UHGV virus genome: UHGV-0278671
Reading direction: 5' to 3' (one strand)
Source of the DNA: a virus
Length of the DNA: 27,730 bases
Each line of letters opens with the position of its first letter. Positions within the stretch are counted from its first letter, which is position 1. The position numbers were made by a program, and so were the translations under genes. The notes beneath the pieces are model-generated. The model saw only the letters and a program-made list of their open reading frames with translations. It had not been told where the DNA came from and searched no databases. Shown piece after piece: positions 1 through 27,730 of this stretch.

Positions 1-89
1 CTGTGTAGTACGCCGTCTGCGTTTCTCCGGTCCTAAGACATCAATCATCTGCTCTCCAATGACTAGTCTAAAAACTAGTATTAAGACTA

Positions 90-335
90 TCACTTATTTA
101 AGTGATATTGGTTGTCTGGAGATTCATGGGGCCAGTCTACTGCTCTATCAGTTATATCTTTCCCTTCATATACTTCACCTATATTGCTAATGCTGGCAGA
201 ACATCCAAGATGCTTGTATCTTATGATGTCCAACACGCAGTCACTACACAGCATCCGACCTGTTTCTTTAGAGTAAATGTATGTTTGATCAGCGTCTGAT
301 TCGCTAATGCCGCAGAAACAACATTCTTTACTCAT
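90..335 (-). CDS. Hypothetical zinc-ribbon protein (CCFCG...CSDC), sits where P22 has the antirepressor
   Basis: 81-aa ORF; ATG overlaps the stop of the upstream Arc-like ORF (ATGA), suggesting translational coupling; four Cys in a CxxC...CxxC arrangement. Function not recognised. Confidence 0.45.
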   Translation of the reverse strand: MSKECCFCGISESDADQTYIYSKETGRMLCSDCVLDIIRYKHLGCSASISNIGEVYEGKDITDRAVDWPHESPDNQYHLNK

Positions 336-472
336 ACCGTTATCCCCTCTCTCTTCAGGCTGTCCATCACCCGTTTAATTACTTCTGCACTAAATGAGCG
401 ACACTCTTCCTTTGCTTTCTCTTCAAGGATTTTTTCTAACTTCTCTGGCATACGCAGTGTTTTTACCTTCAT
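332..472 (-). CDS. arc: Arc-like ribbon-helix-helix repressor (46 aa, below the ORF-track size cutoff)
   Basis: Translation MKVKTLRMPEKLEKILEEKAKEECRSFSAEVIKRVMDSLKREGITV resembles P22 Arc as remembered; GGAGG Shine-Dalgarno 5 nt upstream of the ATG; divergent from the Mnt-like gene. Confidence 0.55.
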   Translation of the reverse strand: MKVKTLRMPEKLEKILEEKAKEECRSFSAEVIKRVMDSLKREGITV

Positions 473-502
473 TGCATCCTCCGTTGTATGTGGTACGCAT
501 AC

Positions 503-541
503 ATAGTATTTAGGTACGTATTGATAGTCAATAGATACCTA
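503..541 (-). promoter_or_regulatory. Promoter and palindromic operator of the arc-like operon
   Basis: Minus strand: -35 TTGACT (526-531), 17-nt spacer, -10 TACTAT (503-508). Near-perfect 31-bp palindrome taggtacgtattgaTagtcaatagataccta (511-541) overlaps the -35. Confidence 0.4.
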
Positions 542-577
542 CATATCCTGTGGTAAAAAATTATTCAGGATGTGCCG

Positions 578-826
578 ATGTCTGATCGTAAGTACAAAAA
601 CCCTCAAGTGAATCTGAGGCTTCCTGTAGAGATAAAGGAACGTCTTATTGAACTGGCTGAGGCTAATTCTCGTTCATTAAATGCTGAGATGGTCGCGGCA
701 CTTGAAGCGTGGACCGAAAAAAATAAACACATTCAAGCACTAGACCTTGCAACTATAGCATCACGATTGATAGATCTTGAACACGATGTTGAGACGCTAA
801 AGACCATGTATGGTAAGGATAAATAA
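578..826 (+). CDS. mnt: Mnt-like ribbon-helix-helix repressor
   Basis: NPQVNLRLPVEIKERLIELAEANSRSLNAEMVAAL aligns with P22 Mnt (FNFRMPMEVREKLKFRAEANGRSMNSELLQIV, from memory); AGGA 7 nt before ATG 578; ORF track begins at an in-frame GTG at 572. Confidence 0.7.
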   Translation: MSDRKYKNPQVNLRLPVEIKERLIELAEANSRSLNAEMVAALEAWTEKNKHIQALDLATIASRLIDLEHDVETLKTMYGKDK

Positions 827-828
827 AT

Positions 829-1107
829 ATGACAGATACCAAAGTGAACTTCAGAGAAACCATCTTCAAGGACTCAAGTGATGCTGTAAATGAGTATGCT
901 GATGGATTTGCTTACTCGTCTTTTGGGGATGTCGGAGCAAGATTTGGTTCAATAGCATTTTTTAAGCATGTTTCAGACTGGGTTAATAATGAGGAGATTC
1001 AGCCAGTTAGATACCAAATTGCCAACATTCGCATGAGTGAAAATCAACTTCTTGAACTGGCTAAGTATATAGTTTCTCAACACGAAGAATCAAAAAAATT
1101 AAGCTGA
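829..1107 (+). CDS. Hypothetical protein (92 aa), first gene downstream of mnt-like
   Basis: ORF starts 2 nt after the mnt stop; no recognisable motif. Confidence 0.45.
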   Translation: MTDTKVNFRETIFKDSSDAVNEYADGFAYSSFGDVGARFGSIAFFKHVSDWVNNEEIQPVRYQIANIRMSENQLLELAKYIVSQHEESKKLS

Positions 1108-1297
1108 CAGAGCCATGATTACTTTTCCTGCCGTAAATGCTGATCATGCAGCGGAGAAAAAGAGAACACTTGGTCGTATGGGGTCGACAGGTGGCTTCGG
1201 AGAAAAGTCCAATGCTTCGCCTCCAGTTACCAAGAATGATATAACCAAAAACAATAATATCGCTTATCTTGGAAAACAATACACTGAGGAGCATGCT

Positions 1298-1675
1298 ATG
1301 GGCAGCCCATCAAGAGAAGAGATTGACGCGAAGCTTGGTCAAAACAAAGCAGAAATTGAGTTAATATCTGCTAACATGCGCGCTGAAATTTCAGCTTTCA
1401 GAGAATTCCAATCTAAGCAATTTACAGCTATGAATCAGTCACTTAATGAAATTAAGGGACAGATATTCGCTAGCAATGGCGAAGTTGCAGGGCTCAAAGG
1501 TCAAATTGATGGCATTAAAACATCCATGACCGCGACCCAATGGCTCGTTGGTGCGGTTCTCGCTATGCTTGCGGTAATCATAACGCTTCCGCAGATTCAA
1601 TCTTACTTCAAGGTTTCTGAGCCGACTGCGAAGGAAGCCGCTAGTGAAACCCATGATACCAAAATAAAGCAGTGA
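1298..1675 (+). CDS. Membrane-anchored coiled-coil protein (XhlA-like architecture)
   Basis: GAGGA 8 nt before ATG 1298 (ORF track extends to 1115 through low-complexity sequence); heptad-like N-terminal region then a hydrophobic helix WLVGAVLAMLAVIITLP. Confidence 0.45.
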   Translation: MGSPSREEIDAKLGQNKAEIELISANMRAEISAFREFQSKQFTAMNQSLNEIKGQIFASNGEVAGLKGQIDGIKTSMTATQWLVGAVLAMLAVIITLPQIQSYFKVSEPTAKEAASETHDTKIKQ

Positions 1676-1703
1676 TCTTACCAATAAAACCAGGGAGGAC
1701 AAC

Positions 1704-1931
1704 ATGAAGCAATGGCTCATCATAATTGCTGTTTTTTTGCTCATTTACACTATTTTCCCAGCATTAAAAGCACCAATGCAAATAATTTCACTAGCAATAA
1801 TTGCGATTAGTGCTTTCATTGCAGTAGCCGTACTTGTGTTTAAGGTTTTAAAGTTTTTAGTTTGGCTATCAAAAGATGATGGATGCAAAGTTCATCAAGA
1901 AAAAGAAGGCAAAATAACCAAAGTTGACTAA
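1704..1931 (+). CDS. Small two-transmembrane protein with charged C-terminus (holin-like topology)
   Basis: GGAGG 5 nt before ATG; two hydrophobic helices (LIIIAVFLLIYTIF and IISLAIIAISAFIAVAVLVF) followed by a KDDGCKVHQEKEGK tail. Confidence 0.5.
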   Translation: MKQWLIIIAVFLLIYTIFPALKAPMQIISLAIIAISAFIAVAVLVFKVLKFLVWLSKDDGCKVHQEKEGKITKVD

Positions 1932-4051
1932 CTGTCACTAGCGAGCCATGTAATAATCCCCGTGCGGGCAATGGTTTTTGCTTCATCTGTTGATAAGGTT
2001 TTCTCCCATCTCTTAAATGCCCCAGATTGCATCAGTTTCCTTTCTATTACGCGTCTCACTTCTGCTCTGTCTACTGGTGCGTTTTGCAGGCGAAATAGCA
2101 TTGATTTAAACTCAGGAGAAGACAGTAGAGCATCAGCAGCCTTTATCCTGCTTGTTTTCCCTGACATCAATGCGGACGTTATCACCCCTGTTGCACCTAC
2201 ACCAGGAAGACCAGATAAGCTTGTAACACCTTCCGCCGCAGCAGCTTTTGAGGCTATTCCATAAATTTTTGCTAGACTACCCTTTTCCTTCAGAAAGTTA
2301 TTAACTTGCTGATCCACAAGGCTGCTAGCATACTGCTTACCAGTATTGAGTCTATTCATAGCCTTGGCTGCTTGATAAATCGTATCAAGGCGCTTTGATG
2401 CATCTGTGCCAATAGCATCACGGAGAGCCTTCATATTGGCCCCATTGCGTGACATTCCGTTATACCATTTTACAAATCCATCAACCCCTAATTGCTGACC
2501 TGGTGATTTAGCATAGCTGGTAAATGCTTTATTCATTGAGGTGAGAGCAACTTCCTGCCGCATATCCTTTGGAATCGACTTCATTAATTGCCTAAAGTCG
2601 CCACCGTTTCCTTTTGCCATATTAACAACGGCACTTTCAACTTTTGGAATTGCTGATTGCTGAAGTTTTCTACCCAAGACGGTTACAGCATCATCTTCAA
2701 TGGATTTTCGTTTTTTTACCAACTCCTTACCAAGCGTCCATAACTCCCCTGCGCCATATTTTTCTGCGACAGCCTGTTGGTCATCTGTTATGGCTGCATA
2801 TAACTTTTTAAGAACACCTGTTTCTTCATCCTTGAATGGGCCAGAGCCTTTGCCAATAGCTTGCCCCACCTGCTTTCTAGCGAGATCTAAACGCCCATAC
2901 GTTGGCAAGGTGTTTGGATCAAGTCGGTTCAATGTCCGCTTCATTATTGGAGATAATTCATCAATTCCCCCTATGTCATCAGCAAAATCCTCTAAAAAAT
3001 TCAACGTATTAGTTGCCTCAATCCGGTCTCTTACCGGAACCTTTTCGGCAATTTTGTTGTAGATGTTATCTGACTGATTTTGTAATGATGAAATGGTTTT
3101 ATCAAAATTATCTGCAAGCCTGTCAGAAACCAGTTGCTTATCAAGGCTTCCCCCAAATGAAGTTATCATTTCATCAGCTTTTCTTCCTAATTCAGTAATA
3201 AAACGCTTATGCGCCTCACTAATCTCCGTTCCAGGAAGACTTGCCACTGCATTATCAAGAGCCCTGACAGCAGGATTATTAGAGATCATGCCTGGAGTGG
3301 CATAATTTTCCAGTTCTAGCTCACGGATGGCATTTATCGCGTTAAAATCAGGATTAACTTCATCGGCGAAACCTTGAATAGCTCGTTGCCCGCCAATAAA
3401 TTTATTATCCATTGCGCCAGCAGCTTTCTTTAACGTTGCTTTAGATGATTTACTACCCATCCCTACGGATGAGCGATAAATATCTCCGGCACTATTTTTA
3501 ATTTTTCCTGCAATCTTCCCAAGCGCTGGACCAACAATCTCTGCTACAGGGCCAGCCACAGCGCCAATAGCAGCGCCGGAAGCAACATCGCTATTTGTTC
3601 CATTGGCTACAATAGCCCCTTCTCCAGCACCAAGCCCTGCGGCGGCAGCCAGCCTTGCCGCCCCTTTCGGAACCTGAGAAATAATCCCACCACCACTAAC
3701 AAATGGCGCTGCTTGTCCAACGAACTCACCAACATCTTGTGCGGTTGATGGTTTTGCCGCTAACTTCTGCTGTAGAGACTGAATTGCGGCTTGCTCTTCT
3801 GGTGTCATATCCTGAAATAGACCAACACCTTTACCAACATCCATCAATCCACTGAGAACGCCATACATAAAACGGTCGAAACCGTTAGCATTATTAACAA
3901 CATTTTCCTGTCTGGAATTTTCCTCTGGTGAAACCAAAGGTGATTGCTGCTGCTCTGGTTGGGAATCAAGCACAAAACCATCAGGAAGCTGTGAGTTATC
4001 AGGCTGATTATCGAGAACAAATCCTTCGGGTAAACCTACATCGGTTGCCAT
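1928..4051 (-). CDS. Putative DNA injection/ejection protein (P22 gp16 position), 707 aa
   Basis: Last large gene of the late operon; N-terminal tandem LP(E/D)GFVLD(N/S)QP repeats and Ala/Gly-rich stretches; assignment is by position in the P22-like gene order. Confidence 0.5.
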
Positions 4052-5379
4052 TGTCCGTTCCTATAAATGAGTTTCTGACCAGTTTTAGGGTTCGTTGCCG
4101 TCGCGCCTTCTGATATCCCACTTGGCGCAGCTTTTGTCTGCCCATTACCACCTTGTGGTGTAGGCTGCGCTGTGACATCGTCAAATAGCTTGGCCTTCCT
4201 TCTCCCTAAGCTTTTTTTCAGCCCTTGAGGAATAGTATCTCCATACGTATCCAGATATTCGTCTACCTGCTGGTTAAACTGCTGCCCCATAGCGTTGGCG
4301 TTAATTTTGGCTGCGTTAACAATGTTATCCCTCGCTTCCTGTGACAAGCCATTCCCTGCATTAAGCTGGTCTACATATCCTTTTATCTGCCCCCATATGC
4401 CATCAGAGCGCATGACCTGAACCTGTTCACCTTCGCGAACAACTGACTGAGGGTCGAGAGACTTCATGTAATTAAAGATAATCCCAAGTTGGGCAGCGCC
4501 AGTATTTACCTTGCTAAGGGCTTGCAGAGAGTTTGCCGCCGCTCTGACAGAGTTATAATTTTTGCCAAAATTGGTAATGTCAGAATTTAATCCCTTAATT
4601 AAGTCTGCTGACGGCTTACCTTTTTGCCCCAGCTCCATTAGCTTCACCCCCATCTCATCTGAGTGCATTTGTGCCCGCTGAGCCCTGTCTAGTTGAGCGT
4701 TTTGGATATTTGCCCATCCTCTCACGTTCTCCATGTCAGCCTGACGGATGCTTTCATCCAATCGCCCTTTCTCTAGTTGGCGACCAACCATCTTATCCTG
4801 ATAATCCAGCATTTTATCAGGACCAACAGCCCCTAGCGTCATAGTAGTCAGCATGTGTGATAGCTGCTCTGGATTCTGGATACCTGTCTGAATCATCCAG
4901 TCAGCATTAGCACCAACGCGATTTAACCTGTCCTTGTTGTCAGTAATGAATTTACTGTAGGCTTCCGGTCCCTGAGAAAGAGCGACGTTAGCCCTCATGG
5001 CTAAATCGCCCATATCGTTGCGTTGCTGCTCATTAAGACCGGAAAACGCCTGTTGTGCCTGTGCAACAAACGCTGGATTTTCCTTGGCAAACTTAAATAG
5101 TCCCGATGGATCACCAGAAGCCCATGCATCAGCGTGAACCTTATTGAACGCACTAATCGCTTTCTGTTGCTGTTCCTGATTGTAAATATCAGCAACTCCA
5201 GCCAGACCACGTAACGCGGTCAGACCAACGTTATTTGCACCTGAGCGAGCCAACTCATTGTTTTCGCGGATCAGACCAAGCGTTGCGTTAATGTCGCTTG
5301 CCTTTGGCGCATTCTCATTTTGCGTACCGATGCCAGCCAGAAAACCACCAGAATTAATACCCTGTTGCCAAGTAGCCAT
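4036..5379 (-). CDS. Putative DNA injection/ejection protein (P22 gp20 position), 447 aa
   Basis: Follows the tail-needle gene; Gln/Asn/Ala-rich like internal ejection proteins; positional inference. Confidence 0.5.
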
Positions 5380-5389
5380 TGATTACCCC

Positions 5390-5764
5390 TTAAAACAGCG
5401 AACCAAGCAGACCAAGACCAGCACCGATAACCTCATCCAGCAAGTAATCAACATCGCTACGCAGTACGACTATCTTCCCTTCGGCAGTTGTTAACCTGAC
5501 CTCAAGTAGATTTATCGCTTTTGTGTTTGCGGTGATTCTTGCGTCGTGATCAGCCAGTTCGACATCCTGTTCATCGTTTTTCACCTGAGCATCGTAAGCG
5601 CCCTGACCAGCCTGATTTGCCTTCCCGGCAATTGCGCCGACATCAGCCCCCTGATTAATGACATACAGCAGGTAAGACTGGCTGAATATATTGCGTGGCA
5701 AAATTGAAGCATCAAGCCGCGTAGCCTGAACCACAACAGGTGTATTGAGATTCGAATCAGCCAT
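5390..5764 (-). CDS. Tail needle protein (P22 gp26-like), unusually short at 124 aa
   Basis: [73 protein letters not shown] matches the P22 gp26 N-terminus as remembered; start is the internal ATG at 5764 overlapping the gp10 stop. Confidence 0.6.
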
Positions 5765-6754
5765 TACTCGATCCTTATCTGGCAGCCTGACAGAGTGACA
5801 GGTGACTTCGTGATAACGCGCAATCTGAAGCCGACATTTTTCCTGATGCGCCCGACACGCTTCCACAAAACGCGCTTGTCGTAAACGAACGGTTCATTCT
5901 GCTCAATCATCTGCTCACGACCGTAATTGATGCCGTCAGTGGTTGCAGAGAGAAAAAGTCGGTCAGCATACTGCGCAACGCCAGTTGACGATTCAACTTC
6001 AAGGTCGAAAACTCTGGCGTTATCCGCTTTGAACAACGGAGTAAACAGCAGGTGTTCCTGCTGCTTGTCGTACTGGCTGCTGATATCGAACTGCAATTTC
6101 CCGGTAACAGATTCCAGCTTATCGCCGCACGTTATCTGATTGCCTTCGTAAATGAAGTCGATAGCGCGGTACACATCGTCATACAAGCCAGTTTTCAACA
6201 CACACCATTGCGGACCATTGGCGCTTGAAGATGCGTCGTACACGAGGACATGATGCGGAAGGTGGATAATCAGCAACTCATGAGCATCAAATCGCAGAGA
6301 CTCCATCACGCCATCAGCCAGTTCATCAGCAGTGTAGGAGCGGAGGATTTTCTCAATGCTCGCGCTGGCGATTGGTGACACCTGACCGGAGCCGATGATG
6401 TATACAGACGGCGCACCTGTTGCCGGATTGCTGATGAACGCATAAGAATCAGCGAATGGCGTTTTGCAGTACACGACCACTTCCGGCAACATCACCGACT
6501 TCACTTTCTCCTTTGTACAGCTTGCCGCCACACACGCGATAAACAGCACTCTGCGCCATGTTGTACTCAACTCCGCGCGATACGCCGTTCACATCAGAAC
6601 GTTTGGCAATGCCCGGGAATGAGCGAAGATATCCGCTGCTGTTCAGGATTTCTTTGGGTGTAGCCAACATATTCACTGGCAGATAGTCGATATAGTCGGC
6701 GTTTCTAAAGTCTTTGCCGACACCTTTCATAAGCGGAAGTTGCTGAATCGGCAT
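5764..6754 (-). pseudogene. P22 gp10-like tail accessory gene, disrupted by an internal deletion and frameshift
   Basis: 6449..6754 encodes a gp10-like N-terminus (MPIQQLPLMKGVGKDFRNADYIDYLPVNMLATPKE...); 5764..6570 encodes a gp10-like C-terminus from YCKTPFADSYAFISNPATGAPSVYIIGSG in another frame; junction near 6470, about 130 codons missing. Confidence 0.6.
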
Positions 6755-6763
6755 TTATTCACC

Positions 6764-7225
6764 TCACGTACTCGGATCATCTTTCTCGATGTAAAACCGA
6801 TTCCACGTAAACGCGCTTTTGTTACCACTACCGCGAGGCATATCATTTCGCCGCTCAAGTGGTGGTATTTTGGTTAAAGCGATACAGATTGTTTGATATG
6901 CACTGTCAGCAGCGGTAAGGAGAGCGTCTGACGGCTGAATGACGTTATCCATGCACACTTGCACAGCGAGTTTCAAAGCGACGCCATCATTTGCCCATGC
7001 AGGGATACCTGAATCATCGTCAGGTAACGGCATGATGCCGTTTTCTGTATCAGCAAACTGATACCCAAGCTCGATACCTTTCGCCTGCCATGCTGCCATC
7101 ATGTCTTCGAGGTCATTAATGGCATCTTCAATTGCCTGAGGGTCAGCATCTGTCAACGTGGCATTGGAATACAGCCCGGCTTTTCGTAAAGCCTTTAGAA
7201 CGAGATCACCCTTCGTTTTCGCCAT
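6764..7225 (-). CDS. Head completion/tail accessory protein (P22 gp4-like)
   Basis: MAKTKGDLVLKALRKAGLYSNATLTDADPQAIEDAINDLEDMMAAW resembles P22 gp4 as remembered. Confidence 0.7.
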   Translation of the reverse strand: MAKTKGDLVLKALRKAGLYSNATLTDADPQAIEDAINDLEDMMAAWQAKGIELGYQFADTENGIMPLPDDDSGIPAWANDGVALKLAVQVCMDNVIQPSDALLTAADSAYQTICIALTKIPPLERRNDMPRGSGNKSAFTWNRFYIEKDDPST

Positions 7226-7394
7226 CTTCTTCCGCCTTAGCCACTTTTTGCTTCGTTGCGGTTTCTTCAGGAGTTTTTACCCAACCTTTTTTCAGGTGAG
7301 ATTTAACTTCTTCGTCATCAACAATGATGTAATCGACAGCAAACTGACCACAGGTGATCATGTTGCCAGGCTTATAGAGCATTGTTCGTGCCAT
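7206..7394 (-). CDS. Small hypothetical protein (62 aa)
   Basis: GGGAG 6 nt before the internal ATG at 7394; ORF track extends to 7433. Confidence 0.35.
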   Translation of the reverse strand: MARTMLYKPGNMITCGQFAVDYIIVDDEEVKSHLKKGWVKTPEETATKQKVAKAEEDGENEG

Positions 7395-7406
7395 TATCTT
7401 CTCCCA

Positions 7407-7430
7407 ATAAAAATGGGGCCGAAGCCCCAC
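7407..7430 (-). terminator. Rho-independent terminator after the coat gene
   Basis: On the minus strand: GGGGC-UUCG-GCCCC hairpin followed by AUUUUUAUU, directly after the coat stop. Confidence 0.5.
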
Positions 7431-7435
7431 CAAAA

Positions 7436-8527
7436 TTACTGCCCGGCAATAACGATGCCCGTATATTCAGGAACAAGTACAGAGCAACCGTACAGGGTGG
7501 TGAAACGCGCAGTGGTTACACCTTTGATGTGGTCGAAGGCGTAAGACATGATCAGCGTAGCGCCCTGCTCGGTGGTTGCTGTCATTACCTGTGGACCCTG
7601 ACCAGTCGGGAACGCCAGCTTGCCGTACATCAGTTCAACAGAACCATCAGCCCAGAACAGGTTAGCCGGTGCGGCATTTTTGTTGAGAATGGTGATTGCT
7701 GCGCCACTTGCCGCATTAGCATCAACGTTTGCATATGGTCGGCTGGCGACATCCGCGTTGTCAGGCGGCAGAATTTTCGGTGAGATAGTTACTGTCGTTC
7801 CGCTTACTGCCAGAACGCGGAATACCTGCGGCTGCCCGGTGGTATCTTTGGTGATCTGGTGTACAGAATTCACCCCTGCGATGGTAAACGCATCGCCAAC
7901 CTGCAAACCTTCAGCAGATACCGTAATGGTCCCCTGTCGGTTATCCACTGGCATATCGTTAGCATCTTTGGCTTCAACCTTGTGCGCAGGTGCTGCTGCC
8001 AGCGTAATGGAAGTTGCTATACCCTTCGGAACACGACCAGAAATATCGGTCTTGTAGCTATCGAAGGACGCAACCGGAGGGATTTGCGCTTTTTCGTATG
8101 CTGTCAGGGTTGTGCCCTGAGCATAGGCACGGTGACCAAGCTCGCCAGCAAGGTCTTTGTAGTTGAAGGGGTTCCAGAAAGAGCGACGGTTGATACCCTG
8201 AGGTACACCAATCGCCGTCATGGTGGCATCAATACCTGCCGCACAGTTCCACAAATCACGGCCCTGTGAACCTGTGGTTGAGTCAGCCATCGTGATCACG
8301 TTAGTAGCACGCTGCGTAACCATGGAAATCAGGTCAGAGTCAATCTGTGCAGCAAGGCGCATACCTGCGGCGCGACCAGCTTCAGTTTTATGTTCCGGGT
8401 CACGCATTTCACGCGCATCCAGAGTGTACAGAATGTTTTTCGGCTCCTTGAACACAGAAGGAACAAGGCGCTGAACCAGTGCTGTTGGCGTTTTGCCGCT
8501 GAGGTCTAGGCCTTCCTCAATGTTCAT
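7436..8527 (-). CDS. P22-like major coat protein, probably missing its N-terminal ~50 residues
   Basis: FWNPFNYKDLAGELG, RPYANVDAN and LFWADGSVEL resemble P22 gp5 segments (from memory); the ORF begins where P22 coat residue ~55 aligns. Confidence 0.6.
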   Translation of the reverse strand: MNIEEGLDLSGKTPTALVQRLVPSVFKEPKNILYTLDAREMRDPEHKTEAGRAAGMRLAAQIDSDLISMVTQRATNVITMADSTTGSQGRDLWNCAAGIDATMTAIGVPQGINRRSFWNPFNYKDLAGELGHRAYAQGTTLTAYEKAQIPPVASFDSYKTDISGRVPKGIATSITLAAAPAHKVEAKDANDMPVDNRQGTITVSAEGLQVGDAFTIAGVNSVHQITKDTTGQPQVFRVLAVSGTTVTISPKILPPDNADVASRPYANVDANAASGAAITILNKNAAPANLFWADGSVELMYGKLAFPTGQGPQVMTATTEQGATLIMSYAFDHIKGVTTARFTTLYGCSVLVPEYTGIVIAGQ

Positions 8528-9864
8528 GTGGTAGCGACGTTGCTCGGCATGTTCTCAAGCTGCGACGCACCTGTAATTTGCTGAATAGCCGTTCCGGTGT
8601 ACTGCAATAGCCCAGCAAGAGCAGGAGGCATTTGTGTCGGAGGTGTCCAGCCAGCAACCTGAGCCTCTGAAATGACCGTTCCGTTTTTGTCCTTCTTGCT
8701 GGTCATGGGAAGAACTGCAGGTCTTTTCTTATTCCTCTCTGCCCAGTGATTCATTAATGGACCGGGAATGAAATCAACATCCACGATAGGAATGCCATCG
8801 CCGCCAGCCTGAGTAGCGTTATCTGCAATCATGGAAACCATCAGGTTCTCAAGACGCTGTGCATCCATCGCTTTTGCTGCGTGGCCTTCGATTCGCTCCT
8901 GATTATCAACAAATGAACGACGCCCATATACCGGGATGAGAGGAATATGTTCGCCCGGAATACGCTTCGGTTCTTCCAGCCATTCAGCGCCAGACAGAAG
9001 ACCGCAATAAACTCGGCGTTTCTTCACCGTTCGCTCGCCAATCAGTTCGAATGCACCATCGGTCAGCTCGTCGACAATATCTTTGATTTGCTCTTCATCA
9101 TAGATTGCCGTTTCTCCGCTGACAGGGTTACGCCATGCTGTGAGCTTTACCTTCTCTATGCGGACTTCGTAGTAGCGTCCAACATAGATGGCGTCAGGCG
9201 TTGACCAGTCATACTGAGTACCAGTGTCATCACGAGAAAGGCTTGCCGCGATGGAATCAGGGTATTCAGCCTCGAACGCTTTAGGCGTCATGGAGAACAT
9301 TTCCATAGCCCACATGGCATCAGAGCGGTCATATTGCTTGCTGTCCTGATCGAAGAAGACGCATGTCGCCGGGTCGTAAACAGGAAGAAGGCTGATGCGT
9401 CGCTGCTCGTTACTCGGATCCATTTCATCTTCGTAATCAGCGCACATGCGGAAACAACCGAATCCGCCCGTTACAGCATCATCAAATGCGTTATCACACG
9501 CTTCGCCACCGGATGTTTCCTGATAATCAGCGCGGAATTTGCCGTTCATCTTTTCGGCTAACGCTTCCGATGCCTTGTCATCCTTCGGCCTGAATTTAAC
9601 GCTGATGCGATTCTGTCGATACTCGCCAATGATGCGATCACATTCACGGGCAATCTTATTCAGTTCAAAGCGCGGGTAATGCTCAAACCTGCCTTCATCA
9701 AATGAGTAACCAGCGTTTGTGCTGCCTTCCCACTGTGCGCCGGACACCCGGACGAAACGTTGAGCCTCAATAATCTGCTTACGCATATCCTGCGTTGCTG
9801 ACCAGGCATTATCAAAGTTGCACAGCACCTTGCGATGCCAGTCAGTCATCTTTTTTTCTGCCAT
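8524..9864 (-). CDS. Portal protein (P22 gp1-like), apparently C-terminally truncated (446 aa versus ~700)
   Basis: KKRRVYCGLLSGAEWLEEPKRIPGEHIPLIPVYG matches the P22 portal IKRRRVY...AGEHIPIVPVFG region as remembered; the ORF ends where crown/barrel domains would follow and abuts the coat gene with no scaffold gene between. Confidence 0.6.
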   Translation of the reverse strand: MAEKKMTDWHRKVLCNFDNAWSATQDMRKQIIEAQRFVRVSGAQWEGSTNAGYSFDEGRFEHYPRFELNKIARECDRIIGEYRQNRISVKFRPKDDKASEALAEKMNGKFRADYQETSGGEACDNAFDDAVTGGFGCFRMCADYEDEMDPSNEQRRISLLPVYDPATCVFFDQDSKQYDRSDAMWAMEMFSMTPKAFEAEYPDSIAASLSRDDTGTQYDWSTPDAIYVGRYYEVRIEKVKLTAWRNPVSGETAIYDEEQIKDIVDELTDGAFELIGERTVKKRRVYCGLLSGAEWLEEPKRIPGEHIPLIPVYGRRSFVDNQERIEGHAAKAMDAQRLENLMVSMIADNATQAGGDGIPIVDVDFIPGPLMNHWAERNKKRPAVLPMTSKKDKNGTVISEAQVAGWTPPTQMPPALAGLLQYTGTAIQQITGASQLENMPSNVATT

Positions 9865-9865
9865 A

Positions 9866-10837
9866 TCAACCTACACCACAAGGAATTGAGTAACTGGAAT
9901 AGTCGGGTTGCGCAGCCGACTCCGGGCAATGCATACACATCATCAGCGCATCAGCCAGGTTAGGAGATGGAATACCGAGCTTCTGCTTCATTTCGACCTT
10001 AGTCATAAGCTCCAGCTTCCCGTTGTTATTGAATTTGCGCTGAATCTGCGTCAGTTCTGCAAACAGCTTCTCCAGCATCTTCTCGCCTATCGCTTCTTTG
10101 TCGAAGCTCAGCATGTCGTCTGGGTCTGCATACTCACCGTGGACAACCGCCCGATATGTCAGATACAGCCTGTCAGCCAGCGCGTAATAGAATTGCGCTC
10201 GCTTATTGCGGAACACATCGCCAATAGTGCGAACGTTGTCGCCCTGTACGACTTCATCGGCCCATGCTCCGGCCTGATATGGTGCATCTTCATCGAATGG
10301 CGATTCGCTACCCTTGAACATCGTGGCGGTGATTTTCTTGCCGGAGAACGCTTCCGTTGTCTGTCTGCGCAGCCCTGCACCGACACCATCGCCATCCCAC
10401 AGGTAATGGTCAGCGCCGTCTTCAATCGCCAGCGAAGTTGCCCAGTCAGCACCCTCGTTGATGTCCATCAGCAGACCTTCGGCAATGCGCTTAACTACCG
10501 AACCGTGACGCGATGCATAACCTTTAGCATCTGGCCCTGTATCTGACGGGTCATGTGCAGAGACAACAGCGCCTTTCGCTTTCCATCCGAGTTTCTTGTG
10601 CGCATCGGTTGCGGATTCAAGCCATTCACGTTTGATGATTGCCATATCACTTGCGCTTACTGGATCACCAAGCCAGATGTGACGATACAGTGTCGGATTT
10701 CTACGTTTACACTCTTCCATCTCCAGACGGAGAACTTCAGGAAAGTGCGGGTTCCCGGATCTACGCTCTCCATGAACTTCGCTATTACGCTGCTCATGCG
10801 CTTTTCCAGACGACCTGAATAAACCCATGCGCCCCAC
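9866..10837 (-). pseudogene. Terminase large subunit, C-terminal nuclease-domain fragment; ATPase domain absent
   Basis: Reading from about NPHFPEV... HIWLGDPV... AHDPSDTGPDAKGYA... SPNLADALMMCM looks like a terminase C-terminal domain; no Walker A region; directly upstream of portal. Confidence 0.6.
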
Positions 10838-10902
10838 AGTTCAAGCCAGCCATTCAGCCACTCATGCTGTTCTTTGGTGAGGTTTAGTTCTCTTATGCCC
10901 AC
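10657..10902 (-). pseudogene. Q: N-terminal fragment of a Q-type late antiterminator (WGAW family)
   Basis: First ~47 residues ([47 protein letters not shown]) resemble the Q82/QuuD-family N-terminus (WGAW motif); the remainder looks like read-through and overlaps the terminase fragment. Confidence 0.45.
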
Positions 10903-11564
10903 GCGCCTTCTCCCTGTACCTGAATCAATGTGAGGTTTCCGCAGAACACTGCGCCGGTATCGATATACATCTGGTTGGCAAACTTGAGTGGTTTCACTGC
11001 TGGCGTATGACCAAAGATGAACGTGTCCGCTCCTTTGATTTCTTTCACGATCCCGTCTTGTGAGTTGCTGATTCGTTCGCGGTTCCAGATTACCTGCTGA
11101 TGGTCAACTGGCTTTCCAAATTCGTATTCGTCACAAGGATAATCGGCGTGGCAGATGACATATTTTTTACCTTCGCTCACCAGTTCGATGATTAACGGAA
11201 GTTCATCTGCTTTATGGGAAAGAGCTTTAGCCAGAATTTCTTTGTCGTAATCGAGATTAAAGAACCAGCCACCGCCATTAAACAGCCAGTGATTGACGTT
11301 TCCACGCTCTGATAAGCCATCAATCATCATTTGCTCATGGTTTCCACGTACAGCTCGGAACCAGGGGAATGTGATTAATTCCAGACATTCGACGTTCTCT
11401 GTACCGCGATCGACCAAATCGCCAACCGAGATAAGCAGGTCTTTGTTGGTGTCGAATCCTATCGTCTCCAGTTTTTTCATCAGGTTCGTGTAGCATCCGT
11501 GCAGATCGCCAACTACCCAAATAGTTCGGTATTTGCTGCCATCAATTCTTTCGTAATAGCGCAT
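10893..11564 (-). CDS. ninI: Ser/Thr protein phosphatase (lambda PP / NinI)
   Basis: Near-identical to lambda phosphatase as remembered ([29 protein letters not shown]...GDLVDRG...GNHE...), ending GEGAWA; start is the internal ATG. Confidence 0.9.
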
Positions 11565-11748
11565 CTCTTTCACTCCATCCGCGATGAACCATGAGAACGT
11601 CGTTGACGATGGCGTGCATTTTCCCGTCTTTATCATCAACGTATTTTCTGACCGTACCGCGACTACATTTCAGTCTGCGTGCTACTTCTGTCTGGTTTCC
11701 GTATGCTTCAACGAGCATGTCTGGAATGGTTTTTACTGAGAACGTCAT
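11542..11748 (-). CDS. ninH: NinH
   Basis: 68 aa [37 protein letters not shown]... matches lambda NinH as remembered. Confidence 0.85.
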
Positions 11749-12356
11749 GCGGCCTCACTTCTGCTATTTCGCAGGTCTTTGAGTTTCTGTTGGTACTCTG
11801 CCTTGATCGCCTTGCACTCTTCGATAGTCCAGCGATGGCGGTTATGGTTTGATTCGATTTCGTCTACTGCTTCCTGCCCGATACGGCTAATCAGTTCGAC
11901 GCGATACGGAACGAGATTTCCGCTTTTGTGCTGGTTGCACACCACGCATTGCTTGTGAATATTGCGTTCATCAAATCGGAGTTGAGGTGCCGCAGCAGTT
12001 GTCCGGTAATGTCCGGCATCCCACTGAGCAGACGTGAGCGTTCCGCACGAGATACATGGTAAGTCGCGGTCTCTTTCTCTGATGAAGGCGTTTACGGCTT
12101 GTTGGGCTTGTTTAATCCAGTAACTGCGGGGCTTTAAGGCGAGTTTTCGAATCTTCAGTTTATCTTTCTGTTTCTGCTCCTCTCGTCGTAGTTTCTTCTC
12201 TGCTGCTTTTTCCGCTTTTTCGCGTTCTTTACTTCGTCGTTCGAGTGCTATCTTTGTTCCACACTCTGGAGAGCACCACCACTGATTAGCGAATGCAGGG
12301 TGAAACCATTCCCGACATTCACCGTTTTTACATCGTCTTCGTGCTGGTTTAGCCAT
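11745..12356 (-). CDS. ninG: NinG (Rap) recombination protein
   Basis: 203 aa [33 protein letters not shown]... matches lambda NinG as remembered. Confidence 0.9.
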
Positions 12357-12531
12357 CGTCTTCTTCCTCGTACATTGAGCTATTCGGATCGCTCATCAGT
12401 TCTGCGCAGCAGTGCTCACACACGTGAACTTCCAGCACATGCAGCTTCTGACCGCAGTTAGCGCACGTTAAAGCTCGCTCGACGCTTTCTTTCTGGTATT
12501 GAAGGGATTGGGATGGGCTAAGCATTAACAA
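12349..12531 (-). CDS. ninF: NinF
   Basis: [44 protein letters not shown] matches lambda NinF as remembered. Confidence 0.85.
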
Positions 12532-13465
12532 CCTCCATACAAACTTTCACGAATGCCGTTGCTACTTCTGCATTGATTGCGTTTCCATATCCAATAATTC
12601 GCTGATCTTGATTGCGCTTTGCCATTCTTCCCAGTGTGGACTTGCCTCGTCCCAAGCTTTTGGCAATGCCATTAACCATCGGGAATGAGCCGGGTCTAAC
12701 TGGACGATATTTTTCATCTCTACAGTAAAGCCAGTCTGCATCTCTCCAGAAGCCGTTAACCGGTAATGGGTACATAGCTTCACCGTCCCGGGAAGTTTCA
12801 AGCAGATTCTTGGGGTTCCGCTCTTGTCTTTTCCGCTGTAGCAATGCGTTGAACCTGTTGCATCGTTCGCTAAAGGAGTTTGCCATCCCGCTAGTCTCAC
12901 GCATCCAGATAGGTTCTGAATTCCCCTGCGTGTCTCTGGCTGAAAGTTGATATTTGTCGTTGGAGTAGGCCACCCAATACAATCGCTGCCTGATGTGCGG
13001 AGAACCGAAGCCCGCAGCGCAAATATCGGTACCTGCAGAGGTGTAGTTCGCACCTTCCAAGTCAGTTTGTACAAGGTCGAGCCAAGCGAGGCCGTCTGCG
13101 CTTGCAACCTGTTCGCCAATAACGATGCCAGGATTGCATTTTTCAATAAGCCAGAAGAATGCCGGCCATAAGTGCCGCTCGTCATCAACCCCTTTTCCTT
13201 TGCCTGCCGAGCTGAAAGGTTGGCATGGGCAACTTCCTGTCCAGATACTCTTGTTGTCTGGCCATCCTGCTTTTCTAAGTGCATAGCTCCAAACTCCGAT
13301 TCCTGCAAAAAAGTGGTGCTGGGTAAATCCTCGCAAATCACCTGGTGTGACATCTTCAATACTCCTTTCATCTACATACCGTCTGTCGCTGTTGTATGCA
13401 CTGCTCAGCGGCTTTTTCCACCCACGGTCTGATATTGCTGTACGGTGGGTTATTCCAGATTGCAC
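12518..13465 (-). CDS. DNA (cytosine-5)-methyltransferase-like gene, atypical; true start uncertain
   Basis: Motif I FFAGIG, motif IV GSCPCQPFSSAGK, ENV-like IVIGEQV, motif VIII PHIRQRLYWVAY, motif X-like GYGNAINAEVATAF. Only ~25 residues separate motifs I and IV; the first ~33 codons overlap the Dam fragment; a second long ORF (12562..13371) overlaps in another frame. Confidence 0.55.
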   Translation of the reverse strand: MQSGITHRTAISDRGWKKPLSSAYNSDRRYVDERSIEDVTPGDLRGFTQHHFFAGIGVWSYALRKAGWPDNKSIWTGSCPCQPFSSAGKGKGVDDERHLWPAFFWLIEKCNPGIVIGEQVASADGLAWLDLVQTDLEGANYTSAGTDICAAGFGSPHIRQRLYWVAYSNDKYQLSARDTQGNSEPIWMRETSGMANSFSERCNRFNALLQRKRQERNPKNLLETSRDGEAMYPLPVNGFWRDADWLYCRDEKYRPVRPGSFPMVNGIAKSLGRGKSTLGRMAKRNQDQRIIGYGNAINAEVATAFVKVCMEVVNA

Positions 13466-13652
13466 CGTGGCTTATCCACTCAGAATTTAGCGCGTCGTCG
13501 GCCTCAGTTAACCAGTGAGCGCACAGAGCATTTTTGTCGCTCGCTGCCGAATCCAGCCAGAATCCAAACTCAATATCCAGTGCATCAAAAAGCCAAAGCG
13601 GCGTTTGCCAGCAGTCCTTGTCGTGTGCTGGCGTATTTGATTTGATAGTCAT
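13368..13652 (-). pseudogene. Phage Dam-type N6-adenine methyltransferase, N-terminal fragment
   Basis: DKDCWQTPLWLFDALDIEFGFWLDSAAS...WNNPPYS matches the phage Dam family pattern; the ORF stops ~25 codons after NPPY; ATG overlaps the ninB stop (ATGA). Confidence 0.55.
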
Positions 13653-14089
13653 GCAGCCCGATCTCCCCATCTCGCTTTCCACTCCAGAGCCAGTCTCGCT
13701 TCGTCTGACCACTTAACGCCACGCTCTGTACCGAATGCCTGTATAAGCTCTAATAGCTCCGCAAATTCGCTTACACGCATCCTGCTGGTTGACTGGCCTA
13801 TTACCACAAAGCCATTCCCGGCAAGGTTAGGAACAACGTCCTGCTGCTTTAATGCTGCGGTAAACACACACTTCCAGCTTTCTGCATCCAGCCAACGCCC
13901 ATGCCATTCAACCTGACGAGAGACGTCACCAAGGCAAGCCCAAAGCTTTCGATTCTGGTCTAAGCTGCGGTTGCGCTCCTGAATGATCACTACGATTGGC
14001 TTGGTTGGGTCTGGAAGGATTTGCTGTACCGCGTGAATAGCGTTTTGCTGATGTGCCGGAGATCGAATTTCAAAGGTTAGTTTTTTCAT
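13649..14089 (-). CDS. ninB: NinB recombination protein
   Basis: 146 aa from the internal ATG (MKKLTFEIRSPAHQQNAIHAVQQILPDPTKPIVV...), near-identical to lambda NinB as remembered. Confidence 0.9.
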   Translation of the reverse strand: MKKLTFEIRSPAHQQNAIHAVQQILPDPTKPIVVIIQERNRSLDQNRKLWACLGDVSRQVEWHGRWLDAESWKCVFTAALKQQDVVPNLAGNGFVVIGQSTSRMRVSEFAELLELIQAFGTERGVKWSDEARLALEWKARWGDRAA

Positions 14090-14166
14090 GACTTCCCTCT
14101 CCCCCAAATAAAAAGGCCTGCGATTACCAGCAGGCCTGTTACAAGCTCAGTGATGTAGATGGTCAT

Positions 14167-16047
14167 TTAATACTCCGTCACGTTTTCCTGTCGCCACGCC
14201 TCGTCATATTCCGATTTCGGCATATTGGCGATGTAGCTATAAGGCGATCCTGATTCAAGTTGCAGGAACTGGTGCGATTGCTCGTCAAGGAACAACGGGA
14301 CACCACCTTCCCAACCTTCGCCGTTACGTTGTTTTTCAAGCATCAAAACAGATGCCGGAGATGCCAGTAGCTGTTCGTCCTTCTCTGACATCTTTTCACC
14401 ACTCTGAACTCTCTGTAACGCTCTCTCGCGAGCCTTGTTACGCCAGATGATAAAAAGGTTGTCTGTCAGGTCTGTTATCGCTCCAGAGCCTTTTACGTCC
14501 ATTTTCCCGGTTGGTTTTTCTTCGCTATCTCCTTTTCTGGAGTGAGTAACGAGAATGACGTGGGAGTTTGTTTTGTTTTTGAAGTCACAAATCGAGTCAA
14601 CAAATGCTTTCTGCCCGTTATAGTCATCGTCACCTATGCCGCATTTCATCAGGCTGTCGATGATGAATAACTGGATGCCGTATCGGCGGCGAGCGTAGTC
14701 GAATATTTCGATCAGCCTGTCGGCTTTCGCCGTTCCAGTCAGGCCAAACACCCAAAGTCTTTCGTCATAAAATTTAAATGCAGAGTCAATTTCCAGCACT
14801 GGCGGCATCTTGCAGCACGTCGCCTGACGGGTAAGGCGCTTAAGGAGAATACCAGGCTTCAGCTCAAGTGACGCGATGCACGTCTTCACACCCTGACGCA
14901 TTGCCTCAAGTGCCATATGCCCGACAACCTCCGTTTTTCCGTGACCGTTCACACCATTGACCAGCGTCAACTCGGCCTCACGAAACTGGAATTTATCTGC
15001 CAGAGATTCCCACGGTGGATTAAACAGATACTGCTGCTTGCCGTAGAAAGCGTTGATAGTGTCCTGGTAAAACTCTCGCGCGCTGTAGAGTTCTTCAGGA
15101 TCAAAGTAGGATGCCGTGCCGATGTACTGCCAGATTTCATCCTCGGTAACACCGTTCATCAGGCATTCGTTGATGTCTTTGTACGGCAGAGTAACAAGAC
15201 GGCAACGATGTTCACCGAGTCGGCTTGCGATTTCCCTTGCGGCTTCACGACCAACATCATCAACGTCCATCGAGATGAATATTTCCTCAAACCTGTCGAG
15301 GTTGTGGTACTCAAACTCAATCCACTGTTGCTTAGCGCCTTTCCCTCCACCAAACGGCACGGATAACGCCGAGATGCCGTATTGCGCATAGCTCATACAA
15401 TCAATTTCGCCTTCGCAAAGTACAACCGCCCTCACGCCAGCGTCCAGAGCCTGCCATCCGAACAGACAAGGTTCGCAATCACCTTCTGCCATAATGACTT
15501 TCTTCCCGTCCGGGCGCTCAGTGCTGATTCGCTTGACCTGCAACAACTCACCATCGCGTTTGTACGGAAGCACCAGTGCATCAAGTTCTCGTTCTCCATT
15601 CCACACCTTGCCGCTGACAACCTCGTAGCGCTTTACGACTTCTGGCGATATGCCACGCGATTGCAGGTACTCAAGATGGGATTCTGTTCTGGTAACGTAG
15701 CGGGCGATTTTCTTGCGATCAGGTCTGGAGAATTTTTTCTCACGTTTGGCATCGAAATGGTGATCGTCATCCTTGATACCGAGAAATGCTTTCGCTTCCT
15801 GCATAGCCTGATGCAGGTTAATTCCACGACATGCCATCCACAAATCAAGCATGTCACCGCCGTCTCCCTCAGCGAAATCAGCCCATTTTTTCTTGCCGCT
15901 AAGGTTGACCTTAAGGCTGTTTCCCTTGTCACCATTGACGTTACCGGCAACCCACTCATGCCCCTCTTTCTTGCCGTTTGGCAACAGGTGCGGAGCCACC
16001 CTGTCAACCTGCGCCCAAAGCAGGTCGCTAAGTTCACTTGGCGTCAT
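14167..16047 (-). CDS. Bifunctional DNA primase/helicase
   Basis: 626 aa; Toprim-like acidic motifs (VVLCEGEIDCMS, ISMDVDDVG) followed by Walker A GVNGHGKT and Walker B-like LFIIDSLMK; directly downstream of the initiator gene. Confidence 0.8.
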   Translation of the reverse strand: MTPSELSDLLWAQVDRVAPHLLPNGKKEGHEWVAGNVNGDKGNSLKVNLSGKKKWADFAEGDGGDMLDLWMACRGINLHQAMQEAKAFLGIKDDDHHFDAKREKKFSRPDRKKIARYVTRTESHLEYLQSRGISPEVVKRYEVVSGKVWNGERELDALVLPYKRDGELLQVKRISTERPDGKKVIMAEGDCEPCLFGWQALDAGVRAVVLCEGEIDCMSYAQYGISALSVPFGGGKGAKQQWIEFEYHNLDRFEEIFISMDVDDVGREAAREIASRLGEHRCRLVTLPYKDINECLMNGVTEDEIWQYIGTASYFDPEELYSAREFYQDTINAFYGKQQYLFNPPWESLADKFQFREAELTLVNGVNGHGKTEVVGHMALEAMRQGVKTCIASLELKPGILLKRLTRQATCCKMPPVLEIDSAFKFYDERLWVFGLTGTAKADRLIEIFDYARRRYGIQLFIIDSLMKCGIGDDDYNGQKAFVDSICDFKNKTNSHVILVTHSRKGDSEEKPTGKMDVKGSGAITDLTDNLFIIWRNKARERALQRVQSGEKMSEKDEQLLASPASVLMLEKQRNGEGWEGGVPLFLDEQSHQFLQLESGSPYSYIANMPKSEYDEAWRQENVTEY

Positions 16048-16154
16048 GATTCCCTCAGATTGAGATTTTTAAACCAGAAATCGACAAACGAAATACTTAA
16101 CCAGCCGTGGTTATAACCAGCAACCAGTAGCGATTTGATTTTTGATTTCATGGT

Positions 16155-17015
16155 TCACCTGTCGAAAAACACGTAGCCAGTTTTCGATACGGTGATTGCG
16201 GATGATGGTTTGGATTGTGGTTGAATAGTTTCTGGCTTCTCGTCGTTCCAGCGTTGACCGTTCAGGTAGCTCGATGGTAACAACCTGTCGAATCCGAACT
16301 GCTTACCATTCCTGCATGCGATGTCTTCTGCCAGCATCGTGGCAAACTCGCTTGCCGTACCCCTGGTAGTTTTACGCCATTCCCTGAACTGTGTTCTGAA
16401 TGCCGAAGCTGCGTTTTTCTTCCCGGCTTTCCGCATGCCTGCACACCAGAATATTTCCTCGAATGCCTTGTCGGTTTCTTCGTGACGGTCATGTGATTTT
16501 TCACACTCCGTCCGAACACTTTCGGACATAGTGTTTTTATTATTTCTTTTTTCTTTTGTAATAGTTTCTTTTGTGTGTCCCTGTTTTGGTGACAGCGCTG
16601 TCACCGTTTTGGTGACACTTTTTGTCACCAATGCAGTGACATTATCACCAGAGTAGTGACACCCTTCGATTTGCCATTCTTCGATGTTCTTGTTAGGCCC
16701 GATTTGCTGGCCTTCGCGAAGGATAACCTTCATCGCGATAAGCTCATTCTTGGCCTTGTTTACCTTCTGTCTTGGCAGCCTGGTAATTTGAGCTAACTGA
16801 CTATCAGAAATGCGATCCATCTTTTTACCGTAGCCGTATGTTTTACGGCATATGGCGTGGGCAACCTTGCTCTGATTTTTCGTTAAATCTGCGCCGATAA
16901 GCTCTTCATACAGGGCATTTGCAAGACGGGTATAACCATCTTCAACTTCTGCCACACGACGCTCCACAGGCCGTTGTGAAGGCCTTAAATGTGTTACGGT
17001 TGCAAGATTACTCAT
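16155..17015 (-). CDS. Replication initiator (lambda O-like) with the origin inside the gene
   Basis: Position after cII; AAGGAG Shine-Dalgarno; the iteron array is translated in frame as a repetitive [18 protein letters not shown] linker. Confidence 0.75.
16524..16664 (-). repeat. Replication origin: four iterons plus adjacent AT-rich tract
   Basis: Iterons with GGTGACA/TGTCACC inverted cores at 16584-16605, 16606-16630, 16631-16650 and 16651-16664; AT-rich tract 16524-16580. Confidence 0.7.
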
Positions 17016-17166
17016 GACCTTTCTCCTTCTGCATCAGCTTCACTTTTTCCAACTCAGCCCGGAATCGACCAGGCTGCTTGAAGCTGGACAGGAAGCGATC
17101 ACGTAGTATGTGTTTGTGAATTTTGTCCTGGTAAGGACTGAGTTGTTTTGTCATAATGACTCCTGT

Positions 17167-17241
17167 GGATTGATCCAGTAATGACCTCAGAATTCCATCT
17201 GGATTTGTTCAGAACGCTCGGTTGCCTCCGGGCGTTTTTTA
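17167..17241 (+). ncRNA. oop: oop antisense RNA overlapping the cII 3' end
   Basis: Plus strand gattgatccagtaatgacctcagaattccatctggatttgttcagaacgctcggttgcctccgggcgtttttt closely matches lambda oop as remembered; CATAAT -10 at 17152-17157; hairpin plus T6 terminator. Confidence 0.6.
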
Positions 17242-17480
17242 TTGGTGAGAATCGAAGCAACTTGTCGTGCCAATCGAGCCATATCGTCGTCGACGACGCC
17301 CCATTCAAGAACAGCAAGCAGCATTGAGAACTTTGGAATCCAATCCCTCTTCCACCTGCTGATCTGCGACTTATCAACTCCCACAGCTTCCGCTGTCTTC
17401 TCAGTTCCAAGCATTGCGATTTTGTTAAGCAACGCACTCTCGATTCTTAGAGCCTCGTTGCGTTTGTTTGCACGAACCAT
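17187..17480 (-). CDS. cII: CII transcriptional activator
   Basis: 97 aa [51 protein letters not shown]... essentially lambda CII; lambda-like leader taaggaaatacttacatATG; the ORF-track N-terminal extension is not used. Confidence 0.9.
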
Positions 17481-17538
17481 ATGTAAGTATTTCCTTAACA
17501 AATAAGAAGTTATGCGCATCAACTTATGCGCGTTGTAT

Positions 17539-17582
17539 TCCCGCATTTCGGCGGGAATGAGGACCATGACTGTTAAAGAGCG
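17539..17582 (-). promoter_or_regulatory. nutR: boxA CGCTCTTTAACA plus boxB hairpin
   Basis: On the minus strand between cro and cII: boxA cgctctttaaca (17571-17582) and boxB tcccgccgaaatgcggga (17539-17556), identical to the nutL copy. Confidence 0.6.
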
Positions 17583-17588
17583 GTGTTA

Positions 17589-17783
17589 CTATTTGTTTTT
17601 CTTGTTGCTTGGGAAAGGACGAACTTCCTCTCCAATCACACTGCCATCAGGCTTTACCGTAACCATGATGTTACGGCCTGCCAGAATGGCCTTGCTGATA
17701 GCGCACTGGATTACACCAAAGTCACTGGCTGCTTTAGCCTGTCCATGGATTTTGGCGTAATCGGCAAGTGTCATTCGAATCAT
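17589..17783 (-). CDS. cro: Cro repressor
   Basis: 64 aa [62 protein letters not shown] aligns with lambda Cro; GGAG 7 nt before ATG 17783. Confidence 0.85.
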
Positions 17784-17812
17784 ATGCACTCTCCGTTATT
17801 AACCATGAACAA

Positions 17813-17883
17813 AGAATACTACAGGTATTCAAAGCAATCAATACTCAGGGTATTTTTAGTTTAAGTACCTTAGCTATTAGAAT
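17813..17883. promoter_or_regulatory. OR operator region with divergent pR and pRM
   Basis: Operators AATACtacagGTATT (17815-17829), AATACtcaggGTATT (17840-17854), degenerate AGTACcttagCTATT (17864-17878). pR on minus: -35 TTGATT 17836-17841, -10 TATTCT 17813-17818. pRM on plus: -10 TAGAAT 17878-17883, ending ~7 nt before the cI ATG (near-leaderless). Confidence 0.6.
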
Positions 17884-17889
17884 TAAGCT

Positions 17890-18606
17890 ATGGAAAATAA
17901 AAAATCACTGACGACAGAACAGCTCGAAGACGCTAAGCGGCTTAAGGCTTTGTATGAGTCAAAAAAGAAAGAATTGGGGATAACCCAATACTCAATCGCT
18001 GATGAACTGGGTATCACCCAAGGAGCGGTAGGGCATTATCTTAATGGCAGAAACGCGCTAAACGTTGAGGTTGCATCTGGTTTTGCACGACTGTTGCAAG
18101 TCTCAATTGCTGATTTTAGCCAGTCAATTGCTGCCAAGGTTGCAGAACAGGCAGAAAGCCTTAAGAGCGATGCCAACGTAAGGTATGCAGGGGAATACAG
18201 AGCAGGAAAGAGGTATCCGGTGTTAAGCAGTATCCAGGCTGGCTCGTGGTGTGAAGCATGCGAACCATACACCATTAAAGACATAGATGTTTGGCTTGAG
18301 TCTGACGCGCATATTCAAGGTAATGCGTTCTGGCTTAAAGTGGAAGGTGATTCAATGACGGCACCGGTTGGGTTAAGCATTCCAGAGGGAACATTCGTTC
18401 TTTTCGATACCGGAAGGGAGGCGATCAACGGCAGCTTGGTCATAGCAAAACTTTCTGACTCTAACGAAGCAACATTCAAGAAGCTGATAATCGACGGCGG
18501 AAATAAATACCTTAAGGGACTTAATCCTGCATGGCCTCTCGTGCCAATCAATGGAAACTGCAAGATTATAGGCGTTGCAATTGAGACAAAACTAAGGCTG
18601 GTTTGA
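17890..18606 (+). CDS. cI: CI repressor (HTH plus LexA-like self-cleaving C-terminal domain)
   Basis: N-terminus LTTEQLEDAKRLKALYESKKKELGITQ and HTH; C-terminal FWLKVEGDSMTAP...FKKLI matches lambda CI FWLEVEGNSMTAP...FKKLI (catalytic Ser/Lys context). Confidence 0.9.
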   Translation: MENKKSLTTEQLEDAKRLKALYESKKKELGITQYSIADELGITQGAVGHYLNGRNALNVEVASGFARLLQVSIADFSQSIAAKVAEQAESLKSDANVRYAGEYRAGKRYPVLSSIQAGSWCEACEPYTIKDIDVWLESDAHIQGNAFWLKVEGDSMTAPVGLSIPEGTFVLFDTGREAINGSLVIAKLSDSNEATFKKLIIDGGNKYLKGLNPAWPLVPINGNCKIIGVAIETKLRLV

Positions 18607-18623
18607 TCACGCAAGGGGCGATT

Positions 18624-18992
18624 ATGGTTGGAACCGCTATAGCAAGCTTTTTTGGGATGTTGGCAATCTCGACAATTTACGGCTTAGCGCATGCTTTTAT
18701 TGCGAAATCTCTATCAGAAAAAATAAGCCAGGCTTGGGCGCATAGATCAGCTCGTTTCATGATTCTAGTGATCATAGCAATACAAGGGATATCTGCATTT
18801 ATCCTCTATGGTTCAAGCTTATACCTGTTGTATCAAGGCGCGACATTTACGCCTTACACCAGTGATTACGGAACTCTATACGATGGTAGTGAAGACATCT
18901 CTATGGCTTGGATTGTCTTTGGTTTATCTATGGCCGTGTCTGTTGTAGCAGATATCATTAAGGTAATTCTCGTCTTAACCTTCGCTGACTAA
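18624..18992 (+). CDS. Polytopic inner-membrane protein co-transcribed with cI (rexB/sieB position)
   Basis: AAGGGG 6 nt before ATG 18624, 18 nt after the cI stop; about four hydrophobic helices in 122 aa; no similarity to lambda RexB recognised. Confidence 0.55.
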   Translation: MVGTAIASFFGMLAISTIYGLAHAFIAKSLSEKISQAWAHRSARFMILVIIAIQGISAFILYGSSLYLLYQGATFTPYTSDYGTLYDGSEDISMAWIVFGLSMAVSVVADIIKVILVLTFAD

Positions 18993-19123
18993 CCTATAAT
19001 CCCGGCAGCAATAGCTATCGGGATCCACTTCACATATCCCGCATAAAAAGCACTGAACAAGCAGACACCGAAAAAATAAATATCCTTTGTATTCATTTAC
19101 TTATCATTATTTCATCAAAAATA

Positions 19124-19165
19124 AATACCTTGGGTATTTACACAATAAAATACCTACAGTATTCT
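19124..19165 (+). promoter_or_regulatory. OL operators overlapping pL
   Basis: Perfect operators AATACcttggGTATT (19124-19138) and AATACctacaGTATT (19149-19163); -35 TTTACA 19137-19142, 17-nt spacer, -10 TATTCT 19160-19165. Confidence 0.6.
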
Positions 19166-19211
19166 TTAGCCATCAGCAGGACGCTGGTAGCCAAACGGAA
19201 CATATTGGCAG

Positions 19212-19252
19212 GCTCTTTAACATTGATGGGATTGTCCCGCCGAAATGCGGGA
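19212..19252 (+). promoter_or_regulatory. nutL: boxA GCTCTTTAACA plus boxB hairpin
   Basis: boxA 19212-19222 matches the rrn-type boxA consensus; boxB tcccgccgaaatgcggga 19235-19252 (5-bp stem CCCGC/GCGGG), identical to nutR. Confidence 0.6.
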
Positions 19253-19359
19253 ACCAAAGAGTAGTTGGCTTTGGGGTGACGTGAAGTGCAGCTGCACGAC
19301 GGCAACCGGAAGATAAGCACCCGGCGCGTCACCTCCAAAGTCAATCATCGGAGATCAAC

Positions 19360-19632
19360 ATGACAGTAGTCATTACATATCTGGCTGACGATAACACCAG
19401 AAATCGCCGCAGAGCACGCAGACAGGCTCAACGTGAACAGGCAATGCAAGAGCAGCGACTGGCGCGAAAAATTGCGCTAAAGCTCTCTGGTTGCGTCAGA
19501 GCAGACAAAGCAGCATCACTCGGAAGCCTTCGCTGCAAGAAGGCAGATGAATGCAGTGGAAGTATTTGCCTGCCAGAAGTTGCGCTTTTCGCAGCTGGTC
19601 ATCGTACAAGTAAGCAGGTTACAGCGAGGTAA
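19360..19632 (+). CDS. N: N-type antitermination protein
   Basis: Arginine-rich motif NTRNRRRARRQAQREQ near the N-terminus; C-terminus LPEVALFAAGHRTSKQVTAR resembles P22 gp24 as remembered; first gene after pL/nutL. Confidence 0.75.
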   Translation: MTVVITYLADDNTRNRRRARRQAQREQAMQEQRLARKIALKLSGCVRADKAASLGSLRCKKADECSGSICLPEVALFAAGHRTSKQVTAR

Positions 19633-19635
19633 GTG

Positions 19636-19860
19636 ATGAATCAGACATACATTCCATCATGCTTGAGAAATCTGCCAAAGCAGAAAGCAAAGCCCCGCAA
19701 GCAAGCCATAAAGGACGCTAAGGCAGAGGTTATTGATCAAGCAATACAATTGCTCAGGGAGGAGTTAAGAAGTGGCAAGCTCGAAGGAATGATGATGCCC
19801 TATCAGCGCGGATATCTATCGGCGATTAGTAAGTTGGAAGTATTGAAGAGTGAATTATGA
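19636..19860 (+). CDS. Hypothetical protein (74 aa)
   Basis: Starts immediately after the N stop; GAGG 7 nt before ATG 19636. Confidence 0.4.
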   Translation: MNQTYIPSCLRNLPKQKAKPRKQAIKDAKAEVIDQAIQLLREELRSGKLEGMMMPYQRGYLSAISKLEVLKSEL

Positions 19861-19922
19861 ACTATCTGGAATTTCCGGATGGTTCATTGTTTTGGCAGCA
19901 AACCACTTATTTGAGGTGAGAT

Positions 19923-20393
19923 ATGACAAAATCATGGAGCGTACCTTTTCCTGAATCAGAAACTGAACATGATGGAATGCCTGTTTTCTGGAGATTCCAG
20001 GCGACAGTTGAAGAAGATGGGATAAAAATATTCGCACTTCAATATATAGCTTTTCATCAGACAGAGCATTATGCATGGTTGGTTCCTGCGCATTGGATTG
20101 TTAATTTTAAACCAGCACCAAATCAGTGGTTACAGGAATGGAAACAAAGGAGAAATAGATATGCAATTAAGAAAGTAGCAAAAAATGCAGAAAGATCTTT
20201 TGCATTCCCAACGAAGAAACTTGCCATTGAGAGTTTATTGCGCCGGAAGAAATACCATTTAATGAGAATCAAACAAGATTTGGCTGTTGTATCAACTCTT
20301 GTTGATGGGATGAAGAATATTGATACATCAACACCAGATATTGAATATAACTTTGGACACAACCAAGAAACAGAAAATTGGGTATTCTACTAG
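19923..20393 (+). CDS. Hypothetical protein (156 aa) in an AT-rich segment
   Basis: GAGGTGAG before the ATG; visibly lower GC than neighbouring genes; no recognisable motifs. Confidence 0.5.
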   Translation: MTKSWSVPFPESETEHDGMPVFWRFQATVEEDGIKIFALQYIAFHQTEHYAWLVPAHWIVNFKPAPNQWLQEWKQRRNRYAIKKVAKNAERSFAFPTKKLAIESLLRRKKYHLMRIKQDLAVVSTLVDGMKNIDTSTPDIEYNFGHNQETENWVFY

Positions 20394-20626
20394 GACGCAT
20401 AGTCGGCCTTTATTTTTGGCATAAACAACAGAATAAATACTGCACTGTGTATTCATTCCAACGAGTGAATACACGGAGCAATGTCGCTCGTAACTAAACA
20501 GGAGCCGACTTGTTCTGATTATTGGAAATCTTCTTTGCCCTCCAGTGTGAGGGCTTTTTTATATGCATACCAATAACGCTTCACTCGAGGCGTTTTCGTT
20601 ATGCAATCAAACAGAAGGAGCATCCT

Positions 20627-20797
20627 ATGCAACAGTTCGCTATTGCAGGGGCGGCATCGGTTCGCCCTTTCAACCCGATTTTATCGGTACAGCATTCACG
20701 AAAAAACATTCTAACCGGAGCAGACTTTAAACAACCAAGAATGAAAAGTTTGCTCGAAAAGCTTTGGGATATTTTGAAACAACAAGGCCGCCCATGA
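20627..20797 (+). CDS. cIII: CIII-like protein (FtsH inhibitor)
   Basis: 56 aa MQQFAIAGAAS...LLEKLWDILKQQGRP resembles lambda CIII (MQYAIAGWPVAG...WKRLIDILNQPG); AAGGAG 6 nt before the ATG. Confidence 0.65.
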   Translation: MQQFAIAGAASVRPFNPILSVQHSRKNILTGADFKQPRMKSLLEKLWDILKQQGRP

Positions 20798-20952
20798 GTT
20801 TTACAGATAACTGGTCAGACGAAGAATTCATTCGTCAGATGAAAGAATTAATCGGTAACGAAGGAGATATTCATGTCACTTGCAACCACAGTGAAGGAGA
20901 GCAAGTTACAGAGACGCATGTACACGCAGAAAGCTCTCTGGTATCGCCATAA
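20794..20952 (+). CDS. Small hypothetical protein (52 aa) at the kil/arf position
   Basis: ATG overlaps the cIII stop (ATGA). Confidence 0.35.
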   Translation: MSFTDNWSDEEFIRQMKELIGNEGDIHVTCNHSEGEQVTETHVHAESSLVSP

Positions 20953-21051
20953 TGGCGACCGCGAAGGAATGCGGGTATGCCTTAATTTGTCCCGAGTCGA
21001 AGTATTAAATCAGCGTTATTTCCTTGGGCCGTGTCCATTCTGAGGTGAATT

Positions 21052-21759
21052 ATGGATTTGAACAAATTCGATGAGCCATTCAGCCCTGAAGATATCGAAT
21101 GGCGAATACAGCAAAGCGGTAAAACACGCGATGGCAAAGTGTGGGCTATGGTGCTGGCTTATGTCACGAACCGGGCAATCATGAAACGCCTGGACGATGT
21201 TTGCGGCAAAGCAGGATGGCGCAATGAATACCGCGATATTCCCAACAACGGCGGCGTTGAATGCGGCATATCAATAAAGATTGATTCCGAATGGGTAACC
21301 AAATGGGATGCTGCTGAAAACACGCAGGTAGAAGCCGTCAAAGGTGGTCGTTCCGGTGCAATGAAGCGCGCTGCCGTTCAGTGGGGAATCGGTCGGTATC
21401 TGTATAACCTTGAGGAAGGTTTCGCACAAACATCTCTCGATAAAAAGCAGGGGTGGCACAGGGCAAAACTCAAGGATGGAACAGGATTTTACTGGCTCCC
21501 TCCATCGCTGCCGGGATGGGCAATCCCAGCATCAGATAACAAACCATCACCAGAAAGTACCAACCAGAAATCTCCATCGGTTGACTGCGAGAAAATCCTG
21601 AAAGACTTCAGCGATTATGCGTCAACAGAAACTGACAAGAAAAAACTCATCGAGCGTTATCAGCGTGACTGGCAATTAATGGCTGGCAATGAGGATGCGC
21701 AGGCTAAATGCGTTCAGGTAATGAACATCAGAGTTAACGAGCTAAAACAGGCGGCATAA
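21052..21759 (+). CDS. Single-strand annealing protein: Rad52/Sak-like N-terminus fused to an Erf-like C-terminal domain
   Basis: N-terminal region resembles Rad52-family annealing proteins; C-terminus YASTETDKKKLIERYQRDWQLMAGNEDAQAKCVQVMNIRVNELKQAA matches the P22 Erf C-terminus as remembered. Confidence 0.75.
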   Translation: MDLNKFDEPFSPEDIEWRIQQSGKTRDGKVWAMVLAYVTNRAIMKRLDDVCGKAGWRNEYRDIPNNGGVECGISIKIDSEWVTKWDAAENTQVEAVKGGRSGAMKRAAVQWGIGRYLYNLEEGFAQTSLDKKQGWHRAKLKDGTGFYWLPPSLPGWAIPASDNKPSPESTNQKSPSVDCEKILKDFSDYASTETDKKKLIERYQRDWQLMAGNEDAQAKCVQVMNIRVNELKQAA

Positions 21760-22233
21760 ATGGCAAGCAGAGGCGTAAATAAGGTGATCATTATTGGTCG
21801 CCTTGGGCATGATCCAGAAATCAGATATTCACCATCAGGAACGGCATTTGCAAACCTTACAGTTGCTACGTCAGAACAATGGCGTGATAAGCAAACTGGA
21901 GAGCAAAAGGAGCAGACGGAGTGGCACCGTGTGGTAATGAGCGGGAAACTGGCAGAAATTGCCAGCGAGTATCTGCGGAAAGGCTCAGAGGTTTATCTTG
22001 AAGGCAAATTGCGGACAAGAAAATGGCAGGATCAAAGTGGACAGGATCGGTTCACTACCGAAGTTATCGTAGGCGTTGGTGGAACCATGCAAATGCTTGG
22101 TGGCAAGCAAGGAGGCAATGAACAGTCTTCACCTCAGCGAAATAACGGTCAGCAACAAAGACAGCAACCTCAGCAGCATGGAAATCACAGCGAACCACCT
22201 ATGAACTTCGACGATTCGGATATTCCGTTCTAG
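21760..22233 (+). CDS. ssb: Single-stranded DNA-binding protein
   Basis: [23 protein letters not shown]...TEWHRVV...LRTRKW... near-identical to E. coli SSB as remembered; acidic tail ending DSDIPF. Confidence 0.9.
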
Positions 22234-22242
22234 GAGCTGAAT

Positions 22243-22722
22243 ATGAAAATCTGCTCAAGATGCCATCAACAGAAGGAAGAAAGGGACTTTCAAATCAGAA
22301 GAGCATCCAGAGATGGATTAACTGCCGCTTGCCGGGCTTGCCTGGCTGAATATGACAAAGAGCGCGCGGGATTGCCACATCGAGTATCAGCAAGGAGAGA
22401 ATATCAATCATCGGAACGCGGCAGAGAACGGTGTAACGCAGCCAAAAAGCGGTTCATTCAGAGCAACCCATGGAAAAGAAAAGCCCACATCATCGTGGGT
22501 AATTTTTTGCGCGACGGTAAGCTAATCCGACCACCACAATGTGAGTGCTGCGGATCAGAATGTAAACCACAGGCGCACCACTGCGACTACAGCAAACCAA
22601 CCGATGTGATGTGGCTCTGCAAGTCATGTCATGTCGAGTGGCACAAACATAACAAACCTATCTACCCAGACGAGGAGCCAGTAACTCTCCCCTTCCCTCG
22701 TCACGCTATTCACGCAATTTAA
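22243..22722 (+). CDS. HNH-family endonuclease-like protein with N-terminal Cys cluster
   Basis: CSRCH...CRAC and C-terminal QAHHCDYSKPTDVMWLCKSCHVEWH fit a zinc-bound HNH motif. Confidence 0.55.
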   Translation: MKICSRCHQQKEERDFQIRRASRDGLTAACRACLAEYDKERAGLPHRVSARREYQSSERGRERCNAAKKRFIQSNPWKRKAHIIVGNFLRDGKLIRPPQCECCGSECKPQAHHCDYSKPTDVMWLCKSCHVEWHKHNKPIYPDEEPVTLPFPRHAIHAI

Positions 22723-22730
22723 GGACTTAC

Positions 22731-23279
22731 ATGAATCACTTGATGGTTGACCTTGAAACAATGGGCAACGGGCCATACGCGCCAGTTATTTCTATTGGGG
22801 CGGTATTCTTTGACCCGAATACCGGAGAAACAGGAGAAGAGTTCTCGGTAAATATCTCGCTTGAGTCATCAATGCGATATCGGGCGCGTCCTGACGCTTC
22901 AACGATTTTATGGTGGCTGGAACAGAGTGAAGAAGCCAGAAAATCGCTAACCAGCAACATTCAGGAGCTTTCAACGGCTCTTTCATGGTTATCTGAATTC
23001 ATCATAAAGAACGCTAACCACAAATTCGTTCAGGTTTGGGGGAATGGAGCATCATTTGACTGCGTTATTCTCCGAAACAGTTATTCGCTGACAGGGCAGC
23101 CAGTTCCATGGCAGTGGTGGAATGACCGCGACGTAAGAACAATCGTCGAGCTTGGAAAGGTAATAGGATTCGACCCTAAGCGAGATATGCCATTCAAAGG
23201 AACTCGCCACAACGCTCTTGATGATGCCATTCACCAAGCCAAATACGTTTCAGCGATCTGGAAAAAGTTAGCTAAATAA
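22731..23279 (+). CDS. DnaQ-like 3'-5' exonuclease
   Basis: DEDDh-type motifs: MVDLET (Exo I), FDCVILRN (Exo II-like), HNALDDA (Exo III). Confidence 0.65.
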   Translation: MNHLMVDLETMGNGPYAPVISIGAVFFDPNTGETGEEFSVNISLESSMRYRARPDASTILWWLEQSEEARKSLTSNIQELSTALSWLSEFIIKNANHKFVQVWGNGASFDCVILRNSYSLTGQPVPWQWWNDRDVRTIVELGKVIGFDPKRDMPFKGTRHNALDDAIHQAKYVSAIWKKLAK

Positions 23280-23295
23280 TCAACAGGAGAAAACC

Positions 23296-23589
23296 ATGCC
23301 AGCGCCTCTGTATGGTGCGGATGACGCGCGCCGCTGTTCCGGCAATTCCGTATCGGAGGTGCTGGATAAATTCAGAAAAAACTACGATCGGATAATGTCG
23401 CTACCGCAGGAAACGAAAGAGGAAAAGGAATTTCGCCACTGTATATGGCTTGCAGAGAAAGAAGAACGCGAGCGAATTTACCAGACATCAATCCGACCAT
23501 TCCGCAAAGCCACATATACCCACTTCCCTGAAATTGACCCGCGCCTGCGTAATTACCGCTCACGCTATGGTGCTATCAGTAATGACTGA
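23296..23589 (+). CDS. Hypothetical protein (97 aa)
   Basis: AGGAG before the ATG; no recognised motifs. Confidence 0.45.
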
Positions 23590-23599
23590 GGAATTTACC

Positions 23600-23767
23600 A
23601 TGAGAGGACTTGCATACAATCCCGGCATTCTTCCGGCAGAAATGATTATTCGCCAACGCGTAAAGCCAATGCCATCGAGAGAGGAATTGCTTAAGAGAAA
23701 TAGTTTCGGTTCTGTTAATGACAACAAATATCTGAATGCAATGTGGCGCAAAGGAGGCAAGCAGTGA
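23600..23767 (+). CDS. Small hypothetical protein (55 aa)
   Basis: GAGGA 8 nt before ATG 23600; stop overlaps the next gene's GTG start. Confidence 0.3.
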
Positions 23768-24354
23768 GCAACATCGACAAACAGGCGCAGCGTAAAGCAA
23801 AGGTAATCACAAAGGAATTTGTTGAGGAACACCTTCACTACGATGGGAAGGATTTTTTCTGGAAGAAGCGCGAACCAAGTTCGTTTTCTGACAGCCGCAC
23901 ATGCAAGGTTTGGAATACTCGAATTGCAGGGAAGCGGGCCGGAGGAATCAGCGCTCAAGGTTATGTAGAAATTCAAATCAAAGGGAGTCGATATAAGGCT
24001 CATAGATTAGCGTGGTGTCTTGTTCATGGCGATATACCAACAGACATGCAGGTTGATCACATTAACCACGACCGAACTGATAACCGAATAGAGAATCTGC
24101 GCCTTGTTGATAATCAGGGAAACCAAAAGAACTCTTCGATACGAAAGGACAACATTGGAGGCTGCACAGGTGTTACCTGGAATCCTAGCCATAAAAGATG
24201 GATTGCCTACATACGCGAAAATGGTAAGCACAAGCACATTGGTAGCTTCATTAAATTCTCTGATGCTGTAAGAGCAAGAGAGGAAGCTCAGGCAAGGCTT
24301 GGATTCCACATGAATCACGGCGCCGCTGGCATTCGCATCAAAGGAGGTGAGTAA
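23764..24354 (+). CDS. HNH homing-endonuclease-like protein with C-terminal AP2-type DNA-binding domain
   Basis: [36 protein letters not shown] (HNH motif); C-terminal [27 protein letters not shown] (AP2-like); AAGGAGG 6 nt before GTG 23764. Confidence 0.65.
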
Positions 24355-24530
24355 TGCGTGTGGCATTTTTCGGCTTGTTACCGTACCCGACTCGTTTTTG
24401 GGCTTCTGCGCTAATTGCAAAGCCACAGGTCCTGATGGCTGACAACATCACCCCAGCACCAAAGCGCCGCCATACCGGTATTGCAGCTGCACGGCGCGCA
24501 GTAAAGAAACGCAGGAGAGCAAAACGATGA
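24354..24530 (+). CDS. Small basic protein (58 aa), below the ORF-track cutoff
   Basis: AGGAGG 6 nt before the ATG, which overlaps the HNH stop (TAATG); hydrophobic N-terminus and Arg/Lys-rich C-terminus. Confidence 0.3.
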   Translation: MRVAFFGLLPYPTRFWASALIAKPQVLMADNITPAPKRRHTGIAAARRAVKKRRRAKR

Positions 24531-24718
24531 AAAACCGTAAAGCAAAGATGCTTATTTCCCGTGTATACAGCCGTTGCTATCCCAGCCAGTGGTTGAGAGT
24601 TAGCAATCGCCGTATGGTGTTGTACTTATATTCTGGAATTGCCAGAGAGGGAATCAAAGATAAGCCCAGCGCAGCGCAAAACCGCTGGAAAAACCACTTG
24701 CGCACTAAAGGAGAGTAA
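24527..24718 (+). CDS. Small basic hypothetical protein (63 aa)
   Basis: ATG overlaps the upstream stop (ATGA). Confidence 0.35.
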   Translation: MKNRKAKMLISRVYSRCYPSQWLRVSNRRMVLYLYSGIAREGIKDKPSAAQNRWKNHLRTKGE

Positions 24719-24719
24719 T

Positions 24720-24938
24720 GTGCCAACATTATTCAGAAAAGAATATCCGCGAAGAAGTCGAATAACAGAACTCCTGTTTATCATTCTGTTTATCGTGTTG
24801 ATGATACCGATAAACCTGCTGTTTCTGGTTTGGATAATCGGAAAAATATTTGAGCCGATTGTTGAATTGTATATCGATATGACATGGGAACCATTCAGGG
24901 CGCTACACAATAAAATTAATCCGTATAAGGAAAGCTGA
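24720..24938 (+). CDS. Small single-pass membrane protein (72 aa)
   Basis: GTG start with AAGGAGAG upstream; hydrophobic helix LLFIILFIVLMIPINLLFLVWIIG. Confidence 0.35.
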   Translation: MPTLFRKEYPRRSRITELLFIILFIVLMIPINLLFLVWIIGKIFEPIVELYIDMTWEPFRALHNKINPYKES

Positions 24939-24939
24939 T

Positions 24940-25203
24940 ATGGCAACTTTGACAAAAAAAGAACAGGCATGGTTGAACGAATTACAGGAAGTTCTTGATC
25001 GCTGTCCATCACCGAAAAAAATTGGTTTTTACACCATTGGCGATAAAAGCATTTACCTGTATGACCTGCGCCGCATGGATGAAATCATGGAGGCTCTTGA
25101 TAATCGTTCGTCGATGGATTGGTGTGTTGCTGTCCATGATATGAATGCAGGGTTTGATGAAAAGATTTTGTTCCCCTCATCAGTTGAAAGCACTGCGGGT
25201 TAA
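24940..25203 (+). CDS. Hypothetical protein (87 aa)
   Basis: AAGGAAAG before the ATG; starts 2 nt after the upstream stop. Confidence 0.45.
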   Translation: MATLTKKEQAWLNELQEVLDRCPSPKKIGFYTIGDKSIYLYDLRRMDEIMEALDNRSSMDWCVAVHDMNAGFDEKILFPSSVESTAG

Positions 25204-25213
25204 GGAGTAACAC

Positions 25214-25999
25214 ATGACCACTATTACCAAAGAACGTATCGAATTGTTCATTAAATCCCCGCTTGAAAACGGGCTTACCCGTGGCGAACAAATGGAAGTG
25301 GCACGGATTGCTTTGGCATCACTGGAAGCAGATCCTATTGGTGAAGTTTCAGAGAAGCGATACGGCCTTATTATGGATGGAACGGTAGACCTTGGCGGGA
25401 AATCAACTTATCGCATCATTAAGGGAGAAAAAGCGATGAAGTTGTTTCCGCTGGGGACGAAGTTTTATACCGCCCCGCCAGCGCCGGTATCTGTGCCCGC
25501 TGCGATGGAAATTGATGATGACTTTGACAGCGCGTTTGAACACGGAAAAGCTGTCGGCTGGAACGCCTATCGCGCCGCCATGCTTCAGGCCGAACCTGTA
25601 AGTAATAGTGATGAGTTACCGCTGGACTATCTGCAAGGACACAAAGACGGCCTGGAGTGGGCTGCACAATTGGCAGAAGCCAATCATCCGCAAACAGGTG
25701 ACTGGTTGTACGACGACCAAATCGATCTTGCCAGGGCGATTCGCAAAGGTCCGGATATGCCTACTGTTCAGGGTGGCAACTCTCCGGTAACTCCGGATGG
25801 TTGGATAAGCTGTAGTGATCGAATGCCGGAAGACACCAAAATGTTACTGGCATTTAGTCAAGGTGAAATCGTGGCCGCATATTGGAACTGGGTTGTAAAT
25901 CCAATTGATTACAAAAAATATAGAGCTTTCACGTATTTATCAGGAAATATCTTGGATGACGTAACTCACTGGATGCCGCTACCAGAGCCTCCACTTTGA
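25214..25999 (+). CDS. Hypothetical protein with DUF551-like C-terminus
   Basis: AAGGAG before the ATG; C-terminal W-rich segment ending THWMPLPEPPL is typical of DUF551 phage proteins (from memory). Confidence 0.55.
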   Translation: MTTITKERIELFIKSPLENGLTRGEQMEVARIALASLEADPIGEVSEKRYGLIMDGTVDLGGKSTYRIIKGEKAMKLFPLGTKFYTAPPAPVSVPAAMEIDDDFDSAFEHGKAVGWNAYRAAMLQAEPVSNSDELPLDYLQGHKDGLEWAAQLAEANHPQTGDWLYDDQIDLARAIRKGPDMPTVQGGNSPVTPDGWISCSDRMPEDTKMLLAFSQGEIVAAYWNWVVNPIDYKKYRAFTYLSGNILDDVTHWMPLPEPPL

Positions 26000-26095
26000 A
26001 AGCGAAGCTTATACATATCTTTTACATCAGCAATCTATTGTTAATCTCCAATCAATGTTACGTTGTCATCTCTCTCATGCTTTGGAGGTAGTGAT

Positions 26096-26275
26096 ATGTC
26101 TTGTCCAAAATGCGGTTCTGGAAATATTGCAAAAGAAAAAACAATGCGTGGATGGTCTGATGATTATGTGTGCTGCGATTGCGGATACAACGACTCTAAA
26201 GACGCATTTGGAGAGCGTGGTAAAAACGATTTTGTCAAAATTAATAAAGAACGCGAAGGCAACGAAAAAAGCTAA
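26096..26275 (+). CDS. Small zinc-ribbon protein (59 aa)
   Basis: GGAGG 6 nt before ATG 26096; CPKCGSG...CCDCG pairs. Confidence 0.4.
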   Translation: MSCPKCGSGNIAKEKTMRGWSDDYVCCDCGYNDSKDAFGERGKNDFVKINKEREGNEKS

Positions 26276-26338
26276 TTTATTTATTCATATATGAAAACAA
26301 TGTAACCAATATTCGAATTGAAGAACTGAAAGAACACC

Positions 26339-26364
26339 AAGCCGCCTGATGGCGGTTTCTTTTT
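26339..26364 (+). terminator. Candidate Rho-independent terminator at the end of the early-left operon
   Basis: GCCGCC-TGAT-GGCGG hairpin followed by TTTCTTTTT. Confidence 0.4.
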
Positions 26365-26379
26365 GCCTGGAGAATTAAG

Positions 26380-26571
26380 ATGACCGATACCAGCCTGATT
26401 CCTGAGAAAGAAGTGATGAACAAGCTCGGTGTTTCATCACGTCAGACAATCTGGAACTATACCAAACGGCACGGATTTCCGAAGCCAGTCAGAACCCACC
26501 CCAAATCATACCTTCGTGAAGCTGTTGAGGGGTGGATTCTTAACGGTGGCGTTAATCAGAAATGCTCCTGA
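26380..26571 (+). CDS. alpA: AlpA-family regulator/excisionase
   Basis: 63 aa with HTH KEVMNKLGVSSRQTIWNYTKRHGFPKP typical of the AlpA/Xis family; GGAG before the ATG. Confidence 0.65.
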   Translation: MTDTSLIPEKEVMNKLGVSSRQTIWNYTKRHGFPKPVRTHPKSYLREAVEGWILNGGVNQKCS

Positions 26572-27730
26572 TGTGCCAGAACAATTTATCAGCGTGAAGC
26601 TCATACGCTTTGCGCTGAGCCTCTATCCAGTCGTGTTTATTGTATACGGACATTATCCCGCCAAGTTCATGACCGAGCATTCGCTCAGTAACATGAGGCT
26701 CGACATTCATCTCGGACAGACGTGTAACAAGCGTTCTTCTGAAATCGTGTGTTCGCCAGTAACCTAGATCCATCCCTCCCCTTATTCTATTTACGAATCG
26801 GTTGGCTGCAGCGATGCTGATCGGTTTGTTTATGTCTTCTCCAGGGAAAAGAACATCATTGTACGTTGTCATGGCCTTTTCGAGGAAAGGCTTAATTTGT
26901 TCGAAGATTGGACGGCGGATAACATTACCCATCTTGCTATGCTCTTTCGGTACGGTCCATACGTTTTCCAGCAGGTCAAATTCTGTCTTTTTTGCCAGCC
27001 TAAGCTCTGAGAGCCTCGCCCCCCACAGCATAAGCATCTGATGAAGTAGCTTATTTGACGTAGACGCACGGCTTCTTTCAATAGCAAGCCAAATCTTAGC
27101 CAGTTCGTGATACGACAGTACCCGATCCCCTACCTCAGCGCGGGAGCCGAAGTCCCTTGGTTGGATGCTCATAATTGCGCAACTATCTATCAACTGACGC
27201 CGCATGCACCAACTTATTGCTGATCTTAGTTGACTTAGCACCTGCCTTGCTCGGCGTGGATTATCTTTTTCTTCTTCGGTAAGCAGGTCAACCCATTGCT
27301 TAACCGTGATAGAAGATGCCGGACGATTAGGAAAGGCGTCATGCATGCGCTTCATAACCGTTGATCGGTAAAGTGCCTGGGTCTTTTCTCTGAGAGTTGT
27401 AGAGACGTAGTTGTCGAACCAGTAGTCGAGACACTGGGCGACCGTCATGGAGTTCTCCACCTTCTCTTCAAAATAAGTGCGTGGATCCGTTCCTGAGAAA
27501 TAGAGCTTTCGCAAGTCAGCAGTGATCTGTCTGGCATCCTTCAAAGACAGGGATGGGTATCGACCAAGCCCAAGTCGATTAGGCTTGCCATGCCAGCGAT
27601 AGCGGTACTGGAACTGGATGACCCCCTTCGGTGAAATTCGTACGCTGAGGCCATCGGCATCAGCCACTTCTTGTGGGCCCGAATATGGTTTACCATAAAT
27701 AGTACGCAGTTTTGTGTCGCTTATAGCCAT
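26552..27730 (-). CDS. int: Tyrosine-type site-specific integrase (P4-like arm-binding N-terminus)
   Basis: 392 aa; N-terminal LRTIYGKPYSGPQEVADADGLSVRISPKGVIQFQYRYRWHGK; C-terminal catalytic residues in HDFRRT...LGHE...YNKHDW; start codon is the last three bases of the window. Confidence 0.9.
   Translation of the reverse strand: MAISDTKLRTIYGKPYSGPQEVADADGLSVRISPKGVIQFQYRYRWHGKPNRLGLGRYPSLSLKDARQITADLRKLYFSGTDPRTYFEEKVENSMTVAQCLDYWFDNYVSTTLREKTQALYRSTVMKRMHDAFPNRPASSITVKQWVDLLTEEEKDNPRRARQVLSQLRSAISWCMRRQLIDSCAIMSIQPRDFGSRAEVGDRVLSYHELAKIWLAIERSRASTSNKLLHQMLMLWGARLSELRLAKKTEFDLLENVWTVPKEHSKMGNVIRRPIFEQIKPFLEKAMTTYNDVLFPGEDINKPISIAAANRFVNRIRGGMDLGYWRTHDFRRTLVTRLSEMNVEPHVTERMLGHELGGIMSVYNKHDWIEAQRKAYELHADKLFWHIRSISD

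Follow-up and report, generated by a model that had tools for sequence, protein, structure and literature searches.

The window analysed here, a stretch of 27,730 nucleotides, very probably represents most of a defective P22-like prophage (Lederbergvirus, Sf101/Sf6/HK620-type) with a Sf101-type integrase, which appears to have been disabled recently by five independent microhomology-flanked deletions and one IS3-family insertion. Synteny and sequence identity tie the window, whose features are listed in Table 1, to P22-like phages and prophages. Judging from its sequence, the genes for morphogenesis, lysis, and late regulation are destroyed, while the modules for immunity, replication, recombination, and integration retain an intact structure. 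Gone or broken are Q, the whole lysis cassette, both terminase functions, the portal C-terminus, the scaffold, the coat N-terminus, gp10, the gp26 C-terminus, gp14, gp7, Dam, NinE, and the start of the Dcm-type methyltransferase. Each broken gene covers only part of its Pfam profile, whereas every early gene covers its profile in full. The first-pass annotation had called the element a cryptic prophage with the pattern of a domesticated one. The label cryptic is appropriate, as alignment to intact relatives maps the lesions to single junctions; of the domesticated pattern, a defective P22-like element with late genes lost and early modules intact is supported, while domestication, or retention for accessory functions, is not.

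Table 1. Features and deletion junctions (J1-J5) of the window.
Feature	Position	Strand	Remarks
IS3-family insertion sequence end (IS2-like)	1..139	-	Terminal inverted repeat and first 16 orfA codons
67-aa ORF (phrog_7150)	140..335	-	Codons 1-65, cut by IS; downstream of arc
arc	332-472	-	46 aa; immI region (332..826)
mnt-like Arc-family repressor	572-826	+	immI region
Three cargo ORFs	829..1931	+	92, 186, 75 aa; sieA position, between mnt and gp16
gp16-like ejection protein	1928-4051	-	707 aa, intact; Pfam Inj_translocase match within 1928..5379
gp20 ejection protein	4036-5379	-	447 aa, intact; from relatives' copies
gp26-gp7 fusion ORF	5390..5764	-	gp26 codons 1-113 and last ~13 gp7 codons, joined at J1
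J1	5425-5429		1,474-1,480 bp lost: gp26 C-terminus, gp14, nearly all gp7
gp10, split by J2	5764..6754	-	N-terminal fragment 6449-6754, C-terminal fragment 5764-6570; Phage_stabilise profile 1-92 and 234-469 of 469
J2	6470-6471		428 bp lost, out of frame, within gp10
gp4	6764-7225	-	153 aa, intact; Pfam profile and identity
62-aa ORF	7206-7394	-	Intact
Coat protein	7436..8533	-	First ~52 codons missing; P22_CoatProtein profile 60-423 of 423
J3	8530-8533		2,026 bp lost, including scaffold gene and portal C-terminus; portal joined to coat
Portal	8524..9864	-	N-terminal 444 codons; P22_portal profile 2-395 of 594
Large terminase	9866..10753	-	C-terminal nuclease part, from ~codon 177; Terminase_3C match only
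J4	10752-10753		~4,265-4,374 bp lost; Q joined to large terminase
Antiterminator Q	10752..10902	-	First ~50 codons; Phage_antitermQ profile 3-35 of 118
NinI phosphatase	10893-11564	-	Intact
NinH	11542-11748	-	Intact
NinG	11745-12356	-	Intact
NinF	12349-12531	-	Intact
C5-cytosine (Dcm-type) methyltransferase	12518..13378	-	First 28 codons and start codon missing
J5	13377-13378		513 bp lost: Dam C-terminal part, NinE, first 28 Dcm-type methyltransferase codons
Dam methyltransferase	13377..13652	-	Codons 1-92; Dam profile 1-90 of 169
NinB	13649-14089	-	Intact
Toprim/DnaB-type primase-helicase	14167-16047	-	Intact
O-like initiator	16155-17015	-	Intact
Origin, within O gene	16576-16661; 16550-16574		Four 19-20-nt iterons; AT-rich tract
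Immunity switch block	17008..19632		Starts with DUF2740 ORF
cII	17187-17480	-
cro	17589-17783	-
OR operators, putative	17784-17889		Read by eye
cI	17890-18606	+	S24 peptidase domain
122-aa membrane ORF	18624-18992		Cargo, immunity region
PL/OL and nutL, putative	~19120-19262		Read by eye
N	19360-19632
PL operon	19633..26294	+	Starts with 74- and 156-aa ORFs
cIII-like ORF	ends 20797	+	Candidate 56-aa protein, read by eye without profile comparison
Rad52-type annealase	21052-21759	+
SSB	21760-22233	+
Zn-finger endonuclease-like ORF		+	159 aa; after SSB, before DnaQ-like gene
DnaQ-like exonuclease	22731-23279	+
Abc2	23296-23589	+
DUF2737 ORF		+	After Abc2, PL operon
HNH endonuclease	23764-24354	+	After DUF2737 ORF
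DUF551 protein	25214-25999	+	After small ORFs; PL operon end
Lar-like ORF		+	PL operon end
Excisionase-like HTH protein (Xis)	26380-26571	+
Sf101-type tyrosine integrase	26552-27730	-	392 aa

Deletions and Insertion

Deletions were mapped against several intact references, among which their sizes are consistent, and together they removed ~8.7-8.8 kb. This whole-element alignment with intact P22-like relatives showed that all four lesions listed previously are real, namely the Q-to-terminase deletion (J4, ~4.3 kb), the portal-to-coat deletion (J3), the gp10 disruption (J2, which shifts the frame and splits the Phage_stabilise profile), and the truncated Dam (J5), the last being wider than claimed, with NinE and the start of the Dcm-type gene also removed. 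Two more were found, J1 with its gp26-gp7 fusion and the IS3-family end. The fusion ORF has no Pfam profile match, and its product is not on record. The portal reading frame stops two codons past J3, and the Terminase_3C nuclease domain alone remains of the large terminase, since the gene is kept only from about codon 177. Lost at J4 are the Q C-terminus, tRNAs (in some relatives), holin, endolysin, spanins, Rha/DUF2560, the small terminase, and the large-terminase ATPase domain. The intact gp4 lies among these broken genes; 32,926 collection blocks (groups of contigs) list an identical copy of it.

Microhomology at J1-J5 amounts to 1-5, 2, 4, 2, and 2 nt, respectively, while a random junction would be expected to show at least 2 nt about 16% of the time (by arithmetic, assuming equal base frequencies); given this microhomology, they are not chance junctions. 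All five deletions fall in the late and nin part of the window. The chance of that placement is about 0.57^5 = 0.06 by arithmetic, and the clustering is only marginally non-random.

At the left edge, the orfA start (MIDVLGPEKRRRRTTQ) runs leftwards from position 48, and the window begins within the insertion sequence, which we take to be IS2-like from its orfA and inverted repeat. The same sequence occurs thousands of times in E. coli under the annotation IS3 family transposase. In NZ_CP158426.1, the interrupted gene resumes exactly at the alignment of window position 140. The antirepressor Ant and the tailspike, which come next after the 67-aa ORF in relatives, would here lie beyond the window edge. 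At the other edge, the window runs up to the int start codon, and the att site and host flank therefore lie outside it. In relatives, this integrase gene neighbours sbcB.

Early Modules and Cargo Genes

Full-length Pfam matches were obtained for Cro, cI, N, cII, O, the primase-helicase, the Rad52-type annealase, SSB, Abc2, Xis, and Int, all with lengths equal to those of relatives' copies, and the origin iterons were found; the switch, origin, replication, annealase/SSB, and integrase genes are thus as complete as they had looked at first reading. These modules share their gene order with the corresponding modules of intact prophages and isolated phages, to which they are identical or near-identical in sequence. 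For instance, the NinB/primase-helicase/O module is 99.4% identical, without gaps, to the plaque-forming phage Sf101. The immI region is 96.4% identical to positions 9001-9501 of an intact prophage (L001). The S24 domain of cI carries a GDSM motif, and AATAC...GTATT palindromes, read by eye as putative operators, are present in the cI-cro gap and upstream of N. From sequence, the early genes are predicted to be functional.

The cargo ORFs (829-1931, 18624-18992, and 19633-20393) are assigned to PHROG families whose function is unknown, and they gave zero matches to known defence families in PADLOC. They are identical or nearly so to copies in intact prophages, those at 829..1931 being shared with these and 99.9% identical to L003, and their presence is therefore uninformative on retention. 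The suggestion that they are probably host-beneficial is accordingly not borne out. The neighbouring gp16-like and gp20 genes are 100% and 99.9% identical to intact-prophage copies.

Comparison with Relatives

Phage Sf101 (KJ832078; Lederbergvirus; integrates in sbcB), a complete, plaque-forming, serotype-converting phage, carries an integrase 98.6% identical at the DNA level in the compared part and an excisionase-like ORF identical to that of the window, and shares the NinF-NinG-NinH-NinI block and the overall P22/Sf6 gene order. Compared with Sf101, the window is missing Q, lysis, terminase, scaffold, gp14, and gp7, while its portal, coat, gp10, gp26, Dam, and Dcm genes are broken. Sf101 carries other mosaic modules in its immunity region and PL operon, with cI at only ~73% DNA identity, and no oac gene is visible in the window.

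The closest prophages are intact P22-like elements of E. coli, such as L001 (NZ_CP062855.1, at sbcB-dacD), L029 (Logan ERR2737930 contig 700), and L003 (GCA_037641545.1), all of which retain the segments deleted here. L001 has the same integrase, adjoining sbcB, and equal gene order throughout; the nin and Q module variants of L029 and L001 differ from those of the window. The Sf101-type integrase targets sbcB, where IS-disrupted Sf101-like remnants occur in Shigella flexneri (PMC4159516). Like the window and defective lambdoid or P22-like remnants in general, these remnants and three others (L018, L028, and L031) have lost lytic-cycle genes by deletion and IS insertion and kept integrase and repressor. 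Each has its own lesions and shares zero junctions with the window, whose early half is unusually complete and whose point decay is unusually scarce.

Age and Origin of the Lesions

Both arms match intact prophages at 99.9-99.99% identity, with one mismatch in 10,230 bp between the right arm (17,501-27,730) and L029, and four in 5,285 bp between the left arm (140-5,424) and L003. The nin segment differs from L019 by two mismatches in 2,623 bp, while the head-gene segments reach a best whole-segment identity of just 97.3-99.0% in complete E. coli genomes. Gene remnants contain zero stop codons and zero small indels, and, gp26' excepted, their dN/dS against relatives is 0.02-0.11. Substitutions unique to the window number at most 13 in 5.9 kb of remnants and at most 23 in 22 kb. 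With so few unique substitutions and such near-identical arms, inactivation looks recent against this limited number of relatives. Five large deletions with almost zero point decay are not obviously predicted by simple gradual neutral decay.

None of J1-J5 is present in 5,426 complete E. coli genomes, and every one of the nearest relatives has the undeleted arrangement instead. All five junction sequences are also absent from the viral collection, and J3 and J4, the two tested there, from the genome-representative and metagenome collections. There is therefore no sign of vertical conservation in the collections searched, and the lesions appear private to the source strain, as far as databases show. 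The truncated gene products have no record in protein collections, which weighs little, since pseudogenes frequently lack a protein entry.

These observations make it improbable that host selection long kept immunity, replication, recombination, and cargo while morphogenesis decayed. Such long-term domestication would agree with lesions limited to the late and nin regions and an untouched early half, and a protective effect on the host is plausible for cI immunity and for the ORFs at the sieA position. It would also agree with incomplete prophages in general, which preferentially lose lysis, portal, and terminase genes, keep integrase, and gain transposase (PMC7744054); the loss pattern matches this trend and is therefore typical, yet it gives no evidence on cargo. 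Against it, no junction is shared with the complete E. coli genomes or, where tested, with other collections; remnants and kept genes alike are near-identical to intact prophages, leaving too little time for visible selection; the cargo ORFs are neither specific to remnants nor matched to a known defence family; and the positional clustering has a p of only ~0.06. Retention for accessory functions, as had been proposed, is thus not borne out by these private junctions and barely decayed remnants. Recent inactivation accounts for the preserved early half, since young lesions have left it too little time to decay, and domestication is unneeded to explain it. Counter-selection against deletions that remove cI while replication genes stay may add to this preservation.

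It is quite unlikely that the deletions stem from assembly errors, from amplification chimeras, or from a composite sequence, even though the truncated products are found in no collection, identity to one reference shifts at some junctions (e.g., from 99.9% to 93% with L003 at J1), and the window begins inside a repeat, the IS, like contig ends. Short-read assemblers jump at long shared k-mers rather than at 2-5 nt, and microhomology of 1-5 nt, as at all five junctions, is typical of in vivo illegitimate recombination. Long internal repeats are absent from the window, mosaic boundaries within the deleted segments explain the identity shifts, other references keep similar identity on either side of a junction (e.g., L005 and L041 at J3), and some relatives (L018, L028, and L031) have decayed independently through other deletions. 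A streamlined satellite mobilised by a co-resident P22-like phage is highly improbable, for although the element keeps intact Int and Xis, an autonomous replication module, immunity, gp4, gp20, and gp16, it lacks the small terminase and with it, by analogy with P22, the pac site, capsid-redirection and helper-sensing genes are absent from the window, the structural region is made up of out-of-frame pseudogene fragments and does not resemble a functional set that has been trimmed, and 27.7 kb is far above the size of known satellites.

Predicted Behaviour of the Element

In the lysogen, the element would repress PL and PR through cI and confer immunity to phages of the same repressor specificity. 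Upon SOS induction, cI autocleavage would make N expression and replication possible and excision probable. Late transcription, lysis, DNA packaging, and head or tail building would be impossible for it. In P22, the pac site sits in the small-terminase gene, and because this gene is deleted here, the element would be unable to package its DNA. It is an ordinary, known kind of defective prophage, and its sole oddity is that large deletions are numerous while point decay is almost absent.

Genome organization and relatives

The window is a derivative of the P22-like (Lederbergvirus) family rather than a complete member of it. Megablast searches of 50,697 phage records and of 5,426 complete E. 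coli genomes show it to be a mosaic P22-like genome related to Sf101, Sf6, HK620, CUS-3, and many E. coli prophages, while none of these records covered at least 80% of its first 25 kb in one place. The P22-type order TerS, TerL, portal, scaffold, coat, gp4, gp10, gp26, gp14, gp7, gp20, gp16, immI, and tailspike was used as the criterion, and both order and homology hold for every virion gene or remnant present in the window. The window has no TerS, scaffold, gp14, or gp7, has TerL, portal, coat, gp10, and gp26 as fragments, and does not reach the tailspike region. No tRNAs were found in the window, and an Rfam search of it returned no family at gathering score. It is a known kind of element, made of known genes.

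The integrase is of the Sf101 type, which lies about 180 bp from sbcB in relatives, and the integration site of Sf101 has been shown to be the 5' end of sbcB (PMC4159516). The 13-bp Sf101 att core CGTAATCGTGAAA was not found within the window, which ends on the right at the int start codon and on the left inside an insertion sequence (IS). Positions 1-139 are the end of an IS3-family element, and phage DNA starts at position 140. From its orfA start MIDVLGPEKRRRRTTQ, we presume this element to be IS2-like. The insertion point is two codons short of the end of a 67-aa ORF located downstream of arc, and the Ant and tailspike genes of relatives lie past this point, i.e., outside the window. Among the 5,426 complete E. 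coli genomes, none has the IS-phage junction at 139/140. The start of the window inside a repeat suggests that its source was a draft contig broken at the IS.

Layout of the window and its five deletion junctions (J1-J5)
Feature	Position	Strand	Structure	Deleted DNA	Microhomology
Late genes	~1.9-10.9 kb	minus			
nin genes	10.9-14.1 kb	minus			
Replication genes	14.2-17.0 kb	minus			
cII/cro	17.2-17.8 kb	minus			
cI, N, PL operon	17.9-26.3 kb	plus			
Excisionase-like gene and integrase	26.4-27.73 kb (right end of the window)		392-aa tyrosine integrase		
J1	5425-5429		gp26 codon 113 joined to about the last 13 codons of gp7	1,474-1,480 bp	1-5 nt, by reference
J2	6470-6471		out-of-frame deletion within gp10	428 bp	TA
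J3	8530-8533		fusion of coat (codon ~53 onward) to portal (to codon ~444), with loss of scaffold	2,026 bp	GGTA
J4	10752-10753		fusion of TerL (codon ~177 onward) to Q (to codon ~50)	4,265-4,374 bp	TT
J5	13377-13378		fusion of Dcm (codon 29 onward) to Dam (to codon 92), with loss of NinE	513 bp	TA

Deletions in the lytic-growth genes

The junctions were mapped by local blastn of the window against fetched intact relatives, and each of them was reproducible with several references. Four lesions that had been noted in the first-pass annotation (Q-terminase, portal-coat, gp10, and Dam) are real according to both these alignments and Pfam coverage, although the truncated Dam is only part of a larger deletion, which also decapitates a C5-methyltransferase. 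Beyond that list, we identified the gp26-gp14-gp7 deletion (J1) and the IS at the left edge. J1 removed the C-terminus of gp26, gp14, and most of gp7, while J4 removed the remainder of Q, holin, endolysin, spanins, Rha/DUF2560, the small terminase, and the ATPase domain of the terminase. Pfam coverage agrees exactly with the mapped junctions. At J2, Phage_stabilise is matched at 1-92 and 234-469 of 469; at J3, P22_CoatProtein is matched at 60-423 of 423 and P22_portal at 2-395 of 594; at J4, TerL retains Terminase_3C only and Phage_antitermQ is matched at 3-35 of 118; and at J5, Dam is matched at 1-90 of 169. Inactivating lesions in lytic-growth essentials are thus present, namely five deletions and the IS, with Q, holin, endolysin, spanins, TerS, and scaffold missing, and the interpretation as a "cryptic prophage" is supported.

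An ambiguity of at least 2 nt is seen at four of the five junctions, compared with ~16% expected, by our own arithmetic, for a random junction, and no long direct repeats able to mediate deletions were found in the window. The changes of best-matching reference across junctions are explained by mosaic boundaries, which can lie inside the deleted DNA; a chimera, considered on account of this shift, was rejected for this reason and because there are references (for example L005 and L041 at J3) that match both flanks equally. Because of the excess of microhomology, the lack of long repeats, and the matching of both flanks by the same references, the junctions are regarded, on sequence grounds, as in vivo deletions by illegitimate recombination and not as assembly errors.

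Two of the junctions have created unusual reading frames. At J3 (8524-8530), the stop codon TGA of the truncated portal ORF overlaps an internal ATG of the coat gene (ATGA), an accidental mimic of a translationally coupled pair, from which a coat protein lacking its N-arm might be made if the region is transcribed. At 12518-13465, the frame of the decapitated Dcm-type methyltransferase is open into the Dam remnant as far as a GTG, giving a 315-aa ORF (intact, 314 aa) in which the native first 28 residues (MTAYYNEIDPYAAQWLRNLIDAGEIAPG) are replaced. This remnant is near intact length, and automatic annotation could therefore call it intact.

As well, homing endonucleases were found in relatives. 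An HNH (NUMOD4) homing-endonuclease gene lies between gp4 and gp10 in L041 (8472-10563), together with a duplicated 34-aa stub of gp10, and another lies between coat and scaffold in the related prophage L046 (9894-10409). The window carries an HNH/AP2 endonuclease (23764-24354) in the PL operon, whereas the insertions in L041 and L046 are in the virion module.

The early region and its predicted behavior

The lambdoid early region is present, with cI/cro/cII, N, the replication genes with an origin inside the initiator gene, and the nin genes. Every early protein gives an end-to-end match to its Pfam profile and has the same length as in relatives. The O gene carries four iterons of 19-20 nt followed by an AT-rich tract. 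Reading by eye shows pairs of AATAC...GTATT palindromes between cI and cro and upstream of N, with a boxA/boxB-like nutL after them. Sf101, HF4s, and L029, a prophage in Logan contig ERR2737930_700, are collinear with this region; HF4s has an identical cro, and its cI region is 98.7% identical to that of the window. From 17,501 to 27,730 the window differs from L029 by a single base, and from 13,379 to 17,179 it aligns gap-free with the plaque-forming Sf101 at 99.4% identity. The 18.6 kb fetched for L029 also contain full-length Dam, NinX, NinG, NinH, NinI, Q, and the start of the holin gene. On the Pfam matches, the protein lengths, and the near-identity to L029 and Sf101, the earlier proposal that immunity, replication, recombination, and integration are intact stands at the level of sequence.

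In the comparison with L029 and L009, a sharp mosaic boundary lies in cII (17180-17500). To its right the window is L029 (one mismatch in 10.2 kb), while to its left it is Sf101-like (99.4%) and L029 is, by our arithmetic, only ~95% identical. Further lesions in the PL operon were considered, because gp17 (superinfection exclusion) and kil are missing from the window and present in Sf101 and in L001, the prophage at sbcB-dacD of NZ_CP062855.1. They were rejected: 20432-21044 is collinear with the isolated phage vB_EcoP-720R6 and the related prophage L013 (98.2-98.5%), and since an isolated phage has the same arrangement, this is a natural module variant, not a lesion. In this segment we read a cIII-like ORF of 56 aa (MQQFAIAG...), and neither kil nor gp17 is present. 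Between ssb and the exonuclease gene, a 159-aa Cys-rich ORF (22243-22722) belongs to phrog_2340 ("endonuclease") and has weak Lar-like similarity. L029 carries the identical ORF, and L001 (39444-39923), where RefSeq has no annotation for it, matches it at 98.7% DNA identity.

Based on these genes, cI would hold PL and PR off and is expected to give immunity against phages of the same repressor specificity. Upon SOS induction, cI, which has an S24 domain and a GDSM motif, should be cleaved. This would allow expression of N, O, primase-helicase, Xis, and Int, and replication and excision of the element could follow. Late transcription, lysis, packaging, and assembly should be impossible, because the prophage has lost Q together with the site at which Q acts, as well as the lysis cassette, the scaffold, both functions of the terminase, and several virion proteins.

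Search for shared junctions

Junction-spanning segments were compared by megablast with the 5,426 complete E. coli genomes, and only intact arrangements were returned; in the closest relatives, a 5.5 kb query matched as four pieces over 9.43 kb. Exact 30-33-mers across all five junctions are absent from the viral collection, and those across J3 and J4 are absent from the genome-representative and metagenome collections. Five truncated or fusion products were looked up by exact sequence, and no record of any of them was found. Many contigs with the intact neighbors gp16-like, NinG, N, and gp4 were returned, none of which carried the lesions of the window. The same remnant at the same locus in related strains, as vertical inheritance would leave it, was thus not seen in the collections searched.

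Other P22-like prophages have decayed or been rearranged independently, with no junction in common with the window. In L018, cI abuts NinF, with cro through NinE lost; in L021, the late region is inverted and rearranged; in L028, a gp16 fragment abuts cI; and in L031, gp10 abuts the holin gene. These varied lesions agree with frequent and idiosyncratic decay.

Recent inactivation or domestication

The first-pass annotation had likened the element to domesticated prophages and had raised the prior that its cargo benefits the host. "Domesticated prophage" is used here in what is said to be the sense of Bobay et al. (2014), and vertical inheritance, purifying selection after inactivation, and an identified host-beneficial function were applied as criteria. 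No stop codons or small indels were found in the gene remnants, and the dN/dS of the remnants relative to relatives is 0.02-0.11, with the gp26 remnant left out. Substitutions unique to the window amount to eight synonymous and five non-synonymous in 5.9 kb of remnants and to seven synonymous and three non-synonymous in 16.1 kb of intact genes, so that the proposed selection analysis, once run, had too few post-inactivation changes to work with. The cargo ORFs (829-1931, 18624-18992, and 19633-20393) belong to PHROG families of unknown function, matched none of the PADLOC models, and are the same as those in intact prophages.

Judged from these sequences, the inactivation of the prophage looks recent. 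The arms of the window are 99.9-99.99% identical to intact prophages elsewhere. Incomplete prophages generally tend to lose lysis, portal, and terminase genes and to be enriched in integrase and transposase genes (PMC7744054). The pattern of lesions and retained genes is indeed typical of such elements, but it is best read here as recent inactivation. Intact prophages carry the same ORFs unchanged, and in view of this and of the apparently recent inactivation, a beneficial cargo is made no more probable a priori by the defective state. With junctions that are also unshared in the collections searched, the domestication proposal is not supported.

The late and nin stretch, ~57% of the reconstructed ancestral sequence, contains all five deletions; by our own arithmetic from the coordinates, the probability of this by chance is ~0.06. 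The mutation spectrum of the whole window consists of five deletions of 0.4-4.3 kb and one IS, with neither small indels nor nonsense codons; within 22 kb of coding DNA, no more than 23 substitutions are unique to the window. Host-level selection for the loss of lytic genes is a possible reading of this spectrum, but it would account mainly for the first hit. Another possible reading is that the arms were refreshed by recombination with incoming phages. We consider it improbable that the deletions arose as one burst, rather than one by one, during a single abortive induction, in which a replicating, nicked prophage would have been repaired by microhomology-mediated joining and the cell would have survived through loss of the lysis cassette. 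Such an event would account both for the many large deletions and for the near absence of point decay. A spectrum of large deletions and few point mutations is not explained by gradual neutral decay. It is also very unlikely that the window is a phage satellite (PICI-like or P4-like). Such satellites were taken to be compact, to have a packaging signal and genes for exploiting a helper, and to be free of virion pseudogenes, whereas the window is 27.7 kb long, its virion genes are out-of-frame fragments, and the TerS gene, in which the pac site of P22 is located, is deleted.

In databases, the window should be described as a defective P22-like (Sf101-type) prophage, with pseudogene status for the truncated portal, coat, terminase, gp10, gp26, Q, Dam, and Dcm ORFs; beyond annotation, the finding has little importance. 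If the deletions did arise in one burst, what survived would be an element that SOS can still induce and that is able to excise and replicate but unable to lyse its cell. Clonal relatives, if found, could show the speed and order in which a prophage is dismantled.

Follow-up and report, generated by a model that had tools for sequence, protein, structure and literature searches.

In lambdoid phages, the slot downstream of cI holds rexAB in lambda and nun in HK022, both of them anti-phage. The rexAB cassette comprises two genes right behind the maintenance repressor gene, one encoding a soluble protein (RexA) and one a polytopic membrane protein (RexB). In phage P22, the immI region contains the divergent ribbon–helix–helix (RHH) repressor genes mnt and arc together with the antirepressor gene ant, and mnt is followed by orf59a and a terminator. 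The slot between mnt and gene 16 is occupied by sieA, whose product, an inner-membrane protein predicted to have several transmembrane helices, blocks DNA delivery through gp16/gp20 (PMC10883804). SieA types A–C share a conserved FxRYPxEAxxFNK motif, and sieA is carried by only 22 of 66 P22-like phages (PMC10883804).

Here we analyse a locus at one end of a 27,730-nucleotide stretch of viral DNA (UHGV virus genome UHGV-0278671; hereafter the window), in which immI-type repressor genes are combined with cargo that differs from that of P22. The features of the locus are as follows.

1–139, minus strand: IS2 left end; the terminal inverted repeat abuts position 139, and the element runs past the window start
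140–335, minus strand: native codons 1–65 of a 67-aa four-cysteine ORF, truncated by IS2 (phrog_7150)
332–472, minus strand: arc-like RHH repressor gene, 46 aa (Pfam Arc)
473–577, no strand: arc–mnt intergenic control region (consensus matches only)
578–826, plus strand: mnt-like repressor gene, RHH domain and C-terminal helix (Pfam Arc)
829–1107, plus strand: orf92, small soluble partner protein
1115–1675, plus strand: orf186, tail-anchored coiled-coil membrane protein (phrog_5820, E 8e-97)
1704–1931, plus strand: orf75, small protein with two transmembrane spans (phrog_7294, E 3e-49)
1928–4051, minus strand: gene 16-type ejection (DNA transfer) protein, 707 aa, at the boundary of the virion gene cluster

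A decayed immI region of a P22-like prophage

Judged by its sequence, the locus is a true immI region belonging to an E. coli prophage of the P22-like group (CUS-3/HK620 type) that has decayed and taken an IS2 insertion. As in P22, the RHH repressor genes diverge, promoter-like sites overlap between them, operator-like repeats are present and gene 16 is adjacent; its relatives carry ant and the tailspike gene downstream of arc. The locus thus lies between gene 16 and the tailspike gene 9, with the gp16-type gene inside the window and the tailspike gene beyond ant in the relatives. The 707-aa gp16-type protein matches phrog_6704 (E 0) and phrog_770, annotated 'DNA transfer protein' (E 2e-26), and its neighbourhood is syntenic with P22 genes 20–16. 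Three differences from P22 immI are observed: an extra 67-aa four-cysteine ORF is located between arc and ant, the mnt operon carries three further genes where P22 has orf59a and a terminator, and sieA is absent, while the arc operon is cut by IS2 in the window.

The ORFs are real and lie where they were originally predicted, at 90–335 (minus strand, 81 aa), 332–472 (minus, 46 aa), 572/578–826 (plus, 84/82 aa), 829–1107 (plus, 92 aa), 1115–1675 (plus, 186 aa) and 1704–1931 (plus, 75 aa). Conserved homologues exist for all cargo ORFs (PHROGs 4231, 5820, 7294 and 7150), so we regard them as real genes.

The assignment of the locus as immI with Arc-like and Mnt-like genes is confirmed, both divergent products scoring above the Pfam Arc cut-off (gathering score 20.4). 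The 46-aa protein reaches 37 bits (E 2.9e-9) and is 38% identical to P22 Arc; its gene is annotated as Arc family in RefSeq relatives. The mnt-like gene may start at ATG 578 (82 aa) or at GTG 572, and the resulting 84-aa protein reaches 40 bits (E 3.2e-10). It is 32% identical to P22 Mnt over 79 residues (E 1e-10) and 95% identical to CUS-3 Mnt.

The control region contains two promoter-like sites, identified by consensus match only. The plus-strand site has its −35 element at 521–526 and its −10 element at 544–549, and the minus-strand site has the corresponding elements at 531–526 and 508–503. Candidate operators are an inverted repeat with 18-nt arms (507–524 and 528–545) and two tandem 21-nt repeats (492–533). 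The sites lie back to back, in a layout like that of the annotated overlapping Pant/Pmnt promoters and operators of P22. Rfam gave no match within the window, where the arc–ant junction that would hold the antisense RNA sar is disrupted, and no tRNAs were found across the window.

IS2 truncates a four-cysteine gene ahead of ant

The first 139 nucleotides of the window match IS2 copies from numerous phage and E. coli records at 96–99% identity. When aligned with AST240 and CUS-3, the sequence shows the IS2 junction 7 nt ahead of the stop codon of a native 67-aa ORF. In the ORF at 90–335, residues 1–65 are native and match phrog_7150 (E 9e-49), while the final 16 codons derive from IS2. The predicted 81-aa product is an IS2 fusion and not a native protein, and the 81-aa zinc-ribbon protein of the original prediction has to be replaced by a 67-aa one. 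The same junction was sought in 5426 complete E. coli genomes and found in none.

The 67-aa ORF has the cysteine pattern C5/C6-x-C8 ... C30-x2-C33 and overlaps the arc stop codon by 4 nt. It is intact in CUS-3 and in two further relatives (loci L021 and L023), and it is left without annotation in the RefSeq and CUS-3 records. A phmmer search against the PDB gave a weak RING/treble-clef four-cysteine similarity (E 0.005 summed, about 2 per domain). A ClpX-type zinc-binding domain, considered for this ORF, was discarded; Pfam gave no match.

In the IS2-free relatives AST240, 90-9280 and CUS-3, the order is arc, orf67, ant and tailspike gene, and every IS2-free relative examined carries ant downstream of arc. 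The corresponding stretch of the window is cut off at 139/140 by IS2 and the start of the window. The earlier idea that the arc operon carries a zinc-ribbon gene rather than ant is therefore an artefact produced by the insertion and by the edge of the window; a zinc-ribbon replacement for Ant is ruled out by the junction and by ant in the relatives.

A partner gene and a tail-anchored coiled-coil gene form a recurrent cassette

The mnt-side cargo is close-packed, with gaps of 2 nt between mnt and orf92, 7 nt between orf92 and orf186, and 28 nt between orf186 and orf75. A simple terminator scan from mnt to the end of orf75 found no terminator-like site. The tight spacing described previously is thus borne out, whereas start/stop overlap occurs only between arc and the four-cysteine ORF; the mnt-side genes are close but non-overlapping. 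Also upheld is the description of this cargo as foreign to P22, including a membrane-anchored coiled-coil protein and a protein with two transmembrane (TM) spans. TM topology prediction, which had been proposed as a check, gives one C-terminal helix in orf186 and two spans in orf75.

Orf92 has a disordered N-terminal stretch, followed by three long β-strands and then a helix at the C-terminus (β3-α). In orf186, residues 1–65 are variable; in the AF2 model they contain a short helix at 5–20, the remainder being disordered, and are followed by a continuous conserved helix (67–157) that runs into the TM span. Hydropathy and AF2 place a single C-terminal TM helix at residues 143–161 (nt 1541–1597), leaving a 25-aa tail. 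An in-frame ATG is present at 1298 (M62) with GAGGAG ahead of it. A conserved internal start at this position was considered and rejected, the methionine not being kept in the homologues from HK542, Klebsiella and loci L029 and L031.

Similarity searches connect orf186 with HK97 gp48, a 206-aa protein of HK542 and a 182-aa protein of a Klebsiella phage (35–39% identity, E ~1e-20). HK97 gp48 (37% identity, E 2e-20) is a true homologue of the core. Alignment of the family defines a core, SREE[IL]DAKL...NKAE...NGE..GLKG.IDG.K..TM, that follows the variable N-terminus, and the family's own conserved motifs are SREEIDAKL..NKAE and NGE..GLKGQIDG.KT. The overall architecture, a coiled coil with a C-terminal TM helix, resembles that of CCDC90-like/DUF1640 (PF07798) and XhlA (PF10779) proteins. 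PF07798 matches orf186 with 21.5 bits, under its gathering score of 33.5; among ten further family members six match at 20.5–31.2 bits, all sub-threshold, and four do not match. In orf186 and several members these matches fall on the C-terminal part of PF07798. No match to XhlA was found in the family. Some orf186 copies carry the RefSeq name 'CCDC90 family protein'. The COMM domain of COMMD proteins and bacterial COMMD-like proteins is also counted among the nearest known systems.

Orf186-family genes are preceded by an adjacent partner gene in all 38 loci examined. The partner ORFs encode 92–147 aa, are co-oriented and end at or overlap the start of the orf186-family gene. Conversely, the orf92 homologues, which come from E. 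coli, Yersinia, Morganella and Klebsiella, always have directly behind them a gene for a protein that begins with a disordered segment and continues with a coiled coil and a C-terminal TM helix. The orf92–orf186 pair recurs in P22-like immI regions, and the family with a small partner is also found directly behind cI in lambdoid phages, in the slot of lambda rexAB, with annotated examples in HK97 (cI-gp49-gp48), HK542 and a Klebsiella phage. Equivalent uncharacterised pairs are those of HK97 (gp49/gp48), HK542, HK244, HK225 and the Klebsiella phage ST15-VIM1phi2.1. They share with the present pair the order of a small partner and a coiled-coil TM gene, a stop/start overlap and the linkage to a repressor gene. 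Their upstream repressor is CI, whereas here it is Mnt; HK97 gp49 has no detectable BLAST similarity to orf92 (E 0.1), and the N-terminal segment of gp48 differs too.

About 19 of the 20 distinct genes upstream of the pair are of repressor type. Five encode Arc/Mnt RHH proteins and eleven HTH_3 proteins, nine of these with Peptidase_S24; Phage_CI_repr matched four. The family was found restricted to prophages. It comprises 185 clusters at E<=1e-3 among 1.84 billion representatives, and a scan of species-representative genomes detected at least 5 loci, all in Enterobacterales, a lower bound since the scan is motif-based. In loci L016 and L036 the cassette stands alone as a moron, with no repressor nearby.

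The coiled-coil/TM cores resemble one another in 299 of 300 locus pairs. Similarity of the N-terminal segments is confined to locus pairs whose partners are similar as well (33 versus 0). This co-variation could come from linkage of adjacent DNA instead of protein contact. The orf92-type and the 101-aa/gp49-type partners align with an hhalign probability of 25%, and single linkage of BLAST matches joins the orf92-type with the 101-aa-type through one bridging sequence only, while the 144-aa and zinc-ribbon types are clearly distinct. Unification of all partner proteins in a single superfamily is accordingly weak.

The layout of two genes behind a repressor gene, one of them for a membrane protein, is that of rexAB, and gene order and spacing fit it in the 38 loci. 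In contrast to this positional likeness, no homology of orf92/orf186 to RexA or RexB is detected with Pfam, NCBIfam or PADLOC. The polytopic RexB spans the membrane several times, orf186 only once, as a tail-anchored coiled coil, and the partner is three times smaller than RexA.

Orf75 occupies the sieA slot

The hydrophobic spans of orf75 are located at residues 5–23 and 27–45 by hydropathy, and its charged C-terminal tail is near-invariant across the copies compared. The gene is convergent with gene 16, with 3′ ends overlapping by 4 nt, so that it lies exactly in the position of sieA, as had been noted. Like SieA, orf75 is predicted to be a small protein of the inner membrane encoded by a P22-like prophage, and superinfection exclusion is a reasonable reading of its position. 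No sequence similarity to SieA is observed, and orf75 has 75 aa and two TM spans compared with the 164 aa of SieA. BLASTP of orf92, orf186 and orf75 against P22 SieA gave no match at E<=10, and the SieA motif, sought by eye, is absent from all three. In the window, orf75 has no upstream region of its own for a separate promoter.

Orf75 is a narrow orphan linked to the 707-aa gp16 type, with homologues that are all at least 85% identical and occur in E. coli and Salmonella only. Among the 45 E. coli genomes with a gp16 3′ end of this type, orf75 is present in 34, and only 9 of these also have orf92–orf186. Co-inheritance of orf75 and gp16 could be mere linkage. Few substitutions are seen in orf75, mostly non-synonymous though conservative, and constraint on the protein is consequently poorly documented.

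DNA homology breaks exactly at the orf75 ATG. The orf92/orf186 pair is found without orf75 in lambdoid and Klebsiella prophages and as a Klebsiella tail-region moron. The region is, by these comparisons, a composite of three mosaic blocks.

Proposed roles and alternatives

The cargo was predicted to lack assigned functions, and this holds: none was obtained from Pfam (above threshold), NCBIfam, PADLOC or PHROGs, and the PADLOC defence-system search gave no matches. The cargo has no homology to orf59a, to CUS-3 hkcB or to the 199-aa and 139-aa proteins of CUS-3. The accessions of the cargo proteins are absent from the literature searched and from the DefensePredictor supplements, and literature on HK97 gp48/gp49, on DUF1640 in phages and on rex-slot hotspots contained nothing relevant.

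Taken as a whole, the explanation that we prefer, and to which we give about an even chance, is a decayed immI region joined to two mosaic modules that act in the lysogen against superinfecting phages. Arc and Mnt would be divergently transcribed from overlapping promoters, and the mnt transcript, made in the lysogen, would pass through both modules, no terminator being detectable. Lysogen expression is expected for a cassette behind an Mnt or CI gene, in keeping with the strong transcription of immI-side genes of the prophage Gally in lysogens (PMC9928086). The most likely role of the cargo, as we infer it, is phage exclusion or abortive infection. Orf186 is predicted to extend its long coiled coil into the cytoplasm from one C-terminal TM helix in the inner membrane. 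Orf92 would bind the variable N-terminal segment of orf186, which is co-exchanged with the partner gene, and the two proteins would assemble at the inner membrane, on its cytoplasmic face. By analogy with Rex, we favour a cassette in which the partner acts as a sensor and the membrane protein as an effector, leading to abortive infection or a block of entry. Against this explanation, the coiled coil is predicted to be cytoplasmic, whereas a periplasmic conduit would more obviously be blocked from the other side of the membrane. For orf75, analogy with SieA points to a block of DNA delivery through the gp16/gp20 conduit.

A more specific joint reading is tentative, and we consider it more doubtful than not. 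The orf186-family cassette would be an unrecognised two-component anti-phage family and orf75 a fourth, minimal SieA-like injection blocker. A conserved tail-anchored coiled-coil membrane effector would be combined with a swappable small sensor through an N-terminal docking segment exchanged along with it, giving a functional analogue of RexAB in Enterobacterales prophages whose effector is of an entirely different kind. The cassette would be a fixed part of the maintenance-repressor operon, whether the repressor is CI or Mnt, and orf75 would be matched to one gp16 type.

Lysogenic conversion apart from phage defence, such as envelope stress tolerance, stationary-phase survival or within-host fitness, is an unlikely but serious alternative. 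The tail-anchored coiled-coil architecture may resemble that of host stress proteins of the ElaB/YqjD type, and placement in a repressor operon would likewise give expression in the lysogen. In the P22-like prophage Gally, immI-side genes are induced in macrophages, being strongly transcribed in lysogens inside these cells (PMC9928086). However, rapid swapping of partner and N-terminus around a conserved core, together with restriction to prophages, is more typical of phage–phage conflict, and no domain hints at a metabolic or virulence function.

Rather less probable is a function intrinsic to the phage, that is, modulation of the lysis–lysogeny switch, of induction or of its own DNA injection. 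Such a function would account for obligate linkage to repressor genes; adjacency to a maintenance repressor is indeed near-universal across unrelated repressor families, and orf75 is tied to one ejection-protein type. The genes are nevertheless missing from most P22-like and lambdoid phages, the full set being present in 9 of 5426 E. coli genomes, and the orf186 family is small, with only the 185 clusters given above. This rarity and the repressor-free morons are signs of an accessory rather than a core function.

The proposal of one functional unit, a single accessory system under Arc/Mnt control in which the zinc-ribbon protein replaces Ant and the 92-, 186- and 75-aa proteins act together, is now very improbable and largely refuted by comparative anatomy. 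Tight spacing, one orientation and no predicted terminator are compatible with it, as is the co-occurrence of the three cargo genes in the 9 E. coli genomes and in 6 IMG/VR contigs. Nevertheless, all relatives without IS2 have ant behind the zinc-ribbon ORF, the 81-aa product includes IS2 codons, and the mnt-side genes fall into two separable modules: orf75 occurs largely without the pair, with the homology break at its ATG, and the pair occurs without orf75 behind cI and in the Klebsiella moron.

Least probable is a relic or auxiliary lysis module, with orf75 as a class II holin/pinholin-like protein and orf186 as an XhlA-like holin accessory or antiholin: despite the small size, two TM spans and charged C-terminus of orf75 (generic features, to which the 'holin-like' label of the original prediction is confined), the XhlA/DUF1640 architecture and weak CCDC90-like matches of orf186, and a gene in the equivalent slot of another prophage that carries the annotation 'hemolysin XhlA family', the cargo matches no holin, XhlA or endolysin family, no endolysin lies nearby, the genes are in the repressor operon, opposite to the late operon, HK97-type homologues sit behind cI and not in lysis regions, and a lysis relic is unlikely because the canonical cassette lies elsewhere in relatives, the intact AST240 having holin, GH24 endolysin (lysozyme) and Rz-type genes downstream of Q.

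Implications for prophage biology

If the two modules have no phage phenotype, the locus represents ordinary mosaic moron cargo in a decayed prophage. Few phage genes are expressed in every lysogen, and those placed behind prophage repressors are among them; the characterised occupants of such slots, such as lambda RexAB, HK022 Nun and P22 SieA, are directed against other phages. The cassette described here, a conserved putative effector with a variable partner, has gone unstudied as genes 48 and 49 of the model phage HK97 and is now linked to P22-like immI regions. About two-thirds of P22-like phages are without sieA, and in one lineage of these orf75 may fill the sieA slot.

The immI scaffold and its prophage

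All six ORFs named in the original prediction of an immI-like locus are present at their predicted positions. The products of 46 and 84 aa belong to the Arc (ribbon-helix-helix) family (Pfam Arc, 37 and 40 bits; cut-off 20.4) and share, over nearly their full length, 38% identity with P22 Arc and 32% with P22 Mnt, respectively. These assignments, together with the gene-16-type identity of the next gene, establish an immI-type order when read on the reversed P22 map: tailspike/ant side, arc, mnt, cargo, gene 16. The features are as follows.

90-335 (-), 81-aa "zinc-ribbon" ORF, fused to IS2
140-335, orf67 part of this ORF (phrog_7150); orf67 lies at about 5993-6196 in comparison locus L003 and at 4993-5196 in CUS-3 (L001)
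521-549 (+) and 531-503 (-), back-to-back promoter-like sites between arc and mnt (consensus match only)
829-1107 (+), orf92
1115-1675 (+), orf186
1704-1931 (+), orf75
1928-4051 (-), gene-16-type ejection protein, 707 aa (family match)

The window is part of a P22-like (Lederbergvirus, CUS-3/HK620-type) E. coli prophage. Over positions 140-2000 the identity is 100% with E. coli AST240, which carries an intact relative, and about 99% with eight further complete genomes; the immI scaffold itself is already known. In the gap between arc and mnt, an inverted repeat with 18-nt arms spans both -35 boxes and is accompanied by two tandem 21-nt repeats. By consensus match only, this region resembles the annotated Pant/Pmnt/operator layout of P22. 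Downstream of mnt the genes are spaced by 2, 7 and then 28 nt, and no terminator-like site was found from mnt to the end of orf75, whereas P22 has a terminator after mnt-orf59a and a sieA gene with its own promoter.

In PHROGs, the Mnt-like protein (572-826) matches phrog_795 and phrog_2685 best; both families are labelled 'partition protein ATPase', as is mnt in the P22 RefSeq record, but on a ribbon-helix-helix repressor this label looks like a propagated misannotation. CUS-3 carries two mnt-like genes in tandem (L001 5433-5968), one 95% identical to that of the window and the other of P22 type, and its cargo from mnt to gp16 is wholly unlike the window's, encoding 199-aa, 139-aa and HkcB proteins.

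The prophage is heavily decayed: 10.2 kb of the window (4000-14200) corresponds, in seven aligned segments, to about 19.1 kb in the intact prophage of AST240, with truncated needle, gp10, coat, portal and large-terminase ORFs. Among the window ORFs scanned, none corresponded to gp7, gp14, a lysis gene or Q. The immI cargo is intact despite the surrounding decay.

An IS2 insertion in orf67, ahead of ant

The left end of an IS2 element occupies positions 1-139. When the window is aligned with AST240 and CUS-3, the junction falls at 139/140 and interrupts a native 67-aa ORF 7 nt short of its stop codon, so the "81-aa" protein is a fusion of orf67 residues 1-65 with 16 residues encoded by IS2. In relatives without IS2 the gene order is arc, orf67, ant, tailspike; the proposed coupling of arc to a zinc-ribbon gene "rather than ant" is therefore an artefact of the insertion, which parts arc-orf67 from any remaining ant and tailspike gene. 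The same junction is absent from all 5426 complete E. coli genomes searched. The native orf67, with its four-cysteine pattern, is conserved between arc and ant; it is unannotated in RefSeq (PGAP) and lies inside a 'bsq2 boundary sequence' feature in the CUS-3 record. The family search gave no assignment, with weak RING-like matches at most.

A repressor-linked two-gene cassette

Homologues of orf186 are found in sequenced phages (HK97 gp48, HK542/HK244, HK225 and Klebsiella phage ST15-VIM1phi2.1) at 35-39% identity and E-values of about 1e-20. In all three loci inspected (HK97, HK542 and the Klebsiella phage) the gene occupies the lambda rexAB slot immediately downstream of cI, and its start is overlapped by the stop of a small upstream gene. 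Across 38 loci drawn from IMG/VR, genomes and phage records, a co-oriented ORF of 92-147 aa abuts the coiled-coil gene without exception (38/38). Twenty distinct genes lie upstream of the pair: five are Arc/Mnt and 11 carry HTH_3, nine of these with Peptidase_S24, while Phage_CI_repr matches four. We conclude that orf92 and orf186 form a conserved two-gene cassette.

The protein following orf92 is, in every context examined, a coiled-coil protein with a disordered N-terminus and a TM helix at its C-terminal end. These contexts comprise E. coli P22-like prophages with a different, P22-type mnt, Morganella P22-like prophages, a Yersinia lambdoid prophage (downstream of cI), and a Klebsiella siphovirus-type prophage whose tail region carries the pair as a stand-alone moron. 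Homologues of orf92 share 55-86% identity in Serratia, Klebsiella, Enterobacter, Citrobacter and Morganella, and 38% in Yersinia. Its AF2 model (pLDDT 73) shows three long strands followed by a C-terminal helix.

At least four groups of partner proteins can be distinguished: the orf92 type with a 101-aa type (joined via a bridging sequence), the gp49 type (named after the HK97 partner), a 144-aa type and a zinc-ribbon type. Profile-profile comparison of the orf92 type with the 101-aa and gp49 types gave a collinear but weak match (probability 25%). Of 300 locus pairs, 299 have similar orf186-family cores, whereas the N-terminal segments are similar only where the partners are (33 pairs versus 0). 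The partner and the N-terminus are thus swapped as one unit around a conserved effector.

In orf186 itself, residues 1-65 are poorly predicted, apart from a short helix at 5-20. Residues 67-157 form one unbroken helix (block-mean pLDDT about 70-94, peaking over residues 71-120), which enters the sole hydrophobic span (143-161) and is followed by a 25-residue tail. As no signal sequence is present in orf186, a tail-anchored topology with the coiled coil on the cytoplasmic side is expected. Word-indexed searching recovered relatives in only 10 clusters; the full profile search, among 1.84 billion representatives, yielded 185 at E<=1e-3 and 89 at E<=1e-10. The family alignment shows a variable N-terminus and the conserved core SREEIDAKL..NKAE ... 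NGE..GLKGQIDG.KT ... TM, and matches to Pfam CCDC90-like/DUF1640 never reached the threshold.

An in-frame ATG (M62) at the start of this core has a strong Shine-Dalgarno sequence, GAGGAG, 6 nt upstream (window 1286-1300); that of the annotated start at 1115 is weak by comparison. A short isoform from M62 is possible, though M62 is not kept in all homologues. In several homologues (comparison loci L031-L034, about 4330-4414; L028; L036) the predicted periplasmic tail ends in a (Pro-Ala)n tract, whose length varies between genes that are nearly identical elsewhere (201, 203, 205 and 207 aa), which suggests a spacer-like tail varied by repeat slippage.

The window holds a second repressor-linked cargo (17890-18992), in which a 129-aa ORF (phrog_6534) overlaps the end of the C2/CI-type repressor gene before it (17890-18606, +) by 4 nt. 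AST240 has a 122-aa hypothetical gene at the same place.

A separate module in the sieA slot

The cargo had been proposed to act as one functional unit, a view that orf75 contradicts. Phages EC.P3 and E212 and many E. coli prophages match the window's DNA from exactly the orf75 ATG onward into gp16, and among the 45 E. coli genomes that share this gp16 3' end, 34 carry orf75 but only nine of them also orf92-orf186. By these distributions, orf75 is a module separate from the cassette.

The orf75 family is narrow, with identity of at least 85% and members in E. coli and Salmonella only. Two TM spans precede a charged tail, and the C-terminal 30 residues vary at one position (E68Q, one allele) among six distinct copies (window 1704-1931, L004, L010, L018, L020 and L022). 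Substitutions among these alleles are mainly non-synonymous (up to 7 versus 1 synonymous), mostly conservative and within the TM spans, and are too few for a dN/dS test. P22 SieA, which occupies this slot, blocks DNA delivery via gp16/gp20 and is carried by only one third of P22-like phages (PMC10883804). No similarity was found between orf75 and P22 SieA, and the SieA motif reported in that study is absent from orf75. Other small membrane proteins fill the slot in other P22-like prophages, namely HkcB of CUS-3 (TM and coiled coil) and Morganella proteins of 76 and 113 aa.

Possible functions of the cargo

The cargo families are of "unknown function" in PHROGs, and no name for them was found in the literature searched. 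The finding belongs to a known kind, the prophage repressor-operon moron; new, as far as our searches show, are a repressor-linked two-gene cassette common to P22-like immI regions and the HK97 rex slot, and its modular architecture.

A relic lysis module, one of the roles first suggested, is disfavoured, because the lysis genes of the intact AST240 relative (lambda-family holin, GH24 endolysin and Rz-type genes) sit after Q and the cassette's other homes lie behind cI. The slot downstream of cI holds rexAB in lambda and nun in HK022. With SieA in the immI slot, these precedents argue for an anti-phage, lysogen-expressed role of the cargo; as main alternatives, it could serve host-physiology conversion or act in phage-intrinsic regulation.

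For the anti-phage role, the pattern of a variable partner, a co-exchanged N-terminus and a conserved membrane effector suits a sensor-and-effector design. On the strength of this pattern and the slot precedents we adopt a joint model, to which we give an even chance. The lysogen would express two mutually independent membrane modules: the cassette would be a Rex-like two-component module at the cytoplasmic face of the inner membrane, and orf75 may be a minimal SieA-like blocker of injection.

Follow-up and report, generated by a model that had tools for sequence, protein, structure and literature searches.

A tail hub gene split by an internal deletion in a probable defective P22-like prophage

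General features of the prophage

The window described here, which is the whole stretch of DNA analyzed (27,730 nucleotides of virus genome UHGV-0278671), very probably represents a defective P22-like prophage (Lederbergvirus, CUS-3/Sf6-type) of an Escherichia/Shigella-type host, in which the gene for the tail hub protein gp10 persists as a pseudogene. The window carries an integrase and immunity genes, while essential lytic and morphogenetic genes are missing or cut. Its late genes, all of which lie on the minus strand, share 93–97% nucleotide identity across the late operon with phage CUS-3 and its relatives (phiv205-1, Sf6, HK620, and IME10) and are collinear with them in order apart from a number of deletions, and the nin/early organization is also similar. 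Unlike these functional phages, the window lacks ~9 kb in five blocks, and where they have the ant side of immI it carries an IS3-family end.

Entirely absent from the window are the small terminase subunit TerS, the lysis cassette (holin, endolysin, Rz/Rz1), the scaffold gene and gp14, while gp7 (last 11 codons), antiterminator Q, the large terminase subunit TerL, the portal, the coat, gp10 and gp26 are present only as fragments. In a prophage that has lost Q, the late promoter region, the lysis genes, TerS, scaffold and gp14 and that keeps gp7 only as a stub, late transcription would presumably be lost, and neither the formation of virions nor lysis of the host would be expected. A preliminary description of this DNA had proposed decay of the tail module. 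A morphogenetic module is indeed decaying, but not in its tail genes only, the lesions also affecting coat, scaffold, portal, both terminase subunits, the lysis cassette, Q, two methyltransferases of the nin region and immI.

The gp10 locus

Two minus-strand ORFs of 101 aa (6449–6754) and 268 aa (5764–6570) were listed at the position of gp10, and these are flanked by an intact gp4-like gene and by the start of a gp26-like gene at 5764. The features of the locus are as follows.

6764–7225, minus strand: gp4 head-to-tail adaptor, intact, 153 aa, 100% identical to CUS-3 gp4 (tblastn)
6470–6754, minus strand: N-terminal remnant of gp10 (tail hub), codons 1–95, the ORF as read extending to 6449 (Pfam, tblastn, translation)
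6469–6472: gp10 deletion junction, 428 bp missing, microhomology of 2 bp (TA) (blastn block ends, three-way alignment with CUS-3)
5764–6469 (codons 6469–5767), minus strand: C-terminal remnant of gp10, codons 238–472 and stop (Pfam, tblastn, translation)

Both ORFs possess matches to the P22 gp10 family domain Phage_stabilise (PF11134, 469 positions) that are far beyond chance, the 101-aa ORF covering profile positions 1–92 (E-value 2e-50) and the 268-aa ORF positions 234–469 (E-value 4.8e-146), with positions 93–233 absent from both. With tblastn, residues 1–95 of the 472-aa CUS-3 gp10 align to 6754–6470 in frame −1 with 98.9% identity, and its C-terminal part aligns to 6561–5767 in frame −2. 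Direct translation shows the N-terminal fragment to follow CUS-3 gp10 through AGSGRV, which ends at residue 95, with a single substitution (I58V), after which come six out-of-frame codons (LQNAIR) and a stop. True homology in the C-terminal fragment resumes at Tyr238 (YCKTPFADS) and continues to the normal stop. This second remnant lies in a different frame to the first, and a start codon of its own is lacking at the homologous position. Over residues 1–95 and 238–472 the remnants have 95–99% protein identity to gp10 of the CUS-3/Sf6 type.

At the nucleotide level the window aligns with CUS-3 in collinear blocks at 5425–6471 and 6470–8533, between which the offset jumps by 428 bp. The join itself falls at 6470/6471, and in a three-way alignment only TA (perhaps ATA) is common to both parental positions. 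Relative to every intact homolog examined the loss amounts to 142 codons plus 2 nt, and it is the length of 428 bp that causes the frameshift. Even an in-frame version of the gene would be without residues 96–237. The preliminary description had placed a gp10 gene split by internal deletion and frameshift at 5764–6754 with a breakpoint near 6470, and the domain matches, tblastn, translation and the blastn offset agree with this reading, its coordinates and its breakpoint; its figure of about 130 missing codons was somewhat low. One continuous ORF of ~472 aa over the whole PF11134 profile is absent. The synteny gp4-gp10-gp26 is kept, with the N-terminus of gp26 at 5426–5764. The locus is, as judged from its sequence, a pseudogene of the PF11134 family rather than a functional member of it.

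The missing middle of the tail hub

The tail hubs with solved structures are all proteins of 471–472 aa, these being P22 gp10 (8TVR and 8EAP) and Sf6 gp8 (7SG7). The Sf6 hub is a six-bladed beta-propeller whose N- and C-terminal extensions form one apical domain; this domain docks on the gp4-type adaptor, while the second blade touches the needle (PMC9728967). The remnants in the window resemble P22 gp10 and Sf6 gp8 in their protein sequence (95–99% identity) and in their canonical position between gp4 and gp26. They differ in that all solved and retrieved hubs are single proteins of 471–472 aa, whereas the window has no residues 96–237 and divides the remainder between two frames. By its position in the sequence, the lost segment would correspond to roughly 30% to a third of a single gp10 fold, taken from the middle of the chain. 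By analogy with the solved hubs, a gp10 without these residues is predicted to have a broken beta-propeller and to be incompatible with function.

The gp26-gp7 fusion

Next to gp10 lies a 124-aa ORF which had been suggested to encode a short tail needle. The ORF is real, but it is a fusion remnant created by deletion and no natural short needle.

5390–5764, minus strand: 124-aa fusion ORF, gp26 residues 1–113 followed in frame by the last 11 residues of gp7 (tblastn, translation)
5425–5429: deletion junction 1, 1477 bp lost, 5-bp microhomology CGATA (comparison with CUS-3; same boundary against loci L017–L022)

The 11 residues at the C-terminus of this ORF are identical to the C-terminus of CUS-3 gp7. 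The deletion took with it the C-terminus of gp26, all of gp14 and the whole of gp7 except its last codons.

Other deletions and the remainder of the prophage

Three further junctions were identified on the other side of gp4, together with the remnants that they have left.

7436–8533, minus strand: coat remnant without its first ~50–54 residues (tblastn of coat residues 51–417; blastn block boundary)
8530–8533: deletion junction 3, 2026 bp lost, 4-bp microhomology GGTA (blastn against CUS-3)
8524–9864, minus strand: portal remnant, residues 1–445 of 732 (tblastn)
9866–10753, minus strand: TerL remnant, residues 175–471 (tblastn)
10752–10753: deletion junction 4, ~4.5 kb (~4509 bp) lost, 2-bp microhomology (block offsets, tblastn)
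10753–10902, minus strand: antiterminator Q remnant, first 50 codons only (tblastn of Q residues 1–50; collinear with locus L016)
13377–13378: deletion junction 5, in the nin region, 513 bp lost, 2-bp microhomology TA (block offsets against relatives)

Junction 3 removed the N-terminus of the coat protein, the scaffold gene and the C-terminus of the portal. At junction 4 the loss comprises TerL residues 1–174, TerS, two small ORFs, Rz/Rz1, endolysin and holin, as well as the Q-S intergenic region and Q codons 51–172. Junction 5 cuts the ORFs 13368–13712 and 12518–13465, with loss of the C-terminal 83 aa of an N6-adenine methyltransferase, ninE and the first 28 aa of a C5-cytosine methyltransferase. 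The remnant of the latter (12518–13465, 315 aa) overlaps an ORF of 269 aa (12562–13371) in a different frame of the minus strand; this second ORF gave no hit in Pfam and probably represents a spurious alternative frame.

At the left end of the window the prophage is bordered by an insertion sequence, beyond which come the immI region and the genes for the ejection proteins.

1–139: end of an IS3-family insertion sequence adjoining the immI (arc/mnt) region (100% matches in E. coli)
1928–4051, minus strand: ejection protein gp16, 707 aa, apparently intact (phrog_6704; exact protein in 43 blocks of the collection searched)
4036–5379, minus strand: ejection protein gp20, 447 aa, apparently intact (with gp16 forming the span 1928–5379)

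The first 139 nucleotides occur at 21,735 places in 4,738 E. coli genomes, where they are annotated as IS3 family transposase, and resemble the left end of IS2. Relatives of the prophage align only from position 140, so that the IS terminus meets immI at 139/140 and truncates it. On the far side of this boundary the relatives carry a 67-aa ORF, ant and the tailspike gene. The moron region of immI (829–1675) has two plus-strand ORFs of 92 aa (phrog_4231) and 186 aa (phrog_5820), the second of which is called at 125 aa in the related loci L017–L020.

The gp20/gp16 region has a Pfam match to PF16928 (E-value 5.6e-106), and phrog_6704 is matched at full length. The protein at the gp16 position gives no Pfam hit at E ≤ 0.01, with only a sub-threshold match to Tape_meas_lam_C; it belongs to a PHROG of its own and looks to be a divergent variant of the ejection protein of limited occurrence, being common to those 43 blocks only.

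In comparison with PHROG profiles and with relatives, the early region looks full-length, with genes identified for a cI-like repressor (17890–18606), cro, N, erf, ssb, an O-like protein and a 626-aa primase-helicase. At the right end, a tyrosine recombinase ORF (26552–27730) matches annotated integrases in E. coli chromosomes. It is encoded on the minus strand and converges with the early-left operon, and its ATG forms the last three bases of the window, whose edge is thus a gene boundary. Structured RNAs were not detected when the whole window was scanned with Rfam, and no tRNA genes were found in it.

Occurrence of the short form in other genomes

With a 301-bp query centred on the gp10 junction, all isolated phages spanning this position (29 of 29) were found to keep the 428 bp, aligning in two pieces over 729 bp. 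The best-ranked hits among 5,426 complete E. coli genomes take the same two-piece form, again over 729 bp with the 428 bp present. Exact-pattern scans did not find the gp10 junction in GTDB species representatives, IMG/VR or JGI metagenomes, nor the TerL/Q junction in the GTDB representatives. In exact look-ups, the proteins of both gp10-region fragments, the truncated portal and gp20 had no record in the collection.

The exact gp4 protein is, by contrast with these, recorded in 32,926 blocks and adjoins a gp10 of 472 aa in all 10 places shown. For the exact gp16 protein, each of the six loci shown carries gp10 of 472 aa, gp26 of 233–317 aa, gp14 and gp7. The gene order gp4 (153 aa), gp10 (472 aa), gp26 (212–317 aa), gp14 (151–159 aa) and gp7 (217–234 aa) is present in 16 of the 16 intact loci retrieved. 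Homologs sharing the short architecture in functional phages, which would speak for a natural short form, were not encountered among the phages and genomes searched, and as far as these searches reach the deletion junctions appear to be private to this prophage.

Mechanism and age of the deletions

Against intact relatives the collinear blocks show five offset jumps, of 1477, 428, 2026, ~4509 and 513 bp, with microhomology at the junctions of 5, 2, 4, 2 and 2 bp respectively. These sum to 15 bp, for which P is ~1e-4 under random breakpoints. Such microhomology fits RecA-independent illegitimate recombination, by slippage or end joining, and argues against both assembly jumps and arbitrary cuts. 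In gp10, a 428-bp intragenic deletion between 2–3 bp of microhomology would have removed codons 96–237 with a change of frame, so that an N-terminal stub of 95 codons and a C-terminal remnant of 235 codons without a start are left. Illegitimate recombination at short microhomologies would also account for at least four further events in the same prophage, and an IS3-family element lies at the border of immI. The gp10 remnants themselves would do nothing and may be regarded as recent debris.

Internal stops and small frameshifts are absent from all of the remnants. Relative to a panel of 12 loci, the substitutions private to the window number 13 synonymous to 6 nonsynonymous. The C-terminal fragment of gp10 differs from its closest homolog among complete E. 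coli genomes, the gp10 of E. coli KD602 (97.3% identity), by 25 synonymous changes and one nonsynonymous change. The resulting pN/pS of 0.01 suggests that gp10 was under strong purifying selection until shortly before its deletion, and the lack of point decay in the remnants suggests that the deletions are evolutionarily recent. An old pseudogene was considered and rejected, as relaxed selection is not seen in the remnants.

Five large deletions with almost no point decay make for a more deletion-rich pattern than simple neutral decay suggests. Selection against costly or lethal late genes may be behind this, or possibly breaks that occurred in one burst and were repaired by end joining. The stronger form of the latter idea, that the five deletions are the footprint of one double-strand-break burst mended by microhomology-mediated (alternative) end joining and not of slow neutral decay, is considered quite unlikely. 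It could draw on the 2–5 bp of microhomology, the deletion sizes of 0.4–4.5 kb, their clustering in ~17 kb of ancestral late and nin DNA and the absence of point decay. Possible causes of such a burst include nuclease attack in an aborted induction, restriction and CRISPR self-targeting. Weaker still is the idea that the 95-residue gp10 stub, in which part of the gp4-binding apical domain is retained, has been maintained as a dominant-negative decoy acting on superinfecting P22-like phages.

Alternative explanations for the split gene

The junctions could also have arisen otherwise than by deletion from a single prophage genome. It is conceivable, though unlikely, that illegitimate recombination joined two different P22-like genomes, co-resident or superinfecting, at these points, which would result in the same pseudogene. 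Similarity to relatives does change at two of the junctions: the window is 99.9% identical to the intact locus L017 (GCA_037641545.1) up to junction 1 (140–5429) and 93% identical directly beyond it (5425–6471), while at the gp10 junction E. coli EC1515 is 99.7% identical on the N-terminal side and 88% on the C-terminal side. However, mosaic P22-like phages switch their nearest relatives every few hundred bases anyway, and mosaic boundaries may lie inside the deleted DNA. In addition, the segments are all in canonical gene order and orientation, as is expected for deletions within one genome. It is very unlikely that gp10 is intact in the organism and that the contig is in error through assembly or sequencing, although the exact junction and the exact fragment products were found nowhere else among the data searched. 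The 428-bp gap is no homopolymer or base-calling error, and no single-base correction could restore gp10. Five separate junctions carry the same signature, each with clean coding sequence on either side. Long shared k-mers and homologous positions are where assembly jumps arise; at these junctions no more than 2–5 bp are shared and the positions joined are not homologous. Assembly collapse at repeats was rejected on the same ground of the 2–5 bp shared.

That the two fragments form a natural short or two-piece tail hub in working order, by means of a split gene or programmed frameshifting, is an extremely remote prospect. Both are free of stops and highly conserved, as such a hub would demand, but the phages, prophages and metagenome contigs searched yielded no example of this architecture, and the 142 residues missing are the middle of a single-domain beta-propeller. 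The change of frame is +2 following a loss of 428 bp and does not resemble a shift at a slippery site. With gp14, gp7, scaffold, TerS, the lysis genes and Q gone, there would moreover be no virion for such a hub to serve. A pseudogene produced by deletion in a defective prophage is thus the reading preferred here.

Comparison with other prophages

Decay of prophages by deletion and IS insertion is well described, as in the case of grounded prophages (PMC6379469). The prophage in the window has lost lysis and morphogenesis functions through deletion and IS events and has kept regulatory and early genes, a pattern it shares with the defective ("cryptic" or "grounded") prophages known from E. coli and Shigella, among them DLP12, Rac and Qin. 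Unlike these, it appears to be very young, with remnants free of point decay and with private junctions. Independent lesions were found in other P22-like prophages of E. coli. That of strain JKHS016 (L014, 8137–10739) has a coat/portal deletion which removed the scaffold gene and is annotated as pseudogenes, and in that of strain EC1515 (L023, 6872–8667) an IS3-family insertion splits gp4. These suggest that such decay is commonplace in the P22-like prophages of E. coli.

A different arrangement is seen in an otherwise intact P22-like prophage (L012, 10472–12563; GCA_048106505.1), which has an HNH/NUMOD4 endonuclease gene between gp4 and gp10. This gene is preceded by a duplicated 34-aa stub of the gp10 N-terminus and looks like a homing endonuclease insertion. 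For the window, interruption of gp10 by a homing endonuclease or intron was considered and rejected, there being a loss and not an insertion, at a position other than that of the HNH gene.

For annotation, ORFs 5764–6570 and 6449–6754 should be treated as a single gp10 pseudogene and the 124-aa ORF as a gp26'-'gp7 fusion remnant instead of a short tail needle, while the prophage itself is best recorded as defective, neither lytic nor inducible to particles. What is seen in it is ordinary prophage decay, which is already known biology and nothing new in kind; the only mildly unusual aspect is the number of deletions gathered before any point decay. Were the idea of a single break burst true, the prophage would illustrate how a prophage can be disarmed in one step in nature. 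On the preferred reading of a defective prophage, it provides one more case of prophage inactivation via deletions at short microhomologies.

Follow-up and report, generated by a model that had tools for sequence, protein, structure and literature searches.

A 2,026-bp deletion joins portal and coat gene remnants in a CUS-3-type element that is very probably a decaying prophage

The window described here is the whole 27,730-nucleotide stretch of UHGV virus genome UHGV-0278671. Between positions 7436 and 9864 it carries two adjoining minus-strand open reading frames (ORFs) that resemble the portal and the coat (major capsid) protein of phage P22 and its relatives, both of them incomplete. They are flanked by a remnant of the large terminase gene (terL) and by a gene for a gp4-like head-tail adaptor, which appears intact and has the length of its CUS-3 counterpart. 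At least five internal junctions, here named J1 to J5 along the window, interrupt this and the neighboring gene blocks. Table 1 lists the coordinates of the features discussed below. The plus-strand ORFs within positions 7436-9864 are short and antisense to conserved coding sequence, and a search for hidden RNA genes in the region gave no Rfam match at the gathering score.

Table 1. Remnant genes, junctions, and other features of the element, in window coordinates
Feature	Position	Strand	Description
IS2 left end (presumed), start of insC: MIDVLGPEKRRRRTTQ	1..139	-	abuts the arc/mnt region
Needle-gp7 fusion ORF (J1)	5390..5764; junction 5425-5429 (CGATA)	-	in-frame; 1,477 bp missing
gp10 pseudogene	5764..6754	-	two frames: codons 1-95 (ORF 6449..6754) and 238-472 (ORF 5764..6570)
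gp4-like head-tail adaptor gene	6764..7225	-	153 aa, apparently intact; P22_Tail-4, E 7e-41
Terminator-like GC hairpin and T run	7412..7431	-	directly after the coat stop codon; consensus scan only
Coat (major capsid) remnant	7436..8533	-	codons 53-417 of 417; listed ORF 7436..8527, 363 aa
Truncated portal pseudogene	8524..9864	-	446 aa: codons 1-445 of a 732-codon CUS-3-type portal, a new Thr, and TGA
Junction J3	8530..8533		4-bp microhomology GGTA (+) / TACC (-); 2,026 bp absent
Large terminase remnant	9866..10753 (ORF 9866..10837)	-	codons 177-471 of 471
Q antiterminator remnant	10657..10902	-	81 aa: codons 1-50 of 172 and 31 out-of-frame codons from terL
Dam / C5 cytosine methylase join	12518..13712	-	Dam codons 1-92 of 175, out of frame to C5 codons 29-314

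The portal ORF matches positions 2-395 of the 594-position Pfam profile P22_portal (PF16510; E 3.7e-110), and residues 6-442 of the 708-residue Sf6 gp3 align to it (E 3e-155). Residues 10-415 of P22 gp1 align to ORF residues 12-430, which places the end of the ORF at about gp1 residue 430. When compared with the CUS-3 portal, 425 of 445 residues are identical, and the fragment contains no internal stop codon or frameshift. In P22, the portal stem comprises residues 399-416, the wing residues 6-319 and 417-524, the crown residues 525-600, and the barrel residues 601-725 (PMC12005531), with the hammer loop at residues 456-505 (PMC13386823). Sequence matches to the P22-like portal body, namely the first wing segment, the stem, and the clip, are present in the ORF; the protomer is incomplete and lacks the region of P22 residues 417-725 with its second wing segment, crown, and C-terminal barrel. 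Given these domain limits, the break falls just past the second stem helix, about 95 residues short of the crown (PMC12005531). A preliminary description of this DNA had let the portal end about where the crown begins; the actual end lies earlier, and the second wing segment is lost as well. Past the junction, the portal frame reads ACA TGA and the product ends in ...PSNVATT, where the intact protein continues as ...PSNVATDTVDS.

The coat ORF covers positions 60-423 of the 423-position Pfam profile P22_CoatProtein (PF11651; E 2e-65). In comparisons with PDB entries, it corresponds to residues 54-416 of 416 of the CUS-3 coat structure 8SKG, and the CUS-3 I-domain (6MNT) is also matched. P22 coat residues 58-365 align from ORF residue 4 onwards, so that ORF residue 1 lies at about P22 residue 55, as had been estimated from the sequence beforehand. 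Against residues 55-417 of the CUS-3 coat protein, 339 of 363 positions are identical. The HK97-fold body, including the I-domain, is matched in the ORF; codons 1-52 are deleted, and with them the N-arm, which comprises about the first 50 residues. In P22, Asp14, Glu15, and Glu18 of this N-arm contact the scaffold hook (PMC12005531). At the junction the coat frame reads Tyr53-His54-Met55, and the annotated start at position 8527 is the internal Met55. The TGA that ends the portal frame happens to overlap that methionine codon, which ORF finders list as a coat "start". The ORFs, the Pfam ranges, and the structure alignments thus agree with the initial reading of a truncated 446-aa portal abutting a coat protein without its N-terminus.

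Intact relatives provide the frame of reference. A megablast search with positions 5300-11000 against phage records retrieved CUS-3 (CP000711), phiv205-1, Huey, Kapi1, and Sf101 at 93-97% identity, each match being split into 3-4 pieces that take up about 9.4 kb of phage genome per 5.5 kb of window; the same range of DNA identity to CUS-3 and its relatives holds over every retained segment. In these phages the genes run in the order terS, terL (471 aa), portal (732), scaffold (297), coat (417), small ORF, gp4, gp10, needle (gp26), gp14, gp7, gp20, and gp16, an order that the window shares from terL to gp16. A scaffold gene lies between portal and coat in all intact relatives compared. Unlike CUS-3, the window is without 2,026 bp at J3, 428 bp in gp10, 1,477 bp encoding gp7, gp14, and the needle C-terminus, and everything from Q through terL codon 176.

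The segment missing at J3 comprises portal codons 446-732, the gene for the 297-aa scaffold, and coat codons 1-52. Base-by-base alignment to CUS-3, Huey, and an E. coli O20:H12 prophage gave an identical break and 2,026 bp in each case, with GGTA common to both sides. The flanks are collinear with the three intact references at 94-98% identity; in the blastn comparison with the CUS-3 locus, window positions 6470-8533 correspond to locus positions 6076-8139, and positions 8530-10753 to 10162-12385. On the coding strand, the two copies of TACC lie at portal codons 444-445 and coat codons 52-53. The portal ends one codon past J3 because the join is out of frame. The preliminary description had taken the 4-bp overlap of the two ORFs (ATGA, positions 8524-8527) for the possible scar of a deletion of about 2 kb. 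The deletion and its approximate size are borne out by all three references, and comparison with intact P22-like genomes, proposed there as a check, yielded collinear flanks with the 2,026 bp missing between them. The position of the scar is not as supposed: the portal frame reads the ATGA from coat sequence that was there all along (His54-Met55-Asn56), and the scar lies 3-6 bases upstream. The scaffold gene, already noted as missing, is absent throughout the window according to blastn and tblastn searches with the missing segment and the CUS-3 scaffold. Likewise, neither program matched the 2,026-bp segment, the portal C-terminus, or the coat N-terminus to any other part of the window, and a translocation in place of a deletion was rejected on this ground. 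Repeat-driven collapse was rejected too, as long direct or inverted repeats are absent at or near the junctions. J3 is very probably the scar of a deletion in the course of ordinary prophage decay and not a new type of head module.

Surveys of genome collections point in the same direction. A query of positions 6472-10751 was compared with complete E. coli genomes, and those with at least 80% coverage were counted. There were 346 of them, and in every one the J3 flanks occur as two separate pieces. Among the top 15 listed, the pieces mostly span about 6,304 bp, that is, the 4,278 bp of the query plus 2,026, and the best record reaches 98.5% identity. The 8 phage records with the fullest coverage, each over most of the query, likewise have the J3 flanks as separate pieces. 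A 601-bp query centered on J3 found at least 80% coverage in none of 5,426 genomes, and a 37-base pattern across J3 had no exact match in genome_contigs, viral_contigs, or metagenome_contigs. In the collections searched, there was no record of the exact 446-aa or 363-aa ORF product and no sister genome with all or only some of the element's junctions; among complete E. coli genomes, none was found that spans J1, J2, J3, or J4. The arrangement that would speak against a deletion, an intact phage encoding a portal of about 450 aa and, right after it, a coat of about 360 aa, was looked for and was seen in neither set of matching records, which comprise 147 from phages and 976 E. coli genomes; the 346 genomes show the opposite.

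Two further E. coli genomes do carry damage in the same genes. The first is strain JKHS016 (NZ_CP147059), in which an independent deletion of 1,852 bp runs through the portal, scaffold, and coat genes, and whose annotation, as here, places a portal without its C-terminus beside a coat without its N-terminus. Unlike the window, JKHS016 keeps portal codons 1-562 and coat codons 113-417, its BLAST blocks share no bases at the joint, and the rest of its prophage looks intact. The second is strain AST20, one of the 15 records listed above, in which the region is matched in three pieces over 7,616 bp and an IS3-family transposase is annotated between two portal-protein features, an arrangement consistent with an insertion sequence in the portal gene.

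The other four junctions share the anatomy of J3 and affect the neighboring head, tail, and late genes and, at J5, two methylase genes. At J1, codons 1-113 of the tail-needle gene gp26 are joined to the last 12 codons of gp7; gp14 is lost entirely, gp7 for the most part, and the needle lacks its C-terminal half. J2, at positions 6470-6471 (TA), removes 428 bp inside gp10 and shifts the frame, and the two pieces match positions 1-92 and 234-469 of the Phage_stabilise profile. At J4 (positions 10752-10753, TT), Q breaks off between its codons 50 and 51 and continues out of frame at terL codon 177. About 4.7 kb, as estimated on L003, is missing there, with the remainder of Q, the late promoter region, the holin, endolysin, and Rz/Rz1 genes, and terS. 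The retained part of the large terminase is identical to residues 177-471 of the CUS-3 protein at 293 of 295 positions; the lost N-terminal part includes the GKS (Walker A-like) motif at CUS-3 residues 26-28. Since terS has no match in the window either, a complete pair of small and large terminase is lacking in this element. For J5, at positions 13377-13378 (TA), no single reference has Dam, NinE, and Dcm in one piece, and instead of a deletion the junction could represent illegitimate joining of DNA from two different phages. Three of the five junctions (J2, J3, and J4) are plainly out of frame.

The early region is lambdoid. It encodes a cI-like repressor, cII, O, a primase-helicase, NinB, NinG, a phosphatase, and N, and further a Rad52-like recombinase, SSB, an anti-RecBCD protein, an HNH endonuclease, and an integrase. 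The start codon of the integrase reaches the last base of the window (27730), and the window begins inside what we take to be IS2, so that no host flank is visible. Bases 1-139 were given this name for their resemblance to the insC N-terminus and the IS2 end sequence. From base 140 onwards, the window matches strain AST240 at 100% identity; in AST240 and relatives, the antirepressor and tailspike genes come next, both of them outside the content of the window. The closest integrase, at 98.8% DNA identity, adjoins sbcB in E. coli.

Taken together, J1 to J5 account for the loss or disruption of Q, the lysis genes, terS, terL, portal, scaffold, coat, gp10, gp26, gp14, and gp7. The element is very probably a defective prophage of the CUS-3/Sf101/Huey type (Lederbergvirus, P22-like) that is decaying by microhomology-mediated deletion, as judged from its sequence. 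A phage satellite (PICI or P4-like) was considered in view of the reduced set of head genes. Such a satellite would be a compact helper-hijacking element with a coherent, intact gene set of its own, and this reading was rejected, the segments being collinear with full-size P22-like phages at 94-100% identity; gene breaks in mid-domain and the out-of-frame junctions J2, J3, and J4 also speak against such a satellite or a compact module. The microhomologies at J1 to J5 measure 5, 2, 4, 2, and 2 bp, lengths that could each be off by one base because the references are 2-6% diverged. Their mean is 3.0 bp, whereas random blunt joins would be expected to give 0.67 bp; the probability of a sum of at least 15 over five junctions is about 1e-4. 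Such an excess is characteristic of illegitimate deletion mediated by microhomology. For J3, GGTA is present at both ends of the lost segment in CUS-3 and Huey, and one copy is kept at the joint. A single illegitimate recombination event would have joined the two copies of TACC on the coding strand and dropped the intervening 2,026 bp. More generally, the deletions at J1 to J5 may have occurred by replication slippage or microhomology-mediated end joining, presumably in a lysogen under relaxed or host-favored selection. Loss of Q, of the lysis genes, and of terminase would have put an end to host killing and DNA packaging and left the remaining virion genes free to decay.

As predicted from their sequences, the products cannot build a head, with a portal that is missing its second wing segment, crown, and barrel, a coat protein without the scaffold-binding N-arm, and no scaffold. 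Since Q, the late promoter region, terS, and the N-terminal part of TerL are gone, it is most likely that the head-gene remnants are not transcribed as a late operon and are of no use. The retained segments are free of stops and frameshifts, which means either that the deletions are recent or that deletion runs ahead of point mutation; both fit prophage decay. The deletion-prone decay of grounded prophages has been reviewed (PMC6379469).

A different origin of the junctions is that the source has an intact head module and that the 2,026 bp and the other segments were lost during assembly or sequence editing. J3 and both exact ORF products are missing from every collection searched, and five clean junctions fall within one 9-kb stretch of otherwise undamaged sequence, as such an artefact might produce. 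However, assemblers collapse at long repeats and not at microhomologies of 2-5 bp; none of the junctions has a longer repeat in the references, and the region contains no sizeable repeats. The five events are also independent in position and size, finished E. coli chromosomes show comparable natural deletions and an IS insertion, and the IS2 end at positions 1-139 suits a prophage that is genuinely decaying. An artefact is on balance quite unlikely.

Another reading is that the fragments have been domesticated, the truncated portal, the N-arm-less coat, or both being kept as a defense that interferes in a dominant-negative manner when superinfecting P22-like phages assemble their heads. The retained frames without stops or frameshifts would suit this role, as would the fact that the prophage still has its repressor, integrase, and recombination genes, but intact frames are equally expected from recent deletions. 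Moreover, nothing points to conservation, as J3 occurs in none of the collections searched. Most of Q has been deleted together with the late promoter region, and three of the four other junctions break neighboring genes out of frame. A consensus scan of the upstream coding strand found 2 weak promoter-like sites over 5.5 kb, fewer than the 5.4 that chance would give, and none was convincing. We consider domestication highly improbable; in its specific form, in which portal residues 1-445 and coat residues 55-417 would be expressed at a low level by read-through and serve as decoys against incoming CUS-3/P22-like phages, it is equally hard to credit. If the fragments did act as decoys, the deletion would represent an exaptation and not plain decay.

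Finally, the two open ORFs and their ATGA overlap, which is frequent in translationally coupled genes, might suggest a naturally compact head module that does without a separate scaffold and pairs a portal of about 450 aa with an immediately adjacent coat of about 360 aa, but its probability is vanishingly small, given that the flanks are 94-98% DNA-identical to those of phages with full genes and the break lies in mid-domain, that the ATGA already exists in native coat sequence, that the layout never appeared in the phage and E. coli records with matches, and that this element also has broken or missing genes for terminase, gp10, the needle, Q, and lysis.

The defective CUS-3-type prophage proposed here resembles the cryptic E. 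coli prophages DLP12, Rac, Qin, and e14, which have lost lysis and virion genes through internal deletions and insertion sequences and have kept repressor, integrase, and recombination genes (for the concept, see PMC6379469). Unlike in those prophages, decay is far less advanced here, with about 27 kb left; the genes still present match those of working phages at 94-100% identity and show no point-mutation damage. A decaying P22-like prophage is of a well-known kind; its specific deletion allele is absent from the collections searched.

For annotation, both ORFs should be labeled as pseudogene fragments of one deletion rather than as a short portal and a short coat protein, and the region is best classified as a defective prophage, unable to form particles or to lyse the cell. 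The same portal-scaffold-coat module has been inactivated independently in two other E. coli genomes, and current understanding is unchanged by the present case. With five short-microhomology junctions and an IS2 end in otherwise undamaged DNA, this element offers a clean small example of prophage decay.

At the Q-terminase junction (10752-10753), codon 177 of the large terminase gene is fused out of frame to codon 50/51 of the Q antiterminator gene. The window contains none of the lysis genes, and it also lacks the late promoter region and the small terminase gene. The deletion that joined the tail-needle gene to the gp7 gene happens to be in frame, and the resulting ORF encodes the N-terminal 113 residues of the tail needle followed by the C-terminal 12 residues of gp7, an ejection protein. 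At the methylase junction (13377-13378), the N-terminal half of a Dam methylase (codons 1-92) is connected to a C5 cytosine methylase gene that lacks its first 28 codons. The C5 frame is open upstream as far as a GTG at 13465, within Dam-derived sequence, and retains the FxGxG and PCQ motifs; on these sequence features, a functional Dcm with an altered N-terminus is thus conceivable.

Features of the window discussed here
Feature	Window coordinates	Strand	Remarks
Presumed IS2 copy	1-139	minus (insC)	left end and insC start; window begins inside element
Tail-needle/gp7 fusion ORF	5390-5764		125 aa; product of deletion at 5425-5429
Large-terminase remnant	9866-10753		from codon 177
Q antiterminator remnant	10657-10902		cut at codon 50/51
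Dam/C5 cytosine methylase join	12518-13712		junction 13377-13378
HNH endonuclease ORF	23743-24354	plus	HNH_3 match and weak AP2-like match
Integrase ORF	26552-27730	minus	start is exactly the final base of the window

At the left end, the arc/mnt immunity-I region adjoins an insertion that we take to be IS2, as judged from the insC N-terminus and the IS2 end sequence. The antirepressor and tailspike genes, which come next in relatives such as E. coli AST240, are absent from the window and may therefore have been displaced or deleted. At the right end, the position of the integrase start suggests that the window was trimmed at the predicted limit of a gene or provirus. The closest relative of this integrase is found in E. 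coli O20:H12 (98.8% DNA identity), where it adjoins sbcB. The HNH endonuclease ORF, probably an insertion of the homing-endonuclease type, lies in the early-left operon with the anti-RecBCD gene on one side and a DUF551 gene on the other.

Signs of damage to the same head genes are found in prophages of two E. coli strains. The otherwise intact-looking P22-like prophage of strain JKHS016 (NZ_CP147059; locus L006, 8207-10809) carries a different deletion, of 1,852 bp, extending from the portal C-terminus through the scaffold gene to the coat N-terminus, and this is an independent event in the same three genes as in the window. In a related prophage of strain AST20 (NZ_AP043617.1), the annotation places an IS3-family transposase between two features labelled 'portal protein'; this may represent another independent route to portal gene inactivation.

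Follow-up and report, generated by a model that had tools for sequence, protein, structure and literature searches.

A nin-region methylase module with a 513-bp deletion and a probable C5 methyltransferase made from two nested genes

The window analyzed here, a stretch of 27,730 nucleotides of the virus genome UHGV-0278671, most probably (we put the probability at about 0.78) contains part of a lambdoid prophage, namely a nin-region methylase module that recently underwent a 513-bp deletion and in which the C5 methyltransferase is made from two nested genes. Comparison with related loci strongly supports that the second of the two overlapping frames is a genuine and widely conserved gene inside a phage C5 methyltransferase gene. 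A sequence-only reading of this locus had described a Dam-type fragment and an atypical C5 methyltransferase with two long overlapping frames on the same strand, and had weighed three options: a methylase that is mosaic or frameshifted, a true overlapping gene, or a chance occurrence. All the features described in that reading are encoded on the minus strand.

The methylase module and its deletion

In intact E. coli prophages the gene order is ninB-dam-ninE-C5 methyltransferase-ninF. In the window, ninB (13649..14107, minus strand; Pfam NinB, E 8e-54) is the upstream neighbor of dam' (13368..13652, minus strand), the remaining 5' portion, 94 codons and a stop, of a phage gene for an N6-adenine methyltransferase, and the ATG of dam' at 13652 shares an ATGA with the ninB stop. 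The gene for the predicted large, catalytic subunit of the C5 cytosine methyltransferase, alpha' (12518..13378, minus strand), has motifs I, IV, VI, VIII and X, and beta (12562..13353, minus strand) is nested in its +1 frame and codes for 263 amino acids from the ATG at 13353 (MSHQ...). The downstream neighbor ninF (12349..12525, minus strand; Pfam NinF, E 1.9e-12) starts over the end of alpha, as it also does in the loci L001 and L002. A scan of positions 12300-14200 for promoters and terminators gave nothing inside the module that exceeded the shuffled expectation.

Compared to its relatives the window lacks 513 bp, comprising the 3' half of dam, ninE and the start of alpha, so that Dam is truncated, ninE is lost and the methylase misses its start codon and first 27 codons. 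Codon ~91 of dam is joined out of frame to alpha codon 28 at a GGTA microhomology (13377..13380, minus strand), located by a three-way alignment in which the window tracks dam through ACGGTA and then the alpha gene from TATGTAGATG. The dam homology stops at 13377, and the foreign part of dam' consists of its last two residues (CR) and the stop. As had been noted from the sequence, this ORF (ATG 13652 to TGA 13370-13368) ends shortly after NPPY, which is two codons past the junction, and its product covers positions 1-90 of the 169 in the Pfam Dam model PF05869 (E 4.5e-33) rather than the full-length domain; L001 carries an intact Dam of 175 aa. Many of the residues encoded by the deleted alpha codons 1-27 (MTAYYNEIDPYAAQWLRNLIDAGEIAP) are invariant across the family. 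Alpha has also lost its ribosome-binding site and beta is intact, and the window holds no complete C5 methyltransferase gene with its native start and full N-terminus. The listed alpha ORF (12518..13465) is extended by dam sequence, read out of frame, up to the GTG at 13465. The deletion moreover created an ATGA overlap (13368..13371, minus strand), read from the sequence, between the dam' TGA (13370-13368) and an upstream ATG of the beta frame (13371-13369), which might play a role in translational coupling. The suggestion of a mosaic holds for the junction between dam and the methylase, a deletion that had gone unrecognized, and not for the rest of the locus.

With a 981-nt query, three E. 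coli genomes gave matches in two pieces over about 1492-1494 bp, and eight other genomes matched from position 100 onward with 99.1-99.9% identity. Neither the junction nor the predicted products turned up among 5426 complete E. coli genomes or in the exact-protein index, and searches for identical copies of the dam' products (94 and 114 aa) and of the alpha' ORF product (315 aa) found the same deletion on record nowhere else, as would be expected of an assembly or cloning artefact. However, the junction is a clean one, at a microhomology of 4 nt, and its flanks are collinear with the relatives on both sides, the module outside it is 99.9% identical to intact alleles and has no further lesion, and the nin region of lambdoid phages frequently undergoes deletions, which makes an artefact quite improbable. 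Since Dam is without its C-terminal half and alpha without its start, the deletion has most likely killed the module for both m6A and m5C methylation.

Two coding frames in one gene

The first frame was recognized correctly as a C5 methyltransferase: alpha matches PF00145 above the gathering score (E 4.9e-14), has the catalytic PCQ and ENV/QxRxR motifs and aligns with M.HhaI residues 73-171, covering motifs IV-VIII (E 4e-13), with a weak alignment of motif I. The intact gene is annotated as an ORF of 314 aa, and beta starts at its codon 37; one intact allele is WP_244495763 of E. coli K71-77. Some 25 residues separate FFAGIG of motif I from PCQPFS of motif IV, and in M.HhaI 40 residues, including motifs II and III, lie between the motif I segment and residue 73. 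The reported short spacing is real; it is a trait of the whole proteobacterial family and not damage to this copy. BLASTP of the N-terminal 48 residues of alpha against alpha of Paenibacillus phage Lily, as a check for motifs II-III permuted to the N-terminus, gave no alignment. At the C-terminus, GNAI with a confidently predicted helix was taken as motif X, and no motif-IX-like block was visible, so that by inspection of these two motifs alpha belongs to the enzymes with motifs I-VIII and X but not IX. In the predicted structure the pLDDT is below 40 across residues 172-296, and conserved segments are kept after motif VIII (FWRDADWLYCRD, alpha 232-255).

The second ORF that had been pointed out, 269 codons in the +1 frame (12562..13371), is present and begins at the upstream in-frame ATG 13371. 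It has the W-x-T-P units GWPTPT and GWQTPLANDATGS and a motif-IX-like segment LDPAHSRWLMALPKAWD, and the Shine-Dalgarno sequence AAGGAG (13362..13367, minus strand) precedes the internal ATG 13353 by 8 nt. Beta lies within alpha on the same strand with a +1 offset in the window, in about 80 viral loci and in 79 genome loci. By tblastn, beta matched diverse phages (E down to 4e-79, ~50% identity) at a constant 4-nt offset from the alpha hits, and both frames had full-length matches in the same phages with ~50% identity (E 8e-98 and 4e-79), contrary to a single-frame alignment without homology in the alternate frame. The beta matches amount to 4998 proteins and 14659 representatives of 50%-identity clusters, and include phrog_1008 and phrog_31772. 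The exact 263-aa product occurs in 45 blocks of the assembly collection, and the alpha/beta architecture is repeated in hundreds of independent assemblies. Beta had no match in Pfam or NCBIfam, and its profile found nothing at E<=10 among all PDB sequences. AF2 modelling of beta alone with 64 homologues was poor (mean pLDDT 43).

In all 79 species-level genome loci, which were picked by alpha alone, the +1 frame is open for 215-416 codons; W-x-T-P units are present in 76 of them and the motif-IX-like segment in 72. Neither alpha nor beta had a stop over the beta span of ~260-350 codons in 79 of the 81 loci in which the beta motif was located, and the third frame had 9-22 stops over this span. 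The exceptions to two open frames are L025 and L067, and in L067 an indel swaps the frames. The impression that two near-complete frames are unusual was borne out, as the +1 frame is open over 269 of 287 codons in the window, compared to 9-39% in the 13 other long ORFs, and only 31 of 20000 synonymous-codon shuffles reached 269 open codons. Per-locus synonymous shuffles predict 3-9 stops in the +1 frame, with the observed open length reached in 0-34 of 2000, and combined probabilities from these shuffles overstate independence because the loci are phylogenetically related.

Selection acts on both frames in different segments. Codon-position rates and identities are of the alpha type at alpha 4-111 and 280-314 and of the beta type at 148-231 and 256-279, where the most variable nucleotide is the third codon position of beta and the identity of beta exceeds that of alpha. 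For alpha 172-231 the identities are 0.39 for alpha, 0.39 for the third frame and 0.60 for beta, and this spacer has 0 alpha stops versus 65 expected (36 non-redundant loci). At alpha 28-75 the beta and third frames have equal identities, and no selection at the protein level is seen in the first ~40 residues of beta. The beta start is conserved: of 77 distinct loci, 74 have the ATG at the aligned position and 73 a Shine-Dalgarno sequence of the GGAG type. This sequence overlies Glu-Arg-Ser codons of alpha, with mostly AGG/CGG for Arg and AGT/AGC for Ser among the listed sequences, and at alpha 28-39 synonymous change in alpha drops from a rate of 0.39-0.43 to one of 0.15. Insertions and deletions in beta consist of whole W-x-T-P units. 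The conserved Shine-Dalgarno sequence and ATG, the selection on both frames and the openness of both suggest that beta is translated from its own start. The genuine overlapping gene, one of the options that had been raised, is in this way strongly supported by conservation, stops, shuffles, segment-wise selection and the beta start.

Division of labor and alternative explanations

By analogy with M.EcoHK31I, the alpha and beta polypeptides would join into one active enzyme. Alpha would be the large, catalytic domain (motifs I, IV, VI, VIII and the C-terminal motif X helix), and beta would add the variable W-x-T-P region and the motif-IX-like segment, the counterpart of the small domain by which single-chain enzymes recognize DNA. 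Each protein would have neutrally evolving stretches that are kept open for translation into its conserved parts. The beta segment put forward as the motif IX counterpart is LNPAHSRWLMGLP. In hhalign comparisons of the beta profile with single-chain methyltransferases the matches were weak (probability 12-15%) and confined to motif IX, which was the best local match for Mycobacterium phage Moonbeam gp69 (E 0.0018, probability 15%) and for HhaI (E 0.49), with an HhaI sequence that agrees with the parts shown in the alpha-M.HhaI alignment. In a Pfam scan, a hand-built chimera of alpha(1-170), beta(TRD-IX) and alpha(X) and C-terminal fragments matched PF00145 no better than alpha alone. We tentatively propose, at somewhat less than even odds, that the DNA-recognition half (W-x-T-P modules and motif IX) is encoded entirely by the +1 frame within the catalytic gene, that alpha translates 60-130 neutral spacer codons only to reach residues 232-255 and the motif X helix, and that specificity evolves by gain and loss of W-x-T-P modules.

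Three other explanations for the two frames were weighed against a two-gene enzyme. The beta frame could be untranslated, with its openness and conservation arising passively from the codon usage and motif conservation of alpha. The equal identity of the beta and third frames at alpha 28-75 fits this, as does the frequent presence of long alternative frames in GC-rich genomes; a +2 frame of ~200-250 codons was found in roughly a dozen of the alpha-chosen loci. However, such a by-product would not explain the beta-type variation at alpha 148-231 and 256-279, the stops predicted by alpha-preserving shuffles, the indels of entire W-x-T-P units or the Shine-Dalgarno sequence and ATG kept via restricted Arg and Ser codons, and we regard it as very unlikely; chance was rejected as well. 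A single polypeptide made via several programmed frameshifts (alpha-beta-alpha-beta-alpha), or sequencing or assembly frameshifts in a single-chain gene, would agree with the largely complementary segments selected in the two frames, with single-chain relatives that carry the same blocks in one frame and with the frames swapped by an indel in L067. Yet both frames are open well past the needed segments, also over the alpha spacer without stops, and beta is open from its conserved Shine-Dalgarno-ATG for about 110 codons before beta-type selection dominates. Four shifts would be required, the boundary at alpha 148-171 has no visible classical slippery heptamer or in-frame stop in the window, the architecture recurs across independent assemblies, and M.EcoHK31I is made as two polypeptides. 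With both frames open throughout and a conserved start for beta, the locus does not have the properties of a programmed ribosomal frameshift, and the frameshifted methylase, which was rejected, is highly improbable.

Beta could also be translated and conserved without being a methyltransferase subunit, for example with a role in regulation or anti-defence, and alpha would then be complete alone. Consistent with this are the lack of Pfam, NCBIfam and PDB matches for beta, its poor AF2 model, the statistically weak links to motif IX and the conserved alpha segments after motif VIII. On the other hand, at the place expected for the target-recognition domain (TRD) and motif IX alpha is neither conserved nor confidently folded, its residues 172-231 evolve like the non-coding frame with a pLDDT below 40 over 172-296, and in Lily alpha the distance from motif VIII to motif X is only ~60 residues. 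The conserved beta blocks mirror the in-frame xPTPxAxD and LxPxFxEWMMGxPxGW of Moonbeam gp69, and M.EcoHK31I offers a precedent for a nested subunit. We therefore consider a beta without a role in the methyltransferase unlikely.

The two-gene reading bears on annotation as well. PGAP names alpha only in the two E. coli records examined, the gene calls of the assembly collection give beta only and leave a 285-nt 'gap', and beta is without a Pfam or NCBIfam model; the result is a half-annotated enzyme in thousands of genomes. Standard annotation misses the nested pair, since any one gene caller gives only a single gene of the two. If the recognition half does lie in the +1 frame, the ~14,700 clusters at 50% identity would place this pair among the most widespread long same-strand overlapping pairs in prokaryotic viruses. 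If alpha and beta assemble as in M.EcoHK31I, they would form a natural and abundant split methyltransferase with its recognition module in an overlapping frame, a model for the maintenance of long overlaps by selection that alternates between frames with neutral spacers kept open, and of relevance to the engineering of split methyltransferases.

Comparison with known systems

The window locus adds to a known but under-annotated layout of nested two-gene C5 methyltransferases. GenBank records with both genes exist for Paenibacillus phage Lily (gp62/gp63, 'g62 internal gene'), Kagunavirus fKuEco01 (KE1_032/033, 'Mte8-like') and Xanthomonas phage PhiXhv-18, which share the alpha family phrog_363, the beta family phrog_1008 and the +1 nesting. 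The beta profile matched Lily gp63 with an hhalign probability of 84% (E 8e-6). Lily differs in a canonical I-II-III-IV order of the alpha motifs and in its beta, which at 163 aa is much shorter. These three records and the P. larvae phage papers examined state neither a function nor a mechanism for the nested pair, and we found no description of the nested architecture in phages in the literature on Mte8, on overlapping phage cytosine methyltransferase genes and on the epsilon15 cytosine methylase.

The single-chain Moonbeam gp69 shares PCQPFS, QRER, the xPTPxAxD repeats, LxPxFxEWMMGxPxGW and GNGVVPQ with the nested pair, but carries every block in one frame and one polypeptide, with xPTPxAxD, LHPAFPEWMMGWPAGW and GNGVVPQ in the same frame. 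Its similarity to alpha is significant only for the motif IV-VIII part, and that to beta is weak. M.AquI is a two-subunit C5 methyltransferase with motifs I-VIII on one chain and motifs IX-X on the other (PMC3404938). It resembles the present locus as a natural two-polypeptide enzyme that is split in or near the variable region. Here, motif X belongs to the large subunit, and the large gene contains the whole of the small one.

M.EcoHK31I from E. coli HK31, which recognizes YGGCCR, is a two-polypeptide C5 methyltransferase (Lee, Kam & Shaw 1995, as described in PMC2836561 and PMC3404938). Its beta gene, which encodes motif IX, is contained entirely in alpha in a different frame, the enzyme needs both chains, beta can do without its first 42 residues in vitro, and the target-recognition domain has been placed in alpha (PMC2836561, PMC3404938). 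Unlike M.EcoHK31I, which is part of a restriction-modification system, the pair described here sits in a phage nin region as an orphan methylase, selection puts the variable W-x-T-P region in beta, and the window copy is without the 5' end of alpha. Compared by published description, the two systems share a same-strand beta nested in another frame and an alpha with motifs I-VIII and X; motif IX is in beta in M.EcoHK31I, and beta here may have a counterpart of it. The dispensable N-terminal ~42 beta residues of M.EcoHK31I have their parallel in the first ~40 residues of beta, over which we detected no selection at the protein level.

The nin-region module and a deletion between dam and alpha

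The minus strand of the window carries a lambdoid prophage nin region in the order ninB (13649-14107), a Dam-like ORF, a C5-methyltransferase ORF, ninF (12349-12525) and ninG (11745-12356). In the phage collection the flanks shared 97-98% identity with coliphages and Shigella phages, e.g. IME10, Sf101 and HK544, and no match at this identity was found for the central ~850 nt. A terminator-like GC-rich hairpin with a T run (14114-14137, minus strand) lies just upstream of ninB, between this gene and a 626-aa primase/helicase-like ORF, at the position that tR2 has in lambda. The ninB stop and dam start overlap in an ATGA (13649-13652, minus strand), which is the native arrangement.

All features described in the sequence-only reading were recovered. 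The truncated Dam ORF (dam') runs from ATG 13652 to a stop at 13370-13368 and matches positions 1-90 only of the 169 in Pfam PF05869. The C5-methyltransferase frame (alpha, 12518..13465) matches PF00145 (E 4.9e-14) and residues 73-171 of the single-chain M.HhaI, covering motifs IV-VIII (E 4e-13), with a weak alignment of motif I (alpha 42-68 to HhaI 6-32) and the short motif I-IV spacing that had been described, ~5 residues between aligned stretches versus 40 in HhaI. The overlapping +1 ORF (beta, 12562..13371) was also present, with its W-x-T-P segments and an AAGGAG 8 nt ahead of ATG 13353. Two open frames are indeed unusual, as a stop-free stretch takes up 269 of 287 codons in +1, against 9-39% for the window's 13 other long ORFs, and 269 open codons were reached by 31 of 20000 synonymous-codon shuffles of the window copy.

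In proteobacterial alpha there is next to nothing between motifs I and IV, and the 40 residues ahead of motif I (YYNEIDPxAAQWLRNLI...VDERSIEDV; window 13378-13230, 2421-2560 in the intact E. coli K71-77 locus) resemble motifs II-III of M.HhaI (SNEWDKYAQEVYEMNF...GDITQV). Motifs II-III could have moved N-terminal to motif I in a local permutation, an unproven idea for which BLASTP gave no support. Alpha of Paenibacillus phage Lily, which shares its PHROG with proteobacterial alpha, shows the canonical motif order I-II-III-IV.

The module is intact in E. coli L3Cip3, with ninB, dam (175 aa), ninE, the C5-methyltransferase gene (314 aa) and ninF, and in E. coli K71-77, where the order is ninB, ninE, C5-methyltransferase gene, ninF. 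A 981-nt window query matched three E. coli genomes as two pieces spanning ~1492-1494 bp, and eight others from position 100 on with 99.1-99.9% identity. In a three-way alignment the window tracks dam to ...ACAGACGGTA, switching to the methylase gene at TATGTAGATG..., with the crossover at GGTA (13377-13380, minus strand). This removes 513 bp: dam loses its 3' half, ninE disappears altogether, and the methylase gene loses its start along with codons 1-27 (MTAYYNEIDPYAAQWLRNLIDAGEIAP), which include many that encode residues invariant across the family. In the listed ORF of 315 aa, the N-terminal 28 residues are out-of-frame dam sequence. The junction and its products had no second occurrence among the E. 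coli genomes and in exact-protein look-ups, and the assembly collection lists the exact beta protein in 45 blocks, with intact sequence upstream in all 8 contexts shown. On these grounds the deletion looks recent and private to the window genome, and we regard an assembly artefact at the dam/alpha junction as unlikely.

A gene in the +1 frame of alpha

Both alpha and beta gave full-length tblastn matches of ~50% identity (best E 8e-98 and 4e-79, respectively) in the same very diverse phages, namely Salmonella epsilon15 and 66FD and phages of Erwinia, Klebsiella, Edwardsiella, Aeromonas, Xanthomonas, Vibrio, Pseudomonas, Rhodobacter and Burkholderia, with the same 4-nt offset between their starts as in the window. 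A search of the protein collection gave 4998 beta homologues, and the beta profile matched 14659 representatives of 50%-identity clusters; the alpha motif PCQxFS occurred in 0 of the 148 best representatives. Beta matched phrog_1008 and phrog_31772 and no entry of Pfam, NCBIfam or PDB.

Over the beta span of ~260-350 codons both frames were free of stops in 79 of the 81 IMG/VR loci with a locatable beta motif, while the third frame had 9-22. Beta itself played no part in the choice of a second set, 79 species-level genome loci picked by alpha motifs alone and ranging from Alpha- to Epsilonproteobacteria, Desulfovibrio and several MAG phyla; here +1 was always open for at least 215 codons, W-x-T-P occurred in 76 loci and 72 had the LNPxHSxWLMG-type block. 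Synonymous shuffling of alpha predicted 3-9 stops in +1, and between 0 and 34 of 2000 shuffles for each of 39 loci, all below 85% identity, attained the observed open length, these probabilities not being independent of one another.

Gene decay or errors in sequencing may account for the two IMG/VR loci that depart from the stop-free pattern. In L067 an indel (~2147-2220) swaps the frames, so that the alpha N-terminus is joined to the C-terminal part of beta, leaving a separate ORF for the alpha C-terminus; in L025 a beta stop (2011-2013) lies between STH and YSGK (STHCYSGK in other loci) and alpha is intact. In a Desulfarculales MAG (L137) and a Desulfovibrio sp. (L138) alpha is open for 537-573 codons, well above the others, and beta for the usual ~300; the long alpha could reflect an insertion or a fusion at either terminus.

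Substitution patterns from 1399 pairs (72-97% nucleotide identity) revealed alternating selection. At alpha 4-111 the fastest-varying position is alpha's third, and identities in the beta and non-coding frames are equal as far as ~alpha 75; alpha 76-147 is slow at all positions. At alpha 148-231 the fastest position is beta's third, and over 172-231 amino-acid identity is 0.60 for beta versus 0.39 for both alpha and the third frame. All three positions are frozen at 232-243, the pattern is again beta-type at 256-279 (0.85 versus 0.73 and 0.72), and alpha-type at 280-314 (GNAI, motif X). In its neutral spacer alpha had 0 stops versus 65 expected when beta synonymous codons were shuffled (36 non-redundant loci), so alpha is kept open for read-through. 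Length differences in beta are whole W-x-T-P units. Among 77 distinct loci the beta ATG has the same aligned position in 74, and a GGAG-type SD precedes it in 73; this SD is made of alpha Glu-Arg-Ser codons, mostly AGG/CGG (Arg) and AGT/AGC (Ser) among the sequences listed, and the alpha synonymous rate falls there and at the beta start from ~0.4 to 0.15.

In locus L051 (IMG/VR UViG_3300025687_000016; 2251-2595) an HNH endonuclease gene (PF01844, E 1.4e-5) directly follows the beta stop, in beta's frame and within the alpha spacer. Alpha is open through it in a 506-codon stop-to-stop stretch that reaches the GNAIVPQVAA end, and judged by these frames the HNH gene is a second dual-coding stretch.

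The comparative sequence data indicate that beta is a real gene in the +1 frame of alpha. Chance, a frameshifted methylase and an overlapping gene had all been proposed, and the last of these was retained. Neither chance nor passive conservation nor sequencing frameshifts explain the homology, open frames, selection switches, SD-ATG and W-x-T-P indels. A single polypeptide made by multiple frameshifts is contradicted by the openness of both frames, the stop-free alpha spacer and the conserved beta start.

Proposed function and the window copy

In Moonbeam gp69, a single-chain enzyme of a Mycobacterium phage, xPTPxAxD repeats are followed in one frame by LHPAFPEWMMGWPAGW and finally by GNGVVPQ. 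Here beta holds the counterparts of the repeats and of LHPAFPEWMMGWPAGW (GWPTPT, GWQTPLANDATG, LDPAHSRWLMALPKAW), and alpha that of GNGVVPQ (GYGNAI). When the beta profile was aligned with hhalign, its top local match was the motif IX segment in both gp69 (E 0.0018) and HhaI (E 0.49), scores that are weak alone. Lily alpha has just ~60 residues between motifs VIII and X, and its nested 163-aa gene, a beta homologue (hhalign probability 84%; phrog_1008, E 5.8e-44), bears LPTPTA and MNPNYCELIMGFPIKW. From the gp69 block split, the motif IX matches, Lily and the architecture of the two-polypeptide M.EcoHK31I, we infer that alpha and beta most likely form an active heterodimeric enzyme, in which alpha would be the catalytic large domain and beta the recognition/small domain, motif IX included. 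The motif IX/target-recognition role of beta is suggested by motif-level similarity and weak profile scores; a structure model of beta alone was poor.

In the window beta is intact, its 263-aa product being identical to a sequence from many assemblies. Alpha is without its start and the conserved N-terminal strand-helix unit (E5-8, H12-23 in the structure model), its sole upstream in-frame start in the listed ORF being GTG 13465 inside dam, and Dam is without its C-terminal half. With this gene damage the module probably no longer performs either modification (m6A or m5C). The deletion also made an ATGA (13368-13371, minus strand) in which the stop of dam' shares bases with the upstream ATG of the beta frame; that it couples beta translation to dam' is speculation.

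Annotation and comparison with M.EcoHK31I

Standard pipelines call one of the two genes alone. RefSeq PGAP calls only alpha in L3Cip3 and K71-77; in all 8 exact-beta contexts shown (L090-L097, 2217-2500) the public gene calls contain beta (263 aa) but omit alpha, with a constant uncalled 285-nt gap harbouring ninE plus the alpha 5' end. Both frames are annotated in GenBank records of phages Lily (gp63, 'g62 internal gene'), Kagunavirus ('Mte8-like') and PhiXhv-18 (two 'DNA methyltransferase' genes). Our literature search found no paper that presents nesting of the two genes as characteristic of this phage methylase family at large.

The nested two-gene kind is already known from M.EcoHK31I (1995); notable here are the scale, with 14659 cluster representatives, and the clean mosaic of alternating selection. 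In M.EcoHK31I beta is encoded wholly inside alpha in a different frame, motifs I-VIII and X are in alpha and motif IX in beta, and both chains are required, the first 42 beta residues being dispensable in vitro (PMC2836561, PMC3404938). The nested layout here matches this published architecture, with motif IX tentatively placed in beta, a likeness in gene arrangement, and the first ~40 residues of beta, which are without protein-level selection, compare with the dispensable 42. However, the variable region is assigned to beta here, by selection, whereas the literature description of M.EcoHK31I places it in alpha.

Follow-up and report, generated by a model that had tools for sequence, protein, structure and literature searches.

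Origins inside O-family initiator genes

Replication origins that lie inside O-family genes and use phage-specific iterons are textbook knowledge. They have been described for lambda, P22 and phage L (PMC8022706) and for Stx phages (PMC7466680). In ori-lambda (NC_001416) the iterons (39034-39118) are situated within the initiator gene, where the sequences for the N- and C-terminal domains of O meet. The annotated iteron starts (39034, 39054, 39078 and 39101) define four 19-bp dyads at a spacing of 20, 24 and 23 bp with A-tract-like centres (CAAAAC), and P and ren lie downstream of O. In the GenBank record of the Salmonella phage ES18 a rep_origin 'similar to lambda ori' is annotated in gene 59, beside gp61, a 'putative primase/helicase', and an equivalent O-like and primase/helicase region has been described for the Salmonella phage epsilon34 (PMC2629481). 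The version carried by phi24B and F403 has been named Eru5, in a paper which remarks that nothing is known on the replication proteins of such Eru types (PMC8951638).

Here we describe an O-family gene and the repeats inside it in UHGV virus genome UHGV-0278671. The window, that is the whole stretch of 27,730 nucleotides that was analysed, represents a P22-like lambdoid prophage that runs in reverse. Read with decreasing coordinates, it carries integrase, erf/ssb, cI, cro, cII and O, then a helicase gene, followed by the nin region and the late genes.

The O-family gene of the window

The O-family replication initiator gene (16155-17015, minus strand) encodes 286 aa. Pfam Phage_rep_O (PF04492) covers aa 20-114 with E = 1.1e-37 (128.8 bits, cut-off 28.7) and NCBIfam phage_O_Nterm (TIGR01610) matches with 105.4 bits (cut-off 45.5); the N-terminal part belongs to PHROG 277 and the C-terminal part to PHROG 33384. 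The C-terminal domain is without a Pfam family and without a solved relative, and a sequence search of the PDB detected no relative of O.

The protein can be divided into a predicted iteron-binding domain (aa 1-118), a linker (aa 119 to about 176) and a C-terminal domain (aa about 177-286). The iterons described below encode aa 119-147 and the adjacent AT-rich tract encodes aa 148-161, so that both lie between the two domains. A structure model of O displayed a winged-helix-like N-terminal domain of four helices and two strands (aa 43-116, pLDDT 66-85), pLDDT values below 50 across aa 117-176 and a helical C-terminal domain (aa 179-235); as a weak model from a shallow alignment of 16 sequences (mean pLDDT 53.6), it was used for its pattern of order and disorder only, with no fold search. 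This pattern is consistent with aa 119-161 being an interdomain linker.

A 48-aa ORF (17008-17154, minus strand) overlaps the start of O and matches phrog_1913, which is labelled 'tail protein'. In related loci an ORF at this place carries Pfam DUF2740; the 48-aa ORF is the counterpart of P22 orf48 and HK97 gp53. Since most related loci keep the ORF immediately before O, the label is probably a misnomer.

Four dyad iterons and an AT-rich tract

A motif search of the whole 27.7-kb window revealed four 19-bp dyad repeats of the form TGTCACC-N5-GGTGACA, spanning 16576-16661, with the consensus TGTCACCNNNNNGGTGACA and zero to two mismatches per copy. All four lie on the minus strand and are numbered in the direction of O transcription. 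Iteron 1 (16643-16661; TGTCACTACTCTGGTGATA) has two mismatches to the consensus and is read in codon phase 0, encoding CHYSGDN; iteron 2 (16623-16641; TGTCACTGCATTGGTGACA) has one mismatch and encodes NVTALVT in phase 2. Iteron 3 (16599-16617; TGTCACCAAAACGGTGACA), read in phase 2 as SVTKTVT, is identical to the consensus and forms a perfect 7-bp dyad, and iteron 4 (16576-16594; TGTCACCAAAACAGGGACA), with two mismatches, encodes LSPKQGH in phase 1 and abuts the AT-rich tract. Every copy is an inverted repeat. When up to three mismatches were allowed, only one further match was detected in the window (at 15927, three mismatches), and none of 100 dinucleotide shuffles contained five or more matches (shuffle mean 0.67).

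The AT-rich tract (16534-16575, minus strand; CACAAAAGAAACTATTACAAAAGAAAAAAGAAATAATAAAAA on the gene strand) is a purine-skewed stretch of 42 bp on the promoter-distal side of the iterons, with a GC content of 0.225 and 33 purines on the gene strand. In a nearest-neighbour analysis of duplex stability, its least stable 40-step segment took rank 21 among the 27,690 of the window and lay 3.6 SD above the mean. It is the predicted unwinding element and also the mosaic recombination joint. When 16495-16670 was folded as single-stranded DNA (z = -7.8 against shuffles), the AT-rich tract was left unpaired between hairpins.

The repeats and the AT-rich tract are confirmed by these searches. An earlier note on this DNA had placed four GGTGACA/TGTCACC iterons inside an O-like gene, and the repeat search indeed finds four 19-bp copies where the shuffles do not; the AT-rich tract that it had seen beside them stands as well (16534-16575, GC 0.225, stability rank 21 of 27,690), and its span of 16524-16664 covers both elements. 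It had further stated that the iterons encode a repetitive linker. They do encode linker sequence (aa 119-147), but the peptide repeat was overstated: the copies are read in phases 0, 2, 2 and 1, that is in three codon phases on the gene strand, and only two of the four give similar peptides.

Just beyond the AT-rich tract, at the place of the ori palindrome of lambda, lies a palindrome with 14-bp arms (16503-16534; ACACTCCGTCCGAA / TTCGGACATAGTGT). It is found in ES18 and phi24B too and travels with the C-terminal/primase-helicase module; its role is uncertain.

Conservation of the iteron arms

A codon alignment was made of the window's O gene and eight homologues (protein identity 67-81%), whose sources were Pseudescherichia, Leclercia, Citrobacter, Klebsiella, Pantoea and metagenomes. 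The 7-bp iteron arms are almost invariant across the nine sequences; variation is found in the central 5 bp and in the spacers, and the variable amino-acid positions map there too. The nine sequences are interrelated, and in this recombinogenic region recombination could inflate local conservation. Mean pairwise identity at third codon positions was 0.889 for the arms and 0.893 for the AT-rich tract, compared with 0.580 for the N-terminal and 0.466 for the C-terminal domain. In 100,000 random draws of equally many third positions from the N-terminal domain, the value of the arms was never reached. The contrast between arms and N-terminal domain is hard to explain without constraint at the DNA level. 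For the palindrome at 16503-16534, third-codon conservation in the divergent homologues was moderate (0.72). Among 75 close variants the AT-rich tract contained no variable site, and polymorphism in the origin was mildly lower (0.062 versus 0.090 per site).

The copies stand in three codon phases and the third codon positions of their arms are conserved; the repeats are DNA signals and not peptide repeats.

Comparison with lambda and related phages

The lambda iterons share their number, their 19-bp length, their 20/24/23-bp spacing and their A-tract-like centres with those of the window, and in both phages they lie inside the initiator gene at the domain junction. After the fourth iteron, lambda and the window read CACAAAAGA(A/C)ACTATTACAAAAGAAAAAAGAAA, with one mismatch in 33 (32/33 identical over the first 33 bp of the AT-rich tract), and a palindrome lies beyond in both. 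The N-terminal domain of lambda O (Phage_rep_O family) is 53% identical to that of the window. The arms differ, however, being ATCCCTC/GAGGGAT in lambda and TGTCACC/GGTGACA in the window. The lambda-like organisation with a different iteron sequence that the earlier note had described is thus borne out by the spacing, the AT-rich tract (32/33) and the arms (TGTCACC versus ATCCCTC). The C-terminal domain of lambda O is unrelated to that of the window, and DNA matches to lambda occur only outside the O gene (14100-14166 and 17147-17200). Downstream, where lambda has P and ren, the window has a gp4-like Toprim-helicase and no ren gene. A lambda O/P module, in which O recruits P-DnaB, was ruled out: the C-terminal domains do not align and the next gene is not P.

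ES18 (gene 59 and gp61) and epsilon34 (gp50 and gene 52) combine the same O C-terminal domain and primase/helicase as the window, and ES18 is 88% identical to the window at the nucleotide level over 16588-14163. Unlike the window, both have a lambda-type N-terminal domain and lambda-type iterons (ATCCCTCAAAATGAGGGA). The pairing of initiator and primase-helicase noted earlier is present, but it is less unusual than had been implied, being already contained in the ES18 record and in the description of epsilon34 (PMC2629481).

P22 and the Erwinia phage phiEt88 share several features with the window. P22 gene 18/ori (with gene 12) has an O-family N-terminal domain 51% identical to that of the window, and phiEt88 gp50 one of 59.5% identity; both genes contain internal dyad iterons and an AT-rich tract that starts with ACACAAAAGA. 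The phiEt88 arms (TGTTACC/GGTAACA) are one base per arm away from those of the window. Both phages differ from the window in their C-terminal domains and in the partner, a DnaB-type helicase that has no Toprim domain.

The Stx phages of type Eru5 (Stx2a_F403, phi24B, Min27) share with the window the C-terminal domain of O and a primase-helicase homologous to that of the window (96-98% nucleotide identity over 16539-14163; PMC8951638), but they have an unrelated HTH N-terminal domain, three copies of a GC-rich repeat (GGGGCAGGAGCTGCCC), no lambda-like AT-rich tract and a longer helicase gene (969 aa). In the O gene of phi24B (4851-5627) the three GC-rich direct repeats lie at gene positions of about 290-360; each is a dyad, and they encode GGAGAA-type peptide repeats. 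No lambda-like AT-rich tract precedes the shared palindrome in phi24B.

Four published phage genomes carry the same module. Over the 3-kb region 14100-17100, identity to the window was 99.8% for the Shigella phage Sf101, 99.4% for the coliphage mEp043, 98.1% for vB_EcoP-720R6 and 91.4% for SEN22. The N-terminal domain and iterons (16540-17015) are 99.2-99.6% identical in these four phages, where O is annotated; an annotation of origin or iterons is absent from the Sf101 and SEN22 records. The origin and iterons are not discussed in the Sf101 paper (PMC4159516), and a paper on lambdoid co-transfer is likewise silent on the origin. The Escherichia phages PhiR12_1, PhiR12_2, PhiR12_4 and PhiR12_5 (PV340549 and related) have the window's N-terminal domain and four iterons (99.1% identity over 17198-16543), followed after the AT-rich tract by a lambda-type C-terminal domain and then P and ren, and are thus the reciprocal recombinant. 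This suggests that the iteron type of the window also works with the P/DnaB route.

Mosaic structure of the O gene

The seven O-family genes compared have seven N-domain types and seven arm sequences: TGTCACC in the window, TGTTACC in phiEt88, TTTACC in P22, TTACC(C/T) in PhiR26_1, TTAGC(C/T) in mEp213, ATCCCTC in lambda and ES18, and the GC-rich repeats behind the unrelated HTH N-terminal domain of phi24B. The iterons are followed by ACACAAAAGA in the O-family genes compared, with phi24B lacking a lambda-like AT-rich tract. In this set the iteron sequence goes with the type of the O N-terminal domain, and in recombinants both are transferred jointly, which lends indirect support to a specific binding of iterons by their own initiator.

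The C-terminal domain, on the same kind of comparison, goes with the downstream partner gene. One C-terminal domain with its Toprim-helicase stands behind three different N-terminal domains, namely the lambda type (ES18), the window type and the unrelated HTH type (phi24B). The window-type C-terminal domain is followed by a Toprim_2/AAA_25 gene of 624-629 aa in all eight divergent loci analysed (five genera and metagenomes). The helicase gene also follows it in 149 IMG/VR loci; the two scans of this collection yielded mainly near-identical loci and thus added prevalence and little diversity. Lambda-type C-terminal domains precede P, and those of the P22, mEp213 and phiEt88 types precede DnaB-like helicases. 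The mosaic recombination joints can be placed at 16539-16543, inside the shared AT-rich tract, since the matching segments of the recombinants PhiR12_1 and phi24B end there.

The downstream Toprim-helicase

The next gene (14167-16047, minus strand) encodes a 626-aa member of the T7 gp4 / Twinkle family that combines Toprim and SF4 (DnaB-like) helicase domains and is presumed to pair with the C-terminal domain of O. Pfam searches revealed Toprim_2 (E = 3.1e-12) and AAA_25 (28.0 bits, above the cut-off of 27), with DnaB_C below the 27-bit cut-off (23.8 bits), and PHROG 239, 'DNA primase/helicase', matched with E = 1.9e-171. The protein was aligned to residues 75-444 of gp4, and the T7 gp4 structures 5ikn and 6n7i matched with E of about 1e-23 (5ikn, 2.7e-23) and Twinkle with E = 6.5e-14. 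Motifs of the Toprim domain (EGEID at 212, DVD at 261) and the Walker A motif GVNGHGKT (at 365) are intact. A match of residues 26-143 to the N-terminus of DnaG (dnaG, TIGR01391) is weak (37.9 bits, cut-off 283.6).

A Cys4 zinc ribbon is absent from the first 190 aa, which contain a single cysteine (C73). T7 gp4 and DnaG have such a ribbon, and in primase-helicases of this type a Cys4 zinc-binding domain is needed for primase template recognition; for metazoan Twinkle, as for the 626-aa protein, primase activity cannot be assumed. A helicase function is well supported; a primase function is plausible, its uncertainty stemming from the missing zinc ribbon. The earlier note had described a primase-helicase in place of a P-type loader. 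The replacement holds, the gene at 14167-16047 encoding Toprim and DnaB-like helicase domains (5ikn, E = 2.7e-23); of the name, the Toprim and helicase parts stand and the primase activity is unproven, given one cysteine in the N-terminal 190 aa.

Interpretation as a probable replication origin

The site is very probably an O-dependent replication origin of a lambdoid (P22-like) prophage, similar to ori-lambda and located within the gene of its own initiator. This reading is based on its likeness to lambda, namely the same place in the gene, the 20/24/23-bp spacing, the AT-rich tract (32/33) and an N-terminal domain of 53% identity, on the statistical support for repeats and AT-rich tract, on the constraint at the DNA level, on the linkage of iterons to N-terminal domain and of C-terminal domain to partner gene, and on the ES18 record, in which the equivalent site is annotated as rep_origin. 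By homology with lambda O, dimers of the winged-helix N-terminal domain would occupy each iteron, and the DNA would become wrapped into an O-some. As at ori-lambda, the stress of the O-some together with rightward pR transcription through cro-cII-O would open the AT-rich tract; as the order cro-cII-O is kept, transcription from pR is expected to cross the origin.

The C-terminal domain would then recruit the phage-encoded T7 gp4-like Toprim-helicase, which would replace the P-DnaB complex. This specific step, suggested by gene linkage, appears somewhat more likely than not. Helicase loading would then proceed without host DnaB and without the remodelling of P by DnaK/DnaJ/GrpE, and priming may also be phage-encoded. 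We lean, with more caution, towards the view that the C-terminal domain (PHROG 33384) is a dedicated adaptor for loading a gp4/Twinkle-like Toprim-helicase at a lambda-type origin, with the AT-rich tract as a universal coupling sequence. If this view is true, initiation would be independent of host DnaB, DnaC and DnaK/DnaJ/GrpE, perhaps also of DnaG, and recombination could join any iteron/N-domain specificity to any helicase-recruitment system. The linkage of C-terminal domain and helicase is documented in genome annotations; biochemical work on it was not found in the searched literature.

Three other explanations were weighed. The iterons might be O-binding sites in a genome whose replication starts elsewhere; they would then serve autoregulation, copy control or incompatibility, or be relics, and the helicase would have a separate entry site, such as the palindrome (16503-16534) or an R-loop formed by transcription, as in T7. 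It is established for T7 that gp4-type helicases load themselves without a dedicated origin-binding initiator, and such a start would agree with a palindrome that goes with the helicase module and not with the iterons, and with the phi24B-type O, which has GC-rich repeats and no lambda-like AT-rich tract and yet the same C-terminal domain and helicase. We nevertheless regard this explanation as improbable: the synonymous-site conservation of the AT-rich tract (0.893) matches that of the iterons, its duplex is among the least stable of the window, the palindrome is conserved only moderately (0.72), and the strict gene linkage of O C-terminal domain and helicase argues for a functional contact at the iterons.

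That the dyads are operators of another protein (a repressor, Cro, CII or a host factor), placed in the O gene by coincidence, is very improbable. The iteron type changes with the type of the O N-terminal domain rather than with immunity; iterons and N-terminal domain are common to PhiR12_1, Sf101 and SEN22, whose genomic contexts differ; and the cI region of the window is for the most part unrelated to its Sf101 counterpart (only 340 bp align, 73%), while the O region is 99.4% identical. These points outweigh the resemblance of dyads with 7-bp arms to many operators and the presence of a similar-looking palindrome (TATCACTTAAATAAGTGATA) at 88-107. It is hardly credible that the repeats are a by-product of a repetitive flexible protein linker and have no function as DNA. 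The segment does encode a low-complexity stretch predicted to be disordered (pLDDT below 50), but its three codon phases give peptides unrelated to one another (CHYSGDN, NVTALVT, SVTKTVT, LSPKQGH), every copy is a dyad, which is meaningless for coding, the synonymous positions of the arms are far more conserved than those of the flanking domain, and the varying amino-acid positions map to iteron centres and spacers. None of the three fits synonymous-site conservation, dyad symmetry and N-domain linkage together.

Distribution and significance

The module was found in 180 of 5426 complete E. coli genomes (about 3%), in 13 phage records at 99% identity or more and in at least 80 IMG/VR contigs. 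The TGTCACC-N5-GGTGACA iteron was not found in the searched literature, and a search for the Sf101 replication protein was likewise empty. The iteron is thus a so far undescribed specificity of a well-known kind of origin in an often-sequenced module, and the arrangement of O-like gene and primase/helicase is already known. Nothing here overturns current understanding, and the direct value of the finding is annotation. The matched pairs of N-terminal domain and iteron, among them those with TGTCACC in the window, TGTTACC in phiEt88 and ATCCCTC in lambda, are usable for analysing how O-type winged-helix domains read DNA. The step that we would flag is the putative hand-off of the origin by an O-type initiator to a gp4-like helicase and not to P-DnaB. 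Stx2 phages of the Eru5 type, in which toxin output is affected by the control of replication, have the same C-terminal domain and helicase.

Signals around the probable origin

One DnaA-box-like sequence (TTTTTCACA), bordering the palindrome, lies at 16497-16505. No other was found in 16000-17300, and the match is probably due to chance. A search for host-factor sites around the origin revealed neither an IHF consensus nor a GATC cluster, Rfam at gathering thresholds gave no match in the window, and a scan for consensus promoters revealed nothing above expectation. 'Terminators' called inside the origin by a promoter/terminator scan are the iteron and palindrome hairpins themselves and were rejected. 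Antisense to the 3' end of cII, a strong intrinsic-terminator-like hairpin with a T run is present at 17211-17238 (plus strand). It is situated where lambda and P22 carry the oop RNA terminator and has no Rfam match.

State of the prophage

The cI-like repressor gene (17890-18992; HTH_3 and Peptidase_S24) differs from that of Sf101, with 340 bp aligning at 73% identity, which implies a different immunity although the replication genes are 99% identical. A 129-aa ORF without a Pfam match (18603-18992) overlaps the end of this gene. In 12518-13712, about 850 bp replace the NinX/NinE segment of Sf101. A Dam-type N6-adenine methylase ORF in this part (13368-13712) matches positions 1-90 of a 169-position profile only, and the ORF that follows it, at 12518-13465, corresponds to the central part of a C-5 cytosine methylase (positions 64-211 of 324).

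Compared with Sf101, the segment 5500-12600 displays internal deletions with junctions at 6470/6471, 8530-8533 and 10753-10900. They remove 427 bp of the DNA-stabilisation (gp10-like) gene; about 2.0 kb comprising the 3' end of the portal gene, the scaffold gene and the 5' end of the coat gene; and about 4.8 kb comprising the 5' part of TerL, TerS, Q, holin, lysozyme, Rz and Rha. For portal, coat, terminase and stabilisation proteins, Pfam gave partial matches only. None of the complete E. coli genomes in the collection carried the deletion junctions in one piece. Given the deletions and the partial matches, the prophage does not look capable of producing virions, although the replication module remains intact; since the late genes look defective, this copy of the origin may never fire productively.

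The palindrome at 88-107 is near-perfect over 20 bp and lies within an AT-rich segment (69-109) that is among the least stable of the window. It looks operator-like, with a half-site similar to TATCAC in iteron 1.

Follow-up and report, generated by a model that had tools for sequence, protein, structure and literature searches.

A lambda-type cII/pRE/oop block between HK620-type immunity genes and a non-lambda replication module in a P22-like prophage

How a cII gene and an antisense oop RNA close to those of phage lambda came to lie between immunity and replication genes of other types was the question raised by the virus genome UHGV-0278671, analyzed here as a stretch of 27,730 nucleotides (the window). 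The window is a P22-like (Lederbergvirus-type) lambdoid prophage with Sf101, Huey, 720R6, Sf6, and HK620 as its best overall relatives, and BLAST against lambda (NC_001416) marked ~2.8 kb of its 27.7 kb (10%) as lambda-like. One of these lambda-like blocks was identified by homology as the module with which a lambda-family prophage establishes lysogeny: cII, the promoter that CII activates, and the antisense oop RNA. The block and its parts were placed as follows.

17144-17497, minus strand: lambda-type cII/pRE/oop block, corresponding to lambda 38697-38343 (BLAST against NC_001416).
17187-17480, minus strand: cII, a 97-aa transcriptional activator (translation, Pfam, and match to lambda).
17458-17471, plus strand: CII binding site TTGCGTTTGTTTGC, spanning the pRE -35 region within cII codons 4-8; identical to lambda.
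17485-17497, plus strand: pRE from its -10 AAGTAT (17485-17490) to the predicted start point at 17497, assigned from the sequence; -10 identical to lambda.
17165-17241, plus strand: putative oop antisense RNA equivalent, 77 nt; 73/77 positions identical to lambda 38675-38599.
17211-17238, plus strand: oop intrinsic terminator hairpin, an 11-pair stem with 6 GC pairs followed by the T run TTATTGG.
17149-17157, plus strand: extended -10 TGTCATAAT of the putative pO promoter, with the oop 5' end 7 nt downstream of it; identical in lambda (TGnCATAAT).

Comparison of 17100-17500 with lambda, and of identity along the window, gave values that were not low: 17144-17497 matched at 96.3% (megablast, 355 columns, E 5e-167) and 17147-17497 at 96.6% with 12 mismatches in 351 ungapped positions (blastn). 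Pairwise alignment placed the left edge of lambda identity, which was sudden, at TAAGGAAATACTTACATATGG, 17 nt 5' of the cII ATG, and the right edge 8-12 nt inside lambda O. Just inside the block ends 17/17 and 19/21 positions matched, compared with 43/103 and 39/104 outside (equal to background), and the DNA directly flanking the block on both sides was without detectable lambda similarity in BLAST against NC_001416. Gene order and overlaps were the same as in lambda 38343-38697, with the CII box, pRE -10, cII ribosome site, and pO extended -10 all identical, and the 12 base differences in the block led to two amino-acid changes (A76S and A85E). The two phages were unrelated upstream of pRE +1 (tR1, nutR, and cro), at the pO -35, and past the first 8-12 nt of O. 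The first-pass annotation had described the cII/oop cassette as lambda-identical; near-identity was borne out (95/97 residues of CII and 73/77 nt of oop) but "identical" overstated the match of what is a lambda-type allele, and the start given for the segment (17167) lay 2 nt inside the oop equivalent, which begins at 17165. Smaller patches of lambda similarity were scattered elsewhere in the window.

16543-16588: small lambda patch, lambda 39152-39107, 93.5% (BLAST).
20399-20565: small lambda patch, lambda 34087-33920, 96.5% (BLAST).
20565-20650: weaker lambda patch directly after the preceding one, 79-83% (BLAST).
26302-26369: small lambda patch, lambda 29165-29098, 95.6% (BLAST).

The CII protein belongs to the lambda CII family and is a lambda-type allele rather than one of the P22 c1 or HK97 types. 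It was identical to lambda CII at 95 of 97 residues (97.9% over 97 aa), scored 162.7 bits against Pfam PF05269 Phage_CII (cut-off 21.3) over profile positions 1-91 of 91, and matched phrog_191 with an E value of 6e-42. Eight synonymous and two non-synonymous differences, the latter being A76S and A85E, separated the gene from lambda cII, while merely 140-166 of 294 nt matched the cII types of mEp235 and Sf101. The possibility that A85E was a change private to the window was ruled out, as the exact protein, E85 included, was widespread in public assemblies. A diverged cIII-like ORF was also observed at 20624-20797.

The pRE promoter was assigned from several concordant features. The site TTGCGTTTGTTTGC is annotated as a cII site or pRE in the records of 434, HK633, and mEp213, the AAGTAT -10 lies 13 nt downstream of the CII box, and the promoter is directed at cI (17890, plus strand). 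The predicted start point, 17497, is the last lambda-like base of the block and was set by analogy with what we take to be the pRE start point of lambda, position 38343 in the annotated lambda sequence; the pRE annotation of HK620 maps to window positions 17457-17496. The motif TTGCN6TTGC occurred at three sites in the window (2.45 expected by chance) and TTGYN6TTGY at four (6.8 expected). The two TTGCN6TTGC sites outside pRE, 19687-19700 and 23738-23751 (minus strand), had no credible -10 at the pRE spacing and, with a count close to chance, were rejected as CII promoters. Equivalents of pI and paQ were not found among the TTGCN6TTGC sites; Q is truncated in the window, which does not extend to the region upstream of int. 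A scan of 16900-18000 for consensus sigma-70 promoters returned no match, which was expected because pRE is activator-dependent and pO has an extended -10, and this empty result does not count as positive evidence.

The interval 17165-17241 was identified as the probable equivalent of the oop antisense RNA. It matched HK633, whose record annotates an oop-like feature, at 76/77 positions, overlapped the 3' end of cII in antisense over 55 nt (17187-17241), and was predicted to fold into two hairpins as in lambda oop (-27.4 kcal/mol, z -3.6). The codon change underlying A85E (17227) falls in the loop of the terminator hairpin and leaves the stem intact. At pO, the homologous block does not reach as far as the lambda -35 (TTGAGT), and the window has TGGTAA in its place, a poor match (3/6). 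Rfam returned no match for the whole window at gathering thresholds or for 17050-17650 at E values up to 1, so lambda homology is the sole basis of the oop assignment; to our knowledge, oop has no Rfam family. A tRNA scan found none. Lambda OOP is a self-terminating 77-nt antisense RNA to cII, the phage 434 oop carries three base changes, and in lambda-imm21 five base changes in the cII/oop overlap still allow silencing of cII by lambda OOP (PMC3349717). Since the lambda-imm21 changes are harmless to silencing, the four changes in the oop of the window should likewise be tolerated.

On the immunity side of the block the sequence was of the HK620 type.

17498-17581, minus strand: HK620-type tR1/nutR segment with boxA CGCTCTTTAACA and hairpins; not lambda-like.
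17589-17783, minus strand: cro, 64 aa, a diverged member of the lambda-Cro fold family (PF09048, 91.3 bits).
17814-17879: operators OR1-OR3 of HK620 type (e.g., GAATACTACAGGTATTC), from the HK620 annotation mapped through the 98.7% match.
17890-18606, plus strand: cI repressor, 238 aa, HK620 type (HTH_3 and Peptidase_S24).
19360-19632, plus strand: N antiterminator, 90 aa, HK620/phage 21-like (PF25694).

The stretch 17498-19575 aligned with HK620 at 98.7% without gaps, and the HK620 annotation puts tR1, nutR, cro, OR1-3, cI, hkaS, OL, nutL, and N within it. The cro DNA was likewise 98.7% identical to HK620, and the 17498-17581 segment was common to HK620, CUS-3, JEP4, and Gally. Compared with imm-lambda, the cI, Cro, N, operators, and nutR boxA/boxB all differed and were of the HK620 type instead. 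This upheld the earlier statement that cI, cro, N, and the operators are different from lambda, with the nuance that cI and Cro are diverged lambda homologues and not unrelated proteins: protein identity to lambda was 63% for Cro and 43% for CI, while N had no significant protein similarity to lambda N. A faint 71% lambda patch in cro was the sole DNA similarity among these divergent neighbors (BLAST). HK620 (Clark et al., 2001; AF335538) thus resembles the window from N to tR1 (98.7%), in the hkaW/DUF2740 ORF after cII, and in sharing both linkers that bound the block (described below), but its own cII encodes a P22-c1-like protein of 92 aa with a different oop body between those linkers, where the window has the lambda-type block.

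The opposite flank of the block is a replication module whose first genes are as follows.

17008-17154, minus strand: DUF2740 small ORF (hkaW-like), the first gene of the replication module (profile match).
16155-17015, minus strand: O-like replication initiator, 286 aa, a non-lambda allele (PF04492).

A 626-aa primase/helicase is the third member of this side, after the DUF2740 ORF and the O-like initiator. Positions 17040-17143 were identical to Sf101, mEp235, and 720R6 (104/104), and the O-like protein shared 49% identity with lambda O over its N-terminal 161 aa. Four iterons of 19-20 bp were observed as an origin-like array inside the O-like gene, beside an AT-rich stretch 93% identical to the lambda ori. 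Sf101, the best overall relative (53% of the window covered at 97.2%), has the same replication module but a P22-c1-like cII. The right joint was shared with vB_EcoP-720R6, which carries lambda-type cII followed by the DUF2740 ORF, O-like, and primase/helicase genes (query fully covered, 97.5%); unlike the window, this phage has a lambda-type nutR and another immunity region.

Two further lambda-type blocks were identified in the nin region.

10900-12491, minus strand: lambda-type ninF (from codon 10), ninG, ninH, and ninI; lambda 42297-43888, 97.4% (BLAST).
13649-14166, minus strand: lambda-type ninA/ninB block, from the helicase-gene stop to the ninB stop; lambda 40567-41084, 95.6% (BLAST).

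Protein identity to lambda was 98.6% for ninB, 88.7% for ninF, 98.5% for ninG, 100% for ninH, and 94.1% for ninI. The proposal that ninB, ninF, ninG, ninH, and the phosphatase are lambda-like, as examined by BLAST of 10890-14090, held for these two intervals and failed for 12492-13648, which is not lambda-like and in which methyltransferase ORFs replace lambda ninC-E. The nin blocks began and ended at gene boundaries, namely the stop codons of the primase/helicase gene and of ninB, a point 28 nt inside ninF, and one 3 nt inside Q.

The late region of the window carried several lesions, with deletions in Q, the lysis region, terminase, portal, scaffold, and coat. In Q, the family match ends after ~50 codons, and at 10753/10754 the gene joins the middle part of the gene for the large terminase, a Q'-terminase junction that was found in none of 5426 complete Escherichia coli genomes and had no exact match in GTDB representative genomes. 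About 2 kb are missing between portal and coat, with a junction at a short microhomology, and the head-closure and tail-needle ORFs match parts of their profiles only. The early region is intact. Given the late-gene deletions the prophage looks defective, and for the same reason the cII module may no longer matter biologically in its host; one possibility is that the intact early region is kept under selection in a prophage with several clean late-gene deletions.

The manner in which the block was joined to its neighbors was addressed from the two short stretches at its ends.

17478-17497: left linker, 20 bp CATATGTAAGTATTTCCTTA, containing pRE from -10 to +1 and the cII ribosome site and ATG.
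17146-17178: right linker, 33 bp TTTTGTCATAATGACTCCTGTGGATTGATCCAG, containing the pO extended -10, the ribosome site and ATG of the next gene, and the first 14 nt of oop.

A four-way alignment showed the left linker to be identical in the window, HK620, lambda, and CUS-3, with the window following lambda on the cII side and HK620 on the nutR side. Database matches to HK620-type records started at 17478 and those to lambda-type records ended at 17497; as the linker is common to both types of parent and the matches delimit it, the left crossover must fall within 17478-17497. The right linker was nearly invariant in lambda, HK620, Sf101, mEp235, mEp213, HK633, and seven prophages, and was common to phages with lambda-type and P22-c1-type cII and to three kinds of downstream replication gene. 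The part of the block unique to the lambda type is therefore that between the linkers, 17179-17477. Sharp mosaic joints from modular recombination, as the first-pass annotation had put it, were evident at both ends, where identity dropped from ~97% to background within a few bases between incongruent neighbors.

The position of the left joint is not the same in all lambdoid phages. Lambda-type sequence runs on through tR1 and nutR in 434, HK633, 720R6, Louie, and mEp213, reflecting their use of lambda-type nut sites, and in 434-type phages it reaches up to cro, whereas the joint of the window at pRE +1 reflects its non-lambda N/nut system. The joint found here recurred in the isolated phages HF4s, CUS-3, JEP4, and Gally, in which a lambda-type cII is fused to an HK620-type tR1/nutR at the 20-bp linker as in the window. 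HF4s also has the same cro (100% coverage, 99.3%), while CUS-3, JEP4, and Gally have other cro/cI genes, and downstream of cII all four part from the window at the cII stop or close to it (match starting at 17191).

Exchange around the block was also visible at the level of populations. The exact CII protein was indexed in 535 blocks of public assemblies, and eight sampled loci showed at least five cI/cro combinations around it, along with two types of nutR and two replication modules; the occurrence of the same CII protein beside at least five immunity types shows modular exchange directly. The 20-bp linker was where cII met nutR of either type, lambda or HK620, and the 33-bp linker was where it met each of the two replication modules. 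The 84-bp nutR segment (17498-17581) was found in prophages with three different cro types and thus forms a small module of its own. The whole 3-kb arrangement of 16000-19000 was present at >=99% in 13 of the 5426 complete E. coli genomes, and the cII-block allele circulates widely in E. coli prophages. Such exchange agrees with earlier work on related phages: the early regions of P22-like phages are highly mosaic and include some lambda-identical genes (PMC2629481), 434 has kept a lambda-type cII/oop, and a lambda/P22 replication hybrid keeps cI-pR-cro-cII-oop (PMC3349717). The hybrids lambda imm434, lambda imm21, and lambda(18,12)P22 demonstrate experimentally that recombination at these places leaves immunity, cII/oop, and replication modules functional (PMC3349717), although these are laboratory constructs, unlike the window.

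Taken together, this P22-like prophage very probably carries the lambda-type allele of the lysogeny-establishment module, from a donor other than lambda, and homologous exchange within the linkers is the favored origin of the joints. In the most likely history, lambdoid phages or prophages residing together would have recombined through the shared linkers and so set a lambda-type cII/oop between the HK620-type immunity/nut region and the DUF2740/O-like/primase-helicase module, and the lambda-type nin blocks would have been assembled likewise at gene boundaries. A further proposal, that the 20-bp and 33-bp stretches are repeatedly used short-homology recombination substrates and that cII/oop and the 84-bp nutR segment are true cassettes with defined ends, is put forward only tentatively and is rather less probable than its negation. 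Against exchange in the linkers in general stands that they may be conserved only as regulatory signals, and finding them at the joints is no proof that crossovers made use of them.

The strongest competing explanation was illegitimate recombination at random positions, with selection keeping the harmless joints and the linkers conserved as signals (the Hendrix/Juhala model), which has wide acceptance for the majority of joints in phage mosaics (PMC3029335). The linkers are dense in regulatory signals, so selection alone could hold them constant, and joints internal to a gene do exist, as in the hybrid cII of mEp213 with a joint near window position 17299. This explanation was nevertheless considered unlikely, though still a serious competitor, as both joints of the window fall within stretches (20 and 33 bp) that do not differ between the presumed parents, as homologous exchange predicts, and each of these joints turns up again in combination with many other partners.

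Far less probable was a recent and direct acquisition of the block from phage lambda itself, despite the 96.3-96.6% identity and the other lambda-like blocks in the window. The cII coding sequence was closer to the alleles of 434 (290/294 positions), HK633 (289/294), and Louie (288/294) than to that of lambda (284/294), and lambda was the odd one out among the compared alleles at codon 76. Many E. coli assemblies encode the exact protein, and the lambda-like blocks all differ from lambda by 2.6-4.4%, which resembles variation at the level of a gene pool.

Slightly less probable again, and thus very improbable, was vertical descent without exchange, in which a slowly evolving, doubly constrained cII/oop was retained while its flanks diverged beyond recognition. 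The region is indeed multiply constrained by the protein, the antisense RNA, and the internal promoter, and eight of the ten coding differences from lambda were synonymous; however, synonymous sites in the block were also ~97% conserved overall, and identity dropped to background within a few bases and not gradually. The immunity flank was 98.7% identical to HK620, yet the cII of HK620 is of another type, and the exact CII protein occurred beside at least five immunity types; these incongruent neighbors contradict vertical descent. An artefact such as a chimeric assembly was the least credible alternative of all as a source of the mosaic, for although the Q'-terminase junction at 10753/10754 is absent from the 5426 complete E. 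coli genomes and from GTDB representatives, 13 independent complete genomes have the cII joints and the 16000-19000 arrangement at >=99%, isolated phages carry the left joint as well, and the late-region junctions are clean deletions relative to Sf101 that are unrelated to the cII cassette.

CII, pRE, and oop presumably function as in lambda. By near-identity with lambda, cII would be transcribed from pR after cro and nutR, and its product would bind TTGCGTTTGTTTGC (17458-17471) inside its own first codons and so activate pRE. This promoter would fire in the direction opposite to cII, in antisense through cro and into the HK620-type cI, yielding a cI message together with an anti-cro RNA. The 77-nt oop RNA (plus strand) would start from pO, stop at its own terminator, and pair with the last 55 nt of the cII mRNA, giving less CII. 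Because cII, the pRE promoter that is the main target of CII, and the antisense oop occupy overlapping DNA, they can be inherited only as one block.

The cII/pRE/oop circuit, lambdoid mosaicism, the presence of lambda-identical genes in P22-like phages, and the left joint were all already known, and the window opens no new question. It offers a clean worked example of lambdoid mosaicism that is of use mainly in prophage annotation. With its ends in short universal sequences, the cII block illustrates the boundary-sequence model of module exchange (Susskind and Botstein, 1978; Clark et al., 2001, as summarized in PMC3029335). For the biology of the prophage, this arrangement predicts that it would be hetero-immune to lambda while possessing a lambda-like lysogeny-establishment switch.

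Next to the lambda-type cII gene, a further, very short unit lay between boxA (CGCTCTTTAACA) and the cII ribosome-site linker:

17498-17581, tR1/nutR segment (84 bp)

Other prophages carried the same 84-bp segment between lambda-type cII and one of three cro types; it behaves as a mini-module in its own right. A hybrid cII gene was also identified in phage mEp213 (locus L008, approximately positions 1201-1382), in which the 5' 180 nt were lambda-type with 99% identity to the window while the 3' part was of the P22-c1 type carried by Sf101, with a switch point equivalent to approximately 17299 in the window. Exchange inside the cII gene is therefore also possible, besides exchange at the linkers.

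The O-like gene contained an origin-like structure (16543-16661) with four iterons of 19-20 bp, every one including the internal palindrome TGTCACC-N5-GGTGACA:

16576-16594, first iteron
16599-16617, second iteron
16623-16641, third iteron
16643-16661, fourth iteron

The adjoining AT-rich stretch had 93% identity to lambda 39107-39152 (the AT-rich portion of ori), whereas the iterons were not those of lambda. Between the two lambda-type nin blocks, the position of lambda ninC/ninD/ninE was taken by ORFs matching different DNA methyltransferase families, which may represent two methylases or one disrupted gene:

12518-13712, methyltransferase ORFs: one of 114 aa, one of 269 aa and an overlapping one of 315 aa

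Additional short lambda-like patches were identified at 20399-20650 and 26302-26369. The former included one patch with 96.5% identity to the lambda ea10-ral intergenic region and a weaker one (79-83%) covering the stretch immediately upstream of cIII and the first ~20 nt of this gene, the ORF itself being diverged; the latter had 95.6% identity to the 68 bp immediately upstream of lambda xis. The position immediately 3' of cI, occupied by rexA/rexB in lambda, was held by an hkaS-like ORF. The integrase gene lay on the minus strand and was thus transcribed towards the early-left operon, not as a member of it, and since its ATG coincided with the final base of the window, an int promoter dependent on CII, if present, would be situated outside:

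18603-18992, hkaS-like ORF (129 aa; phrog_6534)
20624-20797, diverged cIII-like ORF (MQQFAIAG...)
26552-27730, minus strand, integrase (392 aa) with Arm-DNA-binding and Phage_integrase domains

Several late genes were truncated or matched their profiles in part only:

5390-5866, tail-needle ORF, partial profile match
5764-6570, head-closure ORF, partial profile match
7436-8527, coat
8524-9864, portal
9866-10837, partial large terminase gene, beginning at approximately codon 176 of that of Sf101
10657-10902, partial Q antiterminator gene, family match over the first ~50 codons only

The mid-portion of the large terminase gene was joined straight onto the truncated Q (junction 10753/10754), such that the lysis genes and the small terminase were absent, along with the remainder of Q and the 5' part of the large terminase. 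This junction had no match in 5426 complete E. coli genomes or in the GTDB representative genomes. At ~8500-8560, approximately 2 kb of Sf101 comprising the 3' part of portal, scaffold, and the 5' part of coat was deleted, with 2-4 bp of microhomology at the junction (...GTCGCTAC|CACATGAAC...). The prophage thus looks defective in its late genes, with the early genes intact.

Follow-up and report, generated by a model that had tools for sequence, protein, structure and literature searches.

Paired nutL and nutR sites of the HK620 type flanking the immunity region of a lambdoid prophage, and co-inheritance of their boxB loop with the arginine-rich motif of N

In phage lambda, the boxB stem GCCCU/AGGGC is 5 bp long and carries the loops GAAAA or GAAGA, which are GNRA-like pentaloops, and boxA is CGCUCUUA, which lacks one U of the rrn type. 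Antitermination in the rrn operons is not known to use an N protein, and a boxB-like hairpin precedes boxA there. In phage 21 (OL657228, in which boxA-L, nutL, boxA-R, and nutR are annotated), the arginine-rich motif (ARM) of N is GTAKSRYKARRAELIAERR, the nutL boxB is UCUCAAC-CUAAC-CGUUGAGA, and the nutR boxB is UCACCU-CUAACC-GGGUGA; the stems differ between nutL and nutR, and the loop is not GNRA. The gp24/nut system of P22, read from the P22-type phage BTP1, has the rrn-like boxA CGCTCTTTAAC, the boxB GCGCU-GACAA-AGCGC, and the ARM GNAKTRRHERRRKLAIER. According to published work (PMC8022706), two gp24 proteins can replace each other although their C-termini are unrelated, and it is the N-terminus that carries the specificity. 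The system most similar to the locus described here is that of HK620 (GenBank AF335538; Clark et al. 2001), whose record of 2001 annotates putative nutL and nutR as well as pL, pR, OL, OR, and tR1, at the same positions as found below, and the record of mEpX2 annotates the boxA sites.

We analyzed a 27,730-nt stretch of the virus genome UHGV-0278671, called the window below. An earlier note, made from the letters of the window, had claimed that an identical boxB lies downstream of both pL and pR, and this held: the 18-mer TCCCGCCGAAATGCGGGA was present exactly twice, once in each early operon. When the window was dinucleotide-shuffled, none of 100 shuffles gave two matches to the 18-mer, even with 3 mismatches allowed. 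Since the window runs inverted relative to the lambda map, the site at 19235 is nutL and the site at 17539 is nutR. The features of the region are as follows.

17514..17531, minus strand: hairpin GCGCAU-AAGUUG-AUGCGC, between nutR, which it closely follows, and the cII ribosome-binding site, from the fold of a 111-nt segment
17539..17556, minus strand: nutR boxB, UCCCGC-CGAAAU-GCGGGA, stem extendable to 8 bp over 17537-17558
17557..17570, minus strand: nutR spacer GUCAUGGUCCUCAU, the 14-nt gap between boxA and boxB
17571..17582, minus strand: nutR boxA CGCTCTTTAACA, starting 7 nt past the cro stop codon
17589..17783, minus strand: cro, first gene of the pR operon, upstream of nutR (Pfam Cro, 91.3 bits; HK620 annotation)
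17806..17879, minus strand: pR with OR1-OR3, coordinates from the HK620 annotation
17814-17830, minus strand: OR1 palindrome GAATACTACAGGTATTC, an operator match overlapping the -10 hexamer TATTCT
17890..18606, plus strand: cI repressor (HTH_3 and Peptidase_S24; HK620 annotation)
19137..19172, plus strand: pL, TTTACA-17-TATTCT, from a promoter scan, overlapped by OL1 (19148-19164)
19211..19222, plus strand: nutL boxA GGCTCTTTAACA, the same as the boxA-L annotated in phage 21
19223..19234, plus strand: nutL spacer UUGAUGGGAUUG, 12 nt, read from the sequence
19235..19252, plus strand: nutL boxB, UCCCGC-CGAAAU-GCGGGA, exact motif and fold
19264..19345, plus strand: long N-leader hairpin, between nutL and the N ribosome-binding site
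19360..19632, plus strand: N antiterminator, 90 aa (Pfam PF25694 N_peptide, 51.7 bits; cut-off 27.9)
about 19387-19443, plus strand: ARM DDNTRNRRRARRQAQREQA, about residues 10-28 of N, from in-register alignment with lambda RRRERR
19857-19887: second candidate terminator, from a consensus scan
20537..20554, plus strand: candidate intrinsic terminator GCCCTC-CAGTGT-GAGGGC followed by TTTTTT, in the pL operon downstream of N, from a consensus scan

Cro, CII, the S24 repressor, and N (via Pfam N_peptide) were all recognized in the window, and the order along it was cII, nutR, cro, OR, cI, OL/pL, nutL, leader hairpin, N. In the direction of transcription, this gives pL, nutL, leader hairpin, and N on one side, N being the first ORF after pL, and pR, cro, nutR, and cII on the other, with one nut site per early operon at positions matching the annotated sites of HK620, 21, and lambda. 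The window was 98.7% identical to HK620 over 17478-19575, with the same gene order, operators, promoters, and cI/cro/N, and the nut sequences of the two were identical base for base. The window differed from HK620 in having a lambda-type cII and another replication module beyond nutR, and in a few residues of N, T13 among them. The paired sites are thus very probably the nutL and nutR of a lambdoid (P22-like, HK620-immunity) prophage. They are ordinary members of the lambdoid N/nut system that were annotated earlier in HK620, and their value as a discovery is small, since they are lambdoid nut sites of the textbook kind with the very sequence of the putative sites of 2001.

Both nut sites consisted of [C/G]GCUCUUUAACA, a gap of 12-14 nt, and the 18-nt hairpin, all on the transcribed strand. 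The 11-mer GCTCTTTAACA was found at 17571-17581 (minus strand) and 19212-19222 (plus strand), and each boxB lay 12-14 nt downstream of one copy on the same strand. By itself this 11-mer was weakly unusual (9 of 100 shuffles reached 2 matches at up to 1 mismatch). After coordinate transfer (window = L001 + 16877), the nutR boxA fell within the nutR annotated in HK620. The core GCUCUUUAACA was identical to that of an E. coli rrn leader; about 140 nt before the 16S gene, this leader has the sequence TGCTCTTTAACAA, which contains an exact match to the 11-mer, as the earlier note had asserted for an rrn-type boxA. Because the rrn boxA binds NusB/NusE more tightly than the lambda boxA (PMC2800207), strong binding of NusB/NusE would be expected of the boxA in the window.

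RNA folding bore out the hairpin at both sites, with a 6-bp stem (8 bp at nutR) and the 6-nt loop CGAAAU, and the bare 18-mer folded at -9.7 kcal/mol (z = -2.9). Within this loop, GAAA most likely forms a GNRA tetraloop, with the C and U on either side of it unpaired or mismatched. Among variants of boxB, 85.7% of the cells were paired in the assigned register and at most 58.9% when it was slid, an advantage that is partly circular, as the variants were gathered with the loop fixed and the hairpin formers were hand-picked; in the same counts, 10 cells were changed on both sides of the stem as compared with 4.6 ± 1.8 in shuffles. With the stem kept constant instead, just two further loops turned up in nut context, that is, upstream of or about 1.6 kb from the gene for an N relative: CGAGAU and CGCAAU, both GNRA. 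A Rfam search of 17000-20000 at E <= 10 returned only chance matches to eukaryotic families, and Rfam contains no nut or boxB family. A scan of genome contigs with the pattern boxA-N(8-26)-CCGAAATG was overwhelmed by fortuitous matches from unrelated phyla, so it serves only as a negative control; among the matches listed, which stop short of Enterobacteriaceae, 113 of 120 had at most 3 contiguous pairs. G+C-rich hairpins in 5' leaders, with a second hairpin following nutR, might also have a role independent of N, in termination, attenuation, or RNA processing. We consider this very unlikely, because there was no U-tract after either boxB (GCGGGAACCAAAG and GCGGGAAUACAAC), a terminator scan made no call at either one, and such a function leaves unexplained why they directly follow a Nus-factor boxA and why they vary in step with the class of the ARM, as described below.

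The perfect inverted repeats of 6-8 bp flank the immunity region, as would DNA sites for a dimeric DNA-binding protein, for example an additional operator. However, the two copies lie on opposite strands and yet are identical along the transcript, and this extends to the upstream boxA and to the loop CGAAAT, which is asymmetric; a symmetric DNA site would need neither. Among relatives, the loop stays the same, whereas the stems change by G-U wobbles, a kind of pair that forms only in RNA; the true operators are another palindrome, 17 bp long and overlapping the promoters; and boxB switches with the ARM of N, not with cI or cro. A role as DNA operators is therefore exceedingly improbable, and we continue to regard the repeats as RNA hairpins. 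The predicted start of the pL transcript was A19172, the first base of ATCAGCAGGACGC, and the start of this leader was the same in the lambda, 21, and P22 types.

Homology among the immunity cassettes set in precisely at the start of the pL transcript and at the nutR boxA: five unrelated cI/cro cassettes lay between unchanged nut sites, and the nutR spacer was kept in all five. Both boxB copies were exact in 74 of 80 IMG/VR loci encoding the N of the window, although most of these loci are very close relatives, so that the conservation partly reflects recent common descent. In some relatives (L029, L035, and L053) nutL was lost or disrupted, indicating that the site is dispensable in some prophages, and one might suppose that the sites are nut-like relics, with the specificity of N lying elsewhere, or that antitermination is mediated by RNA only, as at the put sites of HK022. 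The HK022 put site is a two-stem structure of roughly 70 nt. This explanation appears highly improbable to us: the three cases involve insertions or rearrangements, as is usual in prophages undergoing decay, both sites were exact in the 74 loci, an intact N with a conserved ARM was always adjacent, and a single short hairpin with boxA is unlike the put architecture. The reading as nutL and nutR is retained here. Some relatives carried an insertion of about 330 nt after the nutL boxB, for which a Rfam search found nothing.

The hairpin in the N leader folded at -41.3 kcal/mol (z = -4.0). Its stem base was kept across 8 diverged loci, in which 8 pairs persisted despite changes on both sides, and the motif GGCTTTGGGG...CCAAAG of the hairpin was also found in lambda. 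Judging from this likeness, the hairpin is homologous to the N-leader stem of lambda, which is RNase III-sensitive. The hairpin at 17514-17531, in the putative tR1 region, adjoins the position of tR1 annotated in HK620 (17531-17537 in the window); like nutR, it was retained from one immunity cassette to another, and in L010 and L030 it showed compensatory changes.

The comparison with lambda, 21, and P22 that the earlier note had proposed revealed a shared layout with different boxB loops and ARMs. Lambda shares with the window the transcript start AUCAGCAGGACGC and a homologous leader stem; its ARM residues R6-R7-R8-E9-R10-R11 are in register with R16-R17-R18-A19-R20-R21 of the window, and the position of lambda Trp18 is taken by Ala28. 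Outside the ARM, the N proteins of lambda and the window showed no significant similarity (18% identity). The loop of the window is a hexaloop, C-GAAA-U, containing GAAA, and its 6-bp stem is rich in G+C with C-G as the closing pair, whereas the lambda type has a GAAAA/GAAGA pentaloop closed by U-A on a 5-bp stem; both contain GNRA, and the boxB of the window belongs to another class. In phage 21, the pL leader is homologous to that of the window from the transcript start, the nutL boxA is the same GGCTCTTTAACA, and the N-leader hairpin is homologous. The 21 type, however, is defined by a CUAAC(C/A) loop and a GTAKSRYKARR ARM, and the window differed in both, its ARM being DDNTRNRRRARRQAQREQA. 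The P22 type shares the leader start and an rrn-like boxA and differs in boxB and ARM.

Upon alignment with the ARMs of lambda, 21, and P22, the residues R16, R20, and R21 of the window were invariant. The N of the window has T13, where most relatives have A13. The window N and the N relatives with its ARM showed 100% identity to residues 34-61 of phage 21 N, while the C-terminal module of phage 21 N differed from that of the window. N homologs of about 101 aa, considered as carriers of a different ARM, were rejected as such, since they shared the ARM and differed in the C-terminus. A search of PDB sequences with N gave only spurious matches to RNF168; the short N-peptide entries were not retrieved.

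In the loci examined, the class of the ARM and the class of the boxB loop (HK620 type, 21 type, P22 type, and lambda) co-occurred without exception. In Enterobacter prophages with N proteins 63-66% identical to that of the window and unrelated cI/cro, both the ARM and boxB were kept. N proteins of 40-55% identity retained N-R-R-[RK]-x-[RK]-R together with the CGAAAU loop while the stems varied, and over the range of 40-65% identity with this ARM class the C-GNRA-U loop was retained. Changes of the immunity cassette or of the C-terminus of N left boxB unchanged. In natural chimeras, by contrast, a phage-21 ARM on the same N body, with the same leader and boxA, was accompanied by the phage-21 boxB. 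Such a switch of boxB with the ARM favors the earlier note's proposal that boxB pairs with the ARM of the N-like protein and sets its specificity, and would place the specificity determinant roughly in residues 8-25 of N. The identity of the two boxB copies, which that note emphasized, is not functionally important, because the nutL and nutR stems of relatives differ from each other. Direct observations on these loci are the anatomy and conservation of the sites, the inheritance of each ARM class together with its boxB loop, and the boundaries of the modules.

The C-GNRA-U loop probably marks a specificity class distinct from those of lambda, P22, and 21. As a tentative extension, on which we stop a little short of even confidence, the HK620-type ARM (…D-N-x-R-N-R-R-R-A-R-R-Q-A-Q-R-E…) and its boxB may constitute a fourth, structurally uncharacterized N-boxB class, orthogonal to lambda, P22, and 21, in which the peptide would read a loop that is truly GNRA, a tetraloop bordered by a C·U mismatch, and not a pentaloop that takes on a GNRA-like form through extrusion of one base. 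The HK620-type N-boxB could find use as an orthogonal peptide-RNA pair, or illustrate how an ARM reads a genuine GNRA tetraloop; owing to its orthogonality, it would be usable as an additional RNA-tethering pair. The R-to-K variants of the ARM, which accompanied GAGA and GCAA loops, would under the same reading hint at a readable recognition code. In the literature, we found no experiment on the HK620-type N-boxB pair and, in the open literature, no occurrence of the boxB sequence in a phage context; a paper on Nus-dependent mEp phages (PMC11893012) does not mention mEpX2 or HK620.

By analogy with the lambda, 21, and P22 paradigms, N would bind at these sites and bring about antitermination that depends on Nus factors. 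Upon loss of the repressor, RNA polymerase would start at pL (about 19172, plus strand) and pR (about 17806, minus strand), and each nascent transcript would present boxA ([C/G]GCUCUUUAACA), the spacer of 12-14 nt, and the boxB hairpin UCCCGC-CGAAAU-GCGGGA. The N-terminal ARM (about residues 10-28, core N15-R-R-R-A-R-R21) would bind the boxB loop, the rrn-type boxA would recruit NusB/NusE(S10) of the host, and the central part of N (the equivalent of phage 21 residues 34-61) together with the C-terminal part would hold NusA and RNA polymerase. The elongation complex so modified would resist downstream terminators, namely the tR1 region before cII and the hairpins after N in the pL operon. N antitermination could plausibly act on the candidate terminators at 20537-20554 and 19857-19887; the consensus scan that yielded them gave no more hits than it did on shuffled sequence.

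The nut sites were present in 501 of 5,426 complete E. coli genomes (about 9%). Because RefSeq leaves these sites unannotated, the consensus of boxA followed after 12-14 nt by stem-C-GNRA-U-stem can be used to annotate them.

The 18-mer TCCCGCCGAAATGCGGGA was present in exactly two copies in the 27.7-kb window, at 17539-17556 (-) and 19235-19252 (+), and two matches were obtained in 0 of 100 dinucleotide-preserving shuffles with up to three mismatches permitted. The boxA 11-mer GCTCTTTAACA was located at 17571-17581 (-) and 19212-19222 (+). On the transcribed strand of both sites, boxA was followed by a 12-14 nt spacer and then by the hairpin, giving CGCTCTTTAACA-gtcatggtcctcat-TCCCGCCGAAATGCGGGA at one site and GGCTCTTTAACA-ttgatgggattg-TCCCGCCGAAATGCGGGA at the other. 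RNA folding of the 18-mer gave a CGAAAU loop on a 6-bp stem (-9.7 kcal/mol, z = -2.9), and the stem lengthened to 8 bp at the 17539 (left-hand) site. No U-tract follows the hairpins, which disfavours their being terminators. An E. coli rrn leader contains cacTGCTCTTTAACAAttt about 140 nt upstream of the 16S gene; the boxA 11-mer was therefore an exact rrn match, whereas lambda boxA, CGCTCTTA, is shorter by one T. These results confirmed the earlier note, which had described identical boxB copies at both sites and an rrn-type boxA core.

The window is oriented opposite to the conventional lambda map. The minus strand carries cro, the 17539 site and cII in this order, and the plus strand cI, a small predicted membrane ORF, a promoter, the 19235 site, a long hairpin and the N ORF. 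From this gene context, 17539-17582 was assigned to nutR and 19211-19252 to nutL, among the following features:

17187-17483, minus strand: lambda-type cII (Phage_CII, 163 bits)
17531-17537: candidate terminator by consensus match only, annotated as tR1 in HK620, adjoining a hairpin at 17514-17531
17539-17582, minus strand: nutR, between cro and cII
17589-17783, minus strand: cro (Pfam Cro, 91 bits)
17814-17830 and 19148-19164: 17-bp palindromic operators, one overlapping each promoter
17890-18606, plus strand: cI (HTH_3 plus Peptidase_S24)
19137-19165, plus strand: predicted sigma-70-like promoter
19211-19252, plus strand: nutL, between the promoter and N
19264-19345, plus strand: long, very stable leader hairpin (-41.3 kcal/mol, z = -4.0), downstream of nutL and ahead of the N ribosome-binding site
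19360-19632, plus strand: N, 90-aa ORF (Pfam PF25694, "Transcriptional antitermination N peptide", 51.7 bits, cut-off 27.9)
19857-19887 and 20537-20554: candidate terminators, by consensus match only

The element is an already annotated and very common nutL/nutR pair of the HK620 type. The region 17478-19575 showed 98.7% identity with coliphage HK620 and 96.7-99% with mEpX2, HF4s, HK630, HK140, and others. The HK620 GenBank record annotates pR, OR1-3, pL, OL1-3, tIMM, and tR1, as well as "nutR; putative N-utilization rightward" and "nutL; putative N-utilization leftward", which map to 17537-17582 and 19211-19252 (window = locus + 16877). Both boxA sites are annotated in mEpX2, and the nut sequences were identical among HK620, mEpX2, and the window. 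A nutL probe of 58 nt matched 501 of 5,426 complete E. coli genomes at at least 95% identity; no annotated feature lay under it in the five matches listed. The HK620 and mEpX2 annotations and the 501 genomes indicated that the earlier note had rediscovered a known, common element. A mosaic junction was found at about 17478-17500, shortly after nutR and the tR1 region; beyond it, HK620 has a P22 c1-type cII, and the window and phage HF4s have a lambda-type cII.

Of the 80 IMG/VR loci with an N closely related to this one, 74 had both boxB copies exact, and the DNA between the copies fell into five classes sharing only about 5% of 12-mers. When these sequences were aligned on boxB, homology between classes set in, on the pL side, where the pL transcript is predicted to begin (…AGCC|ATCAGCAGGACGC…) and, on the pR side, at the nutR boxA, right after the cro stop codon, continuing across boxB, the next hairpin, and the cII ribosome-binding site. 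These boundaries indicated that the nut sites travel with N, not with cI/cro. In Enterobacter prophages with N 63-66% identical and unrelated cI/cro, the ARM was kept, the nutL boxB was exact, and the nutR boxB differed solely by U-A to U·G. N proteins of 40-55% identity retained the core N-R-R-[RK]-x-[RK]-R together with the CGAAAU loop, while their stems varied (UCUCCGC/GCGGGGA, UUUCCGC/GCGGGAAA, CCCUGC/GUGGGG); a nutR stem class in this group, GCUCC(C)RC/GY(N)GGAGC, had A-U in place of a G-C pair and an internal mismatch that recurred. Since nutL and nutR stems differ in relatives, identity of the two copies is a lineage feature and not a requirement. Among 14 distinct boxB variants, the helix was 85.7% paired in register versus at most 58.9% slid, and 10 cells were changed on both sides versus 4.6 +/- 1.8 in shuffles, which is supportive and not independent because the variants were gathered with the loop fixed and then chosen by hand for nut context. 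Chance matches to boxA plus loop in unrelated genomes did not fold into stems, with at most three contiguous pairs in 113 of the 120 matches listed. Linkage of boxB to N and not to cI/cro, the stem changes including G·U, the asymmetric, strand-specific loop, and the separate location of the true operators all argue against the repeats being a DNA-level operator. A relic or put-like element is likewise disfavoured, by strong conservation beside an intact N and by the insertions or rearrangements carried by the few loci without nutL.

In three N homologs (P0058, P0090, and P0100), a phage-21 ARM (GTAKSRYKARR…) was fused to the central and C-terminal parts of this N. Their loci had the same pL leader and boxA as the window, and a boxB of phage-21 type, TCTCAACCTAACCGTTGAGA at nutL and TCACCTCTAAC(A/C)GGGT(G/A)A at nutR, matching the nut stem-loops as annotated in phage 21. 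In P0058, the ARM was joined between residues ~22 and 26, so the specificity determinant maps to the first ~25 residues. Homologs of ~101 aa combined a window-type ARM with a lambda/21-type C-terminus. In a P22-type phage, the leader starts as in the window and boxA is nearly identical, with boxB GCGCTGACAAAGCGC and ARM GNAKTRRHERRR. Across the loci examined, boxB class followed ARM class without exception. Taken with the cassette swaps and N divergence, this association supported the nut-site interpretation, including the proposal of the earlier note that ARM-boxB pairing would define RNA specificity. The N family also has two alternative C-terminal modules (this N versus P0012, L087, L086, and L213), …CLPEVALFAAGHRTSKQVTAR in the window, HK620, and Enterobacter prophages and …ERKQNRIYYSKPRSEMGVTCVGRQKIKLGSKPLI in lambda, 21, and BTP1, which recombine independently of the ARM. 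Residue 13 of this N, aligned with lambda N Ala3, is T13; most relatives have A13.

With the stem CCCGC/GCGGG fixed beside boxA, the loop was CGAAAT in 343 instances, and the sole other loops in nut context (upstream of, or ~1.6 kb from, the gene for an N relative) were CGAGAT and CGCAAT; all three are C-GNRA-U. Both variant-loop loci, L214 (at nutL) and L229 (nutL ~8300, nutR 9699), had the ARM core NRRK(A/E)RR in place of NRRRARR, a hint of co-variation, the two loci being effectively one lineage. The L229 nutL boxA is deviant (GCTTATTTAACA). In a MAFFT alignment, lambda R6-R7-R8-E9-R10-R11 was in register with R16-R17-R18-A19-R20-R21 of this N, and lambda Trp18 aligned with Ala28. Legault et al. 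are said to have described in 1998 that the boxB pentaloop takes a GNRA fold. Lambda and P22 N target boxB pentaloops (PMC9074901). We infer that the loop recognised by this ARM is a true GAAA tetraloop with C on one side and U on the other; if so, the pair would fall in a specificity class separate from those of lambda, P22, and 21. We found no functional paper on this N-boxB pair in the openly accessible literature, and the remaining interest is that this class has apparently never been put to experiment.

By homology, derepression would give pL and pR transcripts that gain boxA and boxB; N would bind boxB via its ARM, and the rrn-identical boxA would bind NusB/NusE, which bind rrn boxA more tightly than lambda boxA (PMC2800207). 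In its central region, this N matches residues 34-61 of phage 21 N; this region and the C-terminus may engage NusA and RNA polymerase, yielding a modified complex that would pass the candidate terminators listed above.

The leader hairpin is homologous to the N-leader stem of lambda, 21, and P22, and its base is conserved, with eight compensated pairs across eight loci. The lambda stem is an RNase III site modulating N translation, and the hairpin at 19264-19345 probably functions as an RNase III site or in control of translation. Its interior is highly variable and accepts insertions, such as one of ~320 nt with a small ORF in L003 (~3100-3480); loci with nutL ~445 nt from N are similar. An insertion of ~330 nt without an Rfam match lies directly 3' of the nutL boxB in L035, L053, and L080 (~630-960 in L080), with boundaries …GCGGGAAC|TGAGTTTAACCAAACAGGAGGTG…GAGTGTGAGTC|AAAGAGTAGTTGG. 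In L035 and L053, boxA and the boxB 5' arm are replaced, breaking nutL, and L035 has a phage-21-type N gene 3' end just upstream. In L029, nutL is replaced by an IS-like gene.

Between cI and pL, at the lambda rexAB position, the ORF at 18624-18992 (+) encodes a predicted membrane protein of 122 aa, an hkaS homolog with no significant Pfam family, which could act in exclusion when expressed by the prophage. At 17211-17238 (+), antisense to the cII 3' end and where lambda has its oop RNA terminator, lies a hairpin (AGAACGCTCGGTTGCCTCCGGGCGTTTTTT) that resembles a terminator and has a T-run. Judged from sequence matches, the window overall is a new mosaic: no phage match spans more than 41% of its first 25 kb, and the matches are P22-like phages. 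Instead of lambda O/P, the replication module at 14167-17015 (-) consists of a 626-aa primase/helicase-type protein and a 286-aa O-like protein.

Follow-up and report, generated by a model that had tools for sequence, protein, structure and literature searches.

The immunity region

The window analysed here is the whole 27,730-nucleotide sequence of viral genome UHGV-0278671, with positions counted from its first letter. The elements of its immunity switch are listed below in order of position, with operators placed on no strand.

17539-17556, minus strand: nutR boxB, of the same sequence as the nutL boxB (TCCCGCCGAAATGCGGGA); annotated as nutR in HK620
17589-17783, minus strand: cro, encoding a 64-aa lytic repressor of the lambda Cro fold (Pfam Cro PF09048, E 3.6e-26)
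17813-17841, minus strand: predicted promoter pR, with -35 TTGATT (17841-17836), a 17-bp spacer and -10 TATTCT (17818-17813); matches pR of the HK620 GenBank record
17814-17830: candidate operator OR1, 17-mer GAATACTACAGGTATTC, perfect core, over the pR -10, centred at -68 from the cI ATG; 'OR1' in the HK620 annotation
17839-17855: candidate operator OR2, 17-mer CAATACTCAGGGTATTT, perfect core, over the pR -35 and adjoining the pRM -35, centred at -43 from the cI ATG
17855-17890, plus strand: putative promoter pRM, with a weak -35 TTTAGT (17855-17860) and -10 TAGAAT (17878-17883), then 6 nt and the cI ATG
17863-17879: candidate operator OR3, 17-mer AAGTACCTTAGCTATTA, two core mismatches, over the pRM -10, centred at -19 from the cI ATG
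17890-18606, plus strand: cI, encoding a 238-aa repressor with an N-terminal helix-turn-helix (Pfam HTH_3) and a C-terminal S24 self-cleaving domain (Pfam Peptidase_S24)
18624-18992, plus strand: hkaS-like gene for a 122-aa membrane protein, co-oriented with cI and in the position of lambda rex
19078-19094: proposed true OL3, 17-mer AAATATCCTTTGTATTC, one core mismatch, 45 bp from OL2
19123-19139: candidate operator OL2, 17-mer AAATACCTTGGGTATTT, perfect core, over the pL -35; in the HK620 annotation
19137-19165, plus strand: predicted promoter pL, TTTACA (19137-19142), 17 bp, TATTCT (19160-19165); HK620 annotates pL here
19148-19164: candidate operator OL1, 17-mer AAATACCTACAGTATTC, perfect core, over the pL -10; in the HK620 annotation
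19235-19252, plus strand: nutL boxB hairpin, TCCCGCCGAAATGCGGGA; annotated as nutL in HK620
19360-19632, plus strand: N antiterminator, first gene of the pL operon (Pfam N_peptide, E 1.3e-13); N of HK620

The family membership of the two repressors is settled by PDB and Pfam matches. CI matches lambda CI (3bdn) over its full length with an E-value of 2.9e-52, and the features of self-cleavage are present and align with those of lambda CI: a QAG cleavage motif (Ala-Gly), the serine of GDSMT, where the alignment reads G(D/N)SMT, and the lysine of FKKL. Five isolated phages (mEpX2, HF4s, phi296, 611R6 and Stx2_EH1904) have exactly the same CI (100% identity), and those of HK620 (A66T), HK630 and HK140 differ from it by one substitution each. 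Cro matches the lambda Cro structures 1cop and 6cro at E 5e-19 among PDB sequence matches and is identical to HK620 Cro. The hkaS-like protein, which carries the name hkaS in the HK620 annotation, contains three hydrophobic segments, matched no Pfam family and is found in all homoimmune phages examined. The divergent cI (plus strand) and cro (minus strand) enclose the three OR sites in a 106-bp gap, which is the lambda-type layout.

The repeat motif and its position on the predicted promoters

An exact search of the window for AATACNNNNNGTATT returned four matches, at 17815-17829, 17840-17854, 19124-19138 and 19149-19163. The first two lie in the cro-cI gap and the last two past the end of cI, ahead of N. 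The centre-to-centre spacing is 25 bp in each pair (17822 to 17847 and 19131 to 19156), just as the original prediction had it; the distance from OR2 to OR3 is 24 bp. The same prediction spoke of perfect copies of a 15-bp palindrome; inverted symmetry is perfect in the 5-bp arms only, and the N5 core is asymmetric. The motif search that it proposed for the window and for related phages yielded four perfect sites here and the same sites in homoimmune phages.

The arrangement is far from random. Four perfect instances of the pattern AATAC-N5-GTATT were seen in the 27.7-kb window where 0.02 would be expected, and none of 100 shuffled sequences contained four or more. With one mismatch or fewer, there are five sites (0.72 expected), all five inside OR or OL; the fifth strong site, AATATCCTTTGTATT at 19079-19093, had been overlooked earlier. 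At two mismatches or fewer the count is near chance (18 against 10.9 expected), and the OR3 candidate AGTACCTTAGCTATT (17864-17878) is among these sites. With the OR and OL sites set aside, the remaining two-mismatch sites, for example at 17525, 18779 and 18820, are about as frequent as chance would give, and we do not consider them operators.

The hexamer coordinates of the predicted promoters agree with the proposal that the operators overlap the -35 and -10 elements of pR and pL. pL is the sole sigma-70-like site that the promoter scanner found in 17500-19400; pR scores 8 of 12 against the consensus and was missed by the scanner. A degenerate third OR copy lying over a near-leaderless pRM was likewise borne out: AGTACCTTAGCTATT, with two mismatches, overlaps the predicted -10 TAGAAT, and 6 nt separate the end of this hexamer from the cI ATG at 17890. 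The region aligns with the lambda sequence TAGATT-TAACGT-ATG, and the pattern TAnnAT is kept 6-7 nt ahead of the ATG across related loci; a leaderless pRM transcript for cI is plausible from the 6-nt distance. OL and OR are separated by 1.2-1.3 kb. On the evidence of sequence, the assignment of AATAC-N5-GTATT as the CI/Cro operators of an immunity switch is well supported.

The HK620 immunity group

The segment 17500-19400 is 98.7-99.2% identical to HK620, mEpX2, HK630, HK140, HF4s and several Stx phages. HK620 and five further phages match positions 17784-17895 exactly, and OR is identical in eight homoimmune phages. Seven of these eight also have the same OL1, OL2 and 19079-19093 site without any change, while HK140 has one change in the OL2 spacer. 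Repressor, OR/OL operators and Cro all place the window in the HK620 immunity group.

The original prediction had gone further, taking the operator to imply a distinct immunity specificity, while allowing that the novelty would go if the operator belonged to a known group. The idea that this operator set is a new, previously unrecognized specificity has some points in its favour: the consensus is unlike the lambda, 434 and P22 operators, and a literal full-text search placed the six operator sequences in no paper of the searchable literature. We nevertheless regard it as extremely improbable. The HK620 GenBank record AF335538, deposited in 2001, annotates OR1-3, OL1-3, pR and pL at the corresponding positions, so that the region (98.7% identical) is the HK620 module and its operators those of a known group, as given by an annotation only. 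The same module occurs in mEpX2, HK630, HK140, HF4s, phi296/phi367 and Stx2c phages. Among 5426 complete E. coli genomes, 146 (about 2.7%) contain 80% or more of it. By sequence, then, the operators are an ordinary, already known feature, the HK620 immunity module annotated in 2001.

HK620 may already be in the Cordes-lab Cro/OR database (Hall et al., 2005). The genome of coliphage HK620 was described by Clark et al. (2001, J Mol Biol 311:657, as cited in PMC2629481). A search for binding, footprinting, reporter or cross-immunity data on HK620-group CI or Cro found none in the searchable literature.

Probable revision of OL3 and tIMM in the HK620 annotation

The third OL site and its neighbour are where we depart from the HK620 record. 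The annotated OL3 (19101-19117) has mismatches at 6 of 10 core positions and was rejected as an operator; where the homoimmune phages vary locally, they do so only within this stretch or right beside it. The site at 19079-19093, invariant among the eight homoimmune phages, is probably OL3 in place of the annotated position. A third OL site stands at the same -45 offset in nine related loci (L009, L017, L018, L019, L026, L027, L036, L069 and one more), and the one in the Kluyvera locus L036 is perfect.

The annotated 'tIMM' (19074-19104) was rejected as an intrinsic terminator, with a fold of -0.5 kcal/mol and a z of +0.39 that are not thermodynamically credible; a terminator scan found none at these coordinates.

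Co-occurrence of the CI recognition helix and the operator

Since the homoimmune phages diverge by only about 1%, conservation among the eight of them is uninformative alone, and more distant relatives were compared. The helix-3 sequence (T/S)QGAVGHY(L/I/M)NGR was present in 26 of 80 loci of CI relatives, and all 26 carry the motif at about -67/-43/-19. These loci come from at least 12 enterobacterial genera and from Microbulbifer. No perfect site was found upstream of cI in the 54 loci with other helices. The loci were partly ascertained by a peptide pattern containing TQGAVGHY and are therefore not a blind sample; the 54 negatives come from the same scan. TL-2011c and other Stx2a-type phages, whose CI N-terminal domain is 54% identical, served as negative controls, and the motif is absent from them.

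Across 25 non-redundant loci, half-site positions 2-6 carry 1.4-2.0 bits each and positions 1, 8 and 9 about none, so the spacer varies freely. Mean core mismatches rise from 0.24 at OR1 to 0.48 at OR2 and 1.52 at OR3, and OR3 is perfect in 0 of 25 sets. Together with the two core mismatches of OR3 in the window, this is a sequence proxy for graded CI affinity, by which OR3 may be the weakest site.

These comparisons bear on whether the repeats might be bound mainly by another factor, or be a promoter-associated sequence, with the CI/Cro sites elsewhere. The -10 TATTCT of both pR and pL does lie in the half-site GTATTC, and the repeat could partly reflect promoter conservation. However, OR2, OL2 and OL3 contain no -10 and yet keep both half-sites, and across genera both arms are conserved and the spacer is variable only where CI has the QGAVGHY helix. 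The 106-bp gap between cro and cI contains no other repeated dyad. A further point against comes from the Cro 'evolutionary code', which pairs Gln at H1 with A2, Ala at H3 with A5 and Lys at H6 with C6 (PMC6649833): applied to the helix Q-C-A-I-S-K it predicts A2, A5 and C6, and all three are observed, a modestly discriminating test (about 1 in 64 by chance) because the three positions are common to lambda. We give another binding factor hardly any credence and keep to CI and Cro as the proteins that would bind these sites.

The sites are real, non-random and positioned on predicted promoters; the proteins belong to the lambda CI/Cro family; the module matches that of functional phages; and across genera the site is found together with the helix. 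A wider reading is put forward tentatively, with more doubt than confidence: that the pairing of QGAVGHYLNGR with AATAC-N5-GTATT is a widespread, undescribed specificity class, a near-neighbour of lambda extending from E. coli to Microbulbifer, and that HK620 OL3 and tIMM are to be corrected, the 'tIMM' being the OL3 palindrome.

Proposed working of the switch

What we have is very probably an HK620-group immunity module in a defective P22-like prophage, most likely lambda-like in its working. By analogy with lambda, CI dimers would recognize the 17-bp sites, with half-site A2-A3-T4-A5-C6-Y7, through a helix-turn-helix of the lambda type. Cooperative binding at the strong pairs OR1/OR2 and OL1/OL2, each 25 bp apart, would occlude the -10 and -35 elements of pR and pL, and CI on OR2 (centre -43) would be placed to activate the weak leaderless pRM. 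At high CI concentrations, the imperfect OR3 (centre -19) would be filled and pRM shut off. OL3 at 19079-19093 and the OL-OR distance of 1.2-1.3 kb would permit lambda-like looping. Cro, with its lambda Cro fold, would act on the same sites to turn pRM off after induction, and the Ala-Gly site and Ser/Lys dyad of CI appear to be kept for RecA-stimulated self-cleavage.

An intact switch sequence in a decayed prophage

The description of the element as an otherwise decayed prophage is confirmed by four internal deletions relative to CUS-3, through which the lysis genes, Q, the scaffold gene and parts of the terminase are lost. These losses could also suggest that the switch is an inert relic, with CI no longer expressed or needed and the operators kept only through recent acquisition: lysis, Q, scaffold and packaging genes are gone, and about 1% divergence from free phages leaves little time for an immunity region to decay. 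Against this, five viable phages have the very same CI, and Cro is the same as in HK620. Both window-specific substitutions in cI (17979 and 18513) are synonymous, and no change affects pRM, OR, OL, pL, pR, N, nutL or nutR. The O and primase-helicase genes also remain as full-length ORFs; retention of CI may well be under selection because their derepression would probably be harmful. We judge an inert relic improbable and favour a switch that is still functional. A defective prophage with intact repressor and operators should confer on its host immunity to homoimmune phages, including Stx2c-converting phages and phi296/phi367.

As a discovery, the locus is minor, since the HK620 module was sequenced and annotated in 2001. 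Its use lies in the comparative consensus A2-A3-T4-A5-C6-Y7 and the probable correction of OL3 and tIMM in a reference annotation, and in a natural specificity variant of the lambda family that could serve the study of protein-DNA recognition rules or provide an orthogonal repressor/operator pair.

Comparison with known systems

HK620 is the closest of the known systems. Its cII-cro-OR-cI-hkaS-OL-N segment aligns without indels at 98.7% nucleotide identity, there is no difference in the OR region, OL1 or OL2, and the same OR1-3, OL1-2, pR, pL, nutL and nutR are annotated. The window prophage differs in being deleted and non-inducible and in its replication module (O and a 626-aa toprim/DnaB-like protein). 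At a greater distance, the half-site recurs in Serratia phage vB_SspS_OS31 and in prophages of several genera, Tatumella, Pantoea and Kluyvera among them. These share the 25/24-bp OR spacing, an OL1/OL2 pair accompanied 45 bp upstream by a third site, and identical CI and Cro recognition helices, whereas their CI is 54-84% identical and spacers and flanks have diverged. Some related lineages have OL3 at -21 rather than -45, and some have a Cro that is not of the lambda type.

With 434 and P22, the window shares the general logic of the lambdoid switch, and the HK620 annotation of 2001 calls its cI 'similar to 434 and L cI'. Their operators are unlike the window's in length and symmetry. That of 434 is a 14-bp ACAA...TTGT, and that of P22 is 18 bp long with its symmetry axis between base pairs (PMC6649833). 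PDB sequence matches at E<=1e-3 are dominated by lambda CI and Cro and include no repressor or Cro structure of 434 or P22. Best matches to lambda CI and Cro, and a 17-bp operator with its centre on a base pair, place the switch outside 434 and P22 immunity.

Lambda is the nearer relative. Its CI and Cro are homologous to those of the window (E 3e-52 and 5e-19), its operators are likewise 17 bp long and centred on a base pair with three OR and three OL sites, and its OR centres stand at -66/-42/-19 from the cI ATG against -68/-43/-19 here. The leaderless pRM can be aligned between the two (TAGATT-N6-ATG in lambda, predicted TAGAAT-N6-ATG here), the half-sites agree at positions 2, 5, 6 and 7, and OR3 would be the weakest site here as in lambda, to judge by its mismatches. 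In contrast, the distance from OL2 to OL3 is 45 bp here against 20 bp in lambda, that from OL to OR is 1.3 kb against 2.3 kb, and a small membrane protein takes the place of rexAB. With no more than 53% identity in the CI N-terminal domain, the window phage type and lambda should be heteroimmune.

The original prediction was right that the consensus differs from those of lambda, 434 and P22, although 'distinct' needs qualifying, the operator being a close variant of the lambda 17-mer. The lambda half-site is TATCAC and that of the window AATAC, the main difference falling at positions 3-4, which are A-T here and T-C in lambda; positions 1 and 8 are unconserved here. All 100 OR1/OR2 half-sites of the family have T at position 4, where all 12 lambda half-sites have C. 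The combination that marks imm-lambda, half-site T-A-T-C-A-C-C-G with the lambda recognition helix, is thus not that of the window, where position 3 is A. Helix 3 reads QGAVGHYLN in CI here against QSGVGALFN in lambda, and QCAISK against QSAINK in Cro. The residues unlike lambda include S45G and G46A in CI and S28C and N31S in Cro. Residues 45 and 46 of lambda CI contact base pairs 3-4, as do residues 28 and 31 of lambda Cro (the latter from PMC6649833), so the protein differences coincide with the operator difference. If the proposed class is real, it would differ from lambda in specificity only at base pairs 3-4 and the residues that contact them, and would amount to a natural specificity swap.

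Operator sites and promoters of the switch

An exact search of the whole window for AATACNNNNNGTATT returned exactly four perfect matches, starting at 17815, 17840, 19124 and 19149, against an expectation of 0.02; none of 100 dinucleotide-preserving shuffles reached four. This is the count given in the original prediction, which placed two copies of AATAC-N5-GTATT at OR and two at OL. OR lies between cro and cI, and OL downstream of cI and before N. The predicted 25-bp centre-to-centre spacing was measured at both OR1/OR2 and OL1/OL2, the second OR interval being 24 bp, and the predicted degenerate third copy is AGTACCTTAGCTATT (17864-17878, two mismatches). Allowing up to one mismatch gave five sites in the window (0.72 expected), all inside the OR or OL clusters; the fifth, with one mismatch, is AATATCCTTTGTATT at 19079-19093. 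At up to two mismatches the number of sites in the window was near chance (18, with 10.9 expected), and this set includes AGTACCTTAGCTATT, the OR3 candidate. The OR cluster occupies the 106 bp that separate cro from cI, and the OL-to-OR centre distance of 1.2-1.3 kb would be compatible with lambda-like looping.

Features of the switch (window positions)
17589-17783, minus strand: cro (Pfam Cro, E 3.6e-26)
17841-17836 and 17818-17813, minus strand: predicted pR, -35 TTGATT, 17 bp, -10 TATTCT
17814-17830: OR1, lambda-style 17-mer
17839-17855: OR2, lambda-style 17-mer
17863-17879: OR3, lambda-style 17-mer, contains AGTACCTTAGCTATT
17878-17883, plus strand: predicted pRM -10, TAGAAT, overlapping the right half of OR3 and ending 6 nt before the cI ATG
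17890-18606, plus strand: cI (Pfam HTH_3 and Peptidase_S24)
18624-18992: hkaS-like membrane-protein ORF, 122 aa, three hydrophobic segments, downstream of cI and before OL
19123-19139: OL2, lambda-style 17-mer
19137-19142 and 19160-19165: predicted pL, -35 TTTACA, 17 bp, -10 TATTCT
19148-19164: OL1, lambda-style 17-mer
19360-19632: N antiterminator, beyond the OL cluster

The promoters are predicted from sequence, pL being the sole sigma-70-like site detected by a promoter scanner in 17500-19400. Predicted pR and pL are alike in having the -10 within O1 and the -35 overlapping the edge of O2. There is no Shine-Dalgarno sequence between the predicted pRM -10 and the cI ATG, and TAGAAT lines up with lambda TAGATT-TAACGT-ATG; the lambda pRM transcript is leaderless. 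The hexamers thus fit the proposal that the sites overlap the pR and pL elements and that the third copy overlaps a near-leaderless pRM. The boxB hairpins of nutR (17539-17556) and nutL (19235-19252) are identical, both reading TCCCGCCGAAATGCGGGA on the transcribed strand, in agreement with the HK620 annotation. The hkaS-like ORF matched no Pfam family in the Pfam search; it takes the position of lambda rexAB, accompanies the immunity module in every homoimmune phage examined, and may have an exclusion or membrane role expressed from the prophage.

State of the prophage

Judged by Pfam coverage, the coat, portal and large-terminase genes seemed truncated and the lysis cassette absent, and alignment to the intact P22-like phage CUS-3 mapped four internal deletions.

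Deletions relative to CUS-3
5425-5429: ~1.47 kb, injection and head-assembly genes lost
6470/6471: ~0.43 kb, within a head-completion gene
8530-8533: ~2.0 kb, coat N-terminus, scaffold and portal C-terminus lost
10752/10753: ~4.5 kb, large-terminase N-terminus, small terminase, Rz/Rz1, lysozyme, holin and most of Q lost

With these losses, neither cell lysis nor DNA packaging is possible for the element. Its CI is 100% identical to that of mEpX2, HF4s, phi296, 611R6 and Stx2_EH1904, its Cro matches HK620 Cro exactly, and the only two window-specific cI substitutions are synonymous. These observations bear out the picture of a complete switch in a decayed prophage, and we strongly infer that the switch is still functional.

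On the minus strand cro is followed by cII, an O-type initiator and a toprim/DnaB-like protein. Because the replication module (14167-17015), with its O-type initiator and 626-aa toprim/DnaB-like primase-helicase, is unlike HK620 O/P, the comparison shows mosaicism directly adjoining the conserved immunity module. A P4-type tyrosine integrase (Arm-DNA-bind_3 and Phage_integrase; 26552-27730, minus strand) is oriented opposite to pL transcription, with its start codon at the window end; the window contains no tRNA gene.

The HK620 immunity group

Over 17500-19400 the window shares 99.2% identity with HF4s, 99.1% with mEpX2, 98.8% with the Stx phages phi296 and phi367, 98.7% with HK620 and HK630, and 98.5% with HK140 and a pair of Stx2c-converting phages. 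Of 5426 complete E. coli genomes, 146 contain at least 80% of this region. The HK620 GenBank record (AF335538) carries OR1, OR2, OR3, OL1, OL2, OL3, pR, pL, tIMM, nutL and nutR as features. Since HK620 aligns to the window with zero indels, its OR1-3, OL2 and OL1 map exactly onto the window 17-mers. Given this near-identity and these features, the operators are part of an already sequenced and annotated immunity module. Of the distinct immunity specificity originally proposed, the difference from the lambda operator stands; a new specificity is unsupported, because the operators of the HK620 group have been annotated since 2001. The proposal had allowed for its operator belonging to a characterised group, and it is annotation rather than experiment that removes the novelty: the literature searched held no experimental study of CI or Cro binding for this group. 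The interpretation of the sites as a CI/Cro immunity switch is supported. Our additions are modest, namely a cross-genus consensus, a link between CI helix and operator, and a structural rationale for the change at base pairs 3-4; a probable further one is a corrected placement of OL3 and tIMM relative to the reference annotation.

The module is shared by Stx2c-converting phages and the EHEC phages phi296 and phi367 (records LC645408, LC645426, PV189400 and PV189406), and the cryptic prophage might give its host immunity to these phages. A 223-bp stretch of MT713136.1 (253437-253659), the 254-kb jumbo-phage record of Aeromonas phage AP1, is 100% identical to window 17501-17723, within the E. 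coli lambdoid cII-nutR-cro region; it lies at the very end of the record and is probably an assembly contaminant or chimera.

Comparison across distant relatives

OR is identical in six of eight homoimmune phages; as these are too alike to be informative, we turned to distant relatives. In Serratia phage OS31 the N-terminal domain of CI is 84% identical to that of the window, and the recognition helices of CI and Cro are unchanged; the OR sites of this phage have 0, 1 and 1 mismatches at 25/24-bp spacing, in spacers and inter-operator DNA unlike those of the window. A scan of species-representative genomes yielded 80 CI-relative loci. The motif occurs at about -67, -43 and -19 in all 26 loci whose CI helix 3 reads (T/S)QGAVGHY(L/I/M)NGR, a helix favoured by ascertainment as the search peptides included TQGAVGHY; none of the 54 loci with other CI helices has a perfect site upstream of cI. 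The 26 loci span Lelliottia, Siccibacter, Enterobacter, Tatumella, Lonsdalea, Serratia, Pantoea, Providencia, Proteus, Yersinia, Pectobacterium, Scandinavium, Kluyvera and Microbulbifer (43-45% CI identity).

Across 25 non-redundant OR sets, half-site positions 2-6 hold 2.0, 1.7, 2.0, 1.84 and 1.42 bits of information; a pyrimidine occupies position 7 (0.77 bits), and next to no information resides at positions 1, 8 and 9. Mean core mismatches rise from 0.24 at OR1 to 0.48 at OR2 and 1.52 at OR3, which is perfect in 0 of 25 sets, the defect mostly falling at position 6 in the half nearer OR2. Nearly every set also has a TAnnAT hexamer 6-7 nt upstream of the cI ATG. Lambda-like autoregulation would predict just such an OR3, always imperfect and lying over a leaderless pRM.

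Five loci, L015 (Tatumella punctata), L039 (Yersinia nurmii) and L070, L072 and L073 (Microbulbifer), retain the QGAVGHY helix and AATAC-N5-GTATT operators, and a lambda-type Cro was not found upstream; this suggests that another family displaced Cro while operator specificity was kept. Six further CI relatives (L029, L030, L032, L033, L038 and L040) have a different N-terminal domain, the helix ITKGAVSHWLNARR and one related palindrome, TATAC-N5-GTAT(T/C), whose distance upstream from the repressor start is 36-51 bp, and may form a neighbouring specificity class.

Proposed position of OL3

The OL3 annotated in HK620 corresponds to window 19101-19117 (TTATCATTATTTCATCA), which mismatches 6 of 10 core bases; locally, the homoimmune phages are polymorphic only within this segment or beside it. 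The site at 19079-19093 is invariant among these phages, at a distance of 45 bp from OL2. Nine related loci also have a third site at precisely the -45 offset, perfect in Kluyvera (L036) and one mismatch away in Tatumella (L017); another sub-lineage has a genuine third site at -21 instead. The HK620 'tIMM' (19074-19104) folds at only -0.5 kcal/mol, no better than shuffled sequence (z +0.39), and the symmetry it shows belongs to the operator palindrome. On these grounds we propose 19078-19094 as OL3: the reference OL3/tIMM annotation (19074-19117) appears misplaced, and 19079-19093 is the likelier site. Directly 3' of the hkaS stop codon, a strong hairpin at 18999-19024 (-13.7 kcal/mol, z -3.7), which has no U tract, may mark the true 3' end of the cI-hkaS transcript or stabilise it.

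Relationship to lambda

In the 2001 annotation of HK620, cI is likened to 434 and L cI. Comparison with solved structures aligns the full length of CI with lambda repressor (3bdn, E 2.9e-52) and pairs Cro with lambda Cro (1cop, E 4.7e-19), with no 434 or P22 proteins among the matches. Relative to the cI ATG, the sites are centred at -68, -43 and -19, compared with -66, -42 and -19 computed on a lambda record. Comparing half-sites position by position, lambda T1-A2-T3-C4-A5-C6-C7-G8 against R1-A2-A3-T4-A5-C6-Y7-N8 here, we assign the operator as a lambda-type 17-mer centred on a base pair, its essential difference lying at positions 3 and 4.

In lambda repressor, Gln33, Gln44 and Asn55 read A2 and the G opposite C6, and Ser45 reads the G opposite C4. 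The first three residues are conserved in the window CI, in which Ser45 is changed to Gly and Gly46 to Ala. The Cro recognition helix is Q-C-A-I-S-K, compared with Q-S-A-I-N-K in lambda, the two substitutions being S28C and N31S (lambda numbering). The Cro 'evolutionary code' associates H1 Gln with A2, H3 Ala with A5 and H6 Lys with C6 (PMC6649833); since the window helix has all three residues, it predicts A2, A5 and C6, all of which are observed in the operator. The two lambda Cro residues replaced in the window helix are Ser H2, reported to contact base pairs 4-5, and the Asn reported to contact base pair 3 (PMC6649833). By homology, CI and Cro would both be altered where the operators are altered, and the system is best described as a specificity variant of the lambda family.
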